Origin: an uncultured Acidobacteriota bacterium
Lineage (GTDB): Bacteria; Acidobacteriota; UBA6911
Assembly (NCBI GenBank): GCA_963843575.1
Contig: CAWJKZ010000018.1
Coordinates: 32,001-96,000, forward strand
Direction of reading: 5' to 3'
DNA: 64,000 bases
The notes beneath the pieces are model-generated. The model had not been told where the DNA came from. It saw nothing but the letters and a program-made list of their open reading frames with translations, and ran no database searches. The position numbers and the translations under genes were made by a program. Below are positions 1 through 64,000 of this stretch, one piece after another; positions within the stretch are counted from its first letter, which is position 1, and every line of letters starts with the position of its first letter.

Positions 1-1
1 A

Positions 2-856
2 GGCGAAGTTTTCGCCTTGCTGGGCCCGAACGGCGCCGGCAAGACCACTACTGTCGAGATAATCGAAACTATCCGCACGCCCACATCGGGGAAAGTGAGC
101 CTTCTGGGGATGGACGTCACGAAGAAGAAGCACGACATCGTCCCCCGCATCGGCGTCCTCCCGCAGGGTTTCAGCTCGTTCGACAGGATAACGGTCAGGG
201 AGACCATTCAGTACTACTCGCGGCTTTTCTGCTGCAAAGGCACCGATGTTGACAGGCTGATAGAGCTCGTCAACCTCAAGGACAAGACCAAAGAGCAATA
301 CAAGAACCTCTCTGGGGGCTTGAAGCAGCGCCTCGGAATCGCGATTGCGCTCGTCAACGACCCCGAGGTCCTGTTCCTCGACGAGCCGTCGACAGGGCTC
401 GACCCCCGCGCACGGCGCGAGGTGTGGGAAGTCCTGCTGGGCCTGAGACAGAAGGGGACGACGGTTTTTCTCACCACGCACTACATGGAAGAAGCGGAGC
501 TTATTGCAGACACTGTCGCAATAATCTCGACGGGGAAGATCATTGCGATGGGCACTCCCGGGGAGCTCACCGTAAGCAACGCGAATTACCTGGTCCTCAC
601 GCTACAGTCCGTCGATGAAAAAGTCTTTGAAATCGTCAAGAAAATGGGCTTCGAGCCCGTCCATGACGACCACAAAGACATCAAGGTCAGGGTGGAGTAC
701 ACGGACGACATCCAGAAGATACTGAACGCCATCAAGGACGCCGGGGCGTTGTTCCTCAGCTTGGACGTTCGCAAGCCCAACCTCGAAGAGGTCTTCCTCA
801 AGCTTACTGGCGACGCGCTCTGCGAGGGTCCTGCCGGGGGAAGGGGGGCGGAATGA
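2..856 (+). CDS. ABC transporter ATP-binding protein (ABC-2/DrrA-like exporter), 5'-truncated by the window edge
   Basis: Walker A GPNGAGKTT, signature LSGGLKQR, Walker B VLFLDEP, H-loop TTHYM. The frame is open from position 2 (GEVFALLGPNG). Confidence 0.95.
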   Translation, partial: GEVFALLGPNGAGKTTTVEIIETIRTPTSGKVSLLGMDVTKKKHDIVPRIGVLPQGFSSFDRITVRETIQYYSRLFCCKGTDVDRLIELVNLKDKTKEQYKNLSGGLKQRLGIAIALVNDPEVLFLDEPSTGLDPRARREVWEVLLGLRQKGTTVFLTTHYMEEAELIADTVAIISTGKIIAMGTPGELTVSNANYLVLTLQSVDEKVFEIVKKMGFEPVHDDHKDIKVRVEYTDDIQKILNAIKDAGALFLSLDVRKPNLEEVFLKLTGDALCEGPAGGRGAE

Positions 857-1968
857 ACATGCGCGTCGTCGGTGCAAATCTCGTCGTGAGCGTCAAGAGT
901 TTCTACCGCGAGAAGACCGCAATGTTCTTCACGATTGCGTTCCCGATACTCCTGATACTCGTGTTCGGCACCATTTTCATGGACCAGGAGAACGTGAGCT
1001 TCGACCTTCACGTGCAGGACCTCGATCACACCGAATTCTCGGCGCGGCTCATCGAGACCTTAAAGCTCAACGGGAAGTTCAAGATAATCAGAGTCGAACC
1101 CGCCATCAACGCCACGCAGTACGCCAAGGACAACAAGCTGAACCTTGTCCTCATTATTCCCGAAGGCTATGAAAGGTCCTTTGATCAGCGTATCGAAACC
1201 GACGACCCCAACACAACCGTTACCATAACGTACATATACGACCCCAGCTCTAGTTCGGTGCCCGCAAAGATGCAAATCCTGAACTCGGTCTTCGCCCGGT
1301 TAGACCAGCAGGTGTTCGGGAAGCCTCCGTTCATCAGGACGGTCGAGATATCGATACTCAACAAGAAGTACCGGTTCATCGAGTTCTTCATCCCCGGCGT
1401 CATCGCGATGGCGGTGATGACAGCGAGCCTGTTCGGTACGGTGAACTTGAACACGGAGCTGCGGCAGAAGGGCATCATCAGGAAGCTATCCACCACGCCC
1501 ATCACCCGCACCGAGTGGATACTGTCGAACATCCTGTACCAGTTCATACTCGCGGTCGTATCCACGATTGCGATGCTGCTGGCGGGCTATGCGGTGTTTA
1601 ACGTTAGCTTACAAATTAACGCCTGGCTCCCTTTATTCATTGTGCTTGATGTCATCGCGTTCGTCGGAATCGGGATGATACTCACCCGCTTCGTGAAGGA
1701 GGCACAGAGCGCTGCCGCCGCGGCAAACGCCATCATGTTCCCGATGATGTTCCTCTCGGGGAGCTTCTTTCCCATCGAGATGATGCCGGGCTTCCTGCAG
1801 ACGCTTGCCAGGATACTGCCTCTGTACTACGTGAACGAGGGGCTCCGGGCATCCATGGTATTTGTCGACAACATGACCGCGCTGCGATACTCCGCGATAA
1901 TAGGGATTTTTGCGGCCGTGGTCTTCATCCTGGGCATAATGGCCACCAAATGGGAAGAGGGCAAGTGA
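853..1968 (+). CDS. ABC-2 type transporter permease
   Basis: N-terminal TM helix, large extracytoplasmic loop, C-terminal TM bundle with FLSGSFFP. ATGA overlap with the ATPase stop. Confidence 0.93.
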   Translation: MNMRVVGANLVVSVKSFYREKTAMFFTIAFPILLILVFGTIFMDQENVSFDLHVQDLDHTEFSARLIETLKLNGKFKIIRVEPAINATQYAKDNKLNLVLIIPEGYERSFDQRIETDDPNTTVTITYIYDPSSSSVPAKMQILNSVFARLDQQVFGKPPFIRTVEISILNKKYRFIEFFIPGVIAMAVMTASLFGTVNLNTELRQKGIIRKLSTTPITRTEWILSNILYQFILAVVSTIAMLLAGYAVFNVSLQINAWLPLFIVLDVIAFVGIGMILTRFVKEAQSAAAAANAIMFPMMFLSGSFFPIEMMPGFLQTLARILPLYYVNEGLRASMVFVDNMTALRYSAIIGIFAAVVFILGIMATKWEEGK

Positions 1969-2007
1969 TAGCAAAATGAGGAGATTCATGACCCCGAACC
2001 GGAGCAC

Positions 2008-3231
2008 TCAAGAAGCGCCCTGGCTTGGCCAGCTTGGCCCAAGGTTGAAGGCCCGTGCTCCGCGAAAACTCGATTGACGCATGGCAAGCACCCGGCCTCT
2101 GCGCCCCACCCGGTAAGTGATTCCCCGCCACTGGATCTCGCGGCGAAGACCGGCCGCCCCAAGAGCTACACTGAAAACCAGCAAAAACACAGCCCCGGCG
2201 GCCAGCCACCGGACCGGCGGGCACGGCAACGGGTGCAAGAGCCGGATCTGTAGGAAGACCACCATCAGCACCGCAAGATAGAGAGCCGACACGATTGCGG
2301 ACAGTGCTGACGTCAGGCTCATCATAATTGCCACTACCAGCAATGCCGCGGAACAAAGAGCGAGGATCTGCAGGAGAAGACTCCACACGCCTAGCACAGC
2401 CCACATCCCCGGAAAAATAAAACGGACATATTGAAGCTGACGCACCAGCCACTCATACAAGTCGCGCAGATCCAATCCTGTCACCAAAGTCTCGCGGCAC
2501 ACCTGGGGCACCGTGCGCACCCTCACGCCATGCGCCCTGAGGACTCTCGCCAGCGATAAGTCGTCCACCACTGAGGTGCGCCACGTGTCTGCTACCTTCA
2601 GTCGCTCAAATGCCTCTCGCGAGATCGCCATGGCCCCCCCCCACGGCAGGCCGAGACCCGGCACGTTCTGGAAGACATACATAATTTCTACGCAGACAGC
2701 GTAGATCCAGCTCACGAATCCGCCATTTGCAGGCCTGGCAGCATGATAGCCGCTCGTCACCTCCGCTTCGCCGCGGGCAATCGGTGCAACCAAGCGCTCC
2801 AACCATCCGGCAGGAAATCCGTGGCCCGCGTCGGCAAAAACGAGTACAGCGTCACGACCTGAAACTGCAGCGATCCCGGCCAGCAGATTGTGGTTTTTCT
2901 GCCCGCACGCAGTCGCTGGACCTGCACAGACACACCTCGCCGATACTTTCCCCTGGATTGCCGCCTGGACCGTCTCGCTCGCCGGATCTTCGAGGTCCCG
3001 CAGCACAAAGACTGCCTCGAAGGAAGGATAGGTCTGGTTCAGTAGCGAGTGGATCGAGGCTTCAATCGGTCTGTTCACACCGGCGACCGGCATGATCACC
3101 GCCACGCGGCAGCTGGGAGCATCCGTGGACGGCACCGGAATGCCCGTGATGGCGTGTCTGGACATCCATATCAGGCCTGCCATTGATACGGCCCACGCCA
3201 GCATCAATCCGCACATGATCCACTCGATCAT
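2008..3231 (-). CDS. Glycosyltransferase, GT2/GT21 (ceramide glucosyltransferase / HpnI-like)
   Basis: N-terminal TM, GQKNHNL, VFADA (degenerate DxD), WGGAMA, VDDLSL, RQLQYVR (QxxRW-like), C-terminal TMs and IQWRGITY. Confidence 0.85.
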   Translation of the reverse strand: MIEWIMCGLMLAWAVSMAGLIWMSRHAITGIPVPSTDAPSCRVAVIMPVAGVNRPIEASIHSLLNQTYPSFEAVFVLRDLEDPASETVQAAIQGKVSARCVCAGPATACGQKNHNLLAGIAAVSGRDAVLVFADAGHGFPAGWLERLVAPIARGEAEVTSGYHAARPANGGFVSWIYAVCVEIMYVFQNVPGLGLPWGGAMAISREAFERLKVADTWRTSVVDDLSLARVLRAHGVRVRTVPQVCRETLVTGLDLRDLYEWLVRQLQYVRFIFPGMWAVLGVWSLLLQILALCSAALLVVAIMMSLTSALSAIVSALYLAVLMVVFLQIRLLHPLPCPPVRWLAAGAVFLLVFSVALGAAGLRREIQWRGITYRVGRRGRVLAMRQSSFRGARAFNLGPSWPSQGAS

Positions 3232-3244
3232 CCCAGCCCCCGGC

Positions 3245-4456
3245 TCAATATCCCATCAGCCCACAACAGCGGGAACAGACCGGCATCAGTCCTTCCGTCG
3301 CGAGACTGCGTCGGAAGGCAACGCAGCGTTCGGAGTTCCACAGTTCCGACAGCGTGGCGGTCTTGACGTTGCCAACAACATAGTCGTGGTAGTCGCGGCA
3401 GGGTGATACATCGCCGTTGCTGTTGATCTCGACAACCTGGAAAATGGAAACACACTGGTCATATCCGAACCGCTCCCGATGGTTGGTGTAGTACGCCGTC
3501 AGTGCCCGCTCCCCGCGCAGGAACGGGATGAAGGTGACCGGAACAGCGCCCGGCTGGCGCGATCTCGCCAGCAAGGCCTCGATCTGGCTGGCGAGGGCGG
3601 CATGATTGTCGGCTTTCCACTGCCCAATCCAGCCGCGGTGGAGTGAGGGCGTGAACCCAAACCGCCGTGAGAAATCCTGATCATGGGCTGCCGCATCCGC
3701 CTCGTCGATCCACCAGGAAAGGTAGAAGACGAAAATATCCACGCGATCCCGAAATCCGTCGTAGATGTCGACGAGATGGGCGCAGTTCTCACGCGAGATC
3801 GTCGTCAGCGAAGCAATCAGCGGCAGGCCGGTTCGGCGCGCCCTCACCCTGTGCACTGCTGCCAGACCTGATTCGATCGCCCGGAAGTTGTCTCCCCGAC
3901 CGGCGGAAGGACGAAGGCGGTTGTGCAGATCGCCGGTGTGCCCATCAATGGAGATTTGCAGAAGGAACAGCGGGGCACGGACCAACAGTTCCGCAGCCGC
4001 CTCGATGCCTGTGCCGTTGGTGGCGATGGCCACCGGGAGATGCAGGCGCGACCCAGCTTCCACGAGGTCCAGGATCCCGCGGTAGAGCATCGGCTCGCCG
4101 CCCCAAAAGTACAGAATCGGCCGATGCCCGTGCTCTACCAGATTCTCAAATAGCTGTTGGTACCGCTCAGGAGACACCTCATCCTGTTTCAAAGCCTTGG
4201 GATCGCACTGGTGAAGGAACCCGCGCTCGCCCCACTGACCGCAGGTGCGGCACCGCAGGTTGCAGAGATCGGTAATGCGGATGCCCACCTGCCGGATGCG
4301 CCTGGCATGGCCCCTTGCGGAGCAGGGATACAGGGTGTCGAAAAACCACTTCTCTCCCTGCAAGACCGACATCTTGGCTAAAATCCGCGGATGTGCGGCC
4401 ACTCGCAGGAGGTTGGCCGTCAATACTCGTGAGCTAATCGCACTGCGCTGCACCAA
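3245..4456 (-). CDS. Radical SAM protein with SPASM/Twitch domain
   Basis: CNLRCRTC (CX3CX2C), WGGEP, ATNG, ISIDG, and C-terminal C..GDVSPC..VVGNV..ELWNS..CSRCC. Confidence 0.93.
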   Translation of the reverse strand: MVQRSAISSRVLTANLLRVAAHPRILAKMSVLQGEKWFFDTLYPCSARGHARRIRQVGIRITDLCNLRCRTCGQWGERGFLHQCDPKALKQDEVSPERYQQLFENLVEHGHRPILYFWGGEPMLYRGILDLVEAGSRLHLPVAIATNGTGIEAAAELLVRAPLFLLQISIDGHTGDLHNRLRPSAGRGDNFRAIESGLAAVHRVRARRTGLPLIASLTTISRENCAHLVDIYDGFRDRVDIFVFYLSWWIDEADAAAHDQDFSRRFGFTPSLHRGWIGQWKADNHAALASQIEALLARSRQPGAVPVTFIPFLRGERALTAYYTNHRERFGYDQCVSIFQVVEINSNGDVSPCRDYHDYVVGNVKTATLSELWNSERCVAFRRSLATEGLMPVCSRCCGLMGY

Positions 4457-4605
4457 CCCACCTCCGCAGGAATCTGTTCCGTGGCCTACGCTATCCGACC
4501 GAATCAGCCCGATTTTGTGTCCCCCCTCCCCATCTATGCTGCAAAAACCAGCCTATTCCGTACAAGCGACTTCATAACCGATTGCGACTGCGATGCCGAT
4601 TCCGA

Positions 4606-5877
4606 CTACGGCTTCCCCGAAGTCGCAGGCGGATGCTCTTCGGGTTTTGAGGCGTTTGCATCTCCGTTTTTAGGAACGGCCCGCACCCAATCGCCGAAGT
4701 TTATCAGCTCTTCCATCCGGCATGACCAGACGAGTCTGTCCTCCCACACGGTGATGTCCGGGCACCCGTCACACATGCTGAGAGCGCCGCTCTCGGTGAA
4801 GTCCGCCGGTTGGATGATCATGATCGATTGCATGTGGAGTTTCCTGAACAGCAATGCCGGTGAACGGGCGGCATCGTGCAGATAGGCAAGAGCGGTGCGG
4901 CTCAAGCCTTTGTCGAACGGGGCAAGCAACAGCATCGCCTTGCCCCTGCCGTGCACCTTCGGCTTCGTGTAGGCCAGATATGACCCGTTCAGCAGGTGAT
5001 GAAGCGTTTGGGAAAGCTCCATGAATTTCGGGCCCGTGTAGCCGAAGATCTTGTCCTTCGTCCCGATGCGCATGGTCAGCAGCCACTTGAAATGGTCCGG
5101 ACGCTCCGTGCCGTTGAGATACGCCGAAGGCTGGAAGTCCGGATAGCGCGAACGTATGGCCTCGACGACGTCCGTCGACATGGCGTAGATCTGCCGCTCT
5201 TCGTCGACGACGTAGGCGATTGGCGCCATGTCGATTGTTTTGCTTCCGACAAGGTAATCATAGCCTTTGCGCATGGAACCCGAGCGGTAAGCAATAAACA
5301 CGAGGACTTGGACGATATCGATGTGGTTCTGCCCCCAGGCCACGATCTCAGGGACATCCTTGAGTGTGTCCTCGTAGACGGTGGCATTGAAAGCACAGGA
5401 TATGTCGCCAACCTCGGCCAGCATGAGAGCATATTGCAGCCGCAGTTCATTTAACTCGATTTCGGTCTTCCCCTTCATGTGGGGGCGCTGCTGTTTGCTG
5501 TCGATGTGGAATGTAAATCCTGCAACGCCAGCCTTCTTAAGAGCGACGAGTTTCTCTTTTGACAGCCAAAGGCCGTTGGTGTTGATGATCGGTTTTTGGC
5601 CGTCGGCGGCGATCATCTCCACGATCTTCTCGATCTGAGGGTGCATCAGCGGGTCTCCCCCGGCAATAGAGACGCTATCCGCGTTGCGCAGGCGATTGAA
5701 TATGTCGAGTTCTTTCCGAACCTGTTCGAGCGACTTGTGCGCGTCCGGGTTGTTCTTGCGATAGCACCCCTGGCAGTAAAGGTTGCAGGCACTGGTCGGC
5801 TCTAACCAGCTGATGGCATTGTCAGGGAGGTTCCAGGGTAGGCGGTAGAGCCTGCGATGGTTCAATGGCGCTGGCAT
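4606..5877 (-). CDS. Radical SAM protein with C-terminal Cys cluster (MCDGCPD...WSC)
   Basis: CNLYCQGC, AGGDP, INTNG, FHIDS, plus a possible auxiliary-cluster motif CxxC-x13-C. Confidence 0.92.
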   Translation of the reverse strand: MPAPLNHRRLYRLPWNLPDNAISWLEPTSACNLYCQGCYRKNNPDAHKSLEQVRKELDIFNRLRNADSVSIAGGDPLMHPQIEKIVEMIAADGQKPIINTNGLWLSKEKLVALKKAGVAGFTFHIDSKQQRPHMKGKTEIELNELRLQYALMLAEVGDISCAFNATVYEDTLKDVPEIVAWGQNHIDIVQVLVFIAYRSGSMRKGYDYLVGSKTIDMAPIAYVVDEERQIYAMSTDVVEAIRSRYPDFQPSAYLNGTERPDHFKWLLTMRIGTKDKIFGYTGPKFMELSQTLHHLLNGSYLAYTKPKVHGRGKAMLLLAPFDKGLSRTALAYLHDAARSPALLFRKLHMQSIMIIQPADFTESGALSMCDGCPDITVWEDRLVWSCRMEELINFGDWVRAVPKNGDANASKPEEHPPATSGKP

Positions 5878-6375
5878 GAGATCATCCTTTCCGATCGTAC
5901 GAGCCCCAAAACCGGAAAACTTGCCGACGATAATACAACATCACGGACGGACTTCTTGAGTGCTATTGGCTCTTTCACAGAATGGCCGAGTGAAGTCGTT
6001 TTTGCGCTCAGGCCTGCTTCCTCGCAGGACGAGACGCCGCACATAACAGCTACTGCGATTGTGCGACTGGATCTTTGCGCAGGCGGCGGCGTAACAAGGC
6101 TGCAACCTGGGCTGGCGTTGACGCCGGAAAATCGGCCCGTCGGGCTCAACCGGGTTCTTCTCATTTCGCAGCAAGTGCGGGGGCGTGGGTCCGGATATCC
6201 GGGAGCGGCAGGCGGCGGGGGACGGGGTTATCCGGCAGGAAGGAGGGACAAGCATTCACGGCCCGGTTGAATCCGCCATTCCGGCGAAGCCGATCAACAA
6301 CCGCCAGGCCCGAGGGGGGGGCAGGGGACTTCCGGGTTTAAGGGCACCCTGCGCCATCGCATTGTCGCAAAGCCC

Positions 6376-6540
6376 GATCAGCCGGCACACCAGGTGCTGT
6401 CCGATAAAGCCGATGGCCTGGATGACCAGCACGGATTCTGCATCTCTGGTTTTCATCGCTTAGATTGGGATTGCAGTCTCACGCGAACAAGCGATAATCA
6501 AGGATAGTTCCTCCGCCATCATCGTGAGATGAAAGCCGTG
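6376..6540 (-). pseudogene. Degenerate copy of the 5' end and upstream region of the SDR gene that starts at 11795
   Basis: 6376-6457 aligns with 11715-11796 (MKTRDAESVLVIQAIGFIGQHLVCRLI vs MKTREAESVLVTGASGFIGQHLVRRLI). 6448-6535 aligns with 11943-12030. Confidence 0.85.
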
Positions 6541-6766
6541 GCGCGAGCGAGAGACTCGCTTTGCCTGCTCAGAACAGAGCGACTGCCCGTGCGACCGGTC
6601 GGACGATGGCGAACGCGGGCCTTCGTCTTTGGGCCCAGGACGCGAGATGCTTTTATGCCCGGACTAAGGGCTCGCGCAAGAATAGTTTGGCATTTTGCTC
6701 CGGCTCCCATGCCCGAATGTAGCACTATCAGAAAACTGCAATTGTCCGCTGGGCCTGGGAGCCATC

Positions 6767-6875
6767 GCCCTGCGGGGCGCGGCGGCGGGCGGGCATCTGC
6801 GGCCTTGCCGCTCCTCGACGATGTCCCCACACCGCCTGCGTCGCGGCGCCTTGCACCTGCCCGCCCGGCGCTCGC
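6767..6875 (+). repeat. Intergenic GC-rich dispersed repeat, family B (second copy 58975-59038)
   Basis: GCCCT.CGGGGCGCGGCGGC.G.CGGGCATCTGCGGC.TTGCCGCTCCTCGACGATGTC.CCAC is shared between the two sites. Confidence 0.75.
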
Positions 6876-6945
6876 GCCAAAATGCCAACCTATTCCTGCG
6901 CGAACCCTAAGGGTTTCCGCCGGGCCGGAGCCCGGGACAAGGGGC

Positions 6946-7950
6946 ATGCCGCAACCGATCGCAGGGCGTTACCGGGCCGTGTTCATTTCCCCGCATCTCG
7001 ACGATGCGATCTTCTCCTGCGGCGGAACCATCGCGCGGCTGATCAAGGACGGGCCGGTGCTGGTCGTGAATGTCTTCTCTCGATGTACGGAAGACGCCAG
7101 AAGGTACGCATTGGTTCTTGGCGAGGAGCGGCGCCGCGAGGAGAAGGCTGCGGCAAGCTTCCTGGGCTACGACGCAATCTGCCTGGAGGAAACCGACGCC
7201 TTCCTGCGCCAGGGCTCGAATCGCTCGATCGGTAGACTGTTCAGCTCCCCGACTGCGGCAGACCTCGCGGACCTGCCCCGGATCACCGGGAGGTTGGCGG
7301 AGTGCTTGGCGGCCGTTGACAGCGACAACCTGTATATCCCCCTTGGCGTGGGTTGGCACGTGGATCACGTCCTCTGCCACCAGGCGGCGCTGAACCTGGC
7401 ATCCGGGTTCAGCGGCCGGGTCTTCTACTACGAAGATTCGCCGTATTGCTTCATTCCCAACGCGGTGCGTTGTCGGCTCGACGAGATCGGCCATTGGGCG
7501 GAGGCGCCCCTCAGGGGGTCGCTAACCCGCGAGTGGTGGAAGTCCTGCAGCCACTACCTCCGGAGCGCAGTCATGCGCCACGTCCAGCCTCGGCCTGTTC
7601 GCTGGGCGGCCAGCGTGGTCGTAGCCGCCTATCTGCTGGGCCTAATGCGGCGGCATCGTGCGGCTGGAGATGCCCGGAGCCCGGCAAGGTGTCCGCGTCT
7701 TAGCCCGCAATTGGAGGACATCTCCGCGCAGGAAGAGCTTAAGCTCGACGCCATGATGTGTTATGAGTCGCAGTTCCGAGCCCTGTTTCATGGGCGGCCC
7801 GATTGCGAGGAACTCCACAGGAACTATTCGCGAACGATGAACGATCGCGACGCCGTCTTCGAGAGATTCTGGACCTTGAGCTGGGAGCCGGCATCGCCGT
7901 GCAGGCAGCGCGGTCCGAGCAGGCATCAAGGGGTGGAGGCCGTGGTATGA
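6946..7950 (+). CDS. PIG-L/LmbE family N-acetylhexosaminyl deacetylase
   Basis: ISPHLDDAIFSCGG, RRREE, GWHVDH, YYEDSPY, YESQ. Start taken at ATG 6946; the longer ORF extension runs through repeat DNA. Confidence 0.9.
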   Translation: MPQPIAGRYRAVFISPHLDDAIFSCGGTIARLIKDGPVLVVNVFSRCTEDARRYALVLGEERRREEKAAASFLGYDAICLEETDAFLRQGSNRSIGRLFSSPTAADLADLPRITGRLAECLAAVDSDNLYIPLGVGWHVDHVLCHQAALNLASGFSGRVFYYEDSPYCFIPNAVRCRLDEIGHWAEAPLRGSLTREWWKSCSHYLRSAVMRHVQPRPVRWAASVVVAAYLLGLMRRHRAAGDARSPARCPRLSPQLEDISAQEELKLDAMMCYESQFRALFHGRPDCEELHRNYSRTMNDRDAVFERFWTLSWEPASPCRQRGPSRHQGVEAVV

Positions 7951-9191
7951 GTGGTAATCCGGAGTTGCCGGGCCGCGGCAACGGGACGGCCACGAGGATA
8001 GCGGAACTGGCCCCTCTGCCCGTTCGCAATGGGAGCTTGTCGGAAGACCGCAATCGGGAAACTCCGCAGCGCTGCCTGAACATCTGCATGGTATCGGACG
8101 ATTTCCTGCCGGCCGCGACGGGCTGTGGCGTGGTGGTCCAGTGGGCAGCCAGGGAACTGGTCAAGAGGGGCCACAGCGTCAGCGTGGTCACCAGCCGCCG
8201 AAGGGGCCAACCCGGTCTGGAAACGTGGCACGGGATCCGCGTCCACCGGACCTTCTCGATCAGGTTGTACGGCTACTACCAGGCCCTGCCCAGCCAGTCC
8301 GCCCTCCGGCGGATCCTGAACGAGAACGACTTTGACATCATCCATTACCACTATCTCTTCGTCCTGCTGATGCGCATGCGCGCCGCCGCCGCCTCGATGC
8401 GGGCCAGGCATGTCTACACCTACCACATGACCGTAGATCTGTTGACGCAGCCGTGGCTGATGAAGCCCTTCCGTCGGGTCATCTTCAGGCGGCACGTGGA
8501 ATACTGCAACCGGTTCGATTTGATCCTGGCGCCGTCTGCACACCTGGTGGAACAGATACGGGAGTACGGGATCACGGCCCGGACCGAGTACCTCAGCAAT
8601 CCCATCGTGTTCGACAGCCGGGCGGAACAGCAGCGGTCGCCCGAGGATGGTCCCTTCGTGGTGCTCTTCGTCGGACGTCTTTCGCCGGAGAAGAACCTGC
8701 CTTATCTCATCAGGGCTTTCGCGGGGTTGGTGCGGCAACAGCCTTGCTCGGAGCTGAGGATCGTCGGCGAGGGTAGAGAGAAGCCCAGGCTTATGAGGTT
8801 GGCCTCCAAGCTTGGCCTGGAGAGGCAGGTGAAGTTCCTGGGTTTTGTCGAGAACTCCTTGCTGGTGCCGCACTACGCTGCCGCAGACGCTTTTGTCCTG
8901 CCATCGCTTTCGGAGACGCAGGGTCTGGTTGCGCTGGAAGCCATGTGGTTCGCGAAGCCGGTGATCGTCACCAATCGCATCGTGGCTGCCCGCGAGCTGG
9001 TGGAGGATGGGCGGAACGGGTTCATAGTTGACTCGGACTCCGTGGAGGACCTCACCGGGAAGCTGGCCCTGCTCAGCCGCAATCCCGGACTCGCCCGAGA
9101 GCTGGGTCAGGGGGGCCAGAGGCTTGCGGGGCGCTATTCACCGGAACAGATAATCAGCCGGCTGGAGCGGCACTACCTGGATCTGATGTGA
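7947..9191 (+). CDS. Glycosyltransferase family 4
   Basis: SDDFLP..TG, YTYH, FVGRLSPEKN, ETQGLVALEAM (EX7E). ATGA coupling to the deacetylase stop. Confidence 0.93.
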   Translation: MSGNPELPGRGNGTATRIAELAPLPVRNGSLSEDRNRETPQRCLNICMVSDDFLPAATGCGVVVQWAARELVKRGHSVSVVTSRRRGQPGLETWHGIRVHRTFSIRLYGYYQALPSQSALRRILNENDFDIIHYHYLFVLLMRMRAAAASMRARHVYTYHMTVDLLTQPWLMKPFRRVIFRRHVEYCNRFDLILAPSAHLVEQIREYGITARTEYLSNPIVFDSRAEQQRSPEDGPFVVLFVGRLSPEKNLPYLIRAFAGLVRQQPCSELRIVGEGREKPRLMRLASKLGLERQVKFLGFVENSLLVPHYAAADAFVLPSLSETQGLVALEAMWFAKPVIVTNRIVAARELVEDGRNGFIVDSDSVEDLTGKLALLSRNPGLARELGQGGQRLAGRYSPEQIISRLERHYLDLM

Positions 9192-9434
9192 GATGGGAGT
9201 CTACGCGAAAAACTCCATATCCTTTTAGATCCAGGGAATTAGCAAGGTTGTGAAGCTGGCCCTCTGCCTGTTATCTTTGAGCATGAAAACGATCCGGATT
9301 CTCAGCCTACAACTCCTCGAGTTTCTCCAATTCAGACGCTAGAGGTCATTCATTTACTCTGATCTTGCTCTCGGCGTTCTTCCGCAACCGCAGAACATTC
9401 TGCAGCTCATTCGGACTATCCGCCGAGTTTCACG

Positions 9435-10493
9435 TTATTTCGCTGCTCCGGCGCGTTTCCGGTATTCGTCCCGATACTTCAGTGCCTCGTCGAAAGCCCC
9501 GGCCGGCACGATCCGGCCGCGTATCCTCGGATATGCGCTCTCTGCGAGCTTGACCCAGGCGTCACGGGCTCTGGCATCAACCGGCACGACGTTCAAGCCC
9601 CGGTCTTTCATCACCTTCACAGCGGTCTCGCCTTCCTTGCGGATCTCGTCCTGCAGCTTCTTGCCCGCCTCCTGCATGACCTGCATCAACGGGGCGTGCA
9701 GGTCGGTCGGAATCCTGTCCCAGACCCGCTTGTCAATGACGGCGGCTCCCAGCAGGAGCTCCCAGTTCAGATCGGTCATATATTTTGCGTAGTGGAAGTA
9801 CTGGGTAATGATCGCCAGTGGGGGAGAGATCGTCACCGCATTGATGAGTCCCGTCTGCAACGCGGTGACGATCTCCGTCGCCGGCTGCGGCACCAGGTTG
9901 AAGCCCAGGGACTTCATGATATCGATCATATCGGTGTCATTGTCCCATGCGCAGAGCTTGAGCTTTTTGAGGTCGTCGGGTGTGGCGACCGGCCTCTGGC
10001 TGAAGAAGTGAACCCAGCCCCCATCGGCCCAATTCAGCACCACGAAGCCCTGCTTCGCGATGTTGGCCTCCAGCGTAGGGCGCATCTTCTCAAAGACGGC
10101 GTACACCTCTTCATAGGAGCCGTACATCATCGGGACGCCCAGGGCGTAGACCGACTTGTCGATCTCGGCCACGCCTGCGACGGTGAGCACGCCGGCGTGC
10201 AGCGTGCCGAGCCTCATCTTGCGGACAATATCCGGATCGTCACCAACGACTCCGCCTGGGTAAATACTGAGGATCACTTTGCCATTGGAAACTTTCTTCC
10301 ACTTGTCAGCCGCCTCTTTGAAGATCTTGTACCACGAGGATCCTCGAGGGACAAGCGTGGCCATCCTGACCTTGATTTGGGCATGCGCCTGCGCGGCAAA
10401 AAGCATAGTCGCCGCCAGTACAATGGCCGCAGTGACAGCAGTCGCCCCCAGTTTTTCAAGCAGGCCCGAGATAAGCGTATCGTTCGATTTCAT
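9435..10493 (-). CDS. dctP: TRAP transporter substrate-binding protein DctP (TatP-type)
   Basis: Signal peptide, MATLVPRGSSW, IYPGGVVGD, ALQTGLIN. Confidence 0.88.
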   Translation of the reverse strand: MKSNDTLISGLLEKLGATAVTAAIVLAATMLFAAQAHAQIKVRMATLVPRGSSWYKIFKEAADKWKKVSNGKVILSIYPGGVVGDDPDIVRKMRLGTLHAGVLTVAGVAEIDKSVYALGVPMMYGSYEEVYAVFEKMRPTLEANIAKQGFVVLNWADGGWVHFFSQRPVATPDDLKKLKLCAWDNDTDMIDIMKSLGFNLVPQPATEIVTALQTGLINAVTISPPLAIITQYFHYAKYMTDLNWELLLGAAVIDKRVWDRIPTDLHAPLMQVMQEAGKKLQDEIRKEGETAVKVMKDRGLNVVPVDARARDAWVKLAESAYPRIRGRIVPAGAFDEALKYRDEYRKRAGAAK

Positions 10494-10612
10494 GATGTCC
10501 GCCCCCCTTTAATCTTGTGGCGCTCATGTTGCACAAACAGTTCAGCGATACAGCCGAGCAGCCATCGGGCCCGCCGTTGCGCGACGAGATTCTCCACACG
10601 CGTTTCCCGCGC
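10490..10612 (-). pseudogene. C-terminal remnant of TatT (TRAP T-component)
   Basis: ETRVENLVAQRRARWLLGCIAELF matches the TatT C-terminal pattern. Its stop overlaps the dctP start (ATGA). The rest of the gene is absent. Confidence 0.7.
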
Positions 10613-10761
10613 CCTGTTTGCAGCTGCCGGTGCCGTGCTGTGCGCGGCCTGGAAGCGCCGGGCTTTTTCCGCGAGTCTTCCCCTCAGGGGAAGACTCCAA
10701 TCCTGACCGACACGGGCGACCGGGCCGTCGGCCAGGCGCAGGATCCAAATGCTGTGCAGGC

Positions 10762-11795
10762 TCAGAGCCATCCGGCCTGGCGATACCATTGGGCCGTTTC
10801 GCGCAGGCGTTCGGCCAACGTGGCCGCGGGGGACCAACCCAACTGCGTGCGGGCCTTGGCGGATGAGCACGTCCACGACCCGGCCAGGGCTTCGGCCATC
10901 TTGTCGCTGTTCACCCAACCGGGACGTTGCCGCATGCGCGCCCAGCGAGTCGCCGCAAAGCCCGACCAGTCGCATGAGCGGTCCCGGGCATGTGCACCAC
11001 CGTGGCCCGCTTCTTTCCCAATGCCTGTGGCCATGGCCTGTCCCAGTTCGGCATACGTCGGATCGTGCCCCGGCCGCCATGAAGTAGACACCTTGGCCCG
11101 GCGCTCCGTCGGGGTGCAGACGCTCGCCTTTCTCGGCGGCCAGGAGCAGGAGTGCGACCAGGTCGGCCACGTGGATCAGCGAGAACGCGTCGTTCCTCCC
11201 GGCCGGGCACGACATGGAGCCCCGAGCGGGCGATCGGCCGGAACATTTCAAGCACGCCCCGGTCGCCGGGGCCGAAGACGATCGGCGGACGCACGATGGT
11301 GATCTCCATTTCTCCGGCATGCCTGGCCGCGGCCAGTTCGCCCGCCAGCTTGCTGCGACCGTAGGCGGAAACAGGTGCGGGCGAATCGCCTTCCACGCGA
11401 GGTTGGTCGCCGGCGCAAGGCCCCGCCGCGGCCAGCGAGGAAACCACGATCAACACCGGCCGCTCGGCGCGGTCCGCACAGGCAGCCGCGACGGATTCGA
11501 CGCCGCCCGCGTTCACGCGTGCGAAATCGGCCGTCCGCACCGCCTTCACCAGGCCCGCCAGGTGGAACACCACGCCGGCCTGCGACTCCGCCAGCGCCCG
11601 TTCAATGCCGGCGCGATCGGTCGCATCGCCCACGATGAGTTGGGCGCCTGATGATCGTAGTTCGTCGATGCGCGACGTGGCCCGCACCAGGCACGACACC
11701 CGGTCGCCACGCTCGATCAGCCGGCGCACCAGGTGCTGTCCGATAAAGCCGCTGGCCCCAGTGACCAGCACGGATTCTGCTTCCCTGGTTTTCAT
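10762..11795 (-). pseudogene. NAD-dependent epimerase/dehydratase (extended SDR; candidate 3-keto-ceramide reductase), about five frameshifts in the 3' third
   Basis: VLVTGASGFIG, FHLAG, VSSLAA, YGRSK, RPPIVFGPGD. The remainder (FSLIHVADL, SSAKARTQLGW, WYRQAGWL) is split over three frames between about 10940 and 11200. Confidence 0.85.
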
Positions 11796-12034
11796 CGTCG
11801 TACCCTCCGCCGGGCGGCAACGATCACCAACCATAATTCTTGTCGGGATTATACGCGGTTCTCCAGTAAGAACCAACCCTCGCGGCCGGGCGGCGCCGGC
11901 CCAACGATTGAAAAGGCTTCTGCAAAATGGGTCAGGACTGGCGGTTTTCATCACTCAAATTGGGCTTGCAGTACTACGCGGACGAGAGATAATCAAGGAG
12001 AGATGCTCCACGATGATCGTGAGGTGACAGTCCT

Positions 12035-13202
12035 ATGGAAAATCCCGTCTCAAACGGAACGCTCATGGCCGGCATCGAGATCGTTGTTGTGGAAGGAGGT
12101 TCGGAACTAAAGGACTTCATCGACCTCCCCTGGAATCTCTATGCCGAGTACCCCAGATGGGTTCCTCCCCTCAAGAAGGAGGTTCGCCGGCTGCTGGATC
12201 CCCGCCGGCACCCTTTCTGGTCGTCTGCCGAGCGCCGGCTCTTTCTGGCCCGGCGCGGTTCGCAGGCGGTGGGCAGGATCGCGGGCATCATCGATCGTCG
12301 CTATAATGAGTTCCACGACGAACAGATGGGCATTTGGGGATTCTTCGAATGCGCTGACGATCCGGCGGCGGCAGCGGCCCTCTTTTCCGCCGTGGAGACG
12401 TGGGCTCGCCGGAAGGGCATGGCCTTCGTCAGGGGGCCGCTCAACCCGTCCACCAATTACGAGGTCGGGCTGCTCGTCGAGGGCTTCGATTATCCGCCGG
12501 CGTTGATGATGGCTTACAACCCGCCGTACTACTCCAGATTGGTCGAATCGTGCGGTTTCGCCAAAGAGAAGGACTTGGTCGCCTTCCTGATCGATGGCGA
12601 TTACCGGCTTCCCGAGTGGATGGACAGTCTGGCTGGACGGATAGCCCGAAAAAAAGGCATCCACATCCGGCCCTTTCGTCCCAAGGATGAGGACGCCGAG
12701 TTTGCCCGGATCAAGGAGATCTACAATGACTCCTGGTCCGCTAACTGGGGTTTCGTCCCCCTGAGCGATGAGGAGATGCGGGACATTCAGAAGAGCGTGA
12801 TGACCTTCGCGGATCCCGACCTGGCTTTCTTCATCTATTACGAGGACGAACCGGCGGCGGTCTGCGTAATCTTCCCCGACATCAACCCATTGCTCAAGCG
12901 TCTCAACGGGCGGATCGGCCTGCTGGGTTTGCTGAAGGCGCTCCTCTATCGCCGGGAGATCACCGGATTGCGATGTTTGATGTTCGGGATCAAGGACAAG
13001 TACCGGCAATTGGGAATCCCCATGTTGGCCTTCCACCACATCTTTGAGGTTGTGCAGGCAAAAGGACAAATACCGTTCTCTGGAGTTGGGCTGGACCCTG
13101 GAGGACAATGAGGCCGTCAACACCTTGGCCGTGGAAGCGGGCGCAAGACCATACAAGAGATATCGCATATTCAGAAAATCTTTGTCATTCCGCGTCGCGT
13201 AA
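12035..13202 (+). CDS. GNAT N-acyltransferase, YghO / bacterial ceramide synthase (bCerS) family, one frameshift near 13060
   Basis: FIDLPW..Y..WVPPL, GRIAG, WGFFE, RGPLNPSTNYEVGLLVEGF, YNPPYY, NWGFVP, PDIN. The conserved tail ELGWTLEDN...YKRYRIF continues in another frame to TAA 13200-13202. Alternative start at 12065. Confidence 0.85.
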
Positions 13203-13231
13203 ACGGCTGGCATTTCAGTGGAGGTCTGGGC

Positions 13232-16200
13232 ATGTTGGCTGAGGAGCAGGTTCCCATCATTGCTTTTGTCTGGAGACCTGGCGAGATAAGCCCGCCTGTG
13301 TCCGAAATGGCACAACGCACGGGCAGCCGGGCCATCTTCGATTTTTCCACGATGGGGGCGGAAGCACTGCATTCGTTCTTACAAACGGCTGACCCTGCTG
13401 GCCATGTCAGCGATATCAAGATTTCCGCCTCCGCCCTGATGAATCCATCCATCGGCCGGATCCTGAAGGAAACAGGTGCCCGGAATCTCTGGGTGGAATG
13501 CCAGTCCCAGTTCTTCCCGGGGGATCCTTCGGCCTTTCTACAGCGACTGCGGACCTTGTCGGAAGACTACCGCTGCTTTCCCATTGTCGGGGACGTGCCT
13601 CTCCTGGCCGCCATGGTCAAGGATGGTTCGGGCATCGGGCGCATCGTCCTCAAGGGCTGCGAGGCCGCTGGATTCGTGAGCGGCGAGACGACCTTGGTCC
13701 TCTATGCGGCGGCCAAGGAAATGTTGCGCGCCTCTGCGAAGTCTCTGGACGTCCTCATCTGGGGCGGCGTCTCCACCCCCGAGGCGGCCGCGGCCTTCCT
13801 GTCCACCGGAGCCGCCGGTATCGTCTTCGAGAGCGTCCACTGGCTGACTGATCTGGTGGTCATGGACGATCGCCAACGCCAGCAACTCGCCAGACTCCGC
13901 ATGGATTCCACTGCTCTGGTGGGCTTGGACCTGCAGGTTCCGTGTCGCCTTTTCAACAAAGGGAACTCGCTGGCCTTCAAGAAGATCCAGGCGTTCGAGG
14001 ACTCGCTGTGCGCCGCCGAGATCACGGACGAAAGCCGTCGTGCCTTCGTCGGCCAGGTGCAGGCCAGCGCCCTCCACCCCCTGGACAGCCATTTCACCCA
14101 GAGCGAGGTCATCCCTCTGGGCGTGGAGGCGGCCTTTGCCGCGTCGTTTGCCGAGCGTTTTGGCACCGGAACCGAGAAGGCCGTGAAAGCCTTCATGGCG
14201 GAGATGCGGAACTTGTGCGGCGCAGCCGAGGCGAAGAAGGATTGCTTCCTGGACAGCCCCGTAGCCCGGGAGATGGGCATCAAATACCCCTTTATCCAGG
14301 GTGCCATGTCCTCGATCACCGATATCCCGGAGTTTGCCTCCGAGATTGCTGATGCCGGCGGACTGCCCACCATCGCCCTCGGCCTGATGGATGCCCAGGC
14401 CCGTGACCGCAGGCTGGGACGCTTGCCGGAGATCATGGGCGGACGCCCGTATGCGGTGAATGTCGTCTCTCTGGCCGAGAACCCGTTCCGGGAAACGCAT
14501 CTGGCCTGGATAAAACAACACCGACCCCGTTTTGTCTGGATCGCCGGAGGAGATCTCTCCCCCATAAGAGAATTGCTGCAATGCGGCATTGGCGTCGTGT
14601 ATATCGCCCCTGATGAGGCCCTGTTGAAGCTCGCCCTGGAAGCGGGCGTCCGCTACGTGGTCTGCGAGGGCTACGAGGCCGGCGGCCACGTGGGGCAACA
14701 TAGCACGCTCACCCTGGCGCAAATGGTGCTGGACCTCAAACGTCGCCAGCCATCCCTGTTCCGGGACTGTCGGGTGATCCTGGCCGGGGGCATCTTCAAT
14801 CGGGAAACCGCCTTCATGGCCGGCCTGCTCGGCGCCGACGCCATCCAGATGGGCACGGCCTATCTGGCCACCCGGGAGATCGTTGAAACGGGCGCCCTGG
14901 CGGCCCTCTATCAGCGGATGATCGTGGAATCGCCGCCGGGGGGAACGGTCGTTTCGGGCCAAAGCACCGGACTTCGCGTGCGCTCCTTGAGGACCCCGAG
15001 AGTGGCCGCCGTCTTAGCTCTGGAACGGGAGTTTGCCGCGGGCCACCAGGACGAGCAGTCTTTCCGCAAGAAAATGGAGGAGATGACCGCCGGCAGCCTC
15101 TTCGTCGCGGCCCGAGGCGTGGACCGCCAAAGCGGGCGGCCGCTGGATGAGCAGGCGTGTCTGGAACGCGGGCAATTCATGAGCGGGTCCTGCGCCGGAC
15201 TGATCGGTAAAGTCCAGAAGCTGGAGTCCTTTCACCGCGAGTTGGCCGAAGGCCCGCTCTTGCTCCATCAGCCCTTTGCGACGTCGACCGCAAAAACCTC
15301 GGCACCTTCACCCGACGCGCCGCTACCCGCGGAAATCCCCACTCCCGTGGTTGGCCGGGGACCGAAGGGCGTCGCCCGCCTGAGAGACGATCGCGACCGG
15401 GTGGCCATCAGCGGGATGAGCGTCCTCAATGCCCTCGGGAAGAGCCCGGAAGAGGTCTGGGCGGCAAGCCTGGCCATGAAGAGCGGCGTTACCTTGGTGC
15501 CGTCTTCCCGGTGGAATCACGACCGCTTTTATGATCCGCGGCCGCGCGTCACGGACAAGACCTACTGCCAGGTGGGCGCCTTTGTGGACTTTCATGTCTC
15601 ACGCAATGAACTGGGGATTCCCCCACAGGATTTCCGGACCATGACCTCGGCCACCAGGATCACCATGTGGCTGGCGCAAAGGGCCATTCGGGCCTCCGGC
15701 ATCCTGGAGTCAGGTATCCCGCGCGAGCGCATCGCGGTCCTCATCTCCCAGAACTCCGGAGAGGCGGCGGGCACCCTCACCGGTATGATCATCAGGGAGT
15801 ACGTGCACGAAATCCTCTCCGCCATCAAGCGGGCCGTTCCCCTCACCCCGGATCAGGAGAGCGCCATCGAACGGGAGGTGAAGTCCGGACGCATGGCCCC
15901 GGACGACACCACGCTTCTGGGCCGACTCAACTGCACCGCCGCCGGCTTCATCTGCAACCGCTATGGCTTCATGGGGCCCAGCTATTCGGTCTCCGCCGCC
16001 TGCGCCACCTCCCTGGTCGCGCTCTACAGCGCCCTGCAGATGATCCGCAACGGCATCATCGACGCCGCCATCGTCGGCGGAGGCGAGGATGATCTCACGC
16101 ATCTGCATTTCCTGGAATTCTCCGCCCTGGGCGCGCTTTACGGGTTGTCGGGACGGCCGCGGCCGCCTCACGAAACCTCTCGCCCCTTCGATGCTGAAAG

Positions 16201-18112
16201 AGACGGGATGGTCCTCGGCGAAGGCGGGGGCATGATCGTCATCGAGCGCGAGAGCCTGGCCCGCGACAGAGGGGCCCCGGTCCATGCGGTCATCACCGGC
16301 ATGGGCGCAAGCAACAACCATCTGGGCATGGTCGAGTCCTCCAGCGTCACCCAGGAAATCGCCATCCGCGCTTCTTTCCGCGGAATGCCCTATGGGCCCG
16401 ACGCCGTGGACCTGGTGGAATGCCATGCCACAAGTACTCGCCAAGGGGACGTGGAGGAGGTCCGTGCCCTGAAGACATTCTTCAATTCCTCCAAGCGCAC
16501 AGTGCTCACGTCATTCAAATCCCAGATCGGACACACACTGGGCGCCTCTGGCATTAACAACCTCATTCGAGGAGTCATGGCCATGAAGGCGGGGGTTTTC
16601 CCCCCCACCCTCAACTACACGCACCCTGATCCGGAAATCGACTCGAACGGATCGGGTCTCCTCATCGCCCCAGAGCCGCTCGATTGGAAGTGCGAGACCG
16701 GCCGGCCAAGAAGGTTTCAGGTCAACGCCTTCGGGTTTGGAGGTTCCAACTACGTGGTTCAGGTGGAGCAGGCCCTGGATGGTGAGGATACGATTCTGGT
16801 CTCCACGGGCAGAGAGGCGCGTCTCGCCGCGGAGACGGCCGATGACCCTGCCGTGCTCCAGGGCGTCTCTTTCTTCCGGACCGAGATGGCCGGCCGCACC
16901 TGCCGGATGGCCGTTGTCGCACCATCTGCCGAAGAGGCCCTCACGGTCATCGAGCGCTCCGCCTCCCTGGCCGAAGCCGCGGTCGCCTCACCCAAGGCGG
17001 CGCGTTCCCTGGCGCAGCAGGGCCTCTTCATCAGCCCCGAGGATCCGCCCGTGCCGCCGCTCGCTCTGGTCTTTCCCGGACAGGGGGCCCACTATGCCGG
17101 CATGGGCCAGGCGCTCTACGAGTCCTTTCCCGTCATCAAGGAGTGGATGGATCGGGCGGCCGCCGCCGCCACGGACTTCGACCTTCTGCAATTGTTATTC
17201 CATGATCGAGAGGAGAACCTGCAGAAGACCCGCTGGCAGCAACCGGCCCTGTTCGCCCTGGAGCACGCCATGGCTCGATACCTCATCACTCTTGGTATCC
17301 ACCCTGTGGCTATGGCCGGCCACAGTTTGGGCGAACTGACCGCCCTATGCCTGGCCGGTGTCTATTCCCTGGAGGACGGGTTTCGAATCGTGAACAAGAG
17401 GGCCCTCTGCATGGACAAGGCCGCTGCTATGCACGTGGACCCCGGCGTCATGGAGGCCACGGACGCCCCTCTGGATCTGCTGAAAGAGATGATCCGGGGA
17501 CGGAAGGATGTCCACATTGGCAATATCAATTCACCGAACCAGGTCGTCCTGAGTGGCGACACCGAGGCGGTCAAAAATCTTGGTAACAGACTGAAGGAGA
17601 AGGGATACCGGTCCACCCTCCTGCGGGTCAGCATGGCCTTCCACTCTCCTATCATGAGGCTTATCCATGATGAGCTCGAGGCGTACGTTGCCTCCATCCC
17701 ATTTCATTCCCCGCAGATCCCCGTCATCTCCAACACAACCATGGCACCGTACCCATCAGATCCCGGTGAGATCAGGCGCATCCTGATGGCCCACCTGGAA
17801 TCTACCGTCCATTGGATGAATAATGTCCAGACTCTCTGGAATGACTACGGCATCCGGCTCTTCGTGGAGGTGGGTCCCGGCGACATATTGAGCAATCTCA
17901 TCGCCGACACGCTCCCTGAACCGCTGTGCCTCCAGACCTGCCTGCCCACCGCGGAGAGCCACACGTACCGGACCGCCCTGGCGCAGCTCTTCGTTCACGG
18001 ACATCTACAGGTTCGGGAAGAACCGCGGTTCGTCTCCCTCCCGGCATCCCGGAAGGCTCCCGCGTCTCACCGCCACGCCCCAGCCGGAGAACAGTCCTCC
18101 CCGCCCCCTTGA
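13232..18112 (+). CDS. Type I PKS/FAS, N-terminal part: degenerate FabK/NPD domain, FabK/PfaD-like enoyl reductase, KS, AT
   Basis: ER: YPFIQGAM, EGYEAGGHVG, LAGGI, IQMGTAYL. KS triad: SAACATS, ECHATST, KSQIGHT. AT: FPGQG, GHSLGE, MAFHS (malonyl-type). Confidence 0.93.
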   Translation: MLAEEQVPIIAFVWRPGEISPPVSEMAQRTGSRAIFDFSTMGAEALHSFLQTADPAGHVSDIKISASALMNPSIGRILKETGARNLWVECQSQFFPGDPSAFLQRLRTLSEDYRCFPIVGDVPLLAAMVKDGSGIGRIVLKGCEAAGFVSGETTLVLYAAAKEMLRASAKSLDVLIWGGVSTPEAAAAFLSTGAAGIVFESVHWLTDLVVMDDRQRQQLARLRMDSTALVGLDLQVPCRLFNKGNSLAFKKIQAFEDSLCAAEITDESRRAFVGQVQASALHPLDSHFTQSEVIPLGVEAAFAASFAERFGTGTEKAVKAFMAEMRNLCGAAEAKKDCFLDSPVAREMGIKYPFIQGAMSSITDIPEFASEIADAGGLPTIALGLMDAQARDRRLGRLPEIMGGRPYAVNVVSLAENPFRETHLAWIKQHRPRFVWIAGGDLSPIRELLQCGIGVVYIAPDEALLKLALEAGVRYVVCEGYEAGGHVGQHSTLTLAQMVLDLKRRQPSLFRDCRVILAGGIFNRETAFMAGLLGADAIQMGTAYLATREIVETGALAALYQRMIVESPPGGTVVSGQSTGLRVRSLRTPRVAAVLALEREFAAGHQDEQSFRKKMEEMTAGSLFVAARGVDRQSGRPLDEQACLERGQFMSGSCAGLIGKVQKLESFHRELAEGPLLLHQPFATSTAKTSAPSPDAPLPAEIPTPVVGRGPKGVARLRDDRDRVAISGMSVLNALGKSPEEVWAASLAMKSGVTLVPSSRWNHDRFYDPRPRVTDKTYCQVGAFVDFHVSRNELGIPPQDFRTMTSATRITMWLAQRAIRASGILESGIPRERIAVLISQNSGEAAGTLTGMIIREYVHEILSAIKRAVPLTPDQESAIEREVKSGRMAPDDTTLLGRLNCTAAGFICNRYGFMGPSYSVSAACATSLVALYSALQMIRNGIIDAAIVGGGEDDLTHLHFLEFSALGALYGLSGRPRPPHETSRPFDAERDGMVLGEGGGMIVIERESLARDRGAPVHAVITGMGASNNHLGMVESSSVTQEIAIRASFRGMPYGPDAVDLVECHATSTRQGDVEEVRALKTFFNSSKRTVLTSFKSQIGHTLGASGINNLIRGVMAMKAGVFPPTLNYTHPDPEIDSNGSGLLIAPEPLDWKCETGRPRRFQVNAFGFGGSNYVVQVEQALDGEDTILVSTGREARLAAETADDPAVLQGVSFFRTEMAGRTCRMAVVAPSAEEALTVIERSASLAEAAVASPKAARSLAQQGLFISPEDPPVPPLALVFPGQGAHYAGMGQALYESFPVIKEWMDRAAAAATDFDLLQLLFHDREENLQKTRWQQPALFALEHAMARYLITLGIHPVAMAGHSLGELTALCLAGVYSLEDGFRIVNKRALCMDKAAAMHVDPGVMEATDAPLDLLKEMIRGRKDVHIGNINSPNQVVLSGDTEAVKNLGNRLKEKGYRSTLLRVSMAFHSPIMRLIHDELEAYVASIPFHSPQIPVISNTTMAPYPSDPGEIRRILMAHLESTVHWMNNVQTLWNDYGIRLFVEVGPGDILSNLIADTLPEPLCLQTCLPTAESHTYRTALAQLFVHGHLQVREEPRFVSLPASRKAPASHRHAPAGEQSSPPP

Positions 18113-18206
18113 TCGCCCCCCGACCACCCCGGACGGACAGGCCGCCCCGGCCCTTGCCGAAGCGCCTGAGCGTCAGGACCACCTGGAGGCGATTATTCGC
18201 ATCATC

Positions 18207-20936
18207 ATGGATGCCACCGGATTCGACCGGGACGAAATCCAACCCGATATGGATCTCAGAAGAAACCTCTCCATCCGCTCCAGCCGTCTGCCGATCATCA
18301 TGGATGCCGCGGAACGCCAGTTCGGGATCACTATCGAATTGGAGGACTTTATCCATGTCCGCACCGTAAGAGACATCGCCCAGCGGATCTCCGCGATCGT
18401 CGCCCGGCAGGAAGGCGCCGGCGAGCGGCCCGCCGCCAAGGCGGCTGACCCCGGCGCGGCGCCGGCCGGAATCCCTGAGCCGTCAGCGGATGAGGCGCTT
18501 CTGAAGCGGCTCGTTTTCAACCTCGCCCCTGTGGAGCCGGCAGCTTCCATGCCCGTGGAATTGAGCCCCGGCGAGGCCGTCCTCCTCCTCTCGCCGGACC
18601 AGGATGACGCACTGGCCAAGAGTGCGGGAGACCTGCTCCGCCAGGATTACGGTGTTGACACTTTTCCCCTGCCATTCATGCCAGAGCACTTGGGGCCGGG
18701 CGAAGAGGGCCACGACATTCTGAATGCCGCGGGAGTCGCCAGGACCTCAGAGAAAATCTCGGGCCTCGCCTCCCTCGCGGGGCTGGTCATCACCTTGCCT
18801 CAAGACGGGTCGGAACGGTTGGCCGGCATGGCGGATGTTTCGCGGCTGCTCACCGGGCTCTTTCAACTCCTGAAGGCTTTTCTCCAATCACCATCCAGGA
18901 AATTCGTCGTCCTGATTCATGCCCGCGAGGATACCGACACTCTCGGTCGGCTGCTGACGGAGGGGCTGCTCGGACTGTTTCTGAGCGCCGCCCAGGAACA
19001 CCCCGCGGTCCAGTTTCGCACGCTGGAAATCGACCGGGACACCGACCTGCCCCTGGCCCTGCGCGCCGCTCTGGACAAGGGCTGCGCCGCGGTGGAACTC
19101 ATTCATCGCGAAGGCAAGGTCTTCACCTCGCAGGGACACCTGGCCCCCGCGGTCTTCGGCGATCCGCCAAGTCTGAAGTTGAACCCCGGAGACGTTGTAG
19201 TCATGTCTGGAGGCGCCACGGGGATCAGCGCCCACCTGGCCCGCAGTTTGGTGCCCTTCGCGCCTCGCCTGGTCTTTCTTGGCAGGACCCAGCTGGAACC
19301 GCACCCCGAGCCTTCGTCTTCTGCATCTGCCCCTGACAAATCCCGAGCCCGCGAGATCGCCCAGACCCTGGCGGATTTGCACGCCTCAGGAATCGAGGCC
19401 ACGTACCTGACCTGCGATGTAACCGACCCCGAGGCGGTTCGTGTTGCCCTGGGCGAGGTGGCCGGCCGCTATGGCCGGATCGACGGCATCATTCACGGCG
19501 CCGGCGTCCTCCGGGACGGTTTCCTCGACCAAATGACCCCTGAGGATTTTTCCCTCGTCGCGGACGTCAAATTCCTGGGAGCCTGGAATCTATTCTCGGC
19601 GGCAGAGGGGGCGGGCTTGAGGTTCTTCGTGGGCCTTTCCTCGGTGGCGGCCATCCAGGGAAATCCCGGCCAGACCAACTACGCTGCCGCCAACCGCATG
19701 ATGTCGGCGCTACTCCGATACCTCCGCCGCAGGAACGGCGCCATCCGCTTCAAGGCGTTGATGCTGCCCCCGGTCGAGGGGACGGGCATGGCCGAGAACC
19801 CGGAGGTCCGGGACTTGCTCAGACGCCGAGGCGTGGCCTACGTCCACGTCCATGAGCTTGCCGGCCTGTTCTGCCGGGAACTCTTCGTCGCCCCGGCCGA
19901 CGACGATTGGGTCATGTTCATCAGGACCCTGCCCTCCGTGAAGACGGCACCGCTCGGTGATATCAGCCACCCCGCGCTCAGTGGACAACTGGATGGCGGC
20001 CCCGTGGCCTTCAGCCCTCGCGACTTCCCCATGATCGATGGCATCTCTTGCCTGGACCTCCGCCGGGAACACTTGGAGGCCTCCAGGTCCTTCTCCAGGC
20101 AGAACGATCTGTGGATCGCGGATCACCGGCCACTCAAGTCCCTCGCCCATCCTCTGGTTTCCGCCGCCATGATGCTCGAGACCTTCATGGAATCCGCCCG
20201 CATCCTCTATCCCCACCTCCAGGTGCGGGGCGTGCGCCAGGTGCGTTTCATGGACATGATCTCCTGTCCTCCTGAGGTTCCCCGGTCTTCCAGAATCTCC
20301 TGCCGCCGAGCCGGCGTCGACCCTCGTGAGGTAGTATGCGAGGCCTCTCTATCCGTACAAGAGATCTCCCCCACGGGCCGGCTGGCCGACCGCTTCATCC
20401 CACACTGCACGGGCCAGGTGCTCCTCGGCGGCGGGCGTGGAGAACTCGCCGAGTGGTTCCAGGATTTTCCTGTCCGTCCGGATGAGCTGCGGACTCCGCC
20501 CGTGAATCATGAAAAAGTGCTCAAATGGTACGAAGAACGAACCGGACTCAACGGCAGATATCGCGTGCTGGAGGTCATTGACGGTGCCGGTCCGGGGCTG
20601 ATACGGGGCCGAACCATTTACCGGGAGACCGGTGATTTCGCGCATCTGCACGCCGCGCGCTACCAATACTCTCCCTACCTGTTCGAGGCCCTGATGCAGT
20701 TGGCCGCCTTCCACATGCTGGCCATAGACCCACACGATCGCCGCTCGATGCTCCCCACAGAGATCGGCGAGATGCGGTTTCTGCGCCAATGCCGGCCGGG
20801 CGAACAGATAACCCTGGAGGCCCGCCTGCGGGTTCAGGACCACGAATCTCTCGCCTGGGACGCCCGGGGACTTGACGATCAAGGCCTCACTATAATGCAG
20901 ATTCGTACGATGCGCATGCACTGGGTTTCGCCGTGA
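18207..20936 (+). CDS. Type I PKS/FAS, C-terminal part: ACP, KR, double-hotdog DH. Probably one gene with 13232-18112, split by a frameshift near 18100
   Basis: ACP DLRRNLSIRSS with its first helix (HLEAIIRII) upstream of the ORF start in the same open frame. KR: GGATGI, HGAGVLRD, GNPGQTNYAAAN. DH: WIADHRP...LFEALMQ. Confidence 0.9.
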   Translation: MDATGFDRDEIQPDMDLRRNLSIRSSRLPIIMDAAERQFGITIELEDFIHVRTVRDIAQRISAIVARQEGAGERPAAKAADPGAAPAGIPEPSADEALLKRLVFNLAPVEPAASMPVELSPGEAVLLLSPDQDDALAKSAGDLLRQDYGVDTFPLPFMPEHLGPGEEGHDILNAAGVARTSEKISGLASLAGLVITLPQDGSERLAGMADVSRLLTGLFQLLKAFLQSPSRKFVVLIHAREDTDTLGRLLTEGLLGLFLSAAQEHPAVQFRTLEIDRDTDLPLALRAALDKGCAAVELIHREGKVFTSQGHLAPAVFGDPPSLKLNPGDVVVMSGGATGISAHLARSLVPFAPRLVFLGRTQLEPHPEPSSSASAPDKSRAREIAQTLADLHASGIEATYLTCDVTDPEAVRVALGEVAGRYGRIDGIIHGAGVLRDGFLDQMTPEDFSLVADVKFLGAWNLFSAAEGAGLRFFVGLSSVAAIQGNPGQTNYAAANRMMSALLRYLRRRNGAIRFKALMLPPVEGTGMAENPEVRDLLRRRGVAYVHVHELAGLFCRELFVAPADDDWVMFIRTLPSVKTAPLGDISHPALSGQLDGGPVAFSPRDFPMIDGISCLDLRREHLEASRSFSRQNDLWIADHRPLKSLAHPLVSAAMMLETFMESARILYPHLQVRGVRQVRFMDMISCPPEVPRSSRISCRRAGVDPREVVCEASLSVQEISPTGRLADRFIPHCTGQVLLGGGRGELAEWFQDFPVRPDELRTPPVNHEKVLKWYEERTGLNGRYRVLEVIDGAGPGLIRGRTIYRETGDFAHLHAARYQYSPYLFEALMQLAAFHMLAIDPHDRRSMLPTEIGEMRFLRQCRPGEQITLEARLRVQDHESLAWDARGLDDQGLTIMQIRTMRMHWVSP

Positions 20937-21727
20937 CGCGGCTCGAACAAATGGGGGCAGCCGTGGCACAGGATCGCCAGGAAGTCATCGTTCAGTCCGT
21001 GCGTCTCGTTCCTTGCGGGTGCGTTGTCTTCTATGCCTCCGTGCCAGGGAACTCCGCAAGCTCCAGCGGATCCGCGACCATTCGGACGGAAAACCGTCGT
21101 CGGCTCGTCGCCATCCTCTGGGAGCACCTTCGGGCGAAGGGAAGTCCTCTCTGGAAACGCCCCCATTTCTCCAACAGAGTCGCAGTCCCGATTCAGATAG
21201 TCCACGATACGCTGGGTCGGCCTCGTCTCCTGTTGGGAGAACAGCGGGGCCCGGCCATCTCCTTCAGCACGGCGGGCGAAGAAGTCTGGGCCGCCCTCTG
21301 TGACGACGACTCGACTATCGGCATCGATGTGGCCGGAAGCGCCGAATTCCAGGATGGTTACCCCGTGCACCGGGTCTTCCACGTTCAGGAGCTTCACCAG
21401 GCATTGGAGATGGCGGGCGGAGACTTGGCCAAGGCCGCGGCGCTGCTCTGGTCTATCAAGGAAGCCGTCGCCAAGGCCCTTGGGTGCGGCTTTCATCTTG
21501 TGGATCCGCGGGACATCCATGTCTATCCATCGGCAGCAGAGGATAGCGGGCCTGCCTTTTCCGCACGCTTATCAGGGAAAGCTTTGGTGCGTTTCCCCAT
21601 GGCCGACCGCCGGCCTATCACGGTGTGTTCGCTGCCCCACGCCGAGACGTGGCTTTCCGTCGCCGCCTTGAATTGGCCGCGGCCGTCTGTCGCCAATAGT
21701 CCATCGCTCCGGTCTTCGTGCCCTTGA
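20933..21727 (+). CDS. 4'-phosphopantetheinyl transferase (Sfp-type)
   Basis: GRPRL, ISFS, IGIDV, WSIKEAVAKALG. GTGA overlap with the PKS stop. Confidence 0.9.
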   Translation: MTRLEQMGAAVAQDRQEVIVQSVRLVPCGCVVFYASVPGNSASSSGSATIRTENRRRLVAILWEHLRAKGSPLWKRPHFSNRVAVPIQIVHDTLGRPRLLLGEQRGPAISFSTAGEEVWAALCDDDSTIGIDVAGSAEFQDGYPVHRVFHVQELHQALEMAGGDLAKAAALLWSIKEAVAKALGCGFHLVDPRDIHVYPSAAEDSGPAFSARLSGKALVRFPMADRRPITVCSLPHAETWLSVAALNWPRPSVANSPSLRSSCP

Positions 21728-21741
21728 GACCCAAAGATTAC

Positions 21742-21882
21742 CTGGGGGCAGACCTGGCGTACGTCTCGGCGCAGCCGGGGCATGCGAATCCGTCGATCAC
21801 GCTGAGGATATACTCGCACTGGGTGCCGCGCCCGGACCCAGGAGCCGGGCAAGGATGGCGAGGACTTGGACGAAAAGGATGA
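21742..21882 (+). mobile_element. Tyrosine recombinase/integrase C-terminal remnant
   Basis: Translates as LGADLAYVSAQPGHANPSITLRIYSHW, the box II pattern [L]GH..x..T..Y with the catalytic Tyr. No upstream integrase body. Confidence 0.75.
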
Positions 21883-21963
21883 CGAGATCGCGCGTCGCCG
21901 CATCATAACAAATCGGGAAATCGCCTGAGGATGTGCCACGAATTTGCCATTCGCGAGGAAACC

Positions 21964-24087
21964 ATGACCAGAAGATGCTGCTTCTTCGTAATGCTTGTTC
22001 CGGTGGTCGCGTGCCTGGCGACGCCGGTCTATTCTCTCCAGAACAGCGCCGGCAAAGTTTATCCCGCGATAACCCTGCCGGGCGAAGCAGGGGGGCCGAA
22101 GAATTACGTAATCCGGATCGGCGATGTCCAGGCCGTCGAGAATCCCGGGTTGGTGATTCTCGCGGACGGCTTGGACTCCGCCGGGAAGGGGAGCGTCGAT
22201 GTAAACGGCAACATCTACGCGATTCCAACGGCGCCCGCCGGCCTTTTGGCCAAGATAGTCATTCCTCTGAGGTCGGACCACCTGCGGTCCGGCCTGAACC
22301 GAATCTCGTATCCGAAAAGCGGGGCTACCTCCTGCGACGTGCTGGACTGCCGGCTCGAGGAGGTCAAGGAATCCTCCGCCCGCGTCGTTGGCCTGAGCTA
22401 TCTTCCGAAAGCTGCGGTGCCTTCGATCGCCGATTTCGACCTTGTCGCCGCCAGCACCGGCGCCGGCAAAAGGCGGGAGAGCGAACTGGTGCCATGGGCG
22501 CGGCGGGGACTGGTCAGATACTACCGCGCGGGAATCGACTTCAACCATCTCGACCGGTTGTTTGAGATGTTCAAGGAGGCGCGCATCAATCTGGCGATGC
22601 TGCAAACGGTGACGCCGGAAGACCTGCAAAGCGCAGAATACAAGAGATACAAGAACTTCATCGACCGCTGTCATGCGGCAGGCATCAAGGTGATGTTCGA
22701 CGGCGGCACGGGCAACGTGCGGCTGAACGCCATCTCCCTGGATAGCGTACTCCTCCATCCGGAGTGGAGAGACTGGATCGCCAAGGACGACCTGGGATTC
22801 CCCCGCTGGCGCACACCCGGCCGGTCTTTCTGGACGGACGTCAAGAACAGCGACTACCGGAAAGAGGTTCTGAAAGCCGCCGAGATTGCTGTGGACTCCG
22901 GGGCGGACGCCTTCTACTACGACTGGGCCATTGGCGGAACCAGCGACCTGATGCGTTTTTTCAACGACGTGCGCGAGATGACCGACCGCAAAGGCAAGAA
23001 CATCCCTATCTACGGCAACTGCAAGGGGAACATCCTCGTCGAGGAGCGCTGCGACTTCACCAAGTCCGAGGGTACAGAGGAAGCAGGCGTCTGGGATGGA
23101 AGGTGGGTGCACAATGTCGCTCAGGCACGCTTTTACTATGCCGCGGGCGAGGGTTGGAAGCCTTACGAGAGCAAGTACGAAGGAGCCGATCCGGGACGTC
23201 CGGATCCCGGCGCGCATGATGTCCGGGACGGCATGAAGCTCGGCTGGAAACGGCCCATCGCCGAAGCCGCGGCGTTCCAGTCCTTCTTTGCTATCGCCGA
23301 GGCGGGCAGAAAACTGCTGCAAGGCTGGATCCAGAAAGACAACGACCTCGCCATGACCGCCTGGGGGGATATTTGCCGGTACAACACGTTTCTTGCGGAT
23401 AATGAGGACCTCTACACCGATGTGCGGACCCTGAGCAACATCGGGTTGGTGGCGCCTCCGGTCATTCCCAGCTTCGAGATGTCGCTGCAGAGAGCGCCGC
23501 TCTACAATGCCCTGGCCGAGCTGAATTTCATGTACGATGTCGTGCTCCTCTCCAGGCTGAACGACAACAGCCTGGCGGGCTACAAAGCGATCGTGATCCC
23601 GGATGTCCCGTGGACGGACGAGAACCAATTGCGTGTGATCGAGAGATACAGACAGGCAGGCGGCCAGGTCCTGACGATCGGAAGCTCTGAGGAACTCCGG
23701 AAGATCGCTTCCGCAACATTGCCCGATTCTCTTTGTCAGGATATTCAGAAACAGCCTGTAAGGGACGATTTCAGACGGGAATTGCTCAAGCTCTCGGGAG
23801 ATCCGCTTGTCACGGTCCAGGGCGCCGGCTTCGTTATAGCGAACCTGGTCAGAAAGCAGGGAACCCAGCGGGTCATTGCGCACTTCGTGAATTATGGCCA
23901 GGCAGCCGACAATGTGAATGTCCGGCTAAACCTGGCGGGAGTCGTTAAGCAGGTTGACCCCAAGAGCATCCGGCTGCTCTCCCCGGACAACGTTCCCCGG
24001 CAGCTCCAAGACGTCTCCGTCCATGAGGCAACGGTGACATTTACCATGCCGAGGATCGATGTATACGACGTCGTGGTCGTTAATTAG
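21964..24087 (+). CDS. Secreted putative glycoside hydrolase (TIM barrel plus GH42-like trimerisation/GATase-like domain)
   Basis: Signal peptide, FIDRCHAAGIKV, GADAFYYDW, YDVV...YKAIVIPD, HFVNY C-terminal beta domain. RBS GAGGA. Confidence 0.65.
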   Translation: MTRRCCFFVMLVPVVACLATPVYSLQNSAGKVYPAITLPGEAGGPKNYVIRIGDVQAVENPGLVILADGLDSAGKGSVDVNGNIYAIPTAPAGLLAKIVIPLRSDHLRSGLNRISYPKSGATSCDVLDCRLEEVKESSARVVGLSYLPKAAVPSIADFDLVAASTGAGKRRESELVPWARRGLVRYYRAGIDFNHLDRLFEMFKEARINLAMLQTVTPEDLQSAEYKRYKNFIDRCHAAGIKVMFDGGTGNVRLNAISLDSVLLHPEWRDWIAKDDLGFPRWRTPGRSFWTDVKNSDYRKEVLKAAEIAVDSGADAFYYDWAIGGTSDLMRFFNDVREMTDRKGKNIPIYGNCKGNILVEERCDFTKSEGTEEAGVWDGRWVHNVAQARFYYAAGEGWKPYESKYEGADPGRPDPGAHDVRDGMKLGWKRPIAEAAAFQSFFAIAEAGRKLLQGWIQKDNDLAMTAWGDICRYNTFLADNEDLYTDVRTLSNIGLVAPPVIPSFEMSLQRAPLYNALAELNFMYDVVLLSRLNDNSLAGYKAIVIPDVPWTDENQLRVIERYRQAGGQVLTIGSSEELRKIASATLPDSLCQDIQKQPVRDDFRRELLKLSGDPLVTVQGAGFVIANLVRKQGTQRVIAHFVNYGQAADNVNVRLNLAGVVKQVDPKSIRLLSPDNVPRQLQDVSVHEATVTFTMPRIDVYDVVVVN

Positions 24088-25177
24088 CAGGTGGCACTGT
24101 CAAGTTAATGACCACGGAGTGGTTTTCCCGATCTGCATTGCCGACCACTCGGCAGTAGGATCGGTCACGTTGAAATGGGTGACACGCCTGGTTCATCCGC
24201 CAGGATGACGCCTATAACTGAACAAATGAGGCGCTCCTTAACGACCGGTCAGCTCCCCCATAGAACCCAGAAACATTCCGGCACGGCTCACCAATAAAAT
24301 CAACAATTCAGGGGTTCCAGCCGGCACGCAGTCGGTGCCAGCCCCTACTGCCCACCATCACGACATTTCCGATTTCAGACGTCAACCGCCTGCAGCCGAC
24401 GCCTGTCACTTCTGACGTTCCAGGTTTCGGAAATATTCCGGCATGCCACGAAGCCCATCCAGCATCAGATTGTCTCCGGAACCGCTGACGGTAAATCCGA
24501 GCAGTTTCCTGTCAGACGAACCTGGCGCGGCTGATATCCGAGCGAAAGAGCTGATTCACCATGCCCACGAATTTCTGCCCCGGCTCCACCCGTTTGGCGG
24601 GGCGCGTCTTTCGAGAGTCGAACGAACGGACAAGCCCTGCTGCGAGGGCGGTATTTTAGCTCGAGATGGAGGACCGACGGCTCGACAGGGCGAGGTACGC
24701 TCTCCGGATCGGCATTGAGCTGCGCCCGGAGCGCGCAACGTGGTCCGTCCTGCCGCCGCATGAAAAGAGCACCCACGATATGCACGATTGCCTGGGCTAT
24801 GGCACCAGCCACCAAGGACACGAATCCGACCGGTTTTTGTTCTTGCTTCGGGAAGATCCTGCGCAGGTAGGCGAGGTCATAGGCCAGCTCTCCTCGACGG
24901 CGGACGCGCGCGCGGACGGCGGCCGCGCTGGAAATCGCGGCTCTCGTCGGGTTCCTCGCGGCTTTCTTCCTCGCACCGGGTCGGACCGGGTGAAGCGAGG
25001 GACGCGGCAGTCCGGGATGTGGATGCGGGGATCCGGGTTCCATTGCCGCCCCGAAGATCCCGGTGGCAGCGCCTCGGCTCACATCCCGGGAGGGTTACCG
25101 GTGTCCCTGAGCGCATCGCGCGCCGCAGCCAGTGCCAGTGTTCCGAAGCCCCCGACGAGGGCAATCTTCTGCGAGGT

Positions 25178-25474
25178 TCAGCCTATGCCCGAACAAGGGA
25201 CGGCGCCCGACAGCAATCCCGCAGCCATCGTCACGCTGAAGAGAGCGGCTGCCGCCGCAGCGAGCCAGGAGACCGCGCGCGGCCTAGAACGGCTCGAGCC
25301 GCGCCACGCTCCCGAGGCCAGGAGAAGGACGCCCGACGCGAGCACCAGCGCGTCCGCAGTGCGGGCACCCGTGACCAGGTAGGTCCAGCGCTGCCAGATG
25401 TCGGCGGCGCTCATCAGCGCTGCGACGGCGCCCAGCGCCACCATCCAGAATGTCAGGCTGTCGTTCCTGTTCAT
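25178..25474 (-). CDS. Small membrane protein (three TM helices), hypothetical
   Basis: Three hydrophobic segments; starts 26 bp downstream of the 27443-25500 gene on the same strand. Confidence 0.55.
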   Translation of the reverse strand: MNRNDSLTFWMVALGAVAALMSAADIWQRWTYLVTGARTADALVLASGVLLLASGAWRGSSRSRPRAVSWLAAAAAALFSVTMAAGLLSGAVPCSGIG

Positions 25475-25499
25475 ATCGTGATTCCAGTCCGAAGCCCCG

Positions 25500-27443
25500 T
25501 CATTCGTGCTTCGTGCCGGGATACCAGCCGCGCTCCCAGGGAAAAGCGAAGGTGGGGCGGAGCGCATAGCGGGTCATCCTGAACTGGAGCCGGGCACCGG
25601 CGCCCGGCTCCAGGCGCACGGCAAGCACGGGGCCGCTCAATGGCGTTGTGTTGCCGTCTACGGTTACTCCGTCGAACCGGTGTTCGCCGTAACCGCCGGC
25701 CTGAACGACCACCTCGCGAGGCTCGATCGCATTCAGGTTCACCAGCACGACGACAGCCGAATCGGCGCCGAGTTTTTCCACCAGCGCGCCGACATCCTCG
25801 GGAAGTCCGGCACGCCGCCTCACGGGATCGAAGTAGCGGAACCTGCTGTGCAGAACCCAGATGCGGCCGCGTGAGAAATACCCGCCGAGGGCCAGGTTCG
25901 TCAGCCCGTCGGTGGTCGCCGGATTCAGGTCCAGGAGATAGTCGGCCAGCCGAGAATCCGCCGTGGTCTCATCGGTCCGGATCATCTCCATCTTGTGCCG
26001 CACCCGCCCGAGATCGGCCCGGAGCGCCTTTTCCGGAAAATCGGGCAGCATGCCTTCCAGGAAGCCGAGCCACGCGGCGGTGCGGTCGGCTTCGGCATAG
26101 CCCTCATCGGAGGGCGGCGGCGCGTCGAAGCGGTCCACCACGGGCACCCGTTCGAGGTCCCGGCGGTCCATGGACCAGAGATAGATCTCCGCCAGGCGAT
26201 CCGTGTGCAGCTGGTCGGTGTAGTGATACCAGGCCGGAGCGCCGTTGTGCCCGTAGCCTCGCGGATCGCCGTACATCTGGGGGAGCAGCGTCTTGCCGTT
26301 ATCCACTTTCCTGTGCGCGTAAATGTTGTCCATCTGGCGGCGCAGGACTTGGACGTACGACTGGTCGCCGCTCAACAGCAGGGCGTTGCTGAACCCCGGC
26401 CAGGGCCCGGCGGTGAAATAGTTGCGGTGCGCGATCTGGCCGAGTTCTCCGTCAAATATGGTGAAGTTCCACCCGTAGGTGCCTTTCCACCACTGCCCGT
26501 GGTGTTCGCCTCCGGGGTTCCCGTCGAGTCCCACATCGCTCGGTATGTTGCCCGCCGTCTGCTCCGTGCGCTCCTTCCATGCACCCACGTAGTCGAGCAC
26601 CCAGCTGCGATATTTCATGTCTCCGGTGAGCATGAACGCGTTCAGCCCGAGTATGGTTGCCGCCAGATTGAGCGAATTGTCGCCGACGCTGTCGAGATAC
26701 TCGGCGCAGTGCGCCAGCATCTTTTCGTAATGCGCCTGGAGGTCGAGCATGCGGCCGCGGCCGGCGGGATTGTGCAGGAGATGGAAGGTGCCGGGAACCG
26801 GGTCGCCCACCCAATCGTACGTGGTTGCCCTGCGCAGCATCGGCCCCTTGCTGCCGTTCCAGAGGCTCTTGATGACCTTGCGTTCTGGGTCGTAGTTGGG
26901 TGCCTCCGGGTCCTCGCCCATGTACATGGCGGCGAAGCGCACGATGCGCGCGCGGTAGAGTTCGTCGTCGGGATCCGACAGGCCGAGCAGCAGGAAGGCG
27001 CGCATGCCTTCGCCCGTGTGAAACCAGTCGGACTGGGTGATGAACTCGCGGAGGTATGCGCCGTTGGCTGCCAACTCGGTCAGTTTCGTGCGGAGCTCGC
27101 CGTACTGTTTCCAGTGCCCTTCCTGCGCTTTCTTGTATAGCTGGAGAACCGCGTCGGATCCGCCTAGGGCGTGGAGCAGGGTCCAGTTCCAGAAGGTCTC
27201 GATGGCGTCGTCGGGGCCGTCAAGCGTGCCCCAACGCGGGGTATGAAGCAGGTATCCCCGCTCGTCGACGTACTTCGCGGCGAAGCGCTCGACTGCCGCG
27301 GAGTTGTAGCGCAGCAGTTCGCGCTCCAGCAGCGCCCACGCGGGAGCCTCCATCGGCGTTGCGATCCGGACCGTTGCTTCCGGCCCCTGCGGCCGCGCCA
27401 GGCCCAGCGCGAACATGAGACTGAGGGCAGGTAGGGCTTTCAT
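25500..27443 (-). CDS. Secreted conserved hypothetical protein (647 aa)
   Basis: Long high-GC3 ORF with signal peptide and Trp/Asp/Gly-rich motifs (RWGTLDGPDDAIE, DWFHTGEG, WWKGTYGWNF). No family assigned. Confidence 0.8.
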   Translation of the reverse strand: MKALPALSLMFALGLARPQGPEATVRIATPMEAPAWALLERELLRYNSAAVERFAAKYVDERGYLLHTPRWGTLDGPDDAIETFWNWTLLHALGGSDAVLQLYKKAQEGHWKQYGELRTKLTELAANGAYLREFITQSDWFHTGEGMRAFLLLGLSDPDDELYRARIVRFAAMYMGEDPEAPNYDPERKVIKSLWNGSKGPMLRRATTYDWVGDPVPGTFHLLHNPAGRGRMLDLQAHYEKMLAHCAEYLDSVGDNSLNLAATILGLNAFMLTGDMKYRSWVLDYVGAWKERTEQTAGNIPSDVGLDGNPGGEHHGQWWKGTYGWNFTIFDGELGQIAHRNYFTAGPWPGFSNALLLSGDQSYVQVLRRQMDNIYAHRKVDNGKTLLPQMYGDPRGYGHNGAPAWYHYTDQLHTDRLAEIYLWSMDRRDLERVPVVDRFDAPPPSDEGYAEADRTAAWLGFLEGMLPDFPEKALRADLGRVRHKMEMIRTDETTADSRLADYLLDLNPATTDGLTNLALGGYFSRGRIWVLHSRFRYFDPVRRRAGLPEDVGALVEKLGADSAVVVLVNLNAIEPREVVVQAGGYGEHRFDGVTVDGNTTPLSGPVLAVRLEPGAGARLQFRMTRYALRPTFAFPWERGWYPGTKHE

Positions 27444-27452
27444 GGCCTCAGC

Positions 27453-27665
27453 CTACGCCGCGACGGCCACAAACGCCACGGATTTCCAGGGAGTGCGGCA
27501 GCTTATAAGCACTTCCTCGAAGGTGAGGCGGGCTTTGCCGGCGCCGGCAACCCAAGGCTGCCCCGGCTGTTGCGCCGCCGCGTCTGAGATGCCTCCACGG
27601 CCCGCCAGCGCCGAAATCCTCAACAGATCCCTGCGGCCGATCCCCGTCCAGATTCGATCCTTCAT
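27453..27665 (-). pseudogene. Truncated Tat-signal ORF (5' gene remnant or small exported peptide)
   Basis: MKDRIWTGIGRRDLLRISALAG...AAAQQ twin-arginine leader followed by only about 40 residues. Confidence 0.4.
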
Positions 27666-27799
27666 CGTTTGTGCCCCTGCATTCGCCCTCGATCCGACCC
27701 GCACCCTGACTCAGGACAGTCGCCGGCCCTGGCAGGTCGAAGACGGACTGCCACCATTGCGGACGCGAAGAGCCGTGGCTATGCGCTGGGGGCCTCGGA

Positions 27800-29077
27800 C
27801 TACCTGACCAGCGCGGCACCCAGGATTTCGCGCAGCCGCTTTGCGACGATCATATCTTCTCCCGGCTGGAGGGTCACCGATATGATCTGCAGTCGGTTCT
27901 TCTCTTCCGGGGACTTGGGCCCGGGCTTGCCCTCGTGGACGGCCGGGACGAGGCTCGGGTTGCTGTTGGTCAACACTTCGATCCGCGGCTCGCCTTCACG
28001 GAGCTTTCTGTCGCAATCCGCAACCGTCAGGCCGAACGCCTTCTCGTCCCAGTTCACGGTCAGGGTCGGATAGCGGTTGCCGCTTTCCGGGATCTTGATC
28101 TCCGTGGTTACGCCGGGGACGGTGGCAACGACCTTCGCGATCCGCTCCACACGCCGGTTCCACTCGCGGTTGAGCGCCCCCAGGTCCATGTGCATCCAGG
28201 CTTCGACGGCGGCGAGGCAACCCATGATCTCCTCTTTGCCGACCTTCATCGGCCGGCACACGGCGCCCTCGTAAGGGCTGCAGTTGGCCAGGGCCGCCTC
28301 GATCAGATCTTTGCGCCCCAGGAGCAGGCCCGAACACTGCGGCCCCATCAGCCCCTTGCCGCCGCTGAACGTGTAGAGGTCGCAGCCCATCTTCGCGTAC
28401 AACTTCAGGTTTTCGATGGGGGGTATCCCCGCGGCATCGTCGAGGAGGAGCGGCACCCGCGCGGCCTTCGTGATGGCAATCTGTTTTTCCAGGCGCTCCC
28501 CCAGATCCGTGGTGTAGATCATCGCGGTCTTCTCGCCGATGGCGTTCTGCAGCTCCGGTTCGCTATAGACGAGCACGAGCTTGCCGCCCGCAAGACGGAT
28601 GGCGCTGTCGAAAGCGCTGCGCCCTCCGCTCATCACCACTTCATATTTGAGCCCGGTCGTGTCGGGGAGCTGCCAGACGTGGTTCGGGTCGGCGCCGCCA
28701 ATGCATGCAGCGGTCGCCGCCGCCATCGCGCCGGCGGCCCCGGACGTCACCATGCCCGATTCGGCGCCCGACAATTCGGCGAGCCGTTTGCCCACGGCAT
28801 GCTGCAATTCGATGATGTCGACGAAATGCGCCGCGGCAGCCTGTTGCGCGGCACGTACCTCCGGCAGTTCCAGCGAACCGGTGAGGTAGGTCCATGTCCC
28901 GCGCGCGTTGATCAGCGGGCGCACTCCAATGCGGCGGTAGATCTCATCGGGGCGCGCTTTCCCGACCGTTTCCAGGACCTTCGCAAGAGTGTCCTTCGCG
29001 GCGATGGAACCCAGCAGCGGCAGAGCCGCCGCCCACTTCATAAATGCACGCCGGTCAAATCCAGGCTGATGATTCAT
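27800..29077 (-). CDS. SelA-like PLP-dependent enzyme (DgaE-like) with twin-arginine leader
   Basis: INARGTWTYLTGS, VTSGAA, LLLDDAA, FSGGK (PLP lysine), RPMKVGKEEI. N-terminal DRRAFMK; RBS GGAGAGGG. Confidence 0.88.
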   Translation of the reverse strand: MNHQPGFDRRAFMKWAAALPLLGSIAAKDTLAKVLETVGKARPDEIYRRIGVRPLINARGTWTYLTGSLELPEVRAAQQAAAAHFVDIIELQHAVGKRLAELSGAESGMVTSGAAGAMAAATAACIGGADPNHVWQLPDTTGLKYEVVMSGGRSAFDSAIRLAGGKLVLVYSEPELQNAIGEKTAMIYTTDLGERLEKQIAITKAARVPLLLDDAAGIPPIENLKLYAKMGCDLYTFSGGKGLMGPQCSGLLLGRKDLIEAALANCSPYEGAVCRPMKVGKEEIMGCLAAVEAWMHMDLGALNREWNRRVERIAKVVATVPGVTTEIKIPESGNRYPTLTVNWDEKAFGLTVADCDRKLREGEPRIEVLTNSNPSLVPAVHEGKPGPKSPEEKNRLQIISVTLQPGEDMIVAKRLREILGAALVR

Positions 29078-29782
29078 GGTCGCCCTCTCCATTGTCTTGG
29101 TGCTGCTTCACGGCAATTACGGAGGTCTGCTCCCTGGTCCGGTCCGCATGTCGGATTCCTGTTACAGCGTTATTCGGGCCGGGTGACTTCTGCAGATTAT
29201 CGCAAAGACTGAAGGACGCATAGAATCTCCGCGACGTAATCGCTCCCGAGCCCATACCGCGATGTATATCCTTGGCCGGTCATTCGACCCAAAACACGGC
29301 ACCCCAATTCCGGAACGTGCGGCGAATCGCGCTTTCATCGGGCTTCTCCGGTTTGCGGAGCCGCGGCGCCCGGCTCCACGACCGCGAGCCCGCGCACGTC
29401 GACCTGGTCCAACTCGGAAACCGCCGAACCGGGTCCCGAGTTTTCCACCTCCGCGGTGTGCATTTTGCCGAGCGTTCCGCAGCACCGGATGCACTGGACG
29501 CTCCTGCCCCGGAGCAGCGCTACCTGAACCTCGAGATTCCGGGCCGGCGTGATGTCGCCGTGAACCGTCATCTCTGGGTTCACCGCATGAAGGGGCATCG
29601 CCACCGACGAAACAACGAACCGCAGCATGACCTGTATTTGCCGTTCATCCGCCCGAGTGGCGAAAAAAGGGCCCCAAAATGTCAAATAAGGCCCCCATAA
29701 AGGGAGACCAAAATGCGGTTTAGCAGTAAACTACAGGCGATTGAGCCGGGTCCGTCCCCGATTCCCGAGCAAGGAGTGGATC

Positions 29783-30907
29783 ATGAGGTCTCGAAATTTG
29801 ATGAGCCGGCGCGAGTTGCTGAGGGCCGGCCTTGCAGGGTCTGCGCTTCCGCTTCTCCCGTCCGTGCGGACGGTCTCGAAAGCTGCGGGATCCAGGCTGG
29901 GGATTCCGGGACCTTTCCCCGGGCGCGTGATTGCAGTCCGTCACCCCGGCAGCATCATCTCGGGCGCCTTTCAGGCGGCGCCGATCCGCGCGATGATGCA
30001 CAAGGGGATGGCCGCTCTGACGGGAGCCGAGGGGTGGGCCGACGCATGGCGGGTGTTCTTTGAGCCCGGGGATGTCGTGGGCATCAAGGTTAATCCCGTT
30101 GGCGCCCCTCACGTGATGTCCTGCGCCGAAGTCATTCACCAGGTCGTCGACGGGCTGAAGAGCGCCGGGATCCAAGCCGGGGACATCGTCGTCTACGATC
30201 GCTACCGCAGGGAGATCATCGGAGCCGGATTTGTCAAAATGCTGCCTGAAGGTGTGCGGTATTCAGCGGCCGCGGATCATTTCGAGCAGGTCCAGCTCGA
30301 TATCCAAGGTTATGACCCGGAGCACTATCTGGAGATGCCCCTCGTCACCCCGGGGCAGGATCCCTCGAGTCCGCACACCCGGCGCTCGCATGTCGCCAGG
30401 TTTCTCACCCGGGAGGTGAACAAACTCATCAACCTCCCTGTCGTGAAAGATCATCAGTCGGCCGGCGTAACCCTGGCCCTCAAGAACCTCTCGCACGGAC
30501 TGGTGAACAACGTCTTTCGCAGCCACTCCACCCCTACCCTGAACGCGTGCGGCGTCTTCATCCCTGCCGTCGTCAACCTTCCGGTGATTCGGGAGAAGAC
30601 CGTCCTGCACATCCTGGACGGCATAAAAGCCCTGTACCACGGAGGCCCGGGCGCCGATCCCCAATTCGTCTGGGAGCACAAGACTCTTTACTTCGCCACC
30701 GACCCGGTTGCACTCGATCGAATCGGGTGGAAGGTCATCGATGAAAAGCGGGTGCAGATGGGAATGAGCGCGGTCGCCGACGCCGCGCCCGATCGTCACG
30801 CCACGTTCCTGCGGCGTCAGCCTGAACACATCGAGATCGCGGGCGCGCTGGGATTGGGCGTGTGGGATGAAAAGAAGATCGACCTGCGCCGCTTCGAGCT
30901 TTCCTGA
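29783..30907 (+). CDS. DUF362 domain protein, Tat-exported
   Basis: SRRELL leader, VGIKVN, INLPVVKDH..AGVTLALKN, DPVALD. RBS AAGGAG. Confidence 0.85.
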   Translation: MRSRNLMSRRELLRAGLAGSALPLLPSVRTVSKAAGSRLGIPGPFPGRVIAVRHPGSIISGAFQAAPIRAMMHKGMAALTGAEGWADAWRVFFEPGDVVGIKVNPVGAPHVMSCAEVIHQVVDGLKSAGIQAGDIVVYDRYRREIIGAGFVKMLPEGVRYSAAADHFEQVQLDIQGYDPEHYLEMPLVTPGQDPSSPHTRRSHVARFLTREVNKLINLPVVKDHQSAGVTLALKNLSHGLVNNVFRSHSTPTLNACGVFIPAVVNLPVIREKTVLHILDGIKALYHGGPGADPQFVWEHKTLYFATDPVALDRIGWKVIDEKRVQMGMSAVADAAPDRHATFLRRQPEHIEIAGALGLGVWDEKKIDLRRFELS

Positions 30908-30950
30908 ACCGTCCCCGGCTCGGGCACGGTCCGTTTCTCCGCACGATCGC

Positions 30951-31071
30951 TGGAGTGCAGCGGCTCGGCCGCCGCCGCAGGCCGCAATTCGGCATGGCGC
31001 CGAGGCGCCGGGTGTATCGGCCGTCGGACGTAAGTGTAAGCGGCGTCGAGCCGTCGAGCCGCCGCACTCCA
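30951..31071. repeat. REP/REPIN-like inverted repeat between convergent genes
   Basis: TGGAGTGCAGCGGCTCG at 30951 and CGAGCCGCCGCACTCCA ending at 31071 form an inverted pair with one mismatch. Confidence 0.65.
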
Positions 31072-31085
31072 GATGATCCTCATGA

Positions 31086-31559
31086 TCACCGTTGGTTGTA
31101 GGCCTTCTTCAACGCTGCAACGTCGATCTTCTTCATCTGGAGCATTGCTTCCATGACCCTTTTCGATTTTGCAGGATCAGGGTCGCTCAGCATCTCGCCC
31201 AGGACTCTCGGGTTGATTTGCCATGACAACCCGTACTTGTCCTTCAACCAGCCGCACTGCCCTTGTTCTCCGCCTGCAGACAGCTTCTGCCAAAGCTCGT
31301 CTACTTCCTGCTGCGCCTCGCAGTCGACGGAAAACGAGATGGCCTCGGTGAATTTGAACAGCGATCCACCGTTCAATGCTATGAACTGCTGCCCATCGAG
31401 CTCAAAGGCGACAGTCATGACACTACCCTTAGGCCCGGGCCCTGCATCTCCGTAGCGGGAGATCTTCAGGATCCTCGAATTCTTGAACGTCGAGACGTAG
31501 TAATTTGCCGCCTCCTCCGCCTGGGTGTCGAACCACAAAAACGGGCTGATTTTCTGCAT
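31086..31559 (-). CDS. VOC family protein (PhnB / 3-demethylubiquinone-9 methyltransferase-like)
   Basis: [42 protein letters not shown]. Confidence 0.95.
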
Positions 31560-31697
31560 CCGGCATTCTCCTTATCGCGGCGCTGGAGCCGATCTCCTGG
31601 CGCCGGTACGTTTGTTATGGAATCAGCTGCGGCCTGTCGCAAGGCAGGTGTGCCGAACTCGCACGAGCGAGTCGGCCGCCGGGAGTCGATTTTCAGG

Positions 31698-33134
31698 TCA
31701 GTGTTCCGGTGAAACGACGATGGTGAAGACGGCTTCGTCCGGCAGGTCGAAACGGACAAGAGCCGCGCGGGTCACGAGGACGGTCCCGACTCTGGCGCAG
31801 TCCAAGTCCCGCGTTGTGAGATACAGTTCGCAGCGGAGGTTCTCGGCTTGAGGGAGAGTGACTTCCACCGGCCCGGCGCTCTCCTTTACACCCACGATGA
31901 TCAGCCTGCCGGTGGAACCGTCGTGGAACCCGGAGACGACGGCGCGGTCCGAGGGGAAGTCGGCCGCGATGCGCTGCGCCCCGGGAGGCACGAAGCGGTA
32001 GAGCTGTTTGGCCGCGTAGTAGCGCTTCTTGGGCGAATAGTGATGGTTGTCGTTGCGCATCAGACCGTAGTAAGTCATCTCGCGGTCGTGTTCGTGGTGG
32101 TTGTCGAAGGCATCCCAGAACAGTGCCGCGCGGGCGCCTTCGTTGATGGAACGCAGGGCACGGCGCGTGGCTTTCAGCGACTGCAGCTTCCACTCGGCCT
32201 CGGGAGAGCGGTCGGGCGCGCCCAGGTCGCCGTACTCGGTGAGCCAGACACGCACGCCCGGATGCCGGCTGTTCGCGATGGTCTGGAGATGGCGGGCGAA
32301 GGCGCCTCTGCCTTCGCCGTAGGTGTGAAGCGACAGAACGACCACGTTCTTCATCAGGTCGTCTTCGGCGACGATGGGGCCGACGTAGTCGGTGTTTTCG
32401 TTGGACTGATCGGCGGCCACCAGTTTGATGTCCCCCAACCCTTCGTGGCGCATGAGTCGCACCAGCGTCGACAGCACCTTGGGCATTTCATCGGGGTCGA
32501 TCCGCGGTCCCTCCACCGGGAAACAGTCGGTCTCGTTCAGGGGGCTGAAGAACTCGAAGTCGATGTGTTCGCGGAAACGCGCGTGAAGCAACATCGAGAC
32601 CGCCGTCTCGGCGAACTCTTCATACATCGTCGGGTTCAGATGGTAAGGCCGCGTATAGCCGCCGGCGCGGATCTGCTCGGGCGACTTGCACGGCTTGTAC
32701 GAGAGCGGCCGGGCGGTGTCGTCGTTCATCCAGTCCGGCGTAATGCCGCTGAGTGTGAGAAAGGGCCGGATGCCCAAGGAATTCAGGTAGCGGGCTGCTC
32801 GCCAGGATGGCTCGAAGTAGGCCGTCGTGTAGCGGTCGCTGTAATACTCGTCGTTGCGGTGTTGCGGATCGGCATCATCGTTCTTCGCCTCCCAGTTTGT
32901 CTGGCCGTAGGGATCCAGGCGGAAGAGGGTTGCGCCGAGGTCCTTCACGAGCAGGTCGATCATGGGCTTCTGCGAGTCGCGGAAATAGGAGCCGTTGAAG
33001 TTCACCCCGAAGCCGTCCATGGTCTGGAATCGCCGGTCGGGGTGCAGCTCGATGCGGATGGGTGCAGGCGCCTGCGCGGCGGCCAACAGGGTCAGTAGCG
33101 CGACCAGAGGCATGAGCGAAAGACGCCGGATCAT
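31698..33134 (-). CDS. Glycoside hydrolase, GH30-like (clan GH-A)
   Basis: Signal peptide, FQTMDGFG, PLNETD (acid/base), VWLTEY (nucleophile), RFVPPGAQRI. Confidence 0.82.
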   Translation of the reverse strand: MIRRLSLMPLVALLTLLAAAQAPAPIRIELHPDRRFQTMDGFGVNFNGSYFRDSQKPMIDLLVKDLGATLFRLDPYGQTNWEAKNDDADPQHRNDEYYSDRYTTAYFEPSWRAARYLNSLGIRPFLTLSGITPDWMNDDTARPLSYKPCKSPEQIRAGGYTRPYHLNPTMYEEFAETAVSMLLHARFREHIDFEFFSPLNETDCFPVEGPRIDPDEMPKVLSTLVRLMRHEGLGDIKLVAADQSNENTDYVGPIVAEDDLMKNVVVLSLHTYGEGRGAFARHLQTIANSRHPGVRVWLTEYGDLGAPDRSPEAEWKLQSLKATRRALRSINEGARAALFWDAFDNHHEHDREMTYYGLMRNDNHHYSPKKRYYAAKQLYRFVPPGAQRIAADFPSDRAVVSGFHDGSTGRLIIVGVKESAGPVEVTLPQAENLRCELYLTTRDLDCARVGTVLVTRAALVRFDLPDEAVFTIVVSPEH

Positions 33135-33179
33135 GGTGAGTCCTTTCCCTGTCCCGGACTGGTGTGTTGATCTTCTGCG

Positions 33180-34100
33180 TCAGGACTGCATGGACTTGGC
33201 TAGCATCCTCTCCCAGATCTCGCGTTGCGCGATCAGGGCCGCAACCCGGTCCGGCACTTTGGCGCTGGCCTCGAGCAGTTGCCACCCGCCCCAGCCCATC
33301 CGCACCAGAAGATCCATCTGCAGCTGGTAGGGGAATCCCGGTTCATTGAGTTCGTGCAAGTGAAGCGTGTCGCCCAGGAGTCCCTTGACGAGATTCAGAT
33401 TGGCCTCGAAGCCGTCGCCCTGCGCGTCGCGCCTGTCGCTGTTCAGCTTCACCCGGACACAGCGTTGCGTTACGCGATCCATGATCGCGCGAATGCTCTT
33501 CAGGTCTCCGGCCGAGCCGTGCGCCTCGAGCCGCACCTGCTGCCCGTAGTCTGCGGCAAATGCGCCGACGGCATTCAGAGCTTCGGCCACCTGGGCGATC
33601 GTTTTCTCGCGGGGGATTTCGCTGTGATAGTCGTTGACGAACACGCGCACACCACTTGCGCCGACGTCATGGCTCAGCTTGACGTAGCCCTTGGAGTTTT
33701 CGATCGCGAGCCTGACCTTCTCGGGGTCCGGGAAATCAAACCGCTCGCCGCTCGCGATGCCGACAAGGACCACCGGACTGTCCGAAAACTGTTTTTTTAC
33801 TTCCCGGCGCCGCGACTCGCTCAGCTCGAGTTCGACGCCGTGGGCGTATTTCTCACTGGTGCGCAATTCGACGCCGAAGACGCGCGCCTTCCGGCAATTC
33901 GCTATCATCCCCGGAATATCCCAATCCTTTCCCCACTGGTAGGAGGTCAAGCCGAAGCGGGTCTTTGCTGCCGGTACCTTACCCTGGGCAGCGGCGAAGA
34001 AATCCGCGCCCCCCAAGATGCCTGCCGAGGCTAAGCCTGCTGACGTCTGCAGGCCCTGTGCCAGGAATGTGCGACGCGATTGCTTCCGAGATTGTTGCAT
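33180..34100 (-). CDS. Sugar phosphate isomerase/epimerase (xylose-isomerase-like TIM barrel), Tat-exported
   Basis: SRRTFL leader, GVELR, VRLEAHG, LHLHE, LLE. Confidence 0.88.
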   Translation of the reverse strand: MQQSRKQSRRTFLAQGLQTSAGLASAGILGGADFFAAAQGKVPAAKTRFGLTSYQWGKDWDIPGMIANCRKARVFGVELRTSEKYAHGVELELSESRRREVKKQFSDSPVVLVGIASGERFDFPDPEKVRLAIENSKGYVKLSHDVGASGVRVFVNDYHSEIPREKTIAQVAEALNAVGAFAADYGQQVRLEAHGSAGDLKSIRAIMDRVTQRCVRVKLNSDRRDAQGDGFEANLNLVKGLLGDTLHLHELNEPGFPYQLQMDLLVRMGWGGWQLLEASAKVPDRVAALIAQREIWERMLAKSMQS

Positions 34101-34182
34101 GATCAAGTCCTTTGCCCGATTGAGTTTCTCAGTGTTTATCGCGTCGGCGGGGAAGGGGCAAGCAAAATGTGAGAACCCGGGC

Positions 34183-34782
34183 CTATGCTGGCCGGGCGGA
34201 AGAGGGCCGGGCGATTTCGTCGGCGACCTCGCTGATCAGCAGGACCTGAAACAGCGATCCGACGAAGTGAAATGCGCTGACGTCGCCCGGATTCGCGGAA
34301 CAGACGGGCGCGAACAGGAGGTCGAGCAAACGGCGGCGCTCGCCCGCATCGAGTTCCGGCTTTTTCCGCCGGGCCCAGTGCCACATTTCCTCGTAGAGGA
34401 ACCAGGCGGAACCTGCGCAAACCGAAGCCAGACCCGCCTCCCACGCCTTCACGTGCTGTCGCGTCGCAAGAGACATCAATCCCTCGCTCAGGATGCCGCT
34501 CACGATGGACAGGGCCAGCTCACGGGCACCCTGGGGTTCGAGAAAACGCTCCACCACGATTCCGCTGATGCTTGCGATGTCCAGCTTCGACGCCAGCTCG
34601 CTGTAATTGCGGGACTCGGTGCTGGTGCGCACCTGCTCGAGAAAGCGCTGGTACTCGCCGAGGATGACCCACACCCGGCCTCCCGGCGGCACGCCGGATT
34701 CAAGCAACTCGGCCCGCAGTTGCCACAGATTCCCGGTTGTTGGACAGCTGAGGGTCCTGCTCAGCGCGTCTGCCAGCGGCAT
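34183..34782 (-). CDS. Hypothetical helical protein
   Basis: 199-aa ORF with plausible RBS (GAAGGGG) and protein-like composition. No motif recognised. Confidence 0.65.
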   Translation of the reverse strand: MPLADALSRTLSCPTTGNLWQLRAELLESGVPPGGRVWVILGEYQRFLEQVRTSTESRNYSELASKLDIASISGIVVERFLEPQGARELALSIVSGILSEGLMSLATRQHVKAWEAGLASVCAGSAWFLYEEMWHWARRKKPELDAGERRRLLDLLFAPVCSANPGDVSAFHFVGSLFQVLLISEVADEIARPSSARPA

Positions 34783-35123
34783 GAGAGTTCACCCCTTCCC
34801 GACGGGGAACGATTTAACCACAAGAGTGCCCCGAAACACCCGAAAGAATCGAGGACGGTCCTATGCGCCGTGACGGCTGGCAAGGGAGCCACCGCGAACA
34901 CGAGAGCGCCGGGACCCAGGGCCGGCAAGTCTCCTCGGGGTGTGGCTCTCCGGCTCCTGGCCGGCCCGCTCGGAACCCTGAATTGCATCTCACGCGACGC
35001 CAGGCTTGAAGAGTGATGGCAACCGTCGAGATCCGTGTCCGGAGCCCGTTTCGTGCCGACCTGTGCGTCGATCCCGGTCTGCGGGACAACTCCGGTTTAC
35101 AGATGGGCAAGAGATTGGTACTC

Positions 35124-35137
35124 TTACGTAAACGTAA
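35124..35137. promoter_or_regulatory. Candidate operator palindrome upstream of cysM
   Basis: TTACG-TAAA-CGTAA perfect 5-4-5 inverted repeat about 55 bp upstream of the start. Confidence 0.3.
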
Positions 35138-35191
35138 TGGTGGACAGAAGGTTTCAATTCGGGTGGCCACCAGCGTCGGGTGGAAACGAAA

Positions 35192-36133
35192 ATGGCACAG
35201 CAAGCCCTCTGGATGGATCAATGGGTCGACCCCGGTCTTCTGTCTCATGTTGGCAATACCCCCCTGCTGCGGCTCGCGCGGATCACGGCGCATCTCCCCC
35301 AGCGCGTTCAAGTCTTCGCAAAAGCCGAGTGGTTCAACCCGGGAGGGTCGGTAAAGGACCGTGCGGCACTGAGCATCATCGAGGCCGGGGAACGCACGGG
35401 AGAACTCACTCGGGATAAGATCATCCTCGATGCGACCTCCGGTAACACCGGAATAGCCTACGTGATGATCGCGGCAGCGAAAGGCTATCGGGTCCGACTC
35501 TGCCTCTCCGCGAACGTAAGCCCCCAGCGCAAGAACATCCTCCGGGCATACGGCGCGGACATCCTTTTCACGGATCCGGGCGAAAGCTCCGACGGCGCCA
35601 TCCGAAAAGCGCGCCAGCTGTATGCCGAAGCCCCGGGCCGTTACTTCTATGCCGACCAATACAACAACGAAGCCAATTGGCGGGCACACTACCTGACGAC
35701 AGGGCCGGAGATCTACGAGCAAACCAGCGGCCGCATCACGCATTTCGTGGCAGGCCTGGGTACCGGCGGCACTTTCGTGGGGACCGGACGGCGCCTGCGC
35801 GAGTACAACGGGCGCATTCAGCTCATCTCAGTCGAGCCGGACTCGGGATTTCACGGCCTCGAGGGGTTGAAACACATGGCGACCGCCATTGTTCCAGGAA
35901 TTTATGATTCTAGGTTGGCGGACAGCGCGATGCGGGTGGGCACCGAAGAATCATACGCGATGGTCCGGAGGCTGGCGCGGGAGGAGGGCCTGCTCGTCGG
36001 CATCTCTTCGGGCGCGGCTGCCGTGTGCGCCCTCCGTGTTGCGTCGGGATTGAAAGAGGGCGTGGTCGTGACAGTCTTTGCCGATTCCGGCGACAAATAC
36101 CTGACCCACCGCTTCTGGAGCGAAGGTGAATGA
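35192..36133 (+). CDS. cysM: Cysteine synthase (CysM-type, PLP-dependent)
   Basis: VGNTPL, NPGGSVKDR (PLP Lys), DATSGNTG, QYNN, GLGTGGT, GISSG, DSGDKY. Confidence 0.93.
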   Translation: MAQQALWMDQWVDPGLLSHVGNTPLLRLARITAHLPQRVQVFAKAEWFNPGGSVKDRAALSIIEAGERTGELTRDKIILDATSGNTGIAYVMIAAAKGYRVRLCLSANVSPQRKNILRAYGADILFTDPGESSDGAIRKARQLYAEAPGRYFYADQYNNEANWRAHYLTTGPEIYEQTSGRITHFVAGLGTGGTFVGTGRRLREYNGRIQLISVEPDSGFHGLEGLKHMATAIVPGIYDSRLADSAMRVGTEESYAMVRRLAREEGLLVGISSGAAAVCALRVASGLKEGVVVTVFADSGDKYLTHRFWSEGE

Positions 36134-36552
36134 GCCTGAAAATGTCATCCGGTCTCCTCGAGAAAATTCGCGAACACGGACGAAGCGCCTACCCGCACGA
36201 ATGTTGTGGCCTTCTGCTGGGGAGGTCCGACCGCTCCACGAAATCTGTGGTCGGGCTGAGGCCTGCGGTCAACAATCGGGAAGACTCGCCCGGGAACCGC
36301 TATCTGATCTCCGCCCTCGACATGTTGCAGGCAGAGCGTGAGACACAGGCGAATGGCCTGGAGATCGTCGGTATCTACCATTCGCACCCTGACCATCCTT
36401 CGCGTCCCTCGGAGTATGACAGGGAGCACGCCCTGCCCGGGTACTCCTATGTCATCGTAAGCATCGCCAGCGGGGACGCGGTGGACCTGAAATCCTGGCA
36501 CCTCCGGGATGACCGTTCGGAATTCGAGGCCGAAGAGCTGGTATCAGACTAG
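36130..36552 (+). CDS. mec: JAB/MPN metallopeptidase (M67; Mec-like CysO-cysteine peptidase)
   Basis: YPHECCG (Glu) and YHSHPDHPSRPSEYD (HxH-x7-S-x2-D JAMM motif). Confidence 0.92.
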   Translation: MSLKMSSGLLEKIREHGRSAYPHECCGLLLGRSDRSTKSVVGLRPAVNNREDSPGNRYLISALDMLQAERETQANGLEIVGIYHSHPDHPSRPSEYDREHALPGYSYVIVSIASGDAVDLKSWHLRDDRSEFEAEELVSD

Positions 36553-36566
36553 AAATGGAGAGAGCA

Positions 36567-38000
36567 ATGCCCGTGAGAGTCCATATTCCTACCCCGCTCC
36601 GGCAGTATGTAGGACAAACCGCAGCGCTCGACGTCGAAGGGAACACCGTGGGAGAGGCGCTGGATCAGATATCCAGGGCCTATCCGGACATCAGGAGGCA
36701 CCTCTACAACGACGACGGAAGGCTTCGCAGCTTCATCAATGTGTATGTCAACGATGAGGACGTCCGCCACCTGCAGCAGGACAGGACGCCGCTGAAGGAA
36801 CAAGACGAGATCCGCATCATCCCCTCCATCGCGGGTGGGAGTACGGTCATGGCGGAAGCCACCCTCAGTCCAGCGGAAGTGCTGAGATACAGCCGCCACC
36901 TGATCATGCCCGAAGTCGGCATGGCAGGCCAGTTGAAGCTCAAGGCCGGGAAGGTGCTGGCTGTAGGGGCTGGGGGGCTTGGTTCGCCGCTGGCCCTGTA
37001 TCTTGCGGCGGCTGGGGTGGGAAAGATCGGCATCGTCGACTTCGATGTCGTCGACCTCACCAACCTCCAGCGGCAAATCCTGCACTCGACGGAGTCCGTG
37101 GGGAGACCCAAACTCGAGTCGGCGAAAGCGCGTCTGGAGGCACTCAACCCGGAGATCAGCATCGAACTGTACGAGACAAGACTGACCTCCGAAAACGCCC
37201 TCGACATCCTGAAAGACTACGATGTAGTCGCCGACGGGACCGACAACTTTCCAACCCGCTACCTCGTCAACGACGCCTGCGTACTTCTCGGCAAACCGAA
37301 TGTTTACGGCAGTATTTTCCGCTTCGAAGGCCAGGCTTCCGTCTTCGGCCTGCCGGGTGGGCCGTGTTACCGGTGTCTCTATCCCGAGCCGCCGCCGCCC
37401 GGGCTCGTGCCCAGCTGTGCCGAAGGGGGAGTACTGGGCATCCTGCCAGGGACGATCGGGGTCATCCAGGCAACCGAGACGGTGAAGTTGCTTCTCGGCA
37501 TCGGAGAGCCCCTGTCCGGGCGTTTGCTGCTCTTTGACGCACTGGGCATGAGCTTCAAGACGCTCAAGGTCAGGAAGGATCCCAACTGCCCGATTTGCGG
37601 CGAAAATAGAACCATTCATCGGCTCATTGACTACAAGCAGTTTTGCGGCATTACCTCCGAGTCGCCGGATGTCGGCGACACCGCTCTGAGCATCGAGCCG
37701 CCCGAGCTCAAGCACCTGATCGACAGCAACAAACCCCTCTATCTGCTTGACGTGCGCGAGCCCCAGGAATGGCAGATCTGCAGGATTGCGGGCGCGCACC
37801 TGATTCCGCTGGGCCGGCTGTCGGCAAGCCTGAACCAGTTGAACACGGCCGACGACATCGTGGTCTACTGCCGCAGTGGCGTGCGTAGCGCCAAGGCGGT
37901 GGAGTTGTTGAAAAAGTCGGGGTTCAAGAGGGTCAGGAATCTCGACGGCGGCATACTAGCCTGGGCCGACAAAGTCGATCCCACCCTGCCGAAGTATTAA
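36567..38000 (+). CDS. moeB: MoaD/ThiS (CysO-like) - MoeB/E1 - rhodanese fusion (MoeZ-like)
   Basis: Ubl VHIPTPLR...FINVYVNDED...IPSIAGG, then E1 RYSRH, GAGGLGS, NLQRQ, CYRC, SCAEGG, CPIC, then rhodanese DVRE...YCRSGVRS...GGILAW. No stop after GG. Confidence 0.93.
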   Translation: MPVRVHIPTPLRQYVGQTAALDVEGNTVGEALDQISRAYPDIRRHLYNDDGRLRSFINVYVNDEDVRHLQQDRTPLKEQDEIRIIPSIAGGSTVMAEATLSPAEVLRYSRHLIMPEVGMAGQLKLKAGKVLAVGAGGLGSPLALYLAAAGVGKIGIVDFDVVDLTNLQRQILHSTESVGRPKLESAKARLEALNPEISIELYETRLTSENALDILKDYDVVADGTDNFPTRYLVNDACVLLGKPNVYGSIFRFEGQASVFGLPGGPCYRCLYPEPPPPGLVPSCAEGGVLGILPGTIGVIQATETVKLLLGIGEPLSGRLLLFDALGMSFKTLKVRKDPNCPICGENRTIHRLIDYKQFCGITSESPDVGDTALSIEPPELKHLIDSNKPLYLLDVREPQEWQICRIAGAHLIPLGRLSASLNQLNTADDIVVYCRSGVRSAKAVELLKKSGFKRVRNLDGGILAWADKVDPTLPKY

Positions 38001-38025
38001 TCTCCTCGGGCAGCATGCAGCCTGC

Positions 38026-38070
38026 CGCGCGACGAAGGTCGATCCGATCGTGGTGCTGCGGTACGAGTAA
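38026..38070 (+). pseudogene. C-terminal remnant of a MacB/ADOP-type ABC permease
   Basis: RATKVDPIVVLRYE*, the canonical RAxxVDPxxALRxE terminus, with no gene body. Confidence 0.6.
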
Positions 38071-38868
38071 CAAGCCACTGCCATACCACGCTGCCGGCGT
38101 TGGGATCCGGTCGCTAGAGCCACTCCGCTCTCACTTGGGTGCAACCGCCGACCCGATGCCGCCGGCAGGGCCGATGAGGTTGGCATTCCCCCGAACGCTC
38201 GTGATCCGGACAAACTTCGGCAAATATGTAGAAGGTTCGGACGCTTCGGCCGACAAGTATTAAGAGGCGGACAATGACATACACGCTTTTCCTCTGGATC
38301 GTCATCACGGTGATGTTCGCGTTGTCGTTACTTGCGGCCACCTGGGTGAAAAAGTAGGCCGTATTACTGGCAACCACTGATCTGCTGCGGGGTTGTCCAC
38401 TTGACCGGCGACCAGATAGCCGGGTTGTGGATTACGTGGGACAGCTTCGCCGTCATGACGCATCCGAAACACTTTCCAGCGAGCAACCAGGCCACCGCGC
38501 GGTTCAGTTCCACCCGCTTGCCGGCGGAGGCAACCGCTTCCTTAACAACCTGCCCGGTTGTGCCGGAATACGTCGCGGTGGCTGGGAACAGCGCAGACGC
38601 CACCACGGAGTGGTTCGTCAATCCGCGTGCGGGCGATCTGAGACTTACCGTTAGTGGGCCGCTCAGGGTTGTGCGGACTTCGCGTTCTGCTGGCTGCGCG
38701 CCGAGTCAAGAAAAAGGGCTGGAGAATTCGACTGGCAATCCTGCACAATAGCCGGTGGCCGAGTTCCGTTCCCTCGAGTGATCTCCCTCGCGCCGTCATT
38801 CGAGGCAGGATTCACCAGCTGGTTCGGCCTTGCGTCCGACGAGGTATGCTCTTCAAGGAAAAAGAAAA

Positions 38869-40272
38869 ATGACCAAGAGACGTGACTTCATCAAGACAAG
38901 TGTGGCCGGGGCTGCTGGATTGGCAATTGGAGGCATCGGATTCAATGCAAGCTCCTATGCCTCGATTATCGGGGCAAATGACCGCATCAACCTTGCCGTC
39001 ATCGGCATCCGGAACCAGGGTACCGTGCACATCAACCGGTACTGCGACCTCAAAAACGGCAAGAACGTCATCATCAAGACGCTCTGCGACGCGGATGAGC
39101 GGCTGTTTCCGCCCGCGGTTGAGATTGTCAACAAAAAGACGGGCGTTCAGCCCCTGACACAATGGGATCTCAAGAGAGTGCTGGACGACAAGGAAATCCA
39201 CGCCGTATCCATCGTCACGCCGAATCACTGGCATGCACTGGCGACGATCTGGGCCTGTCAGGCCGGCAAACATGTATACGTCGAAAAACCGGTCTCCCAC
39301 AATGTCTGGGAAGGTCGGAAGATGATCGAAGCGGCGCGCAAATACGACGTGAGAGTTCAGGTCGGGTTGAATAACCGCTCGTCGGCGAATGTGATCGAGG
39401 CCATCAAGTTCCTGCACGAAGGCGGCATCGGAGAGGTTTTCACGGCCCGTGCCCTATGCTTCAAGGCCCGCGATTCGTACGGGATTGCCAAGGATAGCCT
39501 GCCGCCCGCCACGTTCCACTACGACCGTTGGCTGGGACCGGCGCCTTATCGCCCGTACAACGAAAAACGGAGTCACTACAACTGGCACTGGTACTGGGAT
39601 ACGGGAAACGGAGACACCGGAAACACGGGACCCCACCAGCTCGATCTTGCGCGCTGGGGAATGAACCTGAACGAGCACCCGGTTTCGATCCATAGTGCGG
39701 GCGGTCTTTACGGGTTACGTCAGGAGGAAGGCAACAACCCGACTCCGGGCAAAATGGTATATGGCGGAGTGGAGACGTATGGCCGCGACAAAACCTCCCA
39801 GGAAACGCCCAATACGCAGACGGCTGTGTTCAAGTACCGCGACGGGAGGATGATCGAGTTCGAAGCCCGGGGCCGATACACCAATCACGAAGGAAGCCGT
39901 GGCCAGGAGGTCGGGAATCTCTTCTACGGTTCTACAGGGTGGCTCGAGATCGGCGGGTCCACCTGGAAAGCCTTCCGTGAACGGGAACGGGAGCCCTTCG
40001 CCGGCTCAAAGAAACGTGAGAGAGACTCGGAGGGCGATCATTGGGCCAATTTTCTCGACGCGGTGCGCTCGGGAAAGAACGAGGACCTTCACAGCGACAT
40101 CAATGAAGGTTTCTATTCGTCCGCCCTTCCTCTGCTGGCCAATATCTCGTATCGCCTTGACCGGTCCCTGAATTTCATGGGTGATTACGAGAAGTTTGCC
40201 AACGATCCTGAGGCCGATACCATGCTCACCCGGGCCTACCGTCATCCCTATGTTGTGCCGGAGGAAGTGTGA
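38869..40272 (+). CDS. Gfo/Idh/MocA oxidoreductase, Tat-exported
   Basis: KRRDFIK leader, GANDRINLAVIG, TPNHWH, VYVEKP, HYNWHWYW, GNTGPHQLD. Confidence 0.95.
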   Translation: MTKRRDFIKTSVAGAAGLAIGGIGFNASSYASIIGANDRINLAVIGIRNQGTVHINRYCDLKNGKNVIIKTLCDADERLFPPAVEIVNKKTGVQPLTQWDLKRVLDDKEIHAVSIVTPNHWHALATIWACQAGKHVYVEKPVSHNVWEGRKMIEAARKYDVRVQVGLNNRSSANVIEAIKFLHEGGIGEVFTARALCFKARDSYGIAKDSLPPATFHYDRWLGPAPYRPYNEKRSHYNWHWYWDTGNGDTGNTGPHQLDLARWGMNLNEHPVSIHSAGGLYGLRQEEGNNPTPGKMVYGGVETYGRDKTSQETPNTQTAVFKYRDGRMIEFEARGRYTNHEGSRGQEVGNLFYGSTGWLEIGGSTWKAFREREREPFAGSKKRERDSEGDHWANFLDAVRSGKNEDLHSDINEGFYSSALPLLANISYRLDRSLNFMGDYEKFANDPEADTMLTRAYRHPYVVPEEV

Positions 40273-40547
40273 CTGTGCCTGTTTCGGGGTGTGGAGAGCC
40301 CCGGCCGGATCCATGGAACTTGAAGAGTTGAGGCCCCCGGCGTTTGTATCGATGATGCAGGCGTCCCGAAGCATGCATCGCTTCCCATCTTCACCAAGTG
40401 TGCTTCCGTGCTCTTGCGTGGGCATCCGAGGCTAATGATACGCTCACTCGAAAGCACTGGATTTGATCACCAACTGGGTGCTGGCACGGGGACCGAAAGC
40501 CCGCAAGTAGACCTAGCAGGAGGCCGGGCCGGGTGGGACTTTGCGCA

Positions 40548-41258
40548 TCAGTTAGCGGGGATCTCGCGGATCTTGATGTTCCGGAACCAGCACTCATCCC
40601 TGTGATAGGTCAACATGACGTGTCCGCTGATCTTGGTCCCGAAGTCGGGGAATTTTGTGAACTTGCTCTGGGCAAGTCCCGCTTTCACCTCGGCGCTGCC
40701 GAGTTCGTACTCGAGCACCTTTTCGCTGTTCAGCCAGTGCTCGACGTGGCTGCCCTGGACGACAATGCGCGACAGGTTCCACTCTCCGGCAGGTTTGGCA
40801 GCCGTCCCGGGATCAGGCGTCAGGACATCGTAAAACGAGGCAGTTCCGTGGCGTGGGCCGTTTAGCTTGACCTCGTTCGCCGAGTCGTCGATCATCTGAT
40901 ACTCGTGCCCTGGCGCAGCGGGGCGCTCCTCCGTGACGAAGTACTTCACCCCGTTGTTCCCGCCGGCGGCTATTTTCCATTCCCAGCTGAACTCAAAGTC
41001 ATCGAACTTGTCCACCGTGATTAGACTGCTGCCGCTTACCTTCGGGATTGTCTTCAGGAGGGCGTCCTCGATTTTCCAGCTGGCGGGTATGCCCGCCTGC
41101 CGGTAGCCGCGCCACCCGTCCATGGAGGTGCCGTTGAAGAGGAGCTTCCAGCCCGTCGCCCTTTCGCCGGGGGTAAGCAGGTTCGGGTTCTCCTGCGCGA
41201 CTGAAGGCAGAGCCGCTGCGGAGAGCAACAGCAGGCTCAGGATGAATTTCTTTTCCAA
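40548..41258 (-). CDS. DUF1080 (3-keto-disaccharide hydrolase) domain protein
   Basis: Signal peptide, GWKLLFNG..GW, GGNNGV, HEYQMID, GEWN, HVEHWLN, FRNIKIRE. TTG start with RBS AGGAGG. Confidence 0.92.
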   Translation of the reverse strand: MEKKFILSLLLLSAAALPSVAQENPNLLTPGERATGWKLLFNGTSMDGWRGYRQAGIPASWKIEDALLKTIPKVSGSSLITVDKFDDFEFSWEWKIAAGGNNGVKYFVTEERPAAPGHEYQMIDDSANEVKLNGPRHGTASFYDVLTPDPGTAAKPAGEWNLSRIVVQGSHVEHWLNSEKVLEYELGSAEVKAGLAQSKFTKFPDFGTKISGHVMLTYHRDECWFRNIKIREIPAN

Positions 41259-41513
41259 GAGTTTTTCCTCCTGTTCCCGTTTCCCGCAGTGGCCGAAGAT
41301 ACCTGTGGGGGGCGTGGCGCGATTATAGGCGACCCGGATCGGTCCCGGGTAGCTGATTTGACGCCTGCGACGGCTCATCTCCATGCCCAATGGCCGCTCC
41401 TCTCATAATCGGCCATTGCACGGGAGACGAGACGGTGGCGAGCGCCCCCTGCCGCGGCAATCAAGCAGGACCTGCCGGGGCTCTACTGAACGGGGACTAC
41501 CGCCGGCGAAACA

Positions 41514-41601
41514 CAGAACGCGGATTCCCACGGATTTGACGGATTCGTGTGGCCTGTCACCAGGTCAAAATCCGCGCCCATCCGCGAAAATCCGCGTCCT
41601 G
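41514..41601 (+). repeat. REP-like CGGAT/ATCCG repeat, family A (diverged copy)
   Basis: CAGAACGCGGATT..CACGGATT..CGGAT...CCTGTCACCAGG...ATCCGCG...ATCCGCGTCCTG. Confidence 0.7.
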
Positions 41602-41692
41602 GAACGCCTCGGCCTCGGCAGTGCAACAAAATTGCCCTGCCGTGAAAGCGTGAGAGTGCGTCTTCCCGCTTCTACATTCGGGAGACCTGAGT

Positions 41693-44600
41693 CTAGAAAA
41701 CAAACCTCAGACCGAAACGGAACTGCCGCTCGTCGATACCCTCCCTGGCCAGGTTGATCGTGCTGCTGATGGTCATGAAATCGGCTCCGTCTCCGATATT
41801 GCCGTCAGGGACGTCCAGGTGTGGCGTATTGGTGAAGTTGAACGACTCCATCCGGAATTGCATCTTCAGGCGCTCGGTGAATGCAAATTCGCGGAAGAGG
41901 CCGAAATCCCAGTTGAACAGTCCGGGTCCGCGCAGCGTGTTGCGCCGCGAATTGCCGAAACGCGCGGCGGTTATGTCGGCGAACGCTGTCGGATCATAAT
42001 AGGGATCCCCGAGACCGACCCCGCCCAGTTTGGCCACGTCTGTTTTTACCTGATCAGCGTACTGGTTGCTTCCCGGCAGGTTCAATGACGTGCCGTCCGC
42101 GGTAACCGAGAAGGGCACGCCGCTCATCACGCTGACCAGGTTGTTCACCTGCCAACCGCCGATGATGTAGGACACGACTCCCTTGTCGTTCAGGTAGTGC
42201 CTGCCTTTGCCGAAGGGGAGTTGCCAGATGTTGGTGATGCCCAGATTGTGGGTGCGGTCGCTAGAGGCGGGCGCATAGTTTCGACTCATGTATGCGAGTG
42301 CCTGGATCTCGGGAGTCGCATCGCTGTTTTCAAGCGGTGTGACCGCCTTTCCCCAGGTGTAGTTCACCGTGAGTGCGAGCCCGGCGGAGAAGCGGCGTTG
42401 CAGTTCGGCCTGCAGGGAATCGTAGTGGCCTGTTCCGACCGGCTGCAGGAAGATGGTCGATGCTGTTCGGCCAAACTTGGCCACCAAGGGTCTGCCTTCC
42501 TCGCCGGCGCCGATGATCTGGCCCGCATTGATATCGACCAGGCCCAGAGTCCGGACGGACCTAGTTGCCACATACCCTGCCTGGCCGGTGAATCCCCACG
42601 GGAGCTCTCTTTGCACGGTGAAGTTCCACGACTGGATGTAACCGCGCTTCAGGTCCTTGGGTAATCCCTGGAAGACGTAGTCGCCAGGAATATCCAGGAT
42701 GCCGTTTCCGTTGTCAGGCACCTGGATCGTGGGAATCCCCTTCGACAACGTGGTCGCAGGAGTGAGACCATCCGGAGATTCACGTCTCACCTGGATGAGA
42801 AGCGGGTAATTGGCACGCAAAGGTTCGAAGGCTTCGTAGGGATCGTTGGTGAGCCCATAGCCGGTCCGGATCACAAACTTGTCGGTCAGGCGATAGGCCA
42901 GACCGACGCGCGGACCGAAGCGCAGTTTGCTGACCTTGATGCCGCAGTCCGTAGGTATGGATCCGAATCCGCAGAGGGATACCTGGTTTGTCTCGGGATC
43001 ATAGGATTCGATCCCGCGGTCGGGCCGGGTCGGTACCGGGAAATATTCGTAACGAAGCCCATAGTCCAGCGTGAGCCTGGGGGTTACAGTCCACCGGTCA
43101 CGGGCGTAGGCGCTGAAGAGCCAGGCGCGAATGTGATATTCATCCGGGACCTGGAGCGTCCTCCCTCCCTGGCTCGCCTGGCCCAGCAGGAATGCGGCAA
43201 TGCTGTTGTACCTGGACCCACCCGAGGTTTCCTGGCAATTTCCGCTTTCCGGGTCGAGTCCCTCACAACGTTCGGTAATGCCTCGTTCGAAATTGAAGCC
43301 ACCCTGCGCGCCGTACCCGCCGCTGGCAAACTCGGCCTGGGCCTGGTTCAGCCCCTGGCGATAGAAGTCGCCGCCAAACCGGATATTGTGCTTGCCCTTC
43401 ATCCAGTTCACGTTGACCACATACTGCGACTGCGGGTCGTGACGGTAGTAGGGCATGAAGTTGTTGGGCACTCCCAGGGTGGAGTAATTCTCGATGTCAA
43501 ATTCGGGCCAGCCGCTCTCGAAGGCGCGTGGACCGTTGGTTCCCGGGATGCCGAACACTTCCGAGCCGAGATTCTTGCCGAGGCCGGTTTGCTCGGAAGA
43601 AGTCCCCTGCCGCGCGTAACCGAAGTGGGCATCCACGAGAAAGTTTGGATTGAGGGTGTATGTGCCCATGACTGTGGTCCGGTACGTATTGCCGTGACCG
43701 TGCCCCGGATTGCCGCCGGCGAGGGGATCCCCGCCTCCCGCCTCCCCATATACAGTCGGGTTGATGCTGTTGTAGTGGAGGAGACCGAACGTGCCAATCA
43801 CGTTGAGTTTGGACGTCACGCTGTAGTCGACCTTCGTATCCACCTGGTGGCGATCAAAGATAAACGGACCGGAAACAAAGTAGTTTCTGTTTTCCCGATT
43901 GATGTTGTTGGGCACGAAGAAGGCCGTGATTTTCTTGGCAATCGGGTCCATCCGGCCGGCAGGAATGATGTTCAGGCAACCCGGGTTCGTTGCGGTATTG
44001 CAGAGCGAGTAGTTGGAGTCACCGGGTGCAACGTGGAATTGCGTGCGGCCCAAACCCGTGTTGGGGTCGCCCGACAGCGGGTCGTAAATGGGCGTCGTTG
44101 ACGCGGACAAGTCGCCCGCCAGCATGGCGGGCAAGGGGACGGTCGCGAACGTCTGAACGTTCCTGTGGTCCCTCGTCGACTCGTAGCTGACGAAATAGAA
44201 GGCCTTGTTCTTCTTGATCGGCCCCCCTACCGTGCCGCCGTACTCGTTGTAAACCTGCTTCGGTTTGGTGCCGGTATTCAAATCGGCATCCCCGAACCGC
44301 ATGGGCCAGGCCTTCAGGTGATTGTCGGTGTGGTATTCAAACGCCGACCCGTGCAAGTCGTTCGTTCCGCTCCGGGTCTGGACATTGATCGCCGCACCGC
44401 CCGCCAGGCCCTGCTCGGCGTCAAAACTGCTCGTGACGACGTTGACTTCCTGGATCGACTCCAGGGTCGGGACGTAGGACGCAACGTGCGGCAGCTGCAC
44501 GTGAGTAGTGCTGACGCCGTCGATGCGTGTGTTGTTCTGGTTGTCGCTCGTCCCGTTGACCGTGAACTCCAATGAACGCGAAGGATTGGTCGGGATGGAG

Positions 44601-45142
44601 TGCGAATTCTGTGGCGGCGAAAAGCCGGGCAGCATGCGATAGACCTGTTGATAGTTCCTACCCAGCGCTACAGGCAGGTTTTGCAGATCCGACGCGACGA
44701 CTCCAACCGCCACCTCGGACGTTTCCGTCTGCAGCCTCGGCGGCTCCGCATTTACCACAACCTGTTCATCCGCGGCACCGACCTCCAGTGTCACGTTTAC
44801 ACGGCTGACGCTGTTTATGGAGACCGTCACCTCCGCCTGTTCGAAGGTCTTGAATCCCTGCTGGGTGACTTTGACGCTGTAAGTCCCAGTGGGGAGATCG
44901 GTGATATTGAAGTGTCCCGTCTCATCAGTGACCACCTCACGGGTCAGGTTGGTGCCCTTGTTGCTGACGACAACGGTCGTACCCGGAACGGACGCGCCAG
45001 AGGCGTCCTTCACATCTCCCACGATCGAGCCATACAGGACCTGAGCTTCAGCCTTCGGAGTCGTCGCAAATGCCAGGACTAAGGCGATACCCACCAGGCA
45101 GCAACACCACACCGCTATCTTCTGCACTCGTGGCATGGACAT
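41693..45142 (-). CDS. TonB-dependent receptor with carboxypeptidase-regulatory-like N-domain (Oar-type)
   Basis: AQVLYGSIVG.VKD.SGA, NLPV..RNY, FDAEQG..GG, SGTN.LHGSAF, N.YGGTVGGPI, GPRVGLAY, C-terminal RQFRFGLRFVF. Confidence 0.95.
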   Translation of the reverse strand: MSMPRVQKIAVWCCCLVGIALVLAFATTPKAEAQVLYGSIVGDVKDASGASVPGTTVVVSNKGTNLTREVVTDETGHFNITDLPTGTYSVKVTQQGFKTFEQAEVTVSINSVSRVNVTLEVGAADEQVVVNAEPPRLQTETSEVAVGVVASDLQNLPVALGRNYQQVYRMLPGFSPPQNSHSIPTNPSRSLEFTVNGTSDNQNNTRIDGVSTTHVQLPHVASYVPTLESIQEVNVVTSSFDAEQGLAGGAAINVQTRSGTNDLHGSAFEYHTDNHLKAWPMRFGDADLNTGTKPKQVYNEYGGTVGGPIKKNKAFYFVSYESTRDHRNVQTFATVPLPAMLAGDLSASTTPIYDPLSGDPNTGLGRTQFHVAPGDSNYSLCNTATNPGCLNIIPAGRMDPIAKKITAFFVPNNINRENRNYFVSGPFIFDRHQVDTKVDYSVTSKLNVIGTFGLLHYNSINPTVYGEAGGGDPLAGGNPGHGHGNTYRTTVMGTYTLNPNFLVDAHFGYARQGTSSEQTGLGKNLGSEVFGIPGTNGPRAFESGWPEFDIENYSTLGVPNNFMPYYRHDPQSQYVVNVNWMKGKHNIRFGGDFYRQGLNQAQAEFASGGYGAQGGFNFERGITERCEGLDPESGNCQETSGGSRYNSIAAFLLGQASQGGRTLQVPDEYHIRAWLFSAYARDRWTVTPRLTLDYGLRYEYFPVPTRPDRGIESYDPETNQVSLCGFGSIPTDCGIKVSKLRFGPRVGLAYRLTDKFVIRTGYGLTNDPYEAFEPLRANYPLLIQVRRESPDGLTPATTLSKGIPTIQVPDNGNGILDIPGDYVFQGLPKDLKRGYIQSWNFTVQRELPWGFTGQAGYVATRSVRTLGLVDINAGQIIGAGEEGRPLVAKFGRTASTIFLQPVGTGHYDSLQAELQRRFSAGLALTVNYTWGKAVTPLENSDATPEIQALAYMSRNYAPASSDRTHNLGITNIWQLPFGKGRHYLNDKGVVSYIIGGWQVNNLVSVMSGVPFSVTADGTSLNLPGSNQYADQVKTDVAKLGGVGLGDPYYDPTAFADITAARFGNSRRNTLRGPGLFNWDFGLFREFAFTERLKMQFRMESFNFTNTPHLDVPDGNIGDGADFMTISSTINLAREGIDERQFRFGLRFVF

Positions 45143-45745
45143 CACACCCTCCTCATTGACGGAAATCGGCCGTGAGCCGTCGGAATGTGGTCGATACACA
45201 GTACCTGCGGTAGGGTTCTACTGCACCGACCTTCTTAGCGAATTGGAAAACCCCGAGTCTCTTCCCGAAGCCAGGTGAATCTATGTTAGGCGGTGGGCAA
45301 TCGATGAGTCAAATATTTGTTGCTCGAAATAGGCCAGCGCGAGATACCTCGATGGGGATAATTAGGAATCTATTATATTATCGACTTCATCACACCAGCA
45401 GCGATTGGCGCCAAATATATCGATTCCACACTGACTAACTGAAACAAGCATCATCGGCCTATGCGTGGTTCGCTCGCGCCCCATTCGACTGTGAGTAATC
45501 TTACGCCGGACACTTCCACCATCTCCGAGCCGCATATCGACCGATATGCGGACCGTGTTTTCGAACCATATCCGTTTGGGGATACCATTGCGGCGATTGG
45601 AATGGAACGACATCGCGCCTGGATGACCGACGCCCTTGCGCCGAAAGGTATAATTTCAGGACGTAAGGCCCCGGGGCGGCAAGTCTGCTTTCCTGTTTCT
45701 CATCTGTAACGCTCCTGCGGAATTCAATGTAAAGGAGAGAGCCCA

Positions 45746-46717
45746 GTGCCGCATTATCCGCACGATCTGATGGTTATCCACGAACACCCGGAATGGCAGA
45801 AGCCGCTGTTTTCCGAGCTCAAGCGCCGCAAGGTCAATTTCGGGGTGGTGGATCTCAAGAGCGCGGCGTTCTCGTCGGAGGAAGACCCTCTGGCGCCGCT
45901 GTATTTCAATCAGGCATCACCAAGCGCCTATGTACGGGGCGCGACCCGGGCCGTGCCGTATGCTTTGTCCTTCATGCGATCGCTGGCCTGTCGCGGCGTC
46001 AGGGTCCTCAATGGTGCGAATGCTTTTGCCTTTGAGCTGTCCAAGACCGTGCAGGCTTCCATGCTCAGAGCTCTGGGGATCCCACACCCCCGGAGCATCA
46101 CCTTCAACAGCTTGGACGCGTTGCGCGGGCGCGCCGGCGAGGTGGGGTTCCCGGCGCTGGTCAAGCCGGAGCAGGGTGGCAGCGGCGCGCGCATCCACCT
46201 GGCCAACGGCATGGAGGAGATAGAGGCCCTGTTTGCGCAGAATCCCGAATTGTGGGAGCCGGACCACCTGATGCTCCTGCAGGAATACATCCCTCACAGC
46301 GAAGCGCGGGGCATCATCCGCATGGAGTTCCTCGGCGGCAAGCTGTTGTACGCCATGCGGGTGGTGAGCTACGGCTCGTTCAACCTGTGCCCGTCCCCGG
46401 TGTGCAACCCTGAGGCCGGCGGCGCCGGCGCATGTGAAGTTCCGGCGGCCGTGCATAGGCCCGTGGAGTTCTATCCCTATCCGGAGGTTCCAGCGGAAGC
46501 GGTTGTCGCCGGAGAACGCATCATGGCGGCCGCCGGGATCGACGTGGGGGCGAGCGAATACCTGGACGCCAACACCGGAGAGCGGGTTTTCTACGACATC
46601 AACGCCAACAGCAACCTGCGGCCCAGTGTTGCCGCCGCATTCGGGTTCGACCCGTTCGAACGCGTGGCGGAATGGCTGTCGGGTCATATCGAGGCTGTGA
46701 AGTCCGGCGCATTTTAG
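45746..46717 (+). CDS. ATP-grasp protein (RimK/glutathione synthetase-like)
   Basis: VLNG...ELSK, PALVKPEQGGSG, LLQEY, EYL, YDINANSN. RBS AAGGAG. Confidence 0.87.
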   Translation: MPHYPHDLMVIHEHPEWQKPLFSELKRRKVNFGVVDLKSAAFSSEEDPLAPLYFNQASPSAYVRGATRAVPYALSFMRSLACRGVRVLNGANAFAFELSKTVQASMLRALGIPHPRSITFNSLDALRGRAGEVGFPALVKPEQGGSGARIHLANGMEEIEALFAQNPELWEPDHLMLLQEYIPHSEARGIIRMEFLGGKLLYAMRVVSYGSFNLCPSPVCNPEAGGAGACEVPAAVHRPVEFYPYPEVPAEAVVAGERIMAAAGIDVGASEYLDANTGERVFYDINANSNLRPSVAAAFGFDPFERVAEWLSGHIEAVKSGAF

Positions 46718-46854
46718 ACGTGTCATCAGCACCCGCCACGAGTCCGGGGGGTAGGTTGCGAGGGCGCGAAGGTTGTGCTTAGTACACAGTCTCATAAGTA
46801 CGCTGACTTATTTTTCAGGACGCGGAAAACGCGGGCGATGAAAAACAAAAGCCA

Positions 46855-46977
46855 AAACAGAACGCAGATTCCGCGGATCCCACGGATTCACGCGGATCGA
46901 CCGCGTCCTGTCGCCAGGTCGATCTGTGGGGATCCGCGCGCATCCGCGTCCTGACAAATACATTGGCGTATTTGTGA
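46855..46977 (+). repeat. REP-like repeat family A, full-length copy
   Basis: AACAGAACGCAGATTCCGCGGATCCCACGGATTCACGCGGATCG...GGGGATCCGCGCGCATCCGCGTCCTG...TGGCGTATTTG. Confidence 0.85.
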
Positions 46978-47012
46978 ACATCAGTACTCAAGAAGCGACG
47001 CCGTCTTGAGGT

Positions 47013-48590
47013 CTAGACCCCTTTGCGCCAACCGGGGTCGTCGAACGTTCGGAGCGTGATGCTGAACGTGCCGTCCGGGTTGAGGGGCTGGGCGCAGGCC
47101 CAGCGCACCGGGCGCCGGACGCCCTTGGTTTCGATCTCCGCCCTGAGGTTCATCTTCTGGCCTTCCATCCCCTTGGGCAGAACGAATGACGCCTCGCGGA
47201 TGCGCGCGCCATAGGGGTGCCCGGCATCCAAGCCGCCGCCGATACTCACCCTCTTGTCTTCGCTCTCCACGTAGAGGCGCAGTATGCCGGGCACTCCGGC
47301 CACGCCGTCGTTGGCGATGCCGAGGATGATTTCGCTCGTTCCGTAGCGCTTGCGCTGCCAGACCCAGGAAGGCCGCACGCGATAGCCCATGCGCCGATGC
47401 AGGGTGTCGAATGCGTTGGGGTATTTCTTGTAGTAGGCCAGCAGGTTGTCGGCCTCGGTCCAGAGCGCCCAGTAGTTGGCATTCAGGTCCAGGACGTGCA
47501 TCGCACCGTTCTCCCGGTCGCTGATGCCGGCCGCATCGAAGCGCAGCGAGGCGGGATCGTAGTGCCGGTTGCCCCCCTCCTCCATGACCACCGCCAGCCA
47601 TGGAGGCCGGTTGGCCAGGTTCTCCACCTGTACGGCCTCCTCGATGGCCACCGTGCTGTCGGAACGCAACCACTCGCCGGCGCGGACGCACATATCCTGC
47701 ACCTCGCGGTTGCCGACCGAGCTGATATCCGGCTCGGTGTTGACCGCCAGCGGGACCTTCTTCCAGGTCTCCATCTGGATGCGGGTCATCTCCACAAAGG
47801 TCTTCTCGGCCGTTACGTAGTCGGGGAACGGATTGGGCAGCCGGTTGGTGTGAGCTTCTCCCCAGAAGCCGTACATCATCAGGTCCATGAACTCGACCAG
47901 CGGGTTGTTGCCGTATTCCGCCGCCATCAGTTCGTTTAGCTCGCGGAAGGCCTTCTGAAACTCCGGGTGATCGTAGCGCGGCTCGACGTAGTCCCAATCC
48001 TGCGGCTTCTGGGATCTCTCACCGCGGTTCTTGCCGATCTTCACCAGGGGCACCTTTTTCTGGAGGAAGTCCGGCAGGGCAAGCTGCTTGGGCTGGAATT
48101 CGGGGGTTGAGAGCTGTATCCGGAAGGCCACCCGGAGGTGGTACTGCTTGGCCGCCGCGAAGGCGAGCTCCCATACGGGTCCCAGGCTGAGCTTGCCCGG
48201 CTGGCTTTGCACGTCGCGCCAGTCGCAACGGATATATAGGACGTCGGCGAAGGGAAGGGCCCCGAGCGCGTCGACGGCCTTTTCCAGGGGCATCTTGCCC
48301 GCGCGTACCGCCCGCGTGGGGCCGCCCTCCTCCCAGGCATAGGGAACCAGCCCGGTGCCGAAATTCTTGACGTGGGCGTTGGACGGCGTGCTGGACGCGA
48401 TCACCTGCCACCCCTCGTCCTGCTCGACACCGAACGGGCCCTGGTTGAGACGATCTCGCGGCGCCGGGCCGGGACCGAAGTCATATCCGGCCCAGAGATG
48501 ATCGGGAACATCCGCTCGCGTCACTTTGGAGGTCGTGGCCGCAGCCAGCGCGGCCGCGCTGGCTACCTTCATGAACTCACGGCGAATCAT
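47013..48590 (-). CDS. Tat-exported uncharacterised protein (putative GH-A-like TIM barrel), paralogue of 51333-52904
   Basis: IRREFMK leader, YIRCDWRDVQ, DLMMYGFWGEAH, WLRSDS, NYWALW, MGYRVRP. Confidence 0.85.
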   Translation of the reverse strand: MIRREFMKVASAAALAAATTSKVTRADVPDHLWAGYDFGPGPAPRDRLNQGPFGVEQDEGWQVIASSTPSNAHVKNFGTGLVPYAWEEGGPTRAVRAGKMPLEKAVDALGALPFADVLYIRCDWRDVQSQPGKLSLGPVWELAFAAAKQYHLRVAFRIQLSTPEFQPKQLALPDFLQKKVPLVKIGKNRGERSQKPQDWDYVEPRYDHPEFQKAFRELNELMAAEYGNNPLVEFMDLMMYGFWGEAHTNRLPNPFPDYVTAEKTFVEMTRIQMETWKKVPLAVNTEPDISSVGNREVQDMCVRAGEWLRSDSTVAIEEAVQVENLANRPPWLAVVMEEGGNRHYDPASLRFDAAGISDRENGAMHVLDLNANYWALWTEADNLLAYYKKYPNAFDTLHRRMGYRVRPSWVWQRKRYGTSEIILGIANDGVAGVPGILRLYVESEDKRVSIGGGLDAGHPYGARIREASFVLPKGMEGQKMNLRAEIETKGVRRPVRWACAQPLNPDGTFSITLRTFDDPGWRKGV

Positions 48591-48689
48591 AGTATCAGCT
48601 CCTCTGTTATGCCTGTGGAAAGAGCGCGTCAATAGATCCTTGTGTGCCCGCTTAAGTTATCGATTGTATCAGATACAATCGGCTATCGG

Positions 48690-48808
48690 AACAGAACCCA
48701 GATTCAGCGGATCCAACGGATTCACGCGGATCGGCCGTGTCCGGCATTCCATCGATCCGTGGGGATCCGCGCGCATCCGCGTCCTGAAAATTACGCTGGC
48801 GTATTTGG
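48690..48808 (+). repeat. REP-like repeat family A, full-length copy
   Basis: AACAGAACCCAGATTCAGCGGATCCAACGGATTCACGCGGATCG...GGGGATCCGCGCGCATCCGCGTCCTG...TGGCGTATTTG. Confidence 0.85.
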
Positions 48809-48856
48809 GAAGATTAGGACTAAGGCGTAATCGCGGATGGGGCCGGTGGGTTAACA

Positions 48857-48890
48857 TGAAGCGCCGCAGATTTGAAGCGCCGCAGATTTG
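48857..48890 (+). repeat. 16-bp perfect tandem duplication
   Basis: TGAAGCGCCGCAGATT twice, in the divergent promoter region before the GH36 gene. Confidence 0.8.
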
Positions 48891-49016
48891 TCGTTGTGGG
48901 GTGCGGACCTGAGCCCGGTAAGATTGGCTGTTCTGATTTGGGCCCAATCGGCTGCGAGGACGAGCCGTTTTGCGCGTGCAGCCGGTTGGGCCCGCCGCGT
49001 GGGGAGGAACTTAACC

Positions 49017-51182
49017 ATGTCTCGAAACGTAGCTGCAATTGCCGCATTAATCATGCTCTCGGCCTCCGCGCGGGCTGCTTCCACGGTGAGCGTGGTCGTG
49101 AAGCCGGCGGGCCCCGTCCAGGTCAAAACGCCGGCGGCGGAGTTCCTGTTGCTGGCGTCCGGTTACCTCGAAGGCCGCTTGATTGAGAACGGGCGGCCGA
49201 TCACCCTGGACGAGCCCGCGCCGGGAGAGGCTGGCGACCTGCTGGTGAGCGGGGGAGCCCCGGTGGTATTCGAGCCGCTCGATTTCCGCCATGCCAGGCT
49301 AACGGACCCCCGCGCTGGGATAGGCAGGCAAGGCAGGCGGATTGAGGTGACCGCCAGGCAGAGCGGCTCGGCCGGATTGGAGAAGACCCTCGCGCTGGAG
49401 GTGTACGACGACTTTCCCAAGGCGGCATTCCTCACTATCAGCTACCGCAACGCAGGGAAGACCGCCGTCAAGCTGGACCAGATCGTACTGCAGCGGCGCC
49501 GCCTCAACGCGGCGCTGACGGAACCCGCCGCGCCTCCCTTCCAGATGTGGTCGTTCCAGGGCTCTGCGTCCAAGTGGGGCGCCGACGACGTCCTCCCGCT
49601 CGCCAAGGGTTTCTCCCAGCCCAACCTGGTGGGGGCGACCCTGCCGAGCGGCGGCGAGGGCGGCGGCATCCCGGTGGTGGCGTTCTGGACGCGCACCGGC
49701 GGGACTGCCATAGGACACGTGGAGCCCCGCGCCGAGACGCTGTCGCTCCCCGTGCAGGTGGCCGGCGATGGCCGCGTGGCGGCGTCCGTGCGCATCGACG
49801 CGGGCGCCACCTTGCAGCCGGGTGGGCGTTTCTCCACTCCACGGACCTTCCTGGCGGTGTTCTCCGGCGACTATTACGAGCCTGTGAGCATGTGGTCGGC
49901 GATCCTGCAACGCCAGGCGTGGCAGCCGGCCCAATCCCCGGAGGGCGCCTACGAGGCCAACTGGTGCGGTTGGGGATATCTCGGCACCGTGACCCCCGAC
50001 CAGATGGTTAAGACCATCCCCAAGCTCAAGGAATTCGGAATCAAGTGGGCCACCCTCGACGCCGGCTGGTACGACGTCTCCGGCGACTGGTATCCGAATC
50101 CCGAGACCTTTGGGGGCGACGCGGTGCGGCGCACGGTGGATGAGTTCCACCGGAACGGCATCCGCATTACCGTCTGGTGGGCGCCCATCGAGGCGGCCGA
50201 CGGCCAAGGCCGCAGGCGGGGAGGCCGGGGAACCGCCTCCAAGGTCGCGCAAGCTCATCCGGAGTGGCTGATCCAGGACGCCGCCGGAAAGCGCGCGGGG
50301 CTCCGCAACAACAGCCTGGCCGCCCTGTGCCCCGCCCTTCCCGAGGTGCAGGCGTACTTCCGCGGCGTGACCGAGAGGCTGATCCGCGACTACGACTTCG
50401 ACGGTTCCAAGATGGACGGCATTTACTCCGTGCCCCGCTGCTATAACCCCGCCCACCATCACAGGAGCCCGGACGATTCGGTGTACGCGATGGCCGATGT
50501 TTACCGAATCATCCTGGAGACGTCACGGGCGATAAAACCTTACAGCGTGACGCAGATCTGCCCGTGCGGGACCACTCCCAACCTCGCCTGGCTGCCTTTC
50601 GAAGACCAGTCCGTGACCGCCGACCCGGTGGGCTCCGTGCAGGTGCGGCGGCGCATCAAGCTCTATAAGGCGCTGCTGGGGCCGCGCTCGGCGGTTTACG
50701 GCGATCACGTGGAATTGAGCAAGATCCGGTTCGATCCCGACCGGGAGGTGGATCTCGGCGAGGATTTCGCCTCCACCGTGGGAACCGGCGGCGTGGTGGG
50801 TACAAAGTTCAACTGGCCTGACTACGGGCCGCGCTTCGACGACGTGACCCTCACGCCGCGCAAGGAAGCGATCTGGAAGAAGTGGATTCCTCTCTACAAC
50901 TCGCTGATGCTTTCCAGGGGTACGTTCTTGAACCTCTATACCATCGGTTACGACACGCCGGAAGGATACGCCATCGCCAAGGACGGCAAGATGTACTACG
51001 CCTTCTACGTGGGCGAGGCTCAGCAATGGGAGGGCACGCTCGAGCTGCGCGGGCTGGAGGGAGGCAAGTACCGCGTGTTCGACTACGTGAACCAAAAGGT
51101 CCTGGGGACCGTGGACGCCTCCGCCCCCAGGCTCTCCGCCAGGTTCACCGAGAGCCTGCTTCTGGAATTGTCGCGTCAGTAG
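49017..51182 (+). CDS. Alpha-galactosidase (GH36)
   Basis: Signal peptide, WCGWGY, TLDAGW...GDW, VWWAP, FDGSKMD (nucleophile KxD), QICPCG. RBS GGAGG. Confidence 0.9.
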   Translation: MSRNVAAIAALIMLSASARAASTVSVVVKPAGPVQVKTPAAEFLLLASGYLEGRLIENGRPITLDEPAPGEAGDLLVSGGAPVVFEPLDFRHARLTDPRAGIGRQGRRIEVTARQSGSAGLEKTLALEVYDDFPKAAFLTISYRNAGKTAVKLDQIVLQRRRLNAALTEPAAPPFQMWSFQGSASKWGADDVLPLAKGFSQPNLVGATLPSGGEGGGIPVVAFWTRTGGTAIGHVEPRAETLSLPVQVAGDGRVAASVRIDAGATLQPGGRFSTPRTFLAVFSGDYYEPVSMWSAILQRQAWQPAQSPEGAYEANWCGWGYLGTVTPDQMVKTIPKLKEFGIKWATLDAGWYDVSGDWYPNPETFGGDAVRRTVDEFHRNGIRITVWWAPIEAADGQGRRRGGRGTASKVAQAHPEWLIQDAAGKRAGLRNNSLAALCPALPEVQAYFRGVTERLIRDYDFDGSKMDGIYSVPRCYNPAHHHRSPDDSVYAMADVYRIILETSRAIKPYSVTQICPCGTTPNLAWLPFEDQSVTADPVGSVQVRRRIKLYKALLGPRSAVYGDHVELSKIRFDPDREVDLGEDFASTVGTGGVVGTKFNWPDYGPRFDDVTLTPRKEAIWKKWIPLYNSLMLSRGTFLNLYTIGYDTPEGYAIAKDGKMYYAFYVGEAQQWEGTLELRGLEGGKYRVFDYVNQKVLGTVDASAPRLSARFTESLLLELSRQ

Positions 51183-51332
51183 CGGCTGCGGCTCCTGGAT
51201 CAGGGCGATACCTGTCTTTCTAATGGAGGCATGTTTCGGATTTGGCCCTCCAGAGCGAATTCCGCCCGCGTCCGCACTCCCACGATATCGTGCCGAATTC
51301 CGGAAAGGTATCGAAACGGCCCAGCTTCGGTC

Positions 51333-52904
51333 CTAGCCTCCGGCGCTGCTGCCGCGCAGCTGAAAGCTGAATGAGCCGTCCGGGTTCACGGGCTCGGAGC
51401 AGGCCCAGCGGACAGGCCTGCGGATTCCCCCCTTCGTTTCAATCTCGGCGCGAATGATCATTTTCTGCTCGCTCGCGCCTTTCGGGAGGAGGAACGAAGC
51501 CTGCCTCAGACGGCCCCCATAGGGGTGCCCGGCATCCAGGCCGCCGCCGACTTTGATTTTCCCGTCCGGGCTCTCAACGTATATCCTAAGCACGCCGGGA
51601 ACGCCGGCCACGCCGTCGTTGGCCACCGCCACAATCACTTCGACAGTATCGTAACGTTTTCTTTGCCAGATCCATGATGGGCGAACCCTGTACCCCATTC
51701 TCTGCCGCAGCATGTCGAACGAACGGGGGAATCTCTCGTAATACTGTTTGAGGTTGTCCGCCTCTGTCCACAGTGCCCAGTAATTGGCTCCGAGATCAAG
51801 CACATGGAGTGCCGCCTTTTCGCGATACCTCGCGTCCACTCTGTCCCGGGCAGACCGGGTCGATTGCTGCTCTTCGATCAGGTGATGGCGGTTTCTCCCA
51901 TCCTCCATGAACACTGCCAGCCACGGGGGACGATTTGACAGTTCTTCTATCTGGATCGGTTCGTCGCCGATGATGCTATCCGAGCGCAGCCAGCATCCTG
52001 CGCGCACCGCCATGTCCTGCACTTCGCGGTTGCCGACCTGGTTGTTGTCCGGTTGTGTATTGACCACCAGCGGTGTCTTCTTCCAAGTCTCGAGCTGGAA
52101 CCGGGTCATCTCGACAAACGTCTTCTCCGCCGTCAGGTAATCGGGGAAGGGCTTGGGCAGCTCCAGAGTGTGGCCTTCCCCCCACCACCCATACATCATG
52201 AGATCCATGAACTCCAGAAGCGGGTTCCCGTCATACTCAGCGGCCAATAGCTCGTTTAACTCCCTGAAGGCCTTCTGAAATTCAGGGTGGTGGTACTGGG
52301 GTTCGATGTATTCGATTCCGCCGCGAGAGTGACTCGATCCTGCGGGGAGGGAACCCACCTTGACCACGGGGGCCTTCTCCCTCAGGAAATCGGGAATGGA
52401 AATGTTTTTCGGCTGTATGTTGGGACTGGACATCTGGATCCGGAACCCCACCCTGAGGTTGTGGGCCTTGGCTGCGTCGAAAGTCAGCTTCCAGATCGGA
52501 TGGAGATCGAGCCTGCCCGGAGCCTTCTGCACGTCGCGCCAGTCGCACCGGATATAGAGGAGATCCAGGAAGGGCAATGAGGCCAGCTTCTCGACGTGTT
52601 GCTCGAGGGTTTCTTTCCCCGCTCGTGCAGCCAGTGACGGCCCATTTTCTTCCCAAGTGTAGCCGGTCAATCCCAAACCGTAGTTCTTGACAGGCTGATC
52701 GGAGATCGTGGTGTATTCGATCGTTCGCTCGCCGCCTCCCTGGTCCGTGCCGAAGGGCCCCTGGTTCAGGCGATCGGTCACGCGGGGACCCGGGCCGAAG
52801 TCGTAGCCGTCCCACCTGTGGTCGGGTACGTCGGGACGGCCGCTGCGCGCAGATCCCCAAAATGCCAGACCGGCTCCCGCCTTGATGAAGCTGCGTCTTT
52901 GCAT
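51333..52904 (-). CDS. Tat-exported uncharacterised protein, paralogue of 47013-48590
   Basis: QRRSFIK leader and the same motifs (YIRCDWRDVQ, DLMMYGWWGEGH, NYWALWTEADNL). Confidence 0.85.
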   Translation of the reverse strand: MQRRSFIKAGAGLAFWGSARSGRPDVPDHRWDGYDFGPGPRVTDRLNQGPFGTDQGGGERTIEYTTISDQPVKNYGLGLTGYTWEENGPSLAARAGKETLEQHVEKLASLPFLDLLYIRCDWRDVQKAPGRLDLHPIWKLTFDAAKAHNLRVGFRIQMSSPNIQPKNISIPDFLREKAPVVKVGSLPAGSSHSRGGIEYIEPQYHHPEFQKAFRELNELLAAEYDGNPLLEFMDLMMYGWWGEGHTLELPKPFPDYLTAEKTFVEMTRFQLETWKKTPLVVNTQPDNNQVGNREVQDMAVRAGCWLRSDSIIGDEPIQIEELSNRPPWLAVFMEDGRNRHHLIEEQQSTRSARDRVDARYREKAALHVLDLGANYWALWTEADNLKQYYERFPRSFDMLRQRMGYRVRPSWIWQRKRYDTVEVIVAVANDGVAGVPGVLRIYVESPDGKIKVGGGLDAGHPYGGRLRQASFLLPKGASEQKMIIRAEIETKGGIRRPVRWACSEPVNPDGSFSFQLRGSSAGG

Positions 52905-52953
52905 CGTGTTTCCCTCCCTCGTTCGAATATCACCCGGCGGAGAGCATGCGGGT

Positions 52954-55163
52954 TCACTCATCCGCAAGTTTGCCCCGAAGCACGATGATCGATGCCTTGG
53001 GAAGCTGGTAGGTCGTGTCTACGCCGGCGGCCGTTACGGTCGACTTGGAGGGGGGGCCGTCCGGGTCGGCGTGGCCAGTGCCGCCGCGACGGTTCCCGCC
53101 CCCCTGGGGTGCAGCATCTGTAAGGGCCGGGTCGGGGTGCCACTGGTATTCAGCCGCGCCGAACACCACACGGTCGACCGTGCCTGAGAAGAACACGATT
53201 CCGGGCGCCGACCGGATCGGCGAACGTCACATTCACGGAGTGGGCGTTGTCGCGGTCCTTGTTGACCAGCATCAGGGACCATTGCCCGTCGGGCCGCTCT
53301 ACGGCATAGGCCGTCACCAGGGTGTGCCCGTCCTTGTCCTTCACGTCGCTCGATGCTTTGTAAAGCTTGTGGATGGCATCAACAGGCTGTACCCATTCCT
53401 TGGTGATCACCTGCGTCGCCAGGTACTGCGGCGTGTAGCTGGTGACGCGATTGTTTTCGTCGATCGGCAGGAAGCCGCCGCCGCCTCGGTTCTGCGATGC
53501 CATGTAGTGGAAGTAGTAGGTGCCGCCGGCGCCGGCGGTCATCATGGATCCGATATAGTCGGCGAGCCAGAGGGCCGCCTTGACGGTGCCGGCTCACGTT
53601 GTCGCGCAGGTCGTTGCCCTCGGTCATGAAAAAGGGCACATTGGGCGGCAAGCCGTTATCCTTCCAGGCTTGAATCACGTGGTTGACGTTGTCCGGCTCG
53701 TCATACAGGGAGCTCCAATCGGCGCAGCTCCTGTTGAAGCAGGGATAGTGCTCGAAGGAGAAGAACGTGAAATCCTGCAGGTGGCCGCGGGCCTTGAGGT
53801 AGTCCAGGAACCGGCCCGTGAACGAGACTCTTCCGTTGGCGTCTGCCCAGGAATCGACGTCGGCCGGCGTCCCCTCGTAGGACGGCCCGCCCAAGGGCGC
53901 GTCGGGCACGAGCTTGTGAATGGCCCTGGCGAACTGGATGTACAGGGTGGCATAGTCCTCCGGGAGCACGCGCTGCCCGTCGGCCTCCTCTCCCACTTCG
54001 ATGTGCGAGATCGGATACCCTCGCTTGTACAGGTACGCGATCTCGTTGGCCGCATCCTCCGGTATCGTGTAGAGAAGCGCGACGGGCACCATGGTGGGGA
54101 GACCGCGCGTTACGCCGCAGTTGAAGAAGAAGTCGAGCCCGATTTGGTCCCCTCTTCCGTAGTCCAGGTCGGACGCAGCATGCCACGGGTCGACCGAGGA
54201 GGGCCACGTGATGGTCTGCTGCCTGCTTGGCAGGTGCTTGACGATGTCGGTGAACTGGCCGTCGGCCGACGCGGTCCCGATATAGAGTTCGTTGATGGCG
54301 TATCCCACGCAATTGCGCTTGTCTTGCGAACCATGCGTGTCGCAGGTATTGGACGATTCCGTCATCCAGATGCGCAGGTATTGCAGCGGGATCTTCCAGC
54401 TCACCAGCTTGAGGAGGGCAGTCCCGCCCTTACCATCGTTGATCGCGCCCAACGGAAAGGTCTGCCAGGTCCCCTTGTTGATCCCCTCGTAGAAGGGCTC
54501 CTGTTCGCCCGTCCAGAACTGTACGTAATAGCGTCTGGCGTAAGGGTTGGCCCACGCGATCTTGATGGCGTTGATGTCCACCTTGGCGCCCAGGTCGATC
54601 ATCACCCATTGCGGGTGGAGAGCGTCGTACTCGCCCGTGAAGGCGCTGGTCAGGTAGGGATTGCTCTTCCAGTAGGATCCCAGGTTGCCGTCGGTCAAGC
54701 GCGACCAGCCGTTGCCGTCGCCCAGGGTGGCGCCGCGATGAGGGAGGGGGTATGCCCAGGAGTGACGGATCTGTTCGGGGGTCGGCTCCGCGCTGCCCGT
54801 AAAATAGCCCTCTTGCCTGGCCGCATTGCTCCAGGTGCCGCGCGGATTCCAGTGCCACGCCTCGATCATCAATTCGGTGTTCTGGCGATAGGTCACGGTC
54901 TGCCAGCCTCCGCCCAGAAGGTCCTTGAGGACCGGGTCGGTCAGCATCCTCTCGGTATGCCTCTCGTTCTCCTCCCGGGTAGTGCCGCCTCGCAACCGGT
55001 CAATTCCCCCTCCGAGCGCACGAAAAGGACTGAACGAATTCACCGCGTGGGACGGCGCTGCGTCCACCACGATACTCTGCGCGTTCGCCATTCCGGCCAG
55101 CCAGAGGAAGAGGCTGACACCAAGACTCATTCCGAGCACTCGCCGTCTCCTGACCGCTGACAT
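52954..55163 (-). CDS. Secreted discoidin (F5/8 type C, CBM32-like) domain glycoside hydrolase, two frameshifts (about 53590 and 53190)
   Basis: RLTDG...YWKS...QWVMIDLG...IKIAW domain, EVGEE, FFMTE. Coherent protein continues in ORFs 53150-53545 and 52954-53196 (YQLPKASIIVLRG). Confidence 0.8.
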
Positions 55164-55553
55164 AATCCCTCCTGGATCACCGCGAACTGCCGAACGTGTG
55201 ATGCGCGCCGGGCCGCCTGGGCAGGATTCGTACTCCGGCTCTTGCGTCGACCGGCGACACCGGACCGAGAACAGGATGTATCGCCAGGAGCGGCCGCGCT
55301 GTGGATCTTACTCCCTCGAATGCGGCGTTCGACCGCTGTCCCCGGACTCGGCGATGAACCGCAGCAGGATCGTGCCGAAGCTAGCGCCGGCGGGATGAAA
55401 CTGCAAGCGGTTTGTATGGAAATGAATGCCGCAGTGCGCCGGCGGCGATGTCCAGTCGATCCTGCTTATCTGCCCTGCGGGTGGAGGTGACAATCGTGCC
55501 GCGGAGCGCTCGTATTCGGACAAGGCGTGGTCTCTTCCAGGCATCGGCGCGGA

Positions 55554-56690
55554 TTACAGTCGCAGGATCCGGATTTCCTTGAACTCCAGCCAGCTCCCCG
55601 GACGGTGCGCCTGCAGTTCGATGTGGCCCTCCTCCCGGTTTTCCAGGCCATCGTATTCCAGAACCGTATCGCCGTTCACCCGCACCGTGCATCGGGGTCC
55701 CTCAAGCCGCACCTGCATGGGGAACCACTTTTCGTCTGCGATCCGGGGGTAGATGGACCTCTTGTGGTAATAGAGGGAGCCTGTCGGAAAATGTGCGTCT
55801 TCCACGTTGTGCAACTGGATCTCGTAGTAGCGGGAACCGGACAGCCCTTTGCCCTCGGAGCGGACCAGGATTCCGCCGTTGTGCTCCTTGGGGCCGCGCA
55901 CGAACAGCGACAGCTCGAAGTCGCGGAACTTGTCCCGGGTGGCCAGGTGTCCCCCGCCGCCGGCCCGGATCACGCTGCCGAGGGCCTCAAATCGGGCCGG
56001 GGACTGCTTGGAGCTTTCGGAAACGAACCATTTCTGAAAGTCGCCTTCCGCCGCGTAGAGATTCTCCCAGGACTCCTGCCCCGGCAGTTCGCGGACGCGG
56101 AGGCCGCGGAAACGGATCGGGTAACCGAGCGCGCTGAGCCCGAGATGCCCCCTGCGAAATCGCCGAGCCAGTTCCGGGTGCGAAGCGAGATCCAGGTCCT
56201 GCACCGATTCGTCGTTCACCCAGACTTTCAAGCGCGGCCATTCCATCAGGATTCTCATCGTGTTCCAGGCGCCGTCGCTCTTGACGTTCACCGTCGAGGG
56301 CGCGACGAGCGGGAAGATCGCCCCCATGGAATTGGGCTGTGGGACCTTGTCGCGCTGGTGGAAGATCTTCACGAGCAGGCCGTTCGACGCCGGCCGGCCG
56401 TGACGCGGGGCGTGAAGGTAGACGCCTCCGTCGATCCAACCCCTCACGAAGAACTCGCAGCGGAAATCGAAATCGCCGTACTGCCGCTCCGAACGCAGCC
56501 ATGCTGGGTACTGCGAGGACTCCGACCCGACTATCGCACCCTCGAGGACGTAGAAGGCGGACTCCGGCCCCTCCTCGACACTCCAGCCTTGCAGCGACCG
56601 CCCGTCGAAAAGCTCGACCTCGCCGCCGGCTTGCGCAGCCATTGCAGCCGGGCACGCGGCCGCCACCCCGAGGAATTCACGCCTGTTCAT
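55554..56690 (-). CDS. Tandem DUF1080 protein, Tat-exported
   Basis: NRREFL leader and two DUF1080 repeats (ELFDGRSLQGW...WN...IRFRGLRVRE; FRDFEL...HNGG...YEIQ...GHIELQAH...FKEIRI). Confidence 0.9.
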   Translation of the reverse strand: MNRREFLGVAAACPAAMAAQAGGEVELFDGRSLQGWSVEEGPESAFYVLEGAIVGSESSQYPAWLRSERQYGDFDFRCEFFVRGWIDGGVYLHAPRHGRPASNGLLVKIFHQRDKVPQPNSMGAIFPLVAPSTVNVKSDGAWNTMRILMEWPRLKVWVNDESVQDLDLASHPELARRFRRGHLGLSALGYPIRFRGLRVRELPGQESWENLYAAEGDFQKWFVSESSKQSPARFEALGSVIRAGGGGHLATRDKFRDFELSLFVRGPKEHNGGILVRSEGKGLSGSRYYEIQLHNVEDAHFPTGSLYYHKRSIYPRIADEKWFPMQVRLEGPRCTVRVNGDTVLEYDGLENREEGHIELQAHRPGSWLEFKEIRILRL

Positions 56691-56855
56691 CTCATTTTCC
56701 TTTCGCTCGAGTCTTCGTCCCGCACGTCCCAAACCTGCGGCACGGATCCTGCCTTGTGTACCCCGGCCGCTGGCCAAAGTCAATCGTCCGGGCGAAACGC
56801 CAAGGGCGGCTTCTGCCCCCTAGCCACGAAGTAATCCCCGGCTCTCCGGCCGGCT

Positions 56856-56987
56856 CTCGCTGACGAGGATCAGGGGCGGGTCGGCGGGTAGCAGCGCGCC
56901 GCACCAGGCCGCGAACTGGCCGGCCAACCCGACGATGATCGCCCCGTGGATGTGGTCGGCACCGTACTGCGCCGACGGGCGGGCGTC
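56856..56987 (-). pseudogene. Internal fragment of a rhodanese domain (MBL-rhodanese fusion type)
   Basis: DARPSAQYGADHIHGAIIVGLAGQFAAWCGALL...LILV matches DxR...Y..GHIPG....GL.G.FA.W.G.LL. Only about 45 codons. Confidence 0.6.
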
Positions 56988-57049
56988 AGCCGCGGGACGG
57001 CCTCTGAAGCCCGGACGCACCTGGGAAAGCGAAAGGCGTGGTAAGACCG

Positions 57050-58720
57050 TCATGGGGCGGCCCGGTAGGTTTCCTTCCCATTCACGACGGTGAGGAGCAC
57101 GCGTGCTTTCAGGATGCGCTCCGGCGGCGGCGCGAGGATGTCATCCGAGAGGACCACGAAATCCGCTGCCTTGCCCGCCTCGAGCCTGCCCTTGAACGCT
57201 TCATCGAATGAGGCGTACGCGGCGTCGCGCGTGAAGTGGCGCAACGCCGCCTCCGCGGAAATGCGACCCTGCGGTTCCCACCCTCCTGCCGGACTCCCCT
57301 GGGGCGTCATGCGGGTCACGGCGGCATAGATCCCTTTCAAGACGTCGAACGAGAAGACCGGCCAGTCGCTCCCGAAGGCCTGGACGGCACCCGCATCGTC
57401 GAAGAGCCTGAAGGAGTCCGCGACAGCGGCCCTGGCGGGGCCCAGCACCCGGGCGAAGTTCTCCAGCGTGGTCTGGTCGGGGTTGGCGAATATGGCCTGC
57501 GTCGAGGCCACGACCCCCAGGGCCTGGAACCGGGGAAGGTCCGCCCTGTCGGGTACTTCGATGTGCTCCAGCCGGTGGCGCCGGCCCGAGGTCCTGTTGA
57601 GCTTCGCCGCGTTTTCAAAGGCGTCGAGGGAAACGCGGATCGCGAGGTCGCCGATGGCGTGCAACATGATCTGAAACCCCTCGCGGTCGTAGATTGCGAC
57701 GGCGCGGTTCAGTTCCGCGGGCGACCACAACAGGAGCCCCTTGCCGCCGGTCGTGTACGGCTCGACCATGGCTGCCGTCTTCGCGTCGACGGTCCCGTCC
57801 ACCAGCCCTTTTACGGGGCCGAAGCGGAAGAAGCGACCGGAGTGTTCCGACACGAGCTGCTTGTAGCGCGCCAGGTGTTCCGGCGAAGGGTTCTTGACCA
57901 TCATGAGGGCCGAGTAGAAGCGTATCTTCGGGTCGCCCTCCCGCAGCCACCGCTCGTGGACCGGCAGGTCCTCGAGGTCGAAACCGGCATTTTGGACCGA
58001 GGTCAGGCCGCAGGACGCCGCGAGGTCCACGGCCCTCCTGAGCGCGTCGTATTTCTGCCCGGCGGCAGGGGGCGGCACCAGTCTTTCCACCAGGTTCATG
58101 GCCCCTTCCTTGAGCAGGCCCGTCGGCTCGCCGCTGGTGTCCCGTTCGATGACGCCGCCTGGCGGATCCTGTGCCGTCCTGGTAATGCCGGCTGCCGCGA
58201 GCGCCCGGGAGTTGGCCAACACCGTGTGCCCGTCGCGGTCCGTCATCAGCGCCGGCCGATCGGACACGGTGGCGTCGAGAAGCTTACGATGAGGCACCGC
58301 TCCAGGGAAGTCGCTGAAAGCCCAGCCTCGCCCCACGATCCATATGGCGTCCGGGTGATTGCGCGCATAGGCGGCGACGCGCCTCTGAATTTCGCCGACG
58401 TTGCCGGCATCCACGAGGTCGACCTTGTCGAGGCTGAGCGCGCCTTCCATGAAATGGAGGTGGGCGTCGATGAAACCCGGAGCGACGAAACGACCTTTCA
58501 GGTCGACGATCTGCGTGCGGCGGCCGGAGAGTTTCCTGATCTCGTCGTTGGTCCCCGCCGCGAGGATGCTGGGACCTCTCGTCGCAATCGCCTCGGCTCG
58601 CGGGCGGCCGTCCACCCCGGTCCAGATGTTCCCGTTGATGTAGATCCGGTCCGCGACGTCCGCAGCCGGGGCAGAGACCCGGAGGAGGCACGCGATCAGA
58701 ATCAGTGACATGTGTCTCAT
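57050..58720 (-). CDS. Amidohydrolase (YtcJ-like, Amidohydro_3), secreted
   Basis: PGFIDAHLH, DGH, TG.LKE, K.LVDG, HAIGD, HRLEHIE, FGSDWPV, GK.ADFVVL. Confidence 0.93.
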   Translation of the reverse strand: MRHMSLILIACLLRVSAPAADVADRIYINGNIWTGVDGRPRAEAIATRGPSILAAGTNDEIRKLSGRRTQIVDLKGRFVAPGFIDAHLHFMEGALSLDKVDLVDAGNVGEIQRRVAAYARNHPDAIWIVGRGWAFSDFPGAVPHRKLLDATVSDRPALMTDRDGHTVLANSRALAAAGITRTAQDPPGGVIERDTSGEPTGLLKEGAMNLVERLVPPPAAGQKYDALRRAVDLAASCGLTSVQNAGFDLEDLPVHERWLREGDPKIRFYSALMMVKNPSPEHLARYKQLVSEHSGRFFRFGPVKGLVDGTVDAKTAAMVEPYTTGGKGLLLWSPAELNRAVAIYDREGFQIMLHAIGDLAIRVSLDAFENAAKLNRTSGRRHRLEHIEVPDRADLPRFQALGVVASTQAIFANPDQTTLENFARVLGPARAAVADSFRLFDDAGAVQAFGSDWPVFSFDVLKGIYAAVTRMTPQGSPAGGWEPQGRISAEAALRHFTRDAAYASFDEAFKGRLEAGKAADFVVLSDDILAPPPERILKARVLLTVVNGKETYRAAP

Positions 58721-58845
58721 CTGTGGCTCCCCTGTTTGGATGATAGGTTATCATGCCGACGCTTACCCGATGCCGCGACGGCCGCGGGAGAAAGCACAAA
58801 AGGCTTACGGCATCCTGGCCGCGGTCTCGCTCGCGCTTGGCGCAA

Positions 58846-58933
58846 GCAGATTCCGCGGATCCAACGGATTCACGCGGATCGACCGCGGCCTGTCGCCAGG
58901 TCGATCCGTGGGGATCCGCGCGCATCCGCGTCC
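58846..58933 (+). repeat. REP-like repeat family A copy
   Basis: GCAGATTCCGCGGATCCAACGGATTCACGCGGATCGACCGCGGCCTGTCGCCAGGTCGATCCGTGGGGATCCGCGCGCATCCGCGTCC, nearly identical to the copy at 46864-46951. Confidence 0.85.
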
Positions 58934-58974
58934 AAGCAAGCAACGATAGGAGATTGCTATTAGCGGAGCCGTCA

Positions 58975-59038
58975 GCCCTCCGGGGCGCGGCGGCTGACGG
59001 GCATCTGCGGCGTTGCCGCTCCTCGACGATGTCACCAC
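58975..59038 (+). repeat. Dispersed repeat family B (partial copy)
   Basis: Matches 6767-6830 and overlaps the hairpin CCGTCAGCC...GGCTGACGG. Confidence 0.75.
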
Positions 59039-59134
59039 AAAAAGGGGTGCCGGGACGGGGGACTTCGCAAGCCGGCCACGGAACACGAGATCTTCAGCGT
59101 CTTCCGTGGCTGGCTTTTTTCGGCTACTCACGGT

Positions 59135-59908
59135 CTACATCGCGAATTCATCTTTGAACCGCATGTCCTTGGGGTTCATCTTGATGAAGATGTTGTATTT
59201 CTGCTTCTGACCACGGATTTCCGGAGTGAATTCGCTTCTGAGGGTTATCGATTTTTCCGACCCGGTGAACATCGGCTCCCCGCTGCTGTCGAAACGGGGG
59301 AACACGAACACGGGATTGCTGCGGCTCTGGTCGGGTGGCAGGAAGTTCGTCAGTGAGATGTTTTCCCTTTTTCCCCCCTCGATGTACGTCGAGGTGCGGA
59401 AGTCGGCCAGGGTCGCGTGCATGAAGTAGCTGTGGATGTCGTGCACCGACGCGGATCCCGGCGGCACCGTACGGTACGAGATCTGGATCACGATGTCCTT
59501 GACCGCCGGCGCATTGACGTTGGCCAGTACCTGGTCGCGCACGGTTGCGTCGGACGGCTTCGCCAGGAGCTGGAGCTGCCCGAAAGCCATGCGGACTGGC
59601 CGGGCCGCGAGGAGCCGGAACTCGAAGAGAATCATGTTCGACGACTCGCCAAAGGAGGGTTGCGACGAGGCACGCTGCGCGGCCAACCCGCCCTCGGGGA
59701 AGTTCTGCGCCGAGCCCCGCGCATTCATGAGCGGCGGCAGGTCCCCAAAGGCGTTGGAATACGTCCAGGGGGACTTCGTCAGCAGTTCCTTGCACTCCTT
59801 CTCGCTCCAGGAACTGAATTCCTTGGTATCCCAGAACTTGGCCGCATACAAAGGGACGGCCACACCCAGCAGAACCAGAAACACTGTCTTCAGAGCTGAA
59901 GGCCTCAT
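59135..59908 (-). CDS. Secreted hypothetical protein
   Basis: Signal peptide, FWDTKEFSSWS...LLTKSPW, FVFPR, C-terminal MNPKDMRFKDE. RBS GGGAG. Confidence 0.82.
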   Translation of the reverse strand: MRPSALKTVFLVLLGVAVPLYAAKFWDTKEFSSWSEKECKELLTKSPWTYSNAFGDLPPLMNARGSAQNFPEGGLAAQRASSQPSFGESSNMILFEFRLLAARPVRMAFGQLQLLAKPSDATVRDQVLANVNAPAVKDIVIQISYRTVPPGSASVHDIHSYFMHATLADFRTSTYIEGGKRENISLTNFLPPDQSRSNPVFVFPRFDSSGEPMFTGSEKSITLRSEFTPEIRGQKQKYNIFIKMNPKDMRFKDEFAM

Positions 59909-60173
59909 AATCTACTCCCAGTCGCTTTGAAAAATGCAGACGCGTGAACGACAATATTACACCCGATTCGTGCCCGGAGGCTCAGCGATGAAAGCGGGCG
60001 GGAGCGGCCCGCACCTGATCCACGGGGCCGCGTCGAGCCGCCGCGGTCCGCCGCGGCTTCGGAGGGTCCATGCGTTCTGTTGAAGCGCCAGGCATGCTGT
60101 TTGGTGTAGGATCGCGGTCACGAGGGCCTGGATTACGACTGGATTGGCGCGAAGTCAGACCGAGAGGTGAATA

Positions 60174-61397
60174 TTGCAGACTATCGCCGAAAAACCCCTG
60201 CTTACCCCGACAAGTCCTGGCACGACCGGAGCGCTCCCCCGAAACACGGCGGTGGACGCATACCGCGGTTTCGTGATGTTCCTGATGATGGCAGAAGTGT
60301 TGCGACTGGCGCAGGTGGCGCGCGGCTTTGAAGGGAACTGGTTCTGGCAATTCCTCGCGTTCAACCAGAGCCACGTGCCGTGGGCCGGCTGCTCCCTGCA
60401 CGACACCATCCAGCCGTCCTTCTCGTTCCTGGTCGGCGTGGCGCTGCCGTATTCGATCGCAAGCCGGCTCGCGAAGGGCTCTACCTTCGGCCGGATGTTG
60501 TTTCACACGCTCTGGCGCTCGCTCCTGCTCGTTGCCCTCGGCATTTTCCTGAGGTCCCAGCGCGGCCCGATCACGAACTTCACGTTCGAAGATACGCTCA
60601 CCCAGATCGGGTTGGGCTACACTTTCCTGTTTCTGCTCGGTTTCGTGCGGGCGCGCTGGCAATGGGTCGCGCTGACTGTGATTCTGACAGGCTACTGGCT
60701 GGCGTGGGCTGTGTACCCGCTGCCGGGCCCCGGTTTTGACTACCAGACCGTGGGTGTGCCGCCGGACTGGACGCACAATTACCCCGGGCTGGCGGCGCAC
60801 TGGAACAAGAACGCGAACCTGGGACTTGCGTTCGACCAGTGGTTCCTGAACCTTTTCCCCCGGACCAGGCCTTTCGTCTTCAACGGCGGTGGATACCTGA
60901 CCCTCAGCTTCATCCCGACATTGGGCACCATGATCCTCGGCCTGGTCGCGGGTCGCTGGCTGCGCGCGGCGGCGCCCCGGATGCCCTTCAGGAACCTGCT
61001 CGTCGCGGCAGGGGCGGGGCTGGCGGCGGGCGGGCTCCTGCACTTTGCCGGTCTCTGCCCCGTCGTCAAGCGCATCTGGACACCATCGTGGACGCTGTTC
61101 AGCGGCGGCATCTGCTTCTTGTTCCTCGCCGCCTTCTGCTGGGTCATCGAGGTCAAGAAGTACAAGAAGTGGGCGTTTCCCCTCATCGTGATCGGGATGA
61201 ACTCGATTGCCGCGTATTTCCTGGCGGACTATTTCGGCCGCCAGATTTCCGATGCTTTCCGCATCCACCTCGGGGCCGCCCCGTTCCAGATCTTCGGGGC
61301 CCGGCTCGAACTCCTGACGCGCGGTGCCGTGCAGCTCGGGGTCTATTGGTCGATCCTGCTCTGGATGTACCGGCGAAAGATTTTCCTGCGCATCTGA
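60174..61397 (+). CDS. HGSNAT/NagX-like membrane acyltransferase (DUF5009-type)
   Basis: AVDAYRG.VM, HVPW.GC.LHD.IQP.F.FLVG, PVVKRIWTPSW, IGMNSI, C-terminal RRKIFLRI; multi-TM. Confidence 0.9.
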   Translation: MQTIAEKPLLTPTSPGTTGALPRNTAVDAYRGFVMFLMMAEVLRLAQVARGFEGNWFWQFLAFNQSHVPWAGCSLHDTIQPSFSFLVGVALPYSIASRLAKGSTFGRMLFHTLWRSLLLVALGIFLRSQRGPITNFTFEDTLTQIGLGYTFLFLLGFVRARWQWVALTVILTGYWLAWAVYPLPGPGFDYQTVGVPPDWTHNYPGLAAHWNKNANLGLAFDQWFLNLFPRTRPFVFNGGGYLTLSFIPTLGTMILGLVAGRWLRAAAPRMPFRNLLVAAGAGLAAGGLLHFAGLCPVVKRIWTPSWTLFSGGICFLFLAAFCWVIEVKKYKKWAFPLIVIGMNSIAAYFLADYFGRQISDAFRIHLGAAPFQIFGARLELLTRGAVQLGVYWSILLWMYRRKIFLRI

Positions 61398-61458
61398 CCA
61401 GCCGAAGAGGCAAGGCTCGAGGAACTCGAAGAATGTCGAAGCAAGAGGAGACAGGGTT

Positions 61459-62899
61459 ATGACAGCCATCAATCGCCGCTCTTTCGTCAAAAGCTCATTC
61501 CTGGCCACCGCGGGGGCGGGTTTCTCCGCGCTTTCCCGGGACCGGGTCCTGGGAGCCAACGGGGATGTGCGCCTCGCCGTGGTCGGTTTCAACGGCCAGG
61601 GGGCAAGCCATATCCGGGGATTTCAGAAGGTGCCCGGGGTAAGGCTGGTCGCACTGTGCGATGTCGACAAGGACGTCCTGGACAAGCAGGTTTCGGGTCT
61701 GCGCAACGGCGGCATCTCCGTCACCCCCTACACCGACGTCCGCAAGCTGCTCGACAGCAAGGAGGTCGATGCCATCACCACGGCGACGCCGAATCACTGG
61801 CACGCCCTGGTGACGGTCTGGGCCTGCCAGGCCGGCAAGGACGTCTACGTCGAAAAGCCCGTCTCGCACGAGGTGTGGGAAGGCCGCAAGATGGTCGAGG
61901 CGGCGCGCAAGTACAACCGCATCGTCCAGACCGGGACACAGAGCCGCTCGAACCCGGCGTACCGGGAGGCTATCGCCTGGGTTGCCGCCGGCAACCTCGG
62001 CAAGATCAAGGTCGCACGCGGCCTGTGCTACAAGCGGCGGAAGAGCATCGGCAAGGTGAGCGCTCCTCAACCCGTCCCCGCGTCGATCGACTACGACCTC
62101 TGGTGCGGTCCGGCCCCGAAGGGCCCGCTGATGCGCGAACGGCTGCACTACGACTGGCACTGGGTCTGGCCGACCGGAAACGGCGACCTCGGCAACCAGG
62201 GCATTCACCAGATGGACATCGCGCGCTGGGCGCTCGGCAAGAACTCGCTGTCGCCGCGGGTGTTGAGCGTCGGAGGGCGTCTGGGCTACATCGACGACGG
62301 GGAAACGCCCAACACCCAGTTCATCGTGCACGATTACGGCGACTCGCTTCTGATTTTCGAGGTGCGCGGGCTGCCCGCGAAGGCGGGCGACGAGACCATG
62401 GACAAGTACCGCGGCCAGTCGGTGGGCGACGTGATCGAGTGCGAACACGGCTACCTGGCAGGCACCGTCGCGTATGACCAGCGCGGGCAAGGAGGTCAAG
62501 AAGTTCACCAGGGATGCGGACGACGACGAGGGGCATCACGGCAATTTCATCAAGGCGGTGCGCAGCCGCAAGGTCAGCGACCTGAATGCCGACATCCTGG
62601 AAGGCCACCTTTCCAGCGCGCTCTGTCACACGGGCAACATCTCGTACCGGCTGGGGAAACAATCCCACCCGGCGGAGATCAGAGAAGCCATCAAGGGAGA
62701 CAAGGAGGCGCTCGAAACCTACGAGCGCTTCAAGGAACACCTGGCGGCCAACGGCATCGATCCCGAAAAGACGCCGGCCACGCTGGGCGTGTTCCTCAAG
62801 ATGGATCCGAAGACGGAGAAGTTTATCGGCAACCCCAAGGCCGACGGGTTGCTGCGGCGCGAATACCGGCACCCCTTCGTCCTGCCCGACAAGATTTGA
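61459..62899 (+). CDS. Gfo/Idh/MocA oxidoreductase, Tat-exported, one frameshift near 62478
   Basis: NRRSFVK leader, TPNHWH, DVYVEKP, HYDWHW, GNQGIHQMD. The C-terminus (HHGNFIKAVRSR...RREYRHPF) is in ORF 62474-62899. Confidence 0.92.
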
Positions 62900-62903
62900 G
62901 CAG

Positions 62904-62934
62904 CGTGGGCGGGGACGGTTCGGCCCCGCCCACG
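62904..62934. terminator. Strong GC hairpin after the oxidoreductase (no U-tract; terminator or mRNA-stabilising stem)
   Basis: CGTGGGCGGGG-N9-CCCCGCCCACG perfect 11-bp stem. Confidence 0.45.
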
Positions 62935-63013
62935 GGTGTGCTGGCCCCTGGAAATCACGAACCGGGGCTGCGGCCGACCGTCGCGGCCCACTATCTCTTT
63001 CATGCCGGACGCC

Positions 63014-64000
63014 ATGAACAGAAGCTGTTTCAGCGGTGTGTCTCTCGTCGTGCTCGCTGTGGCGCTGGGAACGGTCCGCGCGGAGCCGGTCCGGGCCGCT
63101 GAGCCGGCGGCTAATCCGGCCGTGATCCCCCTCCAGCTTCAGACGCCCACACGCGGCGTGACACTCACCGGGGGCGTGCTGAAGCGGGTGTTCGACCAGA
63201 ACGTCGCCTATCTGGTCAACAACTTCGCCGAGGACGACCTCCTGTACGTTTTCCGCGAGCGCGCCGGAATGCAGCAGCCCCCGGGGAAGCCGTTTGGCTG
63301 GGACAAGGGCGGCCCCCGAGTGACGGGCTCGGTGGCGGGGCTGTTCCTCATGGGGAGCGGCAACGCCCTGCGCTGGGAGCAGAACGGGAAGCTCAGGGCG
63401 CGGATGAATGCGCTCGTTGCGGGGATGGCCGCCTGCAAGCAGCCCAACGGCTTCATCATGGCTTACCCGGAGAAGGAAACCGGGTTGCGCGAGAACGCCA
63501 ACTACGTCCGCTCCTGGATTACCCACGGGCTCGTCGACGCTGCCCTGGCAGGCAACACCGACGCCCTCCCGCTGATCCGCGGCCACCTCGACTGGTTCAA
63601 CCGGTGCGAGTACCTGCCCCAGGTCGTGGACAGGAACCGAGGCTATATCGCCGATCACTGGATACCCTACCAGGGCATGATCTCCTCGACCCGCATGTAC
63701 CTGTCTCCGCTCGGCCGGCTGGACGACCTGAGCCTCATCCTGAACCACTACCAGGAGGATTGGTGGCTCGCGCAGCTGTTGGCCAGAGACGACAAGGCCA
63801 TCTATGACCGCCCGGAATCCCACTGCTACGAGATCACCGCCTTCGAGGCCTATCTGGATCTGTACCGGATAACCGGGGAGATGAAGTACCTGCAAGCGGT
63901 CCTCAACGCCTGGACTATGCTGCGCGACAAGTGGCAAATGCCGGGAGGCTCGTGGGCCCTGTGCGAGCGGCGGCGCTACCCGCCGAAATCCTACCAGATG
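63014..64000 (+). CDS. Glycoside hydrolase GH127/GH146-like (beta-L-arabinofuranosidase family), 3'-truncated by the window edge
   Basis: Open frame from ATG 63014 to the end. Signal peptide, DDLLYVFRERAG, GWD...GLFLMG, CKQPNGF, HGLVDA, HCYE...YLDLYRITGE.KYL.AV.NAW. Confidence 0.82.
   Translation, partial: MNRSCFSGVSLVVLAVALGTVRAEPVRAAEPAANPAVIPLQLQTPTRGVTLTGGVLKRVFDQNVAYLVNNFAEDDLLYVFRERAGMQQPPGKPFGWDKGGPRVTGSVAGLFLMGSGNALRWEQNGKLRARMNALVAGMAACKQPNGFIMAYPEKETGLRENANYVRSWITHGLVDAALAGNTDALPLIRGHLDWFNRCEYLPQVVDRNRGYIADHWIPYQGMISSTRMYLSPLGRLDDLSLILNHYQEDWWLAQLLARDDKAIYDRPESHCYEITAFEAYLDLYRITGEMKYLQAVLNAWTMLRDKWQMPGGSWALCERRRYPPKSYQM

Follow-up and report, generated by a model that had tools for sequence, protein, structure and literature searches.

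A conserved GNAT–PKS gene cluster in an uncultured Acidobacteriota bacterium as a candidate route to ceramide-like lipids

Bacterial sphingolipids were long considered rare. Spt-like genes have been reported in about 40 phyla (PMC11334938). The Caulobacter ceramide pathway comprises the acyl-ACP synthetase AasR, AcpR, Spt, bCerS/CerS (CC_1154, the same as CCNA_01212) and CerR (CC_1164) (PMC11324152, PMC11087976), of which CerR is reported to be periplasmic (PMC11087976). The first-pass annotation of the DNA studied here knew of no characterised bacterial sphingolipid cluster built around such a PKS, a view outdated by SgaAB of Pseudomonas fluorescens, described in 2025; SgaABC of strain MYb115 is a PKS-derived sphingolipid cluster with homologues mostly in Burkholderia (PMC12134224).

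We analysed a stretch of 64,000 nt from an uncultured Acidobacteriota bacterium (hereafter, the window; GenBank assembly GCA_963843575.1, contig CAWJKZ010000018.1, positions 32,001 to 96,000), together with its left flank. ORF and Pfam inspection yielded a cluster made up of a GNAT, a PKS and a PPTase gene on the plus strand, a divergent SDR gene on the minus strand, ABC transporter genes and a FAAL-ACP-AOS gene (fatty-acyl-AMP ligase, ACP and alpha-oxoamine synthase). The left border of the cluster lies outside the window, at the FAAL-ACP-AOS gene, and the right border is the PPTase gene, the genes further downstream being unrelated. All genes named in the first-pass annotation lie where it had put them, between 2008 and 21727, apart from 'TatP': no such gene was found, and the sole candidate for what was meant is the DctP-type gene. 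The features, from left to right, are:

G000:C18:28473-31919, end 81 nt outside the left edge of the window, GNAT gene ~12 kb further downstream: FAAL-ACP-alpha-oxoamine synthase, 1148 aa
1..856, plus strand, starting 118 nt left of the window, directly after FAAL-ACP-AOS: DrrA-like ABC transporter ATPase (Pfam ABC_tran, DrrA1-3_C)
853..1968, plus strand: ABC-2 type permease, presumed to work with the ATPase in lipid export or flipping (Pfam ABC2_membrane_3, 7e-36)
2008..3231, minus strand: GT2/GT21-like glycosyltransferase, lineage-specific accessory gene (Pfam Glyco_transf_21, 6e-11)
3245..4456, minus strand: radical SAM/SPASM enzyme, accessory, paired with the GT21-like gene (Pfam Radical_SAM and SPASM)
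4606..5931, minus strand: second radical SAM enzyme (rSAM2), accessory (Pfam Radical_SAM; ATG ORF 4606-5877, orthologue alignment to 5931)
6529..9191, plus strand: fused PIG-L de-N-acetylase (6529-7950) and GT4 (7803-9191), accessory (Pfam PIG-L, Glycos_transf_1/Glyco_transf_4)
9435..10493, minus strand: DctP-type (TRAP) periplasmic solute-binding protein, accessory or unrelated (Pfam DctP, 2e-45)
~10762..11795, minus strand, divergent from the GNAT gene: extended SDR, candidate 3-keto-lipid reductase and CerR analogue (Pfam Epimerase/3Beta_HSD/NAD_binding_4)
12035..13202, plus strand: YghO-family tandem-GNAT N-acyltransferase 'GNAT1', candidate ceramide-synthase-like offloader of the PKS (YghO homology, fold)
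13232..20936, plus strand: iterative, fully reducing type I FAS/PKS, one gene (Pfam NMO, ketoacyl-synt, Acyl_transf_1, PP-binding, KR, PS-DH)
20933..21727, plus strand: Sfp-type 4'-phosphopantetheinyl transferase, with the two ACPs as presumed targets (Pfam ACPS, 1.7e-11)

Like the Caulobacter pathway, the cluster has the activities for loading activated fatty acid onto an ACP of its own, together with an Spt-like AOS, an N-acyltransferase and a reductase of the extended-SDR type, and transport genes are linked to these; the FAAL-ACP-AOS fusion mirrors AasR, AcpR and Spt (PMC11324152). It differs in that FAAL, ACP and AOS are one polypeptide, and in that the N-acyltransferase, a candidate bCerS counterpart by gene set, is tied to a dedicated type I FAS/PKS and its PPTase. 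In addition, the SDR starts too close to its Rossmann motif for a signal peptide, whereas CerR is reported to be periplasmic (PMC11087976). The cluster and SgaABC both combine an iterative type I PKS, an SPT-type AOS and a reductase (PMC12134224). In that system, however, SgaA is described as a monomodular PKS feeding SPT and SgaC as a eukaryote-like KDSR; a GNAT ceramide synthase, a FAAL-ACP fusion and an ABC-2 exporter are not described for it in the text consulted, and the hosts are host-associated Proteobacteria rather than anaerobic wetland and sediment phyla (PMC12134224).

Pfa-like 'secondary lipid' clusters resemble the cluster in their FabK/PfaD-like ER, PfaA-like KS-AT and KR, and PPTase, and in a patchy distribution shaped by horizontal transfer, with many deltaproteobacterial and planctomycete hosts (Shulse and Allen 2011, PMC3098273). 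The cluster differs from them in having a single ACP (one PP-binding match), no KS-CLF, no FabA-type DH and no PfaB/C-like genes in the window. Its PKS scores 336.6 bits with the PfaA model TIGR02813 (cut-off 1010) and only 25 bits with the PfaD family model. The Pfa types, including 'Type S' of D. autotrophicum, were compared by their text descriptions, and those consulted mention neither a GNAT nor an AOS (PMC3098273). A literature search found no description of a GNAT-PKS-AOS cluster; supplementary tables may list its genes as bCerS or Spt homologues. We conclude that the cluster is real, and that as a putative PKS-coupled sphingolipid route it differs in architecture from the known one; if the reading given below is true, it would be a second such route, with an architecture unlike that of SgaAB.

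The GNAT had been assigned to a bCerS/YghO family. The YghO part of that assignment stands: BLASTP shows the protein (P0016) to be homologous to E. coli YghO over its full length (33% identity over 373 columns, E 7e-67), and YghO as a tblastn query picks up the window gene. Membership of bCerS in the same family is as put by the first-pass annotation, and would place the window GNAT with it. YghO itself is a GNAT of unknown function. The PKS-linked GNATs form a separate clade from it, and no AOS, PKS or SDR is annotated in the 20 kb examined at the yghO locus of E. coli K-12. Pfam and NCBIfam gave no match to the window GNAT, even at E 10, and comparison with PDB sequences gave only matches with E > 0.1. 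An AlphaFold model from a 10-sequence alignment was unusable (pLDDT 58); the model from a 139-sequence alignment, used instead, has a pLDDT of 96.2 and contains two GNAT folds in one chain of ~380 aa. Its top Foldseek matches in the PDB are the tandem GNATs 5kf1, 2wpw and 7q3a and MshD (2c27), with E values from 2e-14 to 1e-9, and the fold is nearest to enzymes that N-acetylate amines, among them glucosamine N-acetyltransferase and MshD.

The homologues of this GNAT are 373-402 aa long and 71-95% identical to it, and in a quick IQ-TREE phylogeny, with an unresolved backbone and an arbitrary root, the PKS-linked GNATs group tightly together as a separate clade with a long stem. Conservation is very strong: of 2018 metagenomic protein clusters, each of the best 120 shows 76% identity or more. 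The YghO family comprises 11,478 representative clusters at E ≤ 1e-3, the best 150 all scoring above 350 bits, and the cluster offers a testable function for this large, uncharacterised family. We propose the GNAT as a candidate bCerS-like enzyme because the AOS gene linked to it is Spt-like and the SDR gene CerR-like. CurA has a GNAT loading domain, and a GNAT located immediately upstream of a PKS could likewise be a chain-initiating loader that decarboxylates malonyl and primes the PKS ACP. However, this GNAT is a stand-alone, 383-aa tandem protein of the YghO family, other members of which are fused or adjacent to AOS, and neither Pfam nor NCBIfam detects PKS loading-module similarity. We give the loader reading next to no credence.

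The gene map agrees with the first-pass annotation in placing the GNAT gene directly upstream of, and co-oriented with, the reducing type I PKS/FAS and PPTase genes, with the SDR gene divergent. The PKS has the domain order unknown N-terminus, FabK-like ER, KS, AT, ACP, KR and DH, and is also matched by FabK, FabF, FabD and PfaA models. Inspection by eye identified the presumed KS Cys/His/His residues, AT GHSLG motif and KR YAAAN motif. Pfam found no TE domain in the PKS, and since a thioesterase is absent, the finished chain would be retained on the ACP of the synthase. What had looked like two genes, 'PKS1' and 'PKS2', is a single gene whose frame shifts near 18095, within a C-rich linker; the orthologue in locus L003 is one ORF of 2567 aa. 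A 281-aa gene found between the GNAT and PKS genes in 31 loci (fam4) was considered as a counterpart of a fused PKS N-terminus and rejected, there being no similarity.

The first-pass annotation had suggested looking for an adjacent serine palmitoyltransferase, and a candidate does lie just outside the window, since the AOS part of the FAAL-ACP-AOS protein is Spt-like. This AOS domain matches Pfam Aminotran_1_2 (3.6e-43) and carries, by inspection, the sequence GTLSKS, which we take to be the PLP Schiff-base lysine motif of AOS enzymes; a GLDSL motif marks the ACP of the tri-domain protein. In comparisons with PDB sequences, the best solved relatives are the bacterial SPTs 3a2b and 8guh (237 bits), followed by plant LCB2a (216), human SPTLC2 (205.5), Kbl (197) and BioF (179). 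The AOS falls under all NCBIfam SPT cut-offs (NF047600, 310 against 640; NF047599, 274 against 500; NF047603, 205 against 670) and scores slightly higher with the BioF model TIGR00858 (350, cut-off 426). These scores count against the ceramide reading, and serine is accordingly no more than a candidate substrate. A tblastn search of the window genome found one other AOS, which is Kbl-like, and no second YghO-type gene. Because the AOS has its own FAAL and ACP, the PKS more likely feeds the N-acyl chain, by way of the GNAT, than the long-chain base. Thus, the earlier idea that a dedicated megasynthase supplies the long chain keeps its megasynthase, with the destination of the chain refined.

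CerR is an epimerase-type extended SDR, as is its candidate analogue here. Matches of the window SDR to HpnA, OleD and thioester-reductase models are all below cut-off; OleD, a lipid 3-oxo reductase, is among these weak matches, and we count it towards the main reading. In the proteins of both the window and L003, inspection by eye rather than by a predictor places the Rossmann motif VLVTGASGFIG ~8 residues past the SDR Met, which is why there is no room for a signal peptide, a point against the main reading. The candidate gene 'orfX' (10490-11320) was discarded, being the SDR C-terminus read out of frame.

A search of GTDB species genomes confirmed relatives at 182 sites, and we counted synteny in 80 related loci from many phyla. 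GNAT and PKS genes occur together in 77 of the 80, the GNAT gene immediately upstream, far beyond chance. A PPTase gene is present in 45 loci and an SDR gene in 33; orthologues of the ATPase follow the PPTase or AOS in 24, and the ABC-2 permease occurs in 17, many loci ending before its position. Of the synteny that the first-pass annotation had envisaged, GNAT, PKS and PPTase are conserved across phyla and the SDR in the proportion just given, whereas the GT21-like and rSAM-SPASM genes are absent from all 80 loci. Of the 59 loci examined, 41 have an AOS gene in cis, on the same contig and no more than 25 kb away; for 20 of them it falls inside the locus surveyed, and whole-genome search of 39 genomes added the other 21. 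In 17 of these 39 there is none within 25 kb on the GNAT contig, several contigs ending early, and in G004, G026 and G030 the sole Spt-like AOS has another GNAT as its partner at a separate place, indicating that the GNAT-PKS pair can stand apart from the AOS. Paralogous YghO-type GNAT genes also directly follow AOS genes, in SDR-AOS-GNAT2 triads of Geobacter-type loci, and YghO-type GNAT-AOS fusions exist (P0174 and P0204, and frames of 788-792 aa in G009 and G014). Genes of a ceramide head-group type, similar to PAP2_3/phosphoinositol-dihydroceramide synthase, are present in 16 loci, and 6 loci have PLD genes. The hosts are anaerobes of peat, wetland and sediment, and lipids of such hosts are used as environmental biomarkers. 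Gene content, homologies, fold and conserved linkage are thus established.

These counts bear on what the GNAT-PKS pair serves. A module of GNAT, PKS, PPTase and ABC transporter might make and export an N-acyl amino acid or other N-acyl amine, with the AOS linkage secondary. The genomes lacking a nearby AOS fit this, as do the ABC exporter genes directly after the PPTase gene in many loci and the structural neighbours of the tandem GNAT, which acetylate small amines. On the other hand, AOS genes are in cis in most loci examined, AOS-GNAT fusions occur in the same family, PAP2 and PLD head-group genes recur, and many of the contigs without an AOS end at the cluster. We regard an AOS-independent product as improbable. 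Alternatively, PKS acyl-ACP could pass to the AOS for the long-chain base, with the GNAT adding an ordinary acyl-CoA or acyl-ACP and the FAAL-ACP just priming or recycling fatty acids. This is how the only characterised case is described, the iterative PKS SgaA feeding the SPT SgaB (PMC12134224), and many Desulfobacterota loci encode AOS as a separate protein of ~400 aa without FAAL-ACP. In the clade of the window, however, the AOS carries a FAAL and an ACP of its own on the same polypeptide; across loci the constant partner of the PKS is the GNAT, not the AOS; and where two GNATs are present, the AOS pairs with the other one. Routing of the PKS chain into the base is an alternative that we consider unlikely.

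We read the core as encoding by itself the whole route to a ceramide-like lipid, an N-acylated long-chain amino alcohol, with a dedicated FAS/PKS, an interpretation of gene content to which we give somewhat better than even chances. The acyl-chain product of the PKS, the amino-acid substrate, the order of steps and export are what we infer, as follows. FAAL-ACP-AOS would activate a free fatty acid, load it onto its own ACP and condense the chain with an amino acid, serine giving a 3-keto-sphinganine-type base and alanine a 1-deoxy base. The ER-KS-AT-ACP-KR-DH synthase, iterative and primed by the PPTase, would make a saturated acyl chain. The tandem GNAT would then offload the synthase by transferring this chain to the amine of the base, in bCerS-like chemistry; the mechanism proposed is that of an N-acyltransferase acting as the offloader of a TE-less synthase. 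Finally, the extended SDR would reduce the 3-keto group, and the ABC-2 transporter may translocate the product across the inner membrane or export it from there.

The first-pass annotation had gone further, with glycosylation by GT21 and GT4, de-N-acetylation by PIG-L and radical SAM modification as integral steps towards an amino-glyco-sphingolipid. GT21 includes ceramide glucosyltransferases, and the combination of GT, PIG-L and radical SAM enzymes follows the logic of head-group synthesis by hopanoid HpnI/K/J; both points favour the fuller scheme, as does the position of the accessory genes inside the cluster, where they separate AOS/ABC from SDR/GNAT/PKS in the window and, in part, in locus L050. 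Against it, rSAM-SPASM shares the absence of GT21 from the 80 loci; rSAM2 and PIG-L/GT4 are each found in one (L050, where rSAM2 is 95% identical), and PIG-L/GT4 was not found in 40 relatives searched. Furthermore, in G056 an rSAM-SPASM gene (83% identical) lies beside a GT21 homologue without a PKS-linked GNAT. Since the accessory genes are in none or one of the 80 loci and the rSAM-SPASM/GT21 pair occurs elsewhere without the PKS, the three steps fall outside the conserved pathway, and we think the full scheme quite unlikely. The GT21-like gene, both radical SAM genes, PIG-L/GT4 and DctP are nested in the cluster solely in this lineage and would serve at most optional head-group tailoring; on gene distribution, the sugar and radical SAM genes are probably local add-ons.

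Nor are these genes close to their hopanoid counterparts by score. The GT21-like gene reaches 78.7 bits with the HpnI model (cut-off 310), the true HpnI of the genome being on C14 (320 bits); rSAM2 matches HpnH weakly (53, cut-off 225), and also Tes, all far under cut-offs, the true HpnH being on C17 (427 bits). A DctP homologue in L050 is 42% identical and placed differently. G073 has one weak GT21 match, on which we base no claim.

A bolder version of the favoured reading, which we put forward tentatively and hold to be more doubtful than not, makes the YghO-type GNAT a new kind of ceramide synthase, releasing the chain of a TE-less iterative FAS/PKS from its ACP onto a base from a FAAL-ACP-Spt fusion. 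The module (70-95% protein identity) would have spread horizontally through at least 8 phyla of mostly uncultured wetland and sediment bacteria and would make an undescribed sphingolipid class, for example very-long-chain or 1-deoxy ceramides, to which the lineage of the window might add a glucosamine-type or rSAM-rearranged head group through an HpnI/J/K-like set.

The window contains 8 single-base frameshifts: 5 in the SDR gene and one each in the GNAT, PKS and PIG-L/GT4 genes. If the breaks in the SDR, GNAT and PKS frames were real, the pathway would be dead in this strain. The SDR insertions are at 10940, 10986, 11026/7, 11072 and 11183, and the L003 orthologue is intact (351 aa); the GNAT insertion, at 13056, puts the final ~45 residues out of frame. 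PIG-L and GT4 belong to a single gene split near 7911-7935, aligning in two frames to a single 770-aa ORF in L050. The six SDR and GNAT frameshifts were checked in sequencing reads and do not recur in four independent metagenomes: the SDR insertions are missing from contigs of 4 other runs, and the GNAT insertion from those of 3. Because no run carried at least half of the words of the stretch, these contigs belong to close relatives, not necessarily to this strain. We conclude that the six frameshifts checked are probably assembly errors. In X3, one of two contigs may retain the extra letters at 10940 and 10986 (44.2 of the 58.8 depth lack them).

The first-pass annotation had proposed a glyco-ceramide-like lipid island at positions 2008-21727. 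An ORF listing and Pfam/NCBIfam scans recovered the genes it named, except for 'TatP', of which none was found in the window; a DctP-type solute-binding protein is the sole candidate for what was meant. The genes are arranged as follows.

1-1968 (+): ABC ATPase and ABC-2 permease, preceding the genes of the proposed island
2008-3231 (-): GT2/GT21-like glycosyltransferase
3245-4456 (-): radical SAM/SPASM protein (rSAM-SPASM)
4606-5877 (-): second radical SAM protein (rSAM2)
6529-9191 (+): PIG-L and GT4
9435-10493 (-): DctP-type solute-binding protein
about 10762-11795 (-): extended SDR
12035-13202 (+): GNAT, without a Pfam or NCBIfam match
13232-20936 (+): reducing type I synthase
20933-21727 (+): Sfp-type PPTase

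Past position 21727 the genes are unrelated to the cluster and encode glycoside hydrolase-like proteins, an outer-membrane barrel and others; among them is a 481-aa ThiS-ThiF-rhodanese triple fusion (36555-38000, +), a sulfur-carrier activation enzyme with a fused carrier.

Compared with intact orthologues, four window genes are broken by single-base insertions: the GNAT by one at 13056, the SDR by five at 10940-11183, the synthase by one at about 18095, in a C-rich linker, and PIG-L/GT4 by one at about 7911-7935. Given the synthase frameshift, what had been called 'PKS1/PKS2' is a single ER-KS-AT-ACP-KR-DH gene (2567 aa in the related locus L003); likewise, PIG-L and GT4 are one fused gene (770 aa in locus L050). 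An ORF at 10490-11320 was rejected as a gene, being a consequence of the SDR frame breaks. The extra letters in the SDR and GNAT are missing, wherever covered, from contigs of four public wetland/soil runs from four studies, and we read the window's frame breaks as errors in the assembly consensus. Since these contigs derive from close relatives of the window's strain, the breaks may alternatively represent genuine decay in this strain. Elsewhere in the genome, the squalene-hopene cyclase (G000:C14:550352-552299) and HpnH (G000:C17:117773-118730) genes are each split over two adjacent frames, the same type of break, which suggests that indel errors are assembly-wide. One further extra letter relative to most contigs of three other runs, at 11803 in the SDR/GNAT divergent promoter region just 5' of the SDR start codon, is probably another such error.

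The assignment of the GNAT to the YghO family was borne out. Over its full length, the intact homologue P0016 is 33% identical to E. coli YghO (E 7e-67), and the Foldseek neighbours of an AlphaFold model of the GNAT (pLDDT 96.2, 139-sequence alignment) are tandem-GNAT amine N-acyltransferases: the glucosamine N-acetyltransferase 5kf1, the clavulanate tandem GNAT 2wpw, MAB_4324 and MshD. A database search returned 2018 relatives; the best 120 of these have 76% identity or more and lengths of 373-402 aa, and the name 'acyl-CoA N-acyltransferase' is attached to a few of the matches listed. The YghO family as a whole is very large, with 11,478 representative clusters (E<=1e-3).

The cluster is real and conserved. 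With each GTDB species represented by one genome, a scan confirmed 182 GNAT relatives, and we searched the best 80 loci (71-94% identity) by tblastn with the window's proteins. The expected synteny of GNAT, synthase and PPTase was found: the GNAT is present at 80/80 loci, the synthase at 77/80 (its second half at 53/80) and the PPTase at no fewer than 45/80, followed by the SDR (33/80), ABC ATPase (24/80) and ABC permease (17/80). The lower counts are minima because contig or flank ends cut off many loci. By record title, these best 80 of 182 loci come from Thermodesulfobacteriota, 'delta proteobacteria', Geobacterales, Syntrophobacteraceae, Acidobacteriota (Terriglobia, Bryobacterales, Aminicenantes), Planctomycetota, Verrucomicrobiota, Nitrospirota, Binatia and Deferrimicrobiaceae. 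The PKS-linked GNAT was absent from 40/40 related genomes sampled, including one same-genus genome of 81% completeness, and 13 of the 40 have only GNAT paralogues (33-45% identity); copies 90-94% identical occur in MAGs that bear the labels of other phyla, in some cases on contigs 0.46-0.87 Mb long. This distribution points to horizontal spread under strong constraint.

The first-pass annotation had raised the possibility of an adjacent serine palmitoyltransferase (SPT), and a tblastn search with E. coli Kbl located an Spt-like alpha-oxoamine synthase (AOS) just left of the window. It is the last domain in a protein of 1148 aa (G000:C18:28473-31919) with the domain order fatty-acyl-AMP ligase (FAAL), ACP, AOS, which scores 430 bits on FAAL models and is directly followed by the ABC ATPase gene. 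These domains correspond to the separate AasR, AcpR and Spt of Caulobacter (PMC11324152). The top solved relatives of the AOS are bacterial SPTs (237 bits), then plant and human SPT subunits, with Kbl (197 bits) and BioF (179 bits) below the SPTs. The AOS falls below the cut-off of every curated model and scores about equally on BioF (350 vs a cut-off of 426) and SPT (310 vs 640); its amino-acid substrate is therefore not fixed by sequence.

An AOS lies within the fetched stretch at 20/80 loci, as the same FAAL-ACP-AOS fusion in the window's closest group (76-93% identity) and as a stand-alone gene at Geobacter-type loci. Whole-genome searches for 40 loci placed an AOS <=25 kb from the GNAT on the same contig in 22/39 genomes, adding 21 loci, such that the AOS is in cis at 41 of the 59 loci examined among the best 80. 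In the other 17 genomes the contig is truncated or the AOS is located elsewhere; in several of them (G004, G009, G011, G015, G026, G030) it directly adjoins a second YghO-type GNAT. Geobacter-type loci have the order SDR, AOS, GNAT2, PAP2, GNAT1, 281-aa protein, synthase, PPTase, where GNAT1 is the PKS-linked GNAT and GNAT2 is 39-43% identical to it. In a quick maximum-likelihood tree with an unresolved backbone, the PKS-linked GNATs group tightly in a single clade with a long stem (SH-aLRT 100), apart from GNAT2 (99). AOS and YghO-type GNAT also occur in a single polypeptide, in P0174 (780 aa), P0204 (777 aa) and 788-792-aa frames at G009:C28:15470-17722 and G014:C38:10434-12686; such fusions tie the two activities together in Rosetta-stone fashion. 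In P0124 (784 aa), two YghO-type units stand in tandem and there is no AOS fusion. One 'delta proteobacterium' MAG, G005, has two GNAT-synthase clusters, on C4 and C5 (79% and 78% identity to P0016); the search of this genome yielded a single Spt-like AOS, adjoining the C4 copy.

The cluster most likely encodes a ceramide-like lipid pathway. The FAAL-ACP-AOS protein would make a 3-keto long-chain base, and the synthase would assemble an acyl chain on its own ACP. A Pfam scan found no thioesterase in the synthase, and inspection found its KS Cys/His/His, AT GHSLG and KR YAAAN motifs present. The GNAT would offload the synthase-bound chain onto the amine of the base; the SDR would then reduce the ketone, and the ABC-2 system would export the lipid. 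The main rival is an Sga-like routing, in which the PKS builds the chain of the long-chain base itself. It has precedent in Pseudomonas, where, according to PMC12134224, PKS-derived sphingolipids are made by SgaA (an iterative PKS), SgaB (SPT) and SgaC (KDSR), with homologues chiefly in Burkholderia. The general idea of PKS-derived bacterial sphingolipids is therefore already known from that source, contrary to the earlier statement that no characterised bacterial sphingolipid cluster was known to be built around such a PKS. Of the present GNAT-PKS-AOS architecture we found no description in the literature searched, supplementary tables that might list such genes aside.

The glycosylation and radical-SAM steps of the original proposal now appear weak. 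GT21 and rSAM-SPASM were found at 0/80 loci, and rSAM2, PIG-L and GT4 at 1/80 each, in L050 only; PIG-L/GT4 was also not found among the 40 relatives searched. The sole argument for these genes as product tailors is that, in the window and L050, they are nested among the core genes. The rSAM-SPASM and GT21-like genes look like an independent two-gene module, because the pair is kept, co-oriented, in a same-family genome without GNAT1 (G056:C17:57356-61507; 83% and 67% identity). We rejected the GT21-like gene as HpnI and rSAM2 as HpnH; the genome's own HpnI and HpnH lie elsewhere and score above cut-offs.

Several further genes accompany the cluster at related loci. A PAP2 gene at 16 loci matches PAP2_3, and its sole NCBIfam match, under cut-off, is phosphoinositol dihydroceramide synthase; PLD-type genes occur at 6 loci. 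The conserved protein of ~281 aa lies between GNAT and synthase at 31/80 loci (e.g. L020:11419-12264). Its N-terminus is lipoprotein-like by eye; it has no Pfam/NCBIfam match, and it is missing from the window and not fused into the window's synthase. At 7 loci, and not in the window, an Acetyltransf_6/FemAB-like acyltransferase of ~380-440 aa is flanked by the ABC genes on one side and the AOS or PPTase on the other (e.g. L009:3951-5276, L052:17853-18989). Two YghO-family GNATs, P0228 and P0269, carry an N-terminal PilZ domain. PilZ domains bind c-di-GMP, which hints that some members of the family may be regulated by this nucleotide.

Follow-up and report, generated by a model that had tools for sequence, protein, structure and literature searches.

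A PfaD-PfaA-type fusion megasynthase as the probable source of fatty chains in a bacterial ceramide-type gene cluster

The stretch of DNA analyzed here (64,000 nucleotides from an uncultured Acidobacteriota bacterium, referred to as the window) encodes a megasynthase with the domain order ER'-ER-KS-AT-ACP-KR-DH, a fusion of the PfaD-PfaA type lacking both PfaB and PfaC. Most likely it acts on its own as an iterative, fully reducing fatty-acyl synthase within a bacterial sphingolipid (ceramide-type) gene cluster, a reading that we regard as reasonably probable, and it probably supplies the fatty chain of an exported ceramide-type lipid.

The domain order was established by Pfam and by reading motifs in the window translation. 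Two open reading frames (ORFs) are involved, at 13232–18112 (1626 aa, frame 2) and 18207–20936 (909 aa, frame 0). In the first, Pfam recognized NMO in two stretches (best 444–616), KS N and C (722–1129), and AT (1280–1565); in the second, PP-binding (2–61), KR (331–509), and PS-DH (810–906). Neither contained a TE, CLF, or reductase domain by Pfam, as the preliminary description of this DNA had stated. Its central claim, tandem FabK-like barrels in front of KS-AT-ACP-KR-DH, was borne out by Pfam, motifs, hhalign, and superposition on FabK. A domain HMM scan, which it had proposed as a check, confirmed ER, KS, AT, ACP, KR, and DH, while ER' required profile–profile comparison.

The synthase portion, like the rest of the gene, lies on the forward strand. 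The KS domain (15395–16618; residues 722–1129; Pfam ketoacyl-synt N and C) has a Cys/His/His triad, read in the translation as AACATS, ECHATST, and IGHT. The AT domain (17069–17926; residues 1280–1565) matches Pfam Acyl_transf_1 (4.9e-44) and TIGR00128 FabD (211 bits), contains GHSLGE and MAFHS and, judged by motif, is malonyl-type. A PfaA match (TIGR02813, 336.6 bits) spans residues 723–1563. The single ACP (18171–18389, in the frame-0 translation; Pfam PP-binding residues 2–61 of the second ORF) carries an unusual attachment motif, L-S-I-R-S-S; Pfam gives this one PP-binding domain only, with no tandem ACPs. The structural and catalytic halves of KR (18744–19853; Pfam KR 331–509, 8.4e-37; NF045894, 182–549) show VLRD, the LRD motif, and NYAAAN with the catalytic Tyr. 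The DH domain (20004–20936; Pfam PS-DH 810–906) is a PKS-type double hotdog with its His in IADH.

We observed that these residues are strictly conserved. In an alignment of 71 members (48 orthologues and 23 divergent representatives; MAFFT, fast setting), the KS Cys, second KS His, AT Ser, AT His, ACP Ser, KR Tyr, LRD Asp, DH His, and ER His were all invariant (71/71); the first KS His lies outside this count, having been seen in the window sequence alone. The catalytic features listed in the preliminary description (KS triad, malonyl-type AT, LRD-type KR, double-hotdog DH) were thus recovered. Furthermore, the reducing set of KR, DH, and ER is complete, and no PfaC/PfaB-type partner (KS-CLF, FabA-like DH/I) was found in the window or in the recurrent gene families of 80 related loci; consequently, there is no evident route to cis double bonds. 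Together, the conserved residues, the complete reducing set, and the missing PfaC-type partner support the earlier proposal of a self-contained iterative fatty acid synthase.

The second N-terminal barrel, ER (14252–15283, forward strand; residues about 337–684), is an intact FabK-type enoyl reductase. TIGR03151 FabK covers its residues 347–667, and it carries EAGGH together with IQGAM, AGGI, and QMGT, motifs that we take to be linked to FMN binding. In structural comparison with VIA-align, the model of ER matched FabK 5gvh with a Z of 25.7 (rmsd 3.3, 295 aligned, 29% identity), FabK 2z6i also with a Z of 25.7, and PfaD 6lkc with a Z of 21.9, so that the modeled ER is closer to FabK than to PfaD. 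The His of the xEAGGH motif is the proposed catalytic residue (motif III in PMC13311796), and in the second barrel (YEAGGH) this residue, His486, is present in 62/62 sequences. The first barrel, ER' (13232–14245, forward strand; residues 1–338, by hhalign and AF2), on the other hand, reads CEAAGF, with Phe148 where the catalytic His is expected. Among the 62 sequences, position 148 is F in 50, Y in 5, W in 2, L in 2, and V, I, or P in one each. Because His occurs there in 0/62, we class ER' as a pseudo-enzyme and not as an ER. The QGxM and MGT motifs are also absent from it. The contrast drawn earlier between a first barrel without the His and an intact second one is therefore correct.

The homology of the two barrels is visible only by profile comparison. 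Pfam recognized no family in ER' alone with E values up to 10 allowed, and BLASTP aligned it to ER with an E of only 0.15, whereas hhalign aligned the two over 300 columns (97.9%, E 2e-12). The AF2 model of ER' contains eight beta/alpha units in residues 9–199 (pLDDT about 80–90); the fold search was run with the two-domain model and its matches all fell at the ER side (span 221–683), so the fold of ER' rests on AF2. Both N-terminal domains are thus FabK-like, ER by its Z-score against FabK and ER' by hhalign. Judged from its sequence, ER' is an old, diverged, catalytically dead duplicate of a FabK-like barrel. It is nearly confined to megasynthases: in a search of 1.84 billion representatives, 38 of the 150 matches listed were proteins of 2336–2860 aa with an N-terminal ER', and the remaining ones listed were mostly short fragments.

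Could the dead barrel serve as a dimer partner of the intact one? The preliminary description had suggested an intramolecular ER'-ER pseudodimer, and structure prediction agrees. The predicted ER'-ER complex scored 0.94, whereas the best of three controls scored 0.00; the mark reached by this pair was also reached by 58/80 solved complexes and by 2/110 mismatched pairs. The prediction runs agreed in at least 93% of contacts, with a partner pLDDT of at least 88. The predicted contacts join ER 480–534 with ER' 143–193, and ER residue 491 touches its own counterpart, residue 153. This touching of equivalent barrel elements indicates a pseudo-twofold arrangement. We consider the pseudodimer a prediction, and the pass could echo the solved homodimers of FabK and PfaD.

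The genes around the megasynthase form a conserved module. Upstream lies a tandem-GNAT acyltransferase (U358; 12035–13184, forward strand; about 373 aa in relatives), which is the most constant neighbor of the megasynthase, being present in 67/80 loci at about 75% identity. Its AF2 model matched tandem GNATs by Foldseek (7q3a, 2.6e-8); NCBIfam gave no family for it, and an Atlas search returned generic 'N-acetyltransferase' clusters only. From its gene context, it is a candidate ceramide-synthase-like (bCerS-type) enzyme. An extended SDR of the epimerase/NAD_binding_4 type (10765–11954, reverse strand; Pfam and NCBIfam), found in 27/80 loci, is by position and gene context a candidate CerR-like reductase, and its family also occurs in PKS-less ceramide-type clusters. 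[quoted passage not shown] At the start of the window is an ABC-2 exporter pair (17–1968, forward strand; Pfam and NCBIfam), consisting of a DrrA/NodI-like ATPase truncated at the window start (53/80 loci, 79% identity) and a permease (49/80, 73%); in relatives, the pair usually lies downstream of the PPTase.

Across the 80 loci, which by their record titles all come from MAGs and include the second PKS half in 71, the gene order of this module (GNAT, PKS, PPTase, ABC ATPase, permease) is constant. The GNAT, PKS, and ABC genes have median identities of 73–79% across phyla, whereas the alpha-oxoamine synthase (AOS) falls into two types (about 35% and 60–94%) and the SDR is at 41%. These results indicate that GNAT, PKS, and exporter move as a unit. 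The GT2/GT21, two radical SAM, PIG-L, GT4, and DctP genes of the window were considered as module members and rejected; they occur in 0/80 loci, bar one weak GT4 match, and therefore lie outside the conserved module.

The sphingolipid-type nature of the whole locus, which the preliminary description missed, is the main functional clue. An Spt-type, PLP-dependent AOS is present by sequence as a FAAL-ACP-AOS fusion of 1148 aa (L089:16473-19919), ending 81 nt before the window start. AOS was found in 28/80 loci and FAAL in 14 of those 28, the window genome included; on these grounds, we rejected a replacement of FAAL by the PKS. Head-group enzymes recur as well (PAP2 in 16 of the 80 loci, PLD in 13, sulfatase-type in 13). 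The full set of FAAL-ACP-AOS, SDR, GNAT, PKS, PPTase, and ABC genes occurs together in the window genome and its closest relatives, and AOS identity is 82–94% among the full-set loci (L004, L009, L038, L048, L051, L052, L054, and L076). In the class of the window genome, the GNAT family is present in 45/137 genomes and a megasynthase orthologue in only 2/137. In PKS-less genomes, GNAT adjoins ACP-AOS in 7/10 loci, and FAAL and SDR stand beside GNAT/ACP-AOS in both larger regions examined.

We propose that the megasynthase would work as follows. The PPTase would arm the single ACP, the AT would load malonyl units, and KS, KR, DH, and ER would build a saturated chain, with ER' pairing in cis with ER to give the dimer needed by FabK-type reductases. 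As there is no TE, the adjacent tandem GNAT would take the chain directly from the ACP and N-acylate the long-chain base produced by FAAL-ACP-AOS; the SDR would reduce the 3-keto group, and the ABC-2 pair would export the lipid. Off-loading by the neighboring GNAT or an Spt-like enzyme had been anticipated in the preliminary description; the constancy of the GNAT and the FAAL-ACP-AOS just outside the window are consistent with it. Taken by itself, however, the sequence is compatible with either destination of the chain, N-acyl or long-chain base.

It is possible, though we consider it doubtful, that the megasynthase instead makes or elongates the chain of the long-chain base, with FAAL-ACP giving the starter, AOS condensing the product with serine and releasing it, and GNAT acting as an ordinary ceramide synthase on housekeeping acyl donors. 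FAAL-ACP loading before a KS is common PKS logic, AOS has its own ACP in the clusters of this megasynthase family, and AOS occurs in 28/80 loci. A precedent is described in Pseudomonas fluorescens MYb115: a palmitoyl starter is lengthened over 3–5 cycles by an iterative PKS, after which the AOS SgaB off-loads the product (10.1101/2024.02.06.579051, PMC12134224). In PKS-less relatives, however, FAAL and ACP-AOS already make up a complete unit for producing the base, which can thus be formed with no PKS. Moreover, AOS is absent from the flanking DNA of 52/80 loci, whereas GNAT is present in 67/80, and AOS is of two unrelated types, whereas GNAT and PKS co-vary. The lack of AOS in these 52 flanks also weighs against the ceramide reading itself. 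Another alternative is that GNAT, megasynthase, PPTase, and exporter make some other exported acyl-amide lipid (for instance, N-acyl amino acids or acylated head groups) and lie only sometimes near ceramide genes. We consider this very unlikely. Many loci do carry the core module without AOS or SDR in their flanks; in Thermodesulfovibrionales-type loci, for example, their place is taken by a FemAB-like gene, PLD, sulfatase, and B12-radical-SAM; and many amines are acylated by tandem GNATs. When five genomes with AOS-less flanks were searched whole, one had a close AOS (55%) elsewhere and four had only 32–40% matches, which could be BioF or Kbl. But locus L035, which had been scored as AOS-less, has an AOS gene and a PAP2 gene immediately past the 10-kb flank; the full gene set occurs in the window genome and its closest relatives; and the GNAT family is the sole acyltransferase of the PKS-less FAAL/ACP-AOS/SDR clusters.

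A different question is whether the cluster of this genome still makes a lipid, since its megasynthase is read as two ORFs. DNA alignment with loci L076, L052, and L034 places a frameshift at a C-run with one extra C (18099–18102, forward strand), and ACP helix 1 (HLEAIIRII) is found in frame 0 upstream of the ATG at 18207. The single polypeptide of the preliminary description therefore does not hold in the window but does in relatives, where a single ORF of 2529–2747 aa is present in 45/59 loci. The frameshifts could be real and the cluster a decaying set of pseudogenes that makes no lipid, which we consider unlikely. Within 10 kb, megasynthase, GNAT (1-nt insertion at 13056), and SDR (several changes and indels) are all frame-broken; the cluster is rearranged, with about 9 kb of genes seen in 0/80 loci lying between the PKS on one side and the ABC pair and AOS on the other; and the gene set looks recently acquired, as 0/50 other genomes of the same family carry it, a same-genus genome included. 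On the other hand, other parts of the assembly are damaged too, with a frame change and an in-frame TGA in the essential fabD- and fabF-like genes, so that faulty assembly is indicated; no further stop or lost catalytic residue was seen in the window translation of the megasynthase; and the extra C is absent at 18099 in all four covering metagenome contigs of other samples (4 runs, 4 studies). No public run carries the window's own sequence, the best one sharing 0.34 of words. The depth over 17948–18217 dips in the metagenome comparison, an uninformative observation. With GNAT, SDR, and fab genes broken alike, the two-ORF state is most likely an assembly error, and the intact gene would encode about 2,570 aa.

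The megasynthase family is abundant. At least 176 genome stretches encode a relative of the megasynthase, and among the 119 other homologues listed, 108 are full-length at 76–93% identity. Judged by record titles, carriers include Planctomycetota, Verrucomicrobiota, Lentisphaerae, Thermodesulfobacteriota, Thermodesulfovibrionales, and Acidobacteriota. The homologues of about 2,500 aa are currently labeled 'SDR family oxidoreductase' or 'malonyl CoA-ACP transacylase', labels that mask a lipid megasynthase, which matters for annotation. The current view is that many anoxic environments contain bacterial sphingolipids, and the source of their unusual chains and their passage across membranes are standing questions. 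As a joint reading, put forward only tentatively, the four parts (tandem-GNAT ceramide synthase, megasynthase, PPTase, and ABC-2 exporter), moving horizontally as a module, may be a so far unrecognized source of special, perhaps very long, amide-linked sphingolipid chains in anoxic wetlands, soils, and sediments, in at least six phyla. The ABC-2 pair, a candidate lipid exporter, might then be the missing bacterial ceramide flippase, and the dead ER' an obligatory in-cis dimer partner, the ER counterpart of KS-CLF, letting a FabK-type reductase work in one chain. The genes offer a compact, expressible set for testing a PKS-fed ceramide route, and a natural example in which a pseudo-enzyme domain is predicted to dimerize with a FabK-type reductase, of value both for the understanding of megasynthases and for their engineering.

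Among known systems, the closest in architecture are the PUFA or 'secondary lipid' synthases (PfaA-E), whose types are surveyed in PMC3098273. The preliminary description placed the ER of PUFA synthases on a separate subunit, which holds only in part: fusions of the pfaD and pfaA genes are reported in Ottowia, Aquimarina, Flavobacterium, and Renibacterium (PMC13291983), and ER domains sit inside PfaB and PfaC in thraustochytrids (PMC13311796). Like the fused PfaD-PfaA proteins, the megasynthase has a FabK/PfaD-fold ER ahead of a PfaA-like KS-AT-ACP-KR-DH and a private Sfp-type PPTase, and it shares with Pfa synthases the iterative character (predicted here), a polypeptide without TE, and a patchy distribution suggesting horizontal transfer. 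Unlike them, it has tandem ER barrels, the first dead, and one ACP with L-S-I-R-S-S; it lacks a PfaB/PfaC partner in the window or among recurrent neighbors; and it is found with a tandem GNAT, an ABC-2 exporter, and sphingolipid genes. The text of PMC3098273 on types A–T does not describe this architecture. We found no relevant paper on ER-KS-AT or ER-ER-KS type fusions and no characterized product for the architecture in the literature.

A functional parallel, and a precedent for the sphingolipid reading, is PfSgaAB(C) of P. fluorescens MYb115, in which the PKS SgaA and the AOS SgaB are described as making long-chain sphinganines (PMC12134224); SgaA is drawn with KS, AT, DH, ER, KR, and ACP plus a cryptic domain (10.1101/2024.02.06.579051). 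Both systems, the present one by prediction, couple a private iterative PKS without TE to sphingolipid enzymes, with the chain passed on from the ACP. The megasynthase differs in its FabK-type ER, which SgaA as drawn lacks, and in its domain order, and its locus differs in the constant GNAT partner, the AOS fused to FAAL-ACP, and the exporter within the module. Given the differing domain order, ER type, and FAAL-ACP-fused AOS, the locus is not a member of the SgaAB type and at most works alike. In another genome of the class to which the window genome belongs (L104), a GNAT of the present family lies next to a PKS with the canonical order KS-AT-DH-cMT-ER-KR-ACP. In the literature on sphingolipids with Spt, PKS, and enoyl reductase, only the Sga and myriocin papers were found.

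The ceramide pathway of Caulobacter crescentus, whose founding paper reportedly dates from 2022, offers a likeness by context. It comprises AasR-AcpR-Spt, bCerS/CerS, and CerR (PMC11087976, PMC11324152). The present cluster likewise has an acyl-AMP ligase, ACP, and PLP oxoamine synthase (here in the one 1148-aa fusion), a candidate N-acyltransferase, an NAD-type SDR as the candidate reductase, and head-group enzymes nearby. It adds the megasynthase and PPTase and has an ABC-2 exporter built in, whereas no flippase had been identified for Caulobacter according to PMC11087976.

For the paired barrels, the comparison is with FabK and PfaD homodimers and with the Schizochytrium PUFA synthase, in which two different ERs pair (ERb-ERc) and one needs the other for folding and FMN binding (PMC13311796). 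In all of these, TIM-barrel ERs occur as dimers, here by prediction. The thraustochytrid ERs, however, both keep the xxSGGH His and reside on different subunits, whereas ER' and ER share one chain, and ER' has lost both the His (0/62) and the FMN-type motifs.

The two N-terminal barrels of the megasynthase, ER' (residues 1–338) and ER (337–684), were both found to be FabK-like, as the preliminary description had claimed, the second by structure superposition and the first by profile comparison. An AF2 model of residues 1–710 (37 sequences; pLDDT 68.3, pTM 0.72) shows two beta/alpha barrels, of which the ER superposes on Thermotoga FabK with Z 25.7 (rmsd 3.3, 295 aligned, 29% identity) and on S. 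pneumoniae FabK with Z 25.7, but more poorly on PfaD (6lkc; Z 21.9). ER' alone had no Pfam match, and BLASTP of ER' against the ER gave E 0.15; a profile–profile comparison (59 rows) aligned the two over 300 columns with 97.9% probability (E 2e-12), placing EAsGF on EAGGH. The contrast between a first barrel lacking the catalytic His and an intact second one extends to the family: the His is present in 62/62 ER sequences (identity down to 27%) and in 0/62 ER' sequences, which have F (50), Y (5), W (2), L (2) or V, I and P (1 each) at this position. Across the 62 sequences, ER' is also without the IQGAM and QMGT motifs and retains its own FESxHW signature. When 1.84 billion representatives were queried with ER', 260 proteins matched at E ≤ 1e-3; among the 150 matches listed, 38 were 2336–2860 aa long with an N-terminal ER', and the rest were mostly short fragments. 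Because the matches are few and N-terminal in megasynthases, the His is always absent and the domain order is identical in the two distant members scanned, ER' is, as judged from sequence, a long-established and conserved pseudo-enzyme domain that is specific to the megasynthase superfamily.

Could ER' serve as the intramolecular partner of the ER? TIM-barrel ERs are reported to act as dimers, and in Schizochytrium two different ERs pair (excerpt of PMC13311796). Folded as two chains, ER (341–690) and ER' (1–338) scored 0.94 in 3/3 runs, compared with 0.00 for the best control, with contact agreement of at least 93% and partner pLDDT of at least 88; in the benchmark, this mark was reached by 58/80 solved complexes and 2/110 mismatched pairs. 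The predicted interface sets ER 480–534 against ER' 143–193, which are equivalent elements, and residue 491 contacts its own counterpart in the profile alignment, residue 153. Such contacts fit a pseudo-twofold axis between ER and ER', and the pseudodimer proposed earlier is thereby predicted by modelling. Since FabK and PfaD dimers have already been solved, the pass may mirror likeness to known structures.

The remaining domains also agreed with the preliminary description. A Pfam scan recovered two NMO stretches, KS and AT in the first ORF (13232–18112, +; 1626 aa) and a 5'-truncated PP-binding domain, KR and PS-DH in the second (18207–20936, +; 909 aa), with no TE, CLF or reductase domain in either. 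Every motif quoted there was found in the translations: CEAAGF and YEAGGH in the first and second barrels, AACATS, ECHATST and IGHT in the KS, GHSLGE and MAFHS in the AT, VLRD and NYAAAN in the KR, and IADH in the DH. Nine catalytic residues were scored in an alignment of 48 orthologues from the loci and 23 divergent representatives, and the KS Cys, second KS His, AT Ser, AT His, ACP Ser, KR Tyr, LRD Asp, DH His and ER His were all invariant (71/71 rows). The ACP attachment serine (18270–18290) lies in L-(S/A)-I-R-S-S rather than the usual L-G-I-D-S; this motif is kept in orthologues and most divergent members shown, and the distant member P0254 has LGIDS. The Arg replacing Asp may be a reason why a private PPTase (20933–21727, +) is needed.

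A single polypeptide spanning 13232–20936, however, is not encoded in the window, as the two ORFs lie in different frames. Frame 0 is open from 17892, and ACP helix 1 (HLEAIIRII) is encoded 5' of the first ATG (18207). Relative to the related locus L076, whose protein is 92% identical, the C run at 18099–18102 is one base longer in the window. Where the N-terminus was found, 45/59 loci carry a single ORF of 2529–2747 aa; the other 14 are shorter, and 12 of them come from one project (isolate names MFD...bin). The base at 18099 was missing in every covering contig, one per run in four public runs, each from a different study; these contigs, accepted at a likeness of at least 88%, represent relatives rather than the source sample, and no run shared more than 0.34 of words. 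Insertions of 1 nt also occur in the upstream GNAT (one, at 13056) and in the SDR (10765–11954, −; several). On another contig of the assembly (G000:C14:716048-718571), fabF-like and fabD-like housekeeping genes contain an in-frame TGA and a frame change, a sign of indel errors. The frameshifts might be genuine, with the cluster decaying in the source genome, and we retain this alternative; nevertheless, the one-base indel, the intact relatives and covering contigs and the other frame-broken genes make it very probable that the split is an assembly error.

A word-index search with the megasynthase gave 807 matches; among the 119 other proteins listed (76–96% identity), 108 were 2498–2759 aa long with NMO, KS, AT, (PP), KR and PS-DH. 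Relatives are encoded in 176 stretches of species-representative genomes, of which the best 80, all from MAGs, belong to Planctomycetota, Verrucomicrobiota, Lentisphaerae, many Thermodesulfobacteriota orders, Thermodesulfovibrionales/Nitrospiraceae, Aminicenantales and Terriglobia. The linkage of the megasynthase to the GNAT and the exporter is constant, typically in the order [SDR]-GNAT-[281-aa protein]-PKS-PPTase-[FemAB-like]-ABC-ABC. In these 80 loci, we found the GNAT (12035–13111 in the window) in 67 (median identity 75%), the second PKS half in 71, the PPTase in 55, the ABC ATPase in 53 (79%), the ABC permease in 49 (73%) and the SDR in 27 (41%); ACP-AOS (26 loci), B12-radical SAM (18), PAP2_3 (16), PLD (13) and sulfatase-type (13) families also recur. 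The 281-aa protein, without a Pfam family (e.g., L036:9056-9901), and the 390-aa FemAB_like protein (e.g., L018:18764-19936) each occur in 22 loci.

In the window, the ABC pair (17–1968, +) is separated from the SDR by a block (2008–9191) comprising a GT2/Glyco_transf_21-type glycosyltransferase (2008–3231, −), a radical SAM-SPASM gene (3245–4456, −), a second radical SAM gene (4606–5877, −), a PIG-L deacetylase (6529–7950) and a GT4 gene (7803–9191). Apart from GT4 in 1/80, none of these, nor the window's DctP, was found in the 80 loci. Pfam GT21 is the ceramide glucosyltransferase family, and the block could provide lineage-specific head-group tailoring to a glycosylated ceramide. Two long ORFs 3' of the PPTase (21931–24087, +, 718 aa; 25500–27443, −, 647 aa) had no above-threshold Pfam family and no counterpart in the 80 loci.

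A 1148-aa FAAL-ACP-AOS protein (L089:16473-19919) ends 81 nt upstream of the window start, next to the ABC pair. An AOS is present in 28/80 loci, 14 of which also have a FAAL; one locus scored as AOS-less has an AOS and PAP2 just outside its flank. The AF2 model of the GNAT (pLDDT 70.6) is a tandem GNAT whose top Foldseek match is 7q3a (2.6e-8), with glucosamine N-acetyltransferase, MshD, Eis, NMT and FemX ranked next, and weak Pfam matches among 32 members were to Acetyltransf_1 (12/32) and Acetyltransf_6 (9/32). Among the 137 genomes of the window's class, 45 carry the GNAT family and just 2 a megasynthase orthologue, which is absent from the 50 other genomes of the same taxonomic family. 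Because the class GNATs (~40% identity) adjoin ACP-AOS in 7/10 loci (1.5-kb flanks), with FAAL, ACP-AOS and SDR alongside in both 20-kb regions opened, the family putatively occupies, by gene context, the ceramide-synthase slot of the canonical bacterial ceramide cluster.

Six loci (L025, L026, L033, L045, L047 and L062), of Desulfuromonadales/Geobacterales type or unclassified deltaproteobacterial, have two paralogous GNATs at positions ~5.5–9 kb of each locus (38–42% identity, four aligned). One copy neighbours the PKS and the second sits with the SDR and ACP-AOS; in most of these loci, a PAP2 gene lies between the two GNATs. At L104:1246-11194 (G049:C3), a same-family GNAT (35% identity) adjoins a highly reducing PKS of canonical type (KS-AT-DH-cMT-ER-KR-ACP, 2581 aa), giving this acyltransferase family a second partner PKS of an unrelated type. 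Near the cluster L035, in a complete-genome MAG, an AOS (L106:13817-14767; G137:C1:418861-419970) has one in-frame TGA, which could be an error, pseudogene or recoding.

As read from its sequence, the megasynthase has a complete and conserved FAS-type domain set with one predicted live ER, a private PPTase and no TE. As a FabA-type DH/I or CLF partner is absent from the window and from the gene families recurring in the 80 loci, it would iteratively build a saturated chain, which the GNAT would move from the ACP directly onto a sphingoid base produced by the FAAL-ACP-AOS; keto reduction would fall to the SDR and export of the lipid to the ABC-2 pair. We prefer the N-acyl position as the destination of the chain, at about an even chance, because FAAL and ACP-AOS are self-sufficient without the PKS, the constant neighbour is the GNAT and not the AOS, and GNAT, PKS and ABC identity is high across phyla, whereas the AOS in the 80 loci is of two types (~35% and 60–94% identity). 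The chain could instead turn into the sphingoid base itself, as in the Sga system of P. fluorescens MYb115, a direct precedent in print (sections of PMC12134224; 10.1101/2024.02.06.579051); we regard this route as rather unlikely here.

In the literature searched, we found no tandem dead/live ER pair, no stand-alone PfaDA-type synthase with one ACP and no ceramide-type clusters in which such a synthase is coupled in a fixed way with a tandem GNAT and an ABC-2 exporter. The ER'-ER megasynthase is a real feature. Fused pfaD-pfaA genes (excerpt of PMC13291983) and PKS-derived sphingolipids (sections of PMC12134224) are already in print, and the FAAL-ACP-AOS has the same activities as Caulobacter AasR, AcpR and Spt (passages of PMC11324152), here fused into one protein.
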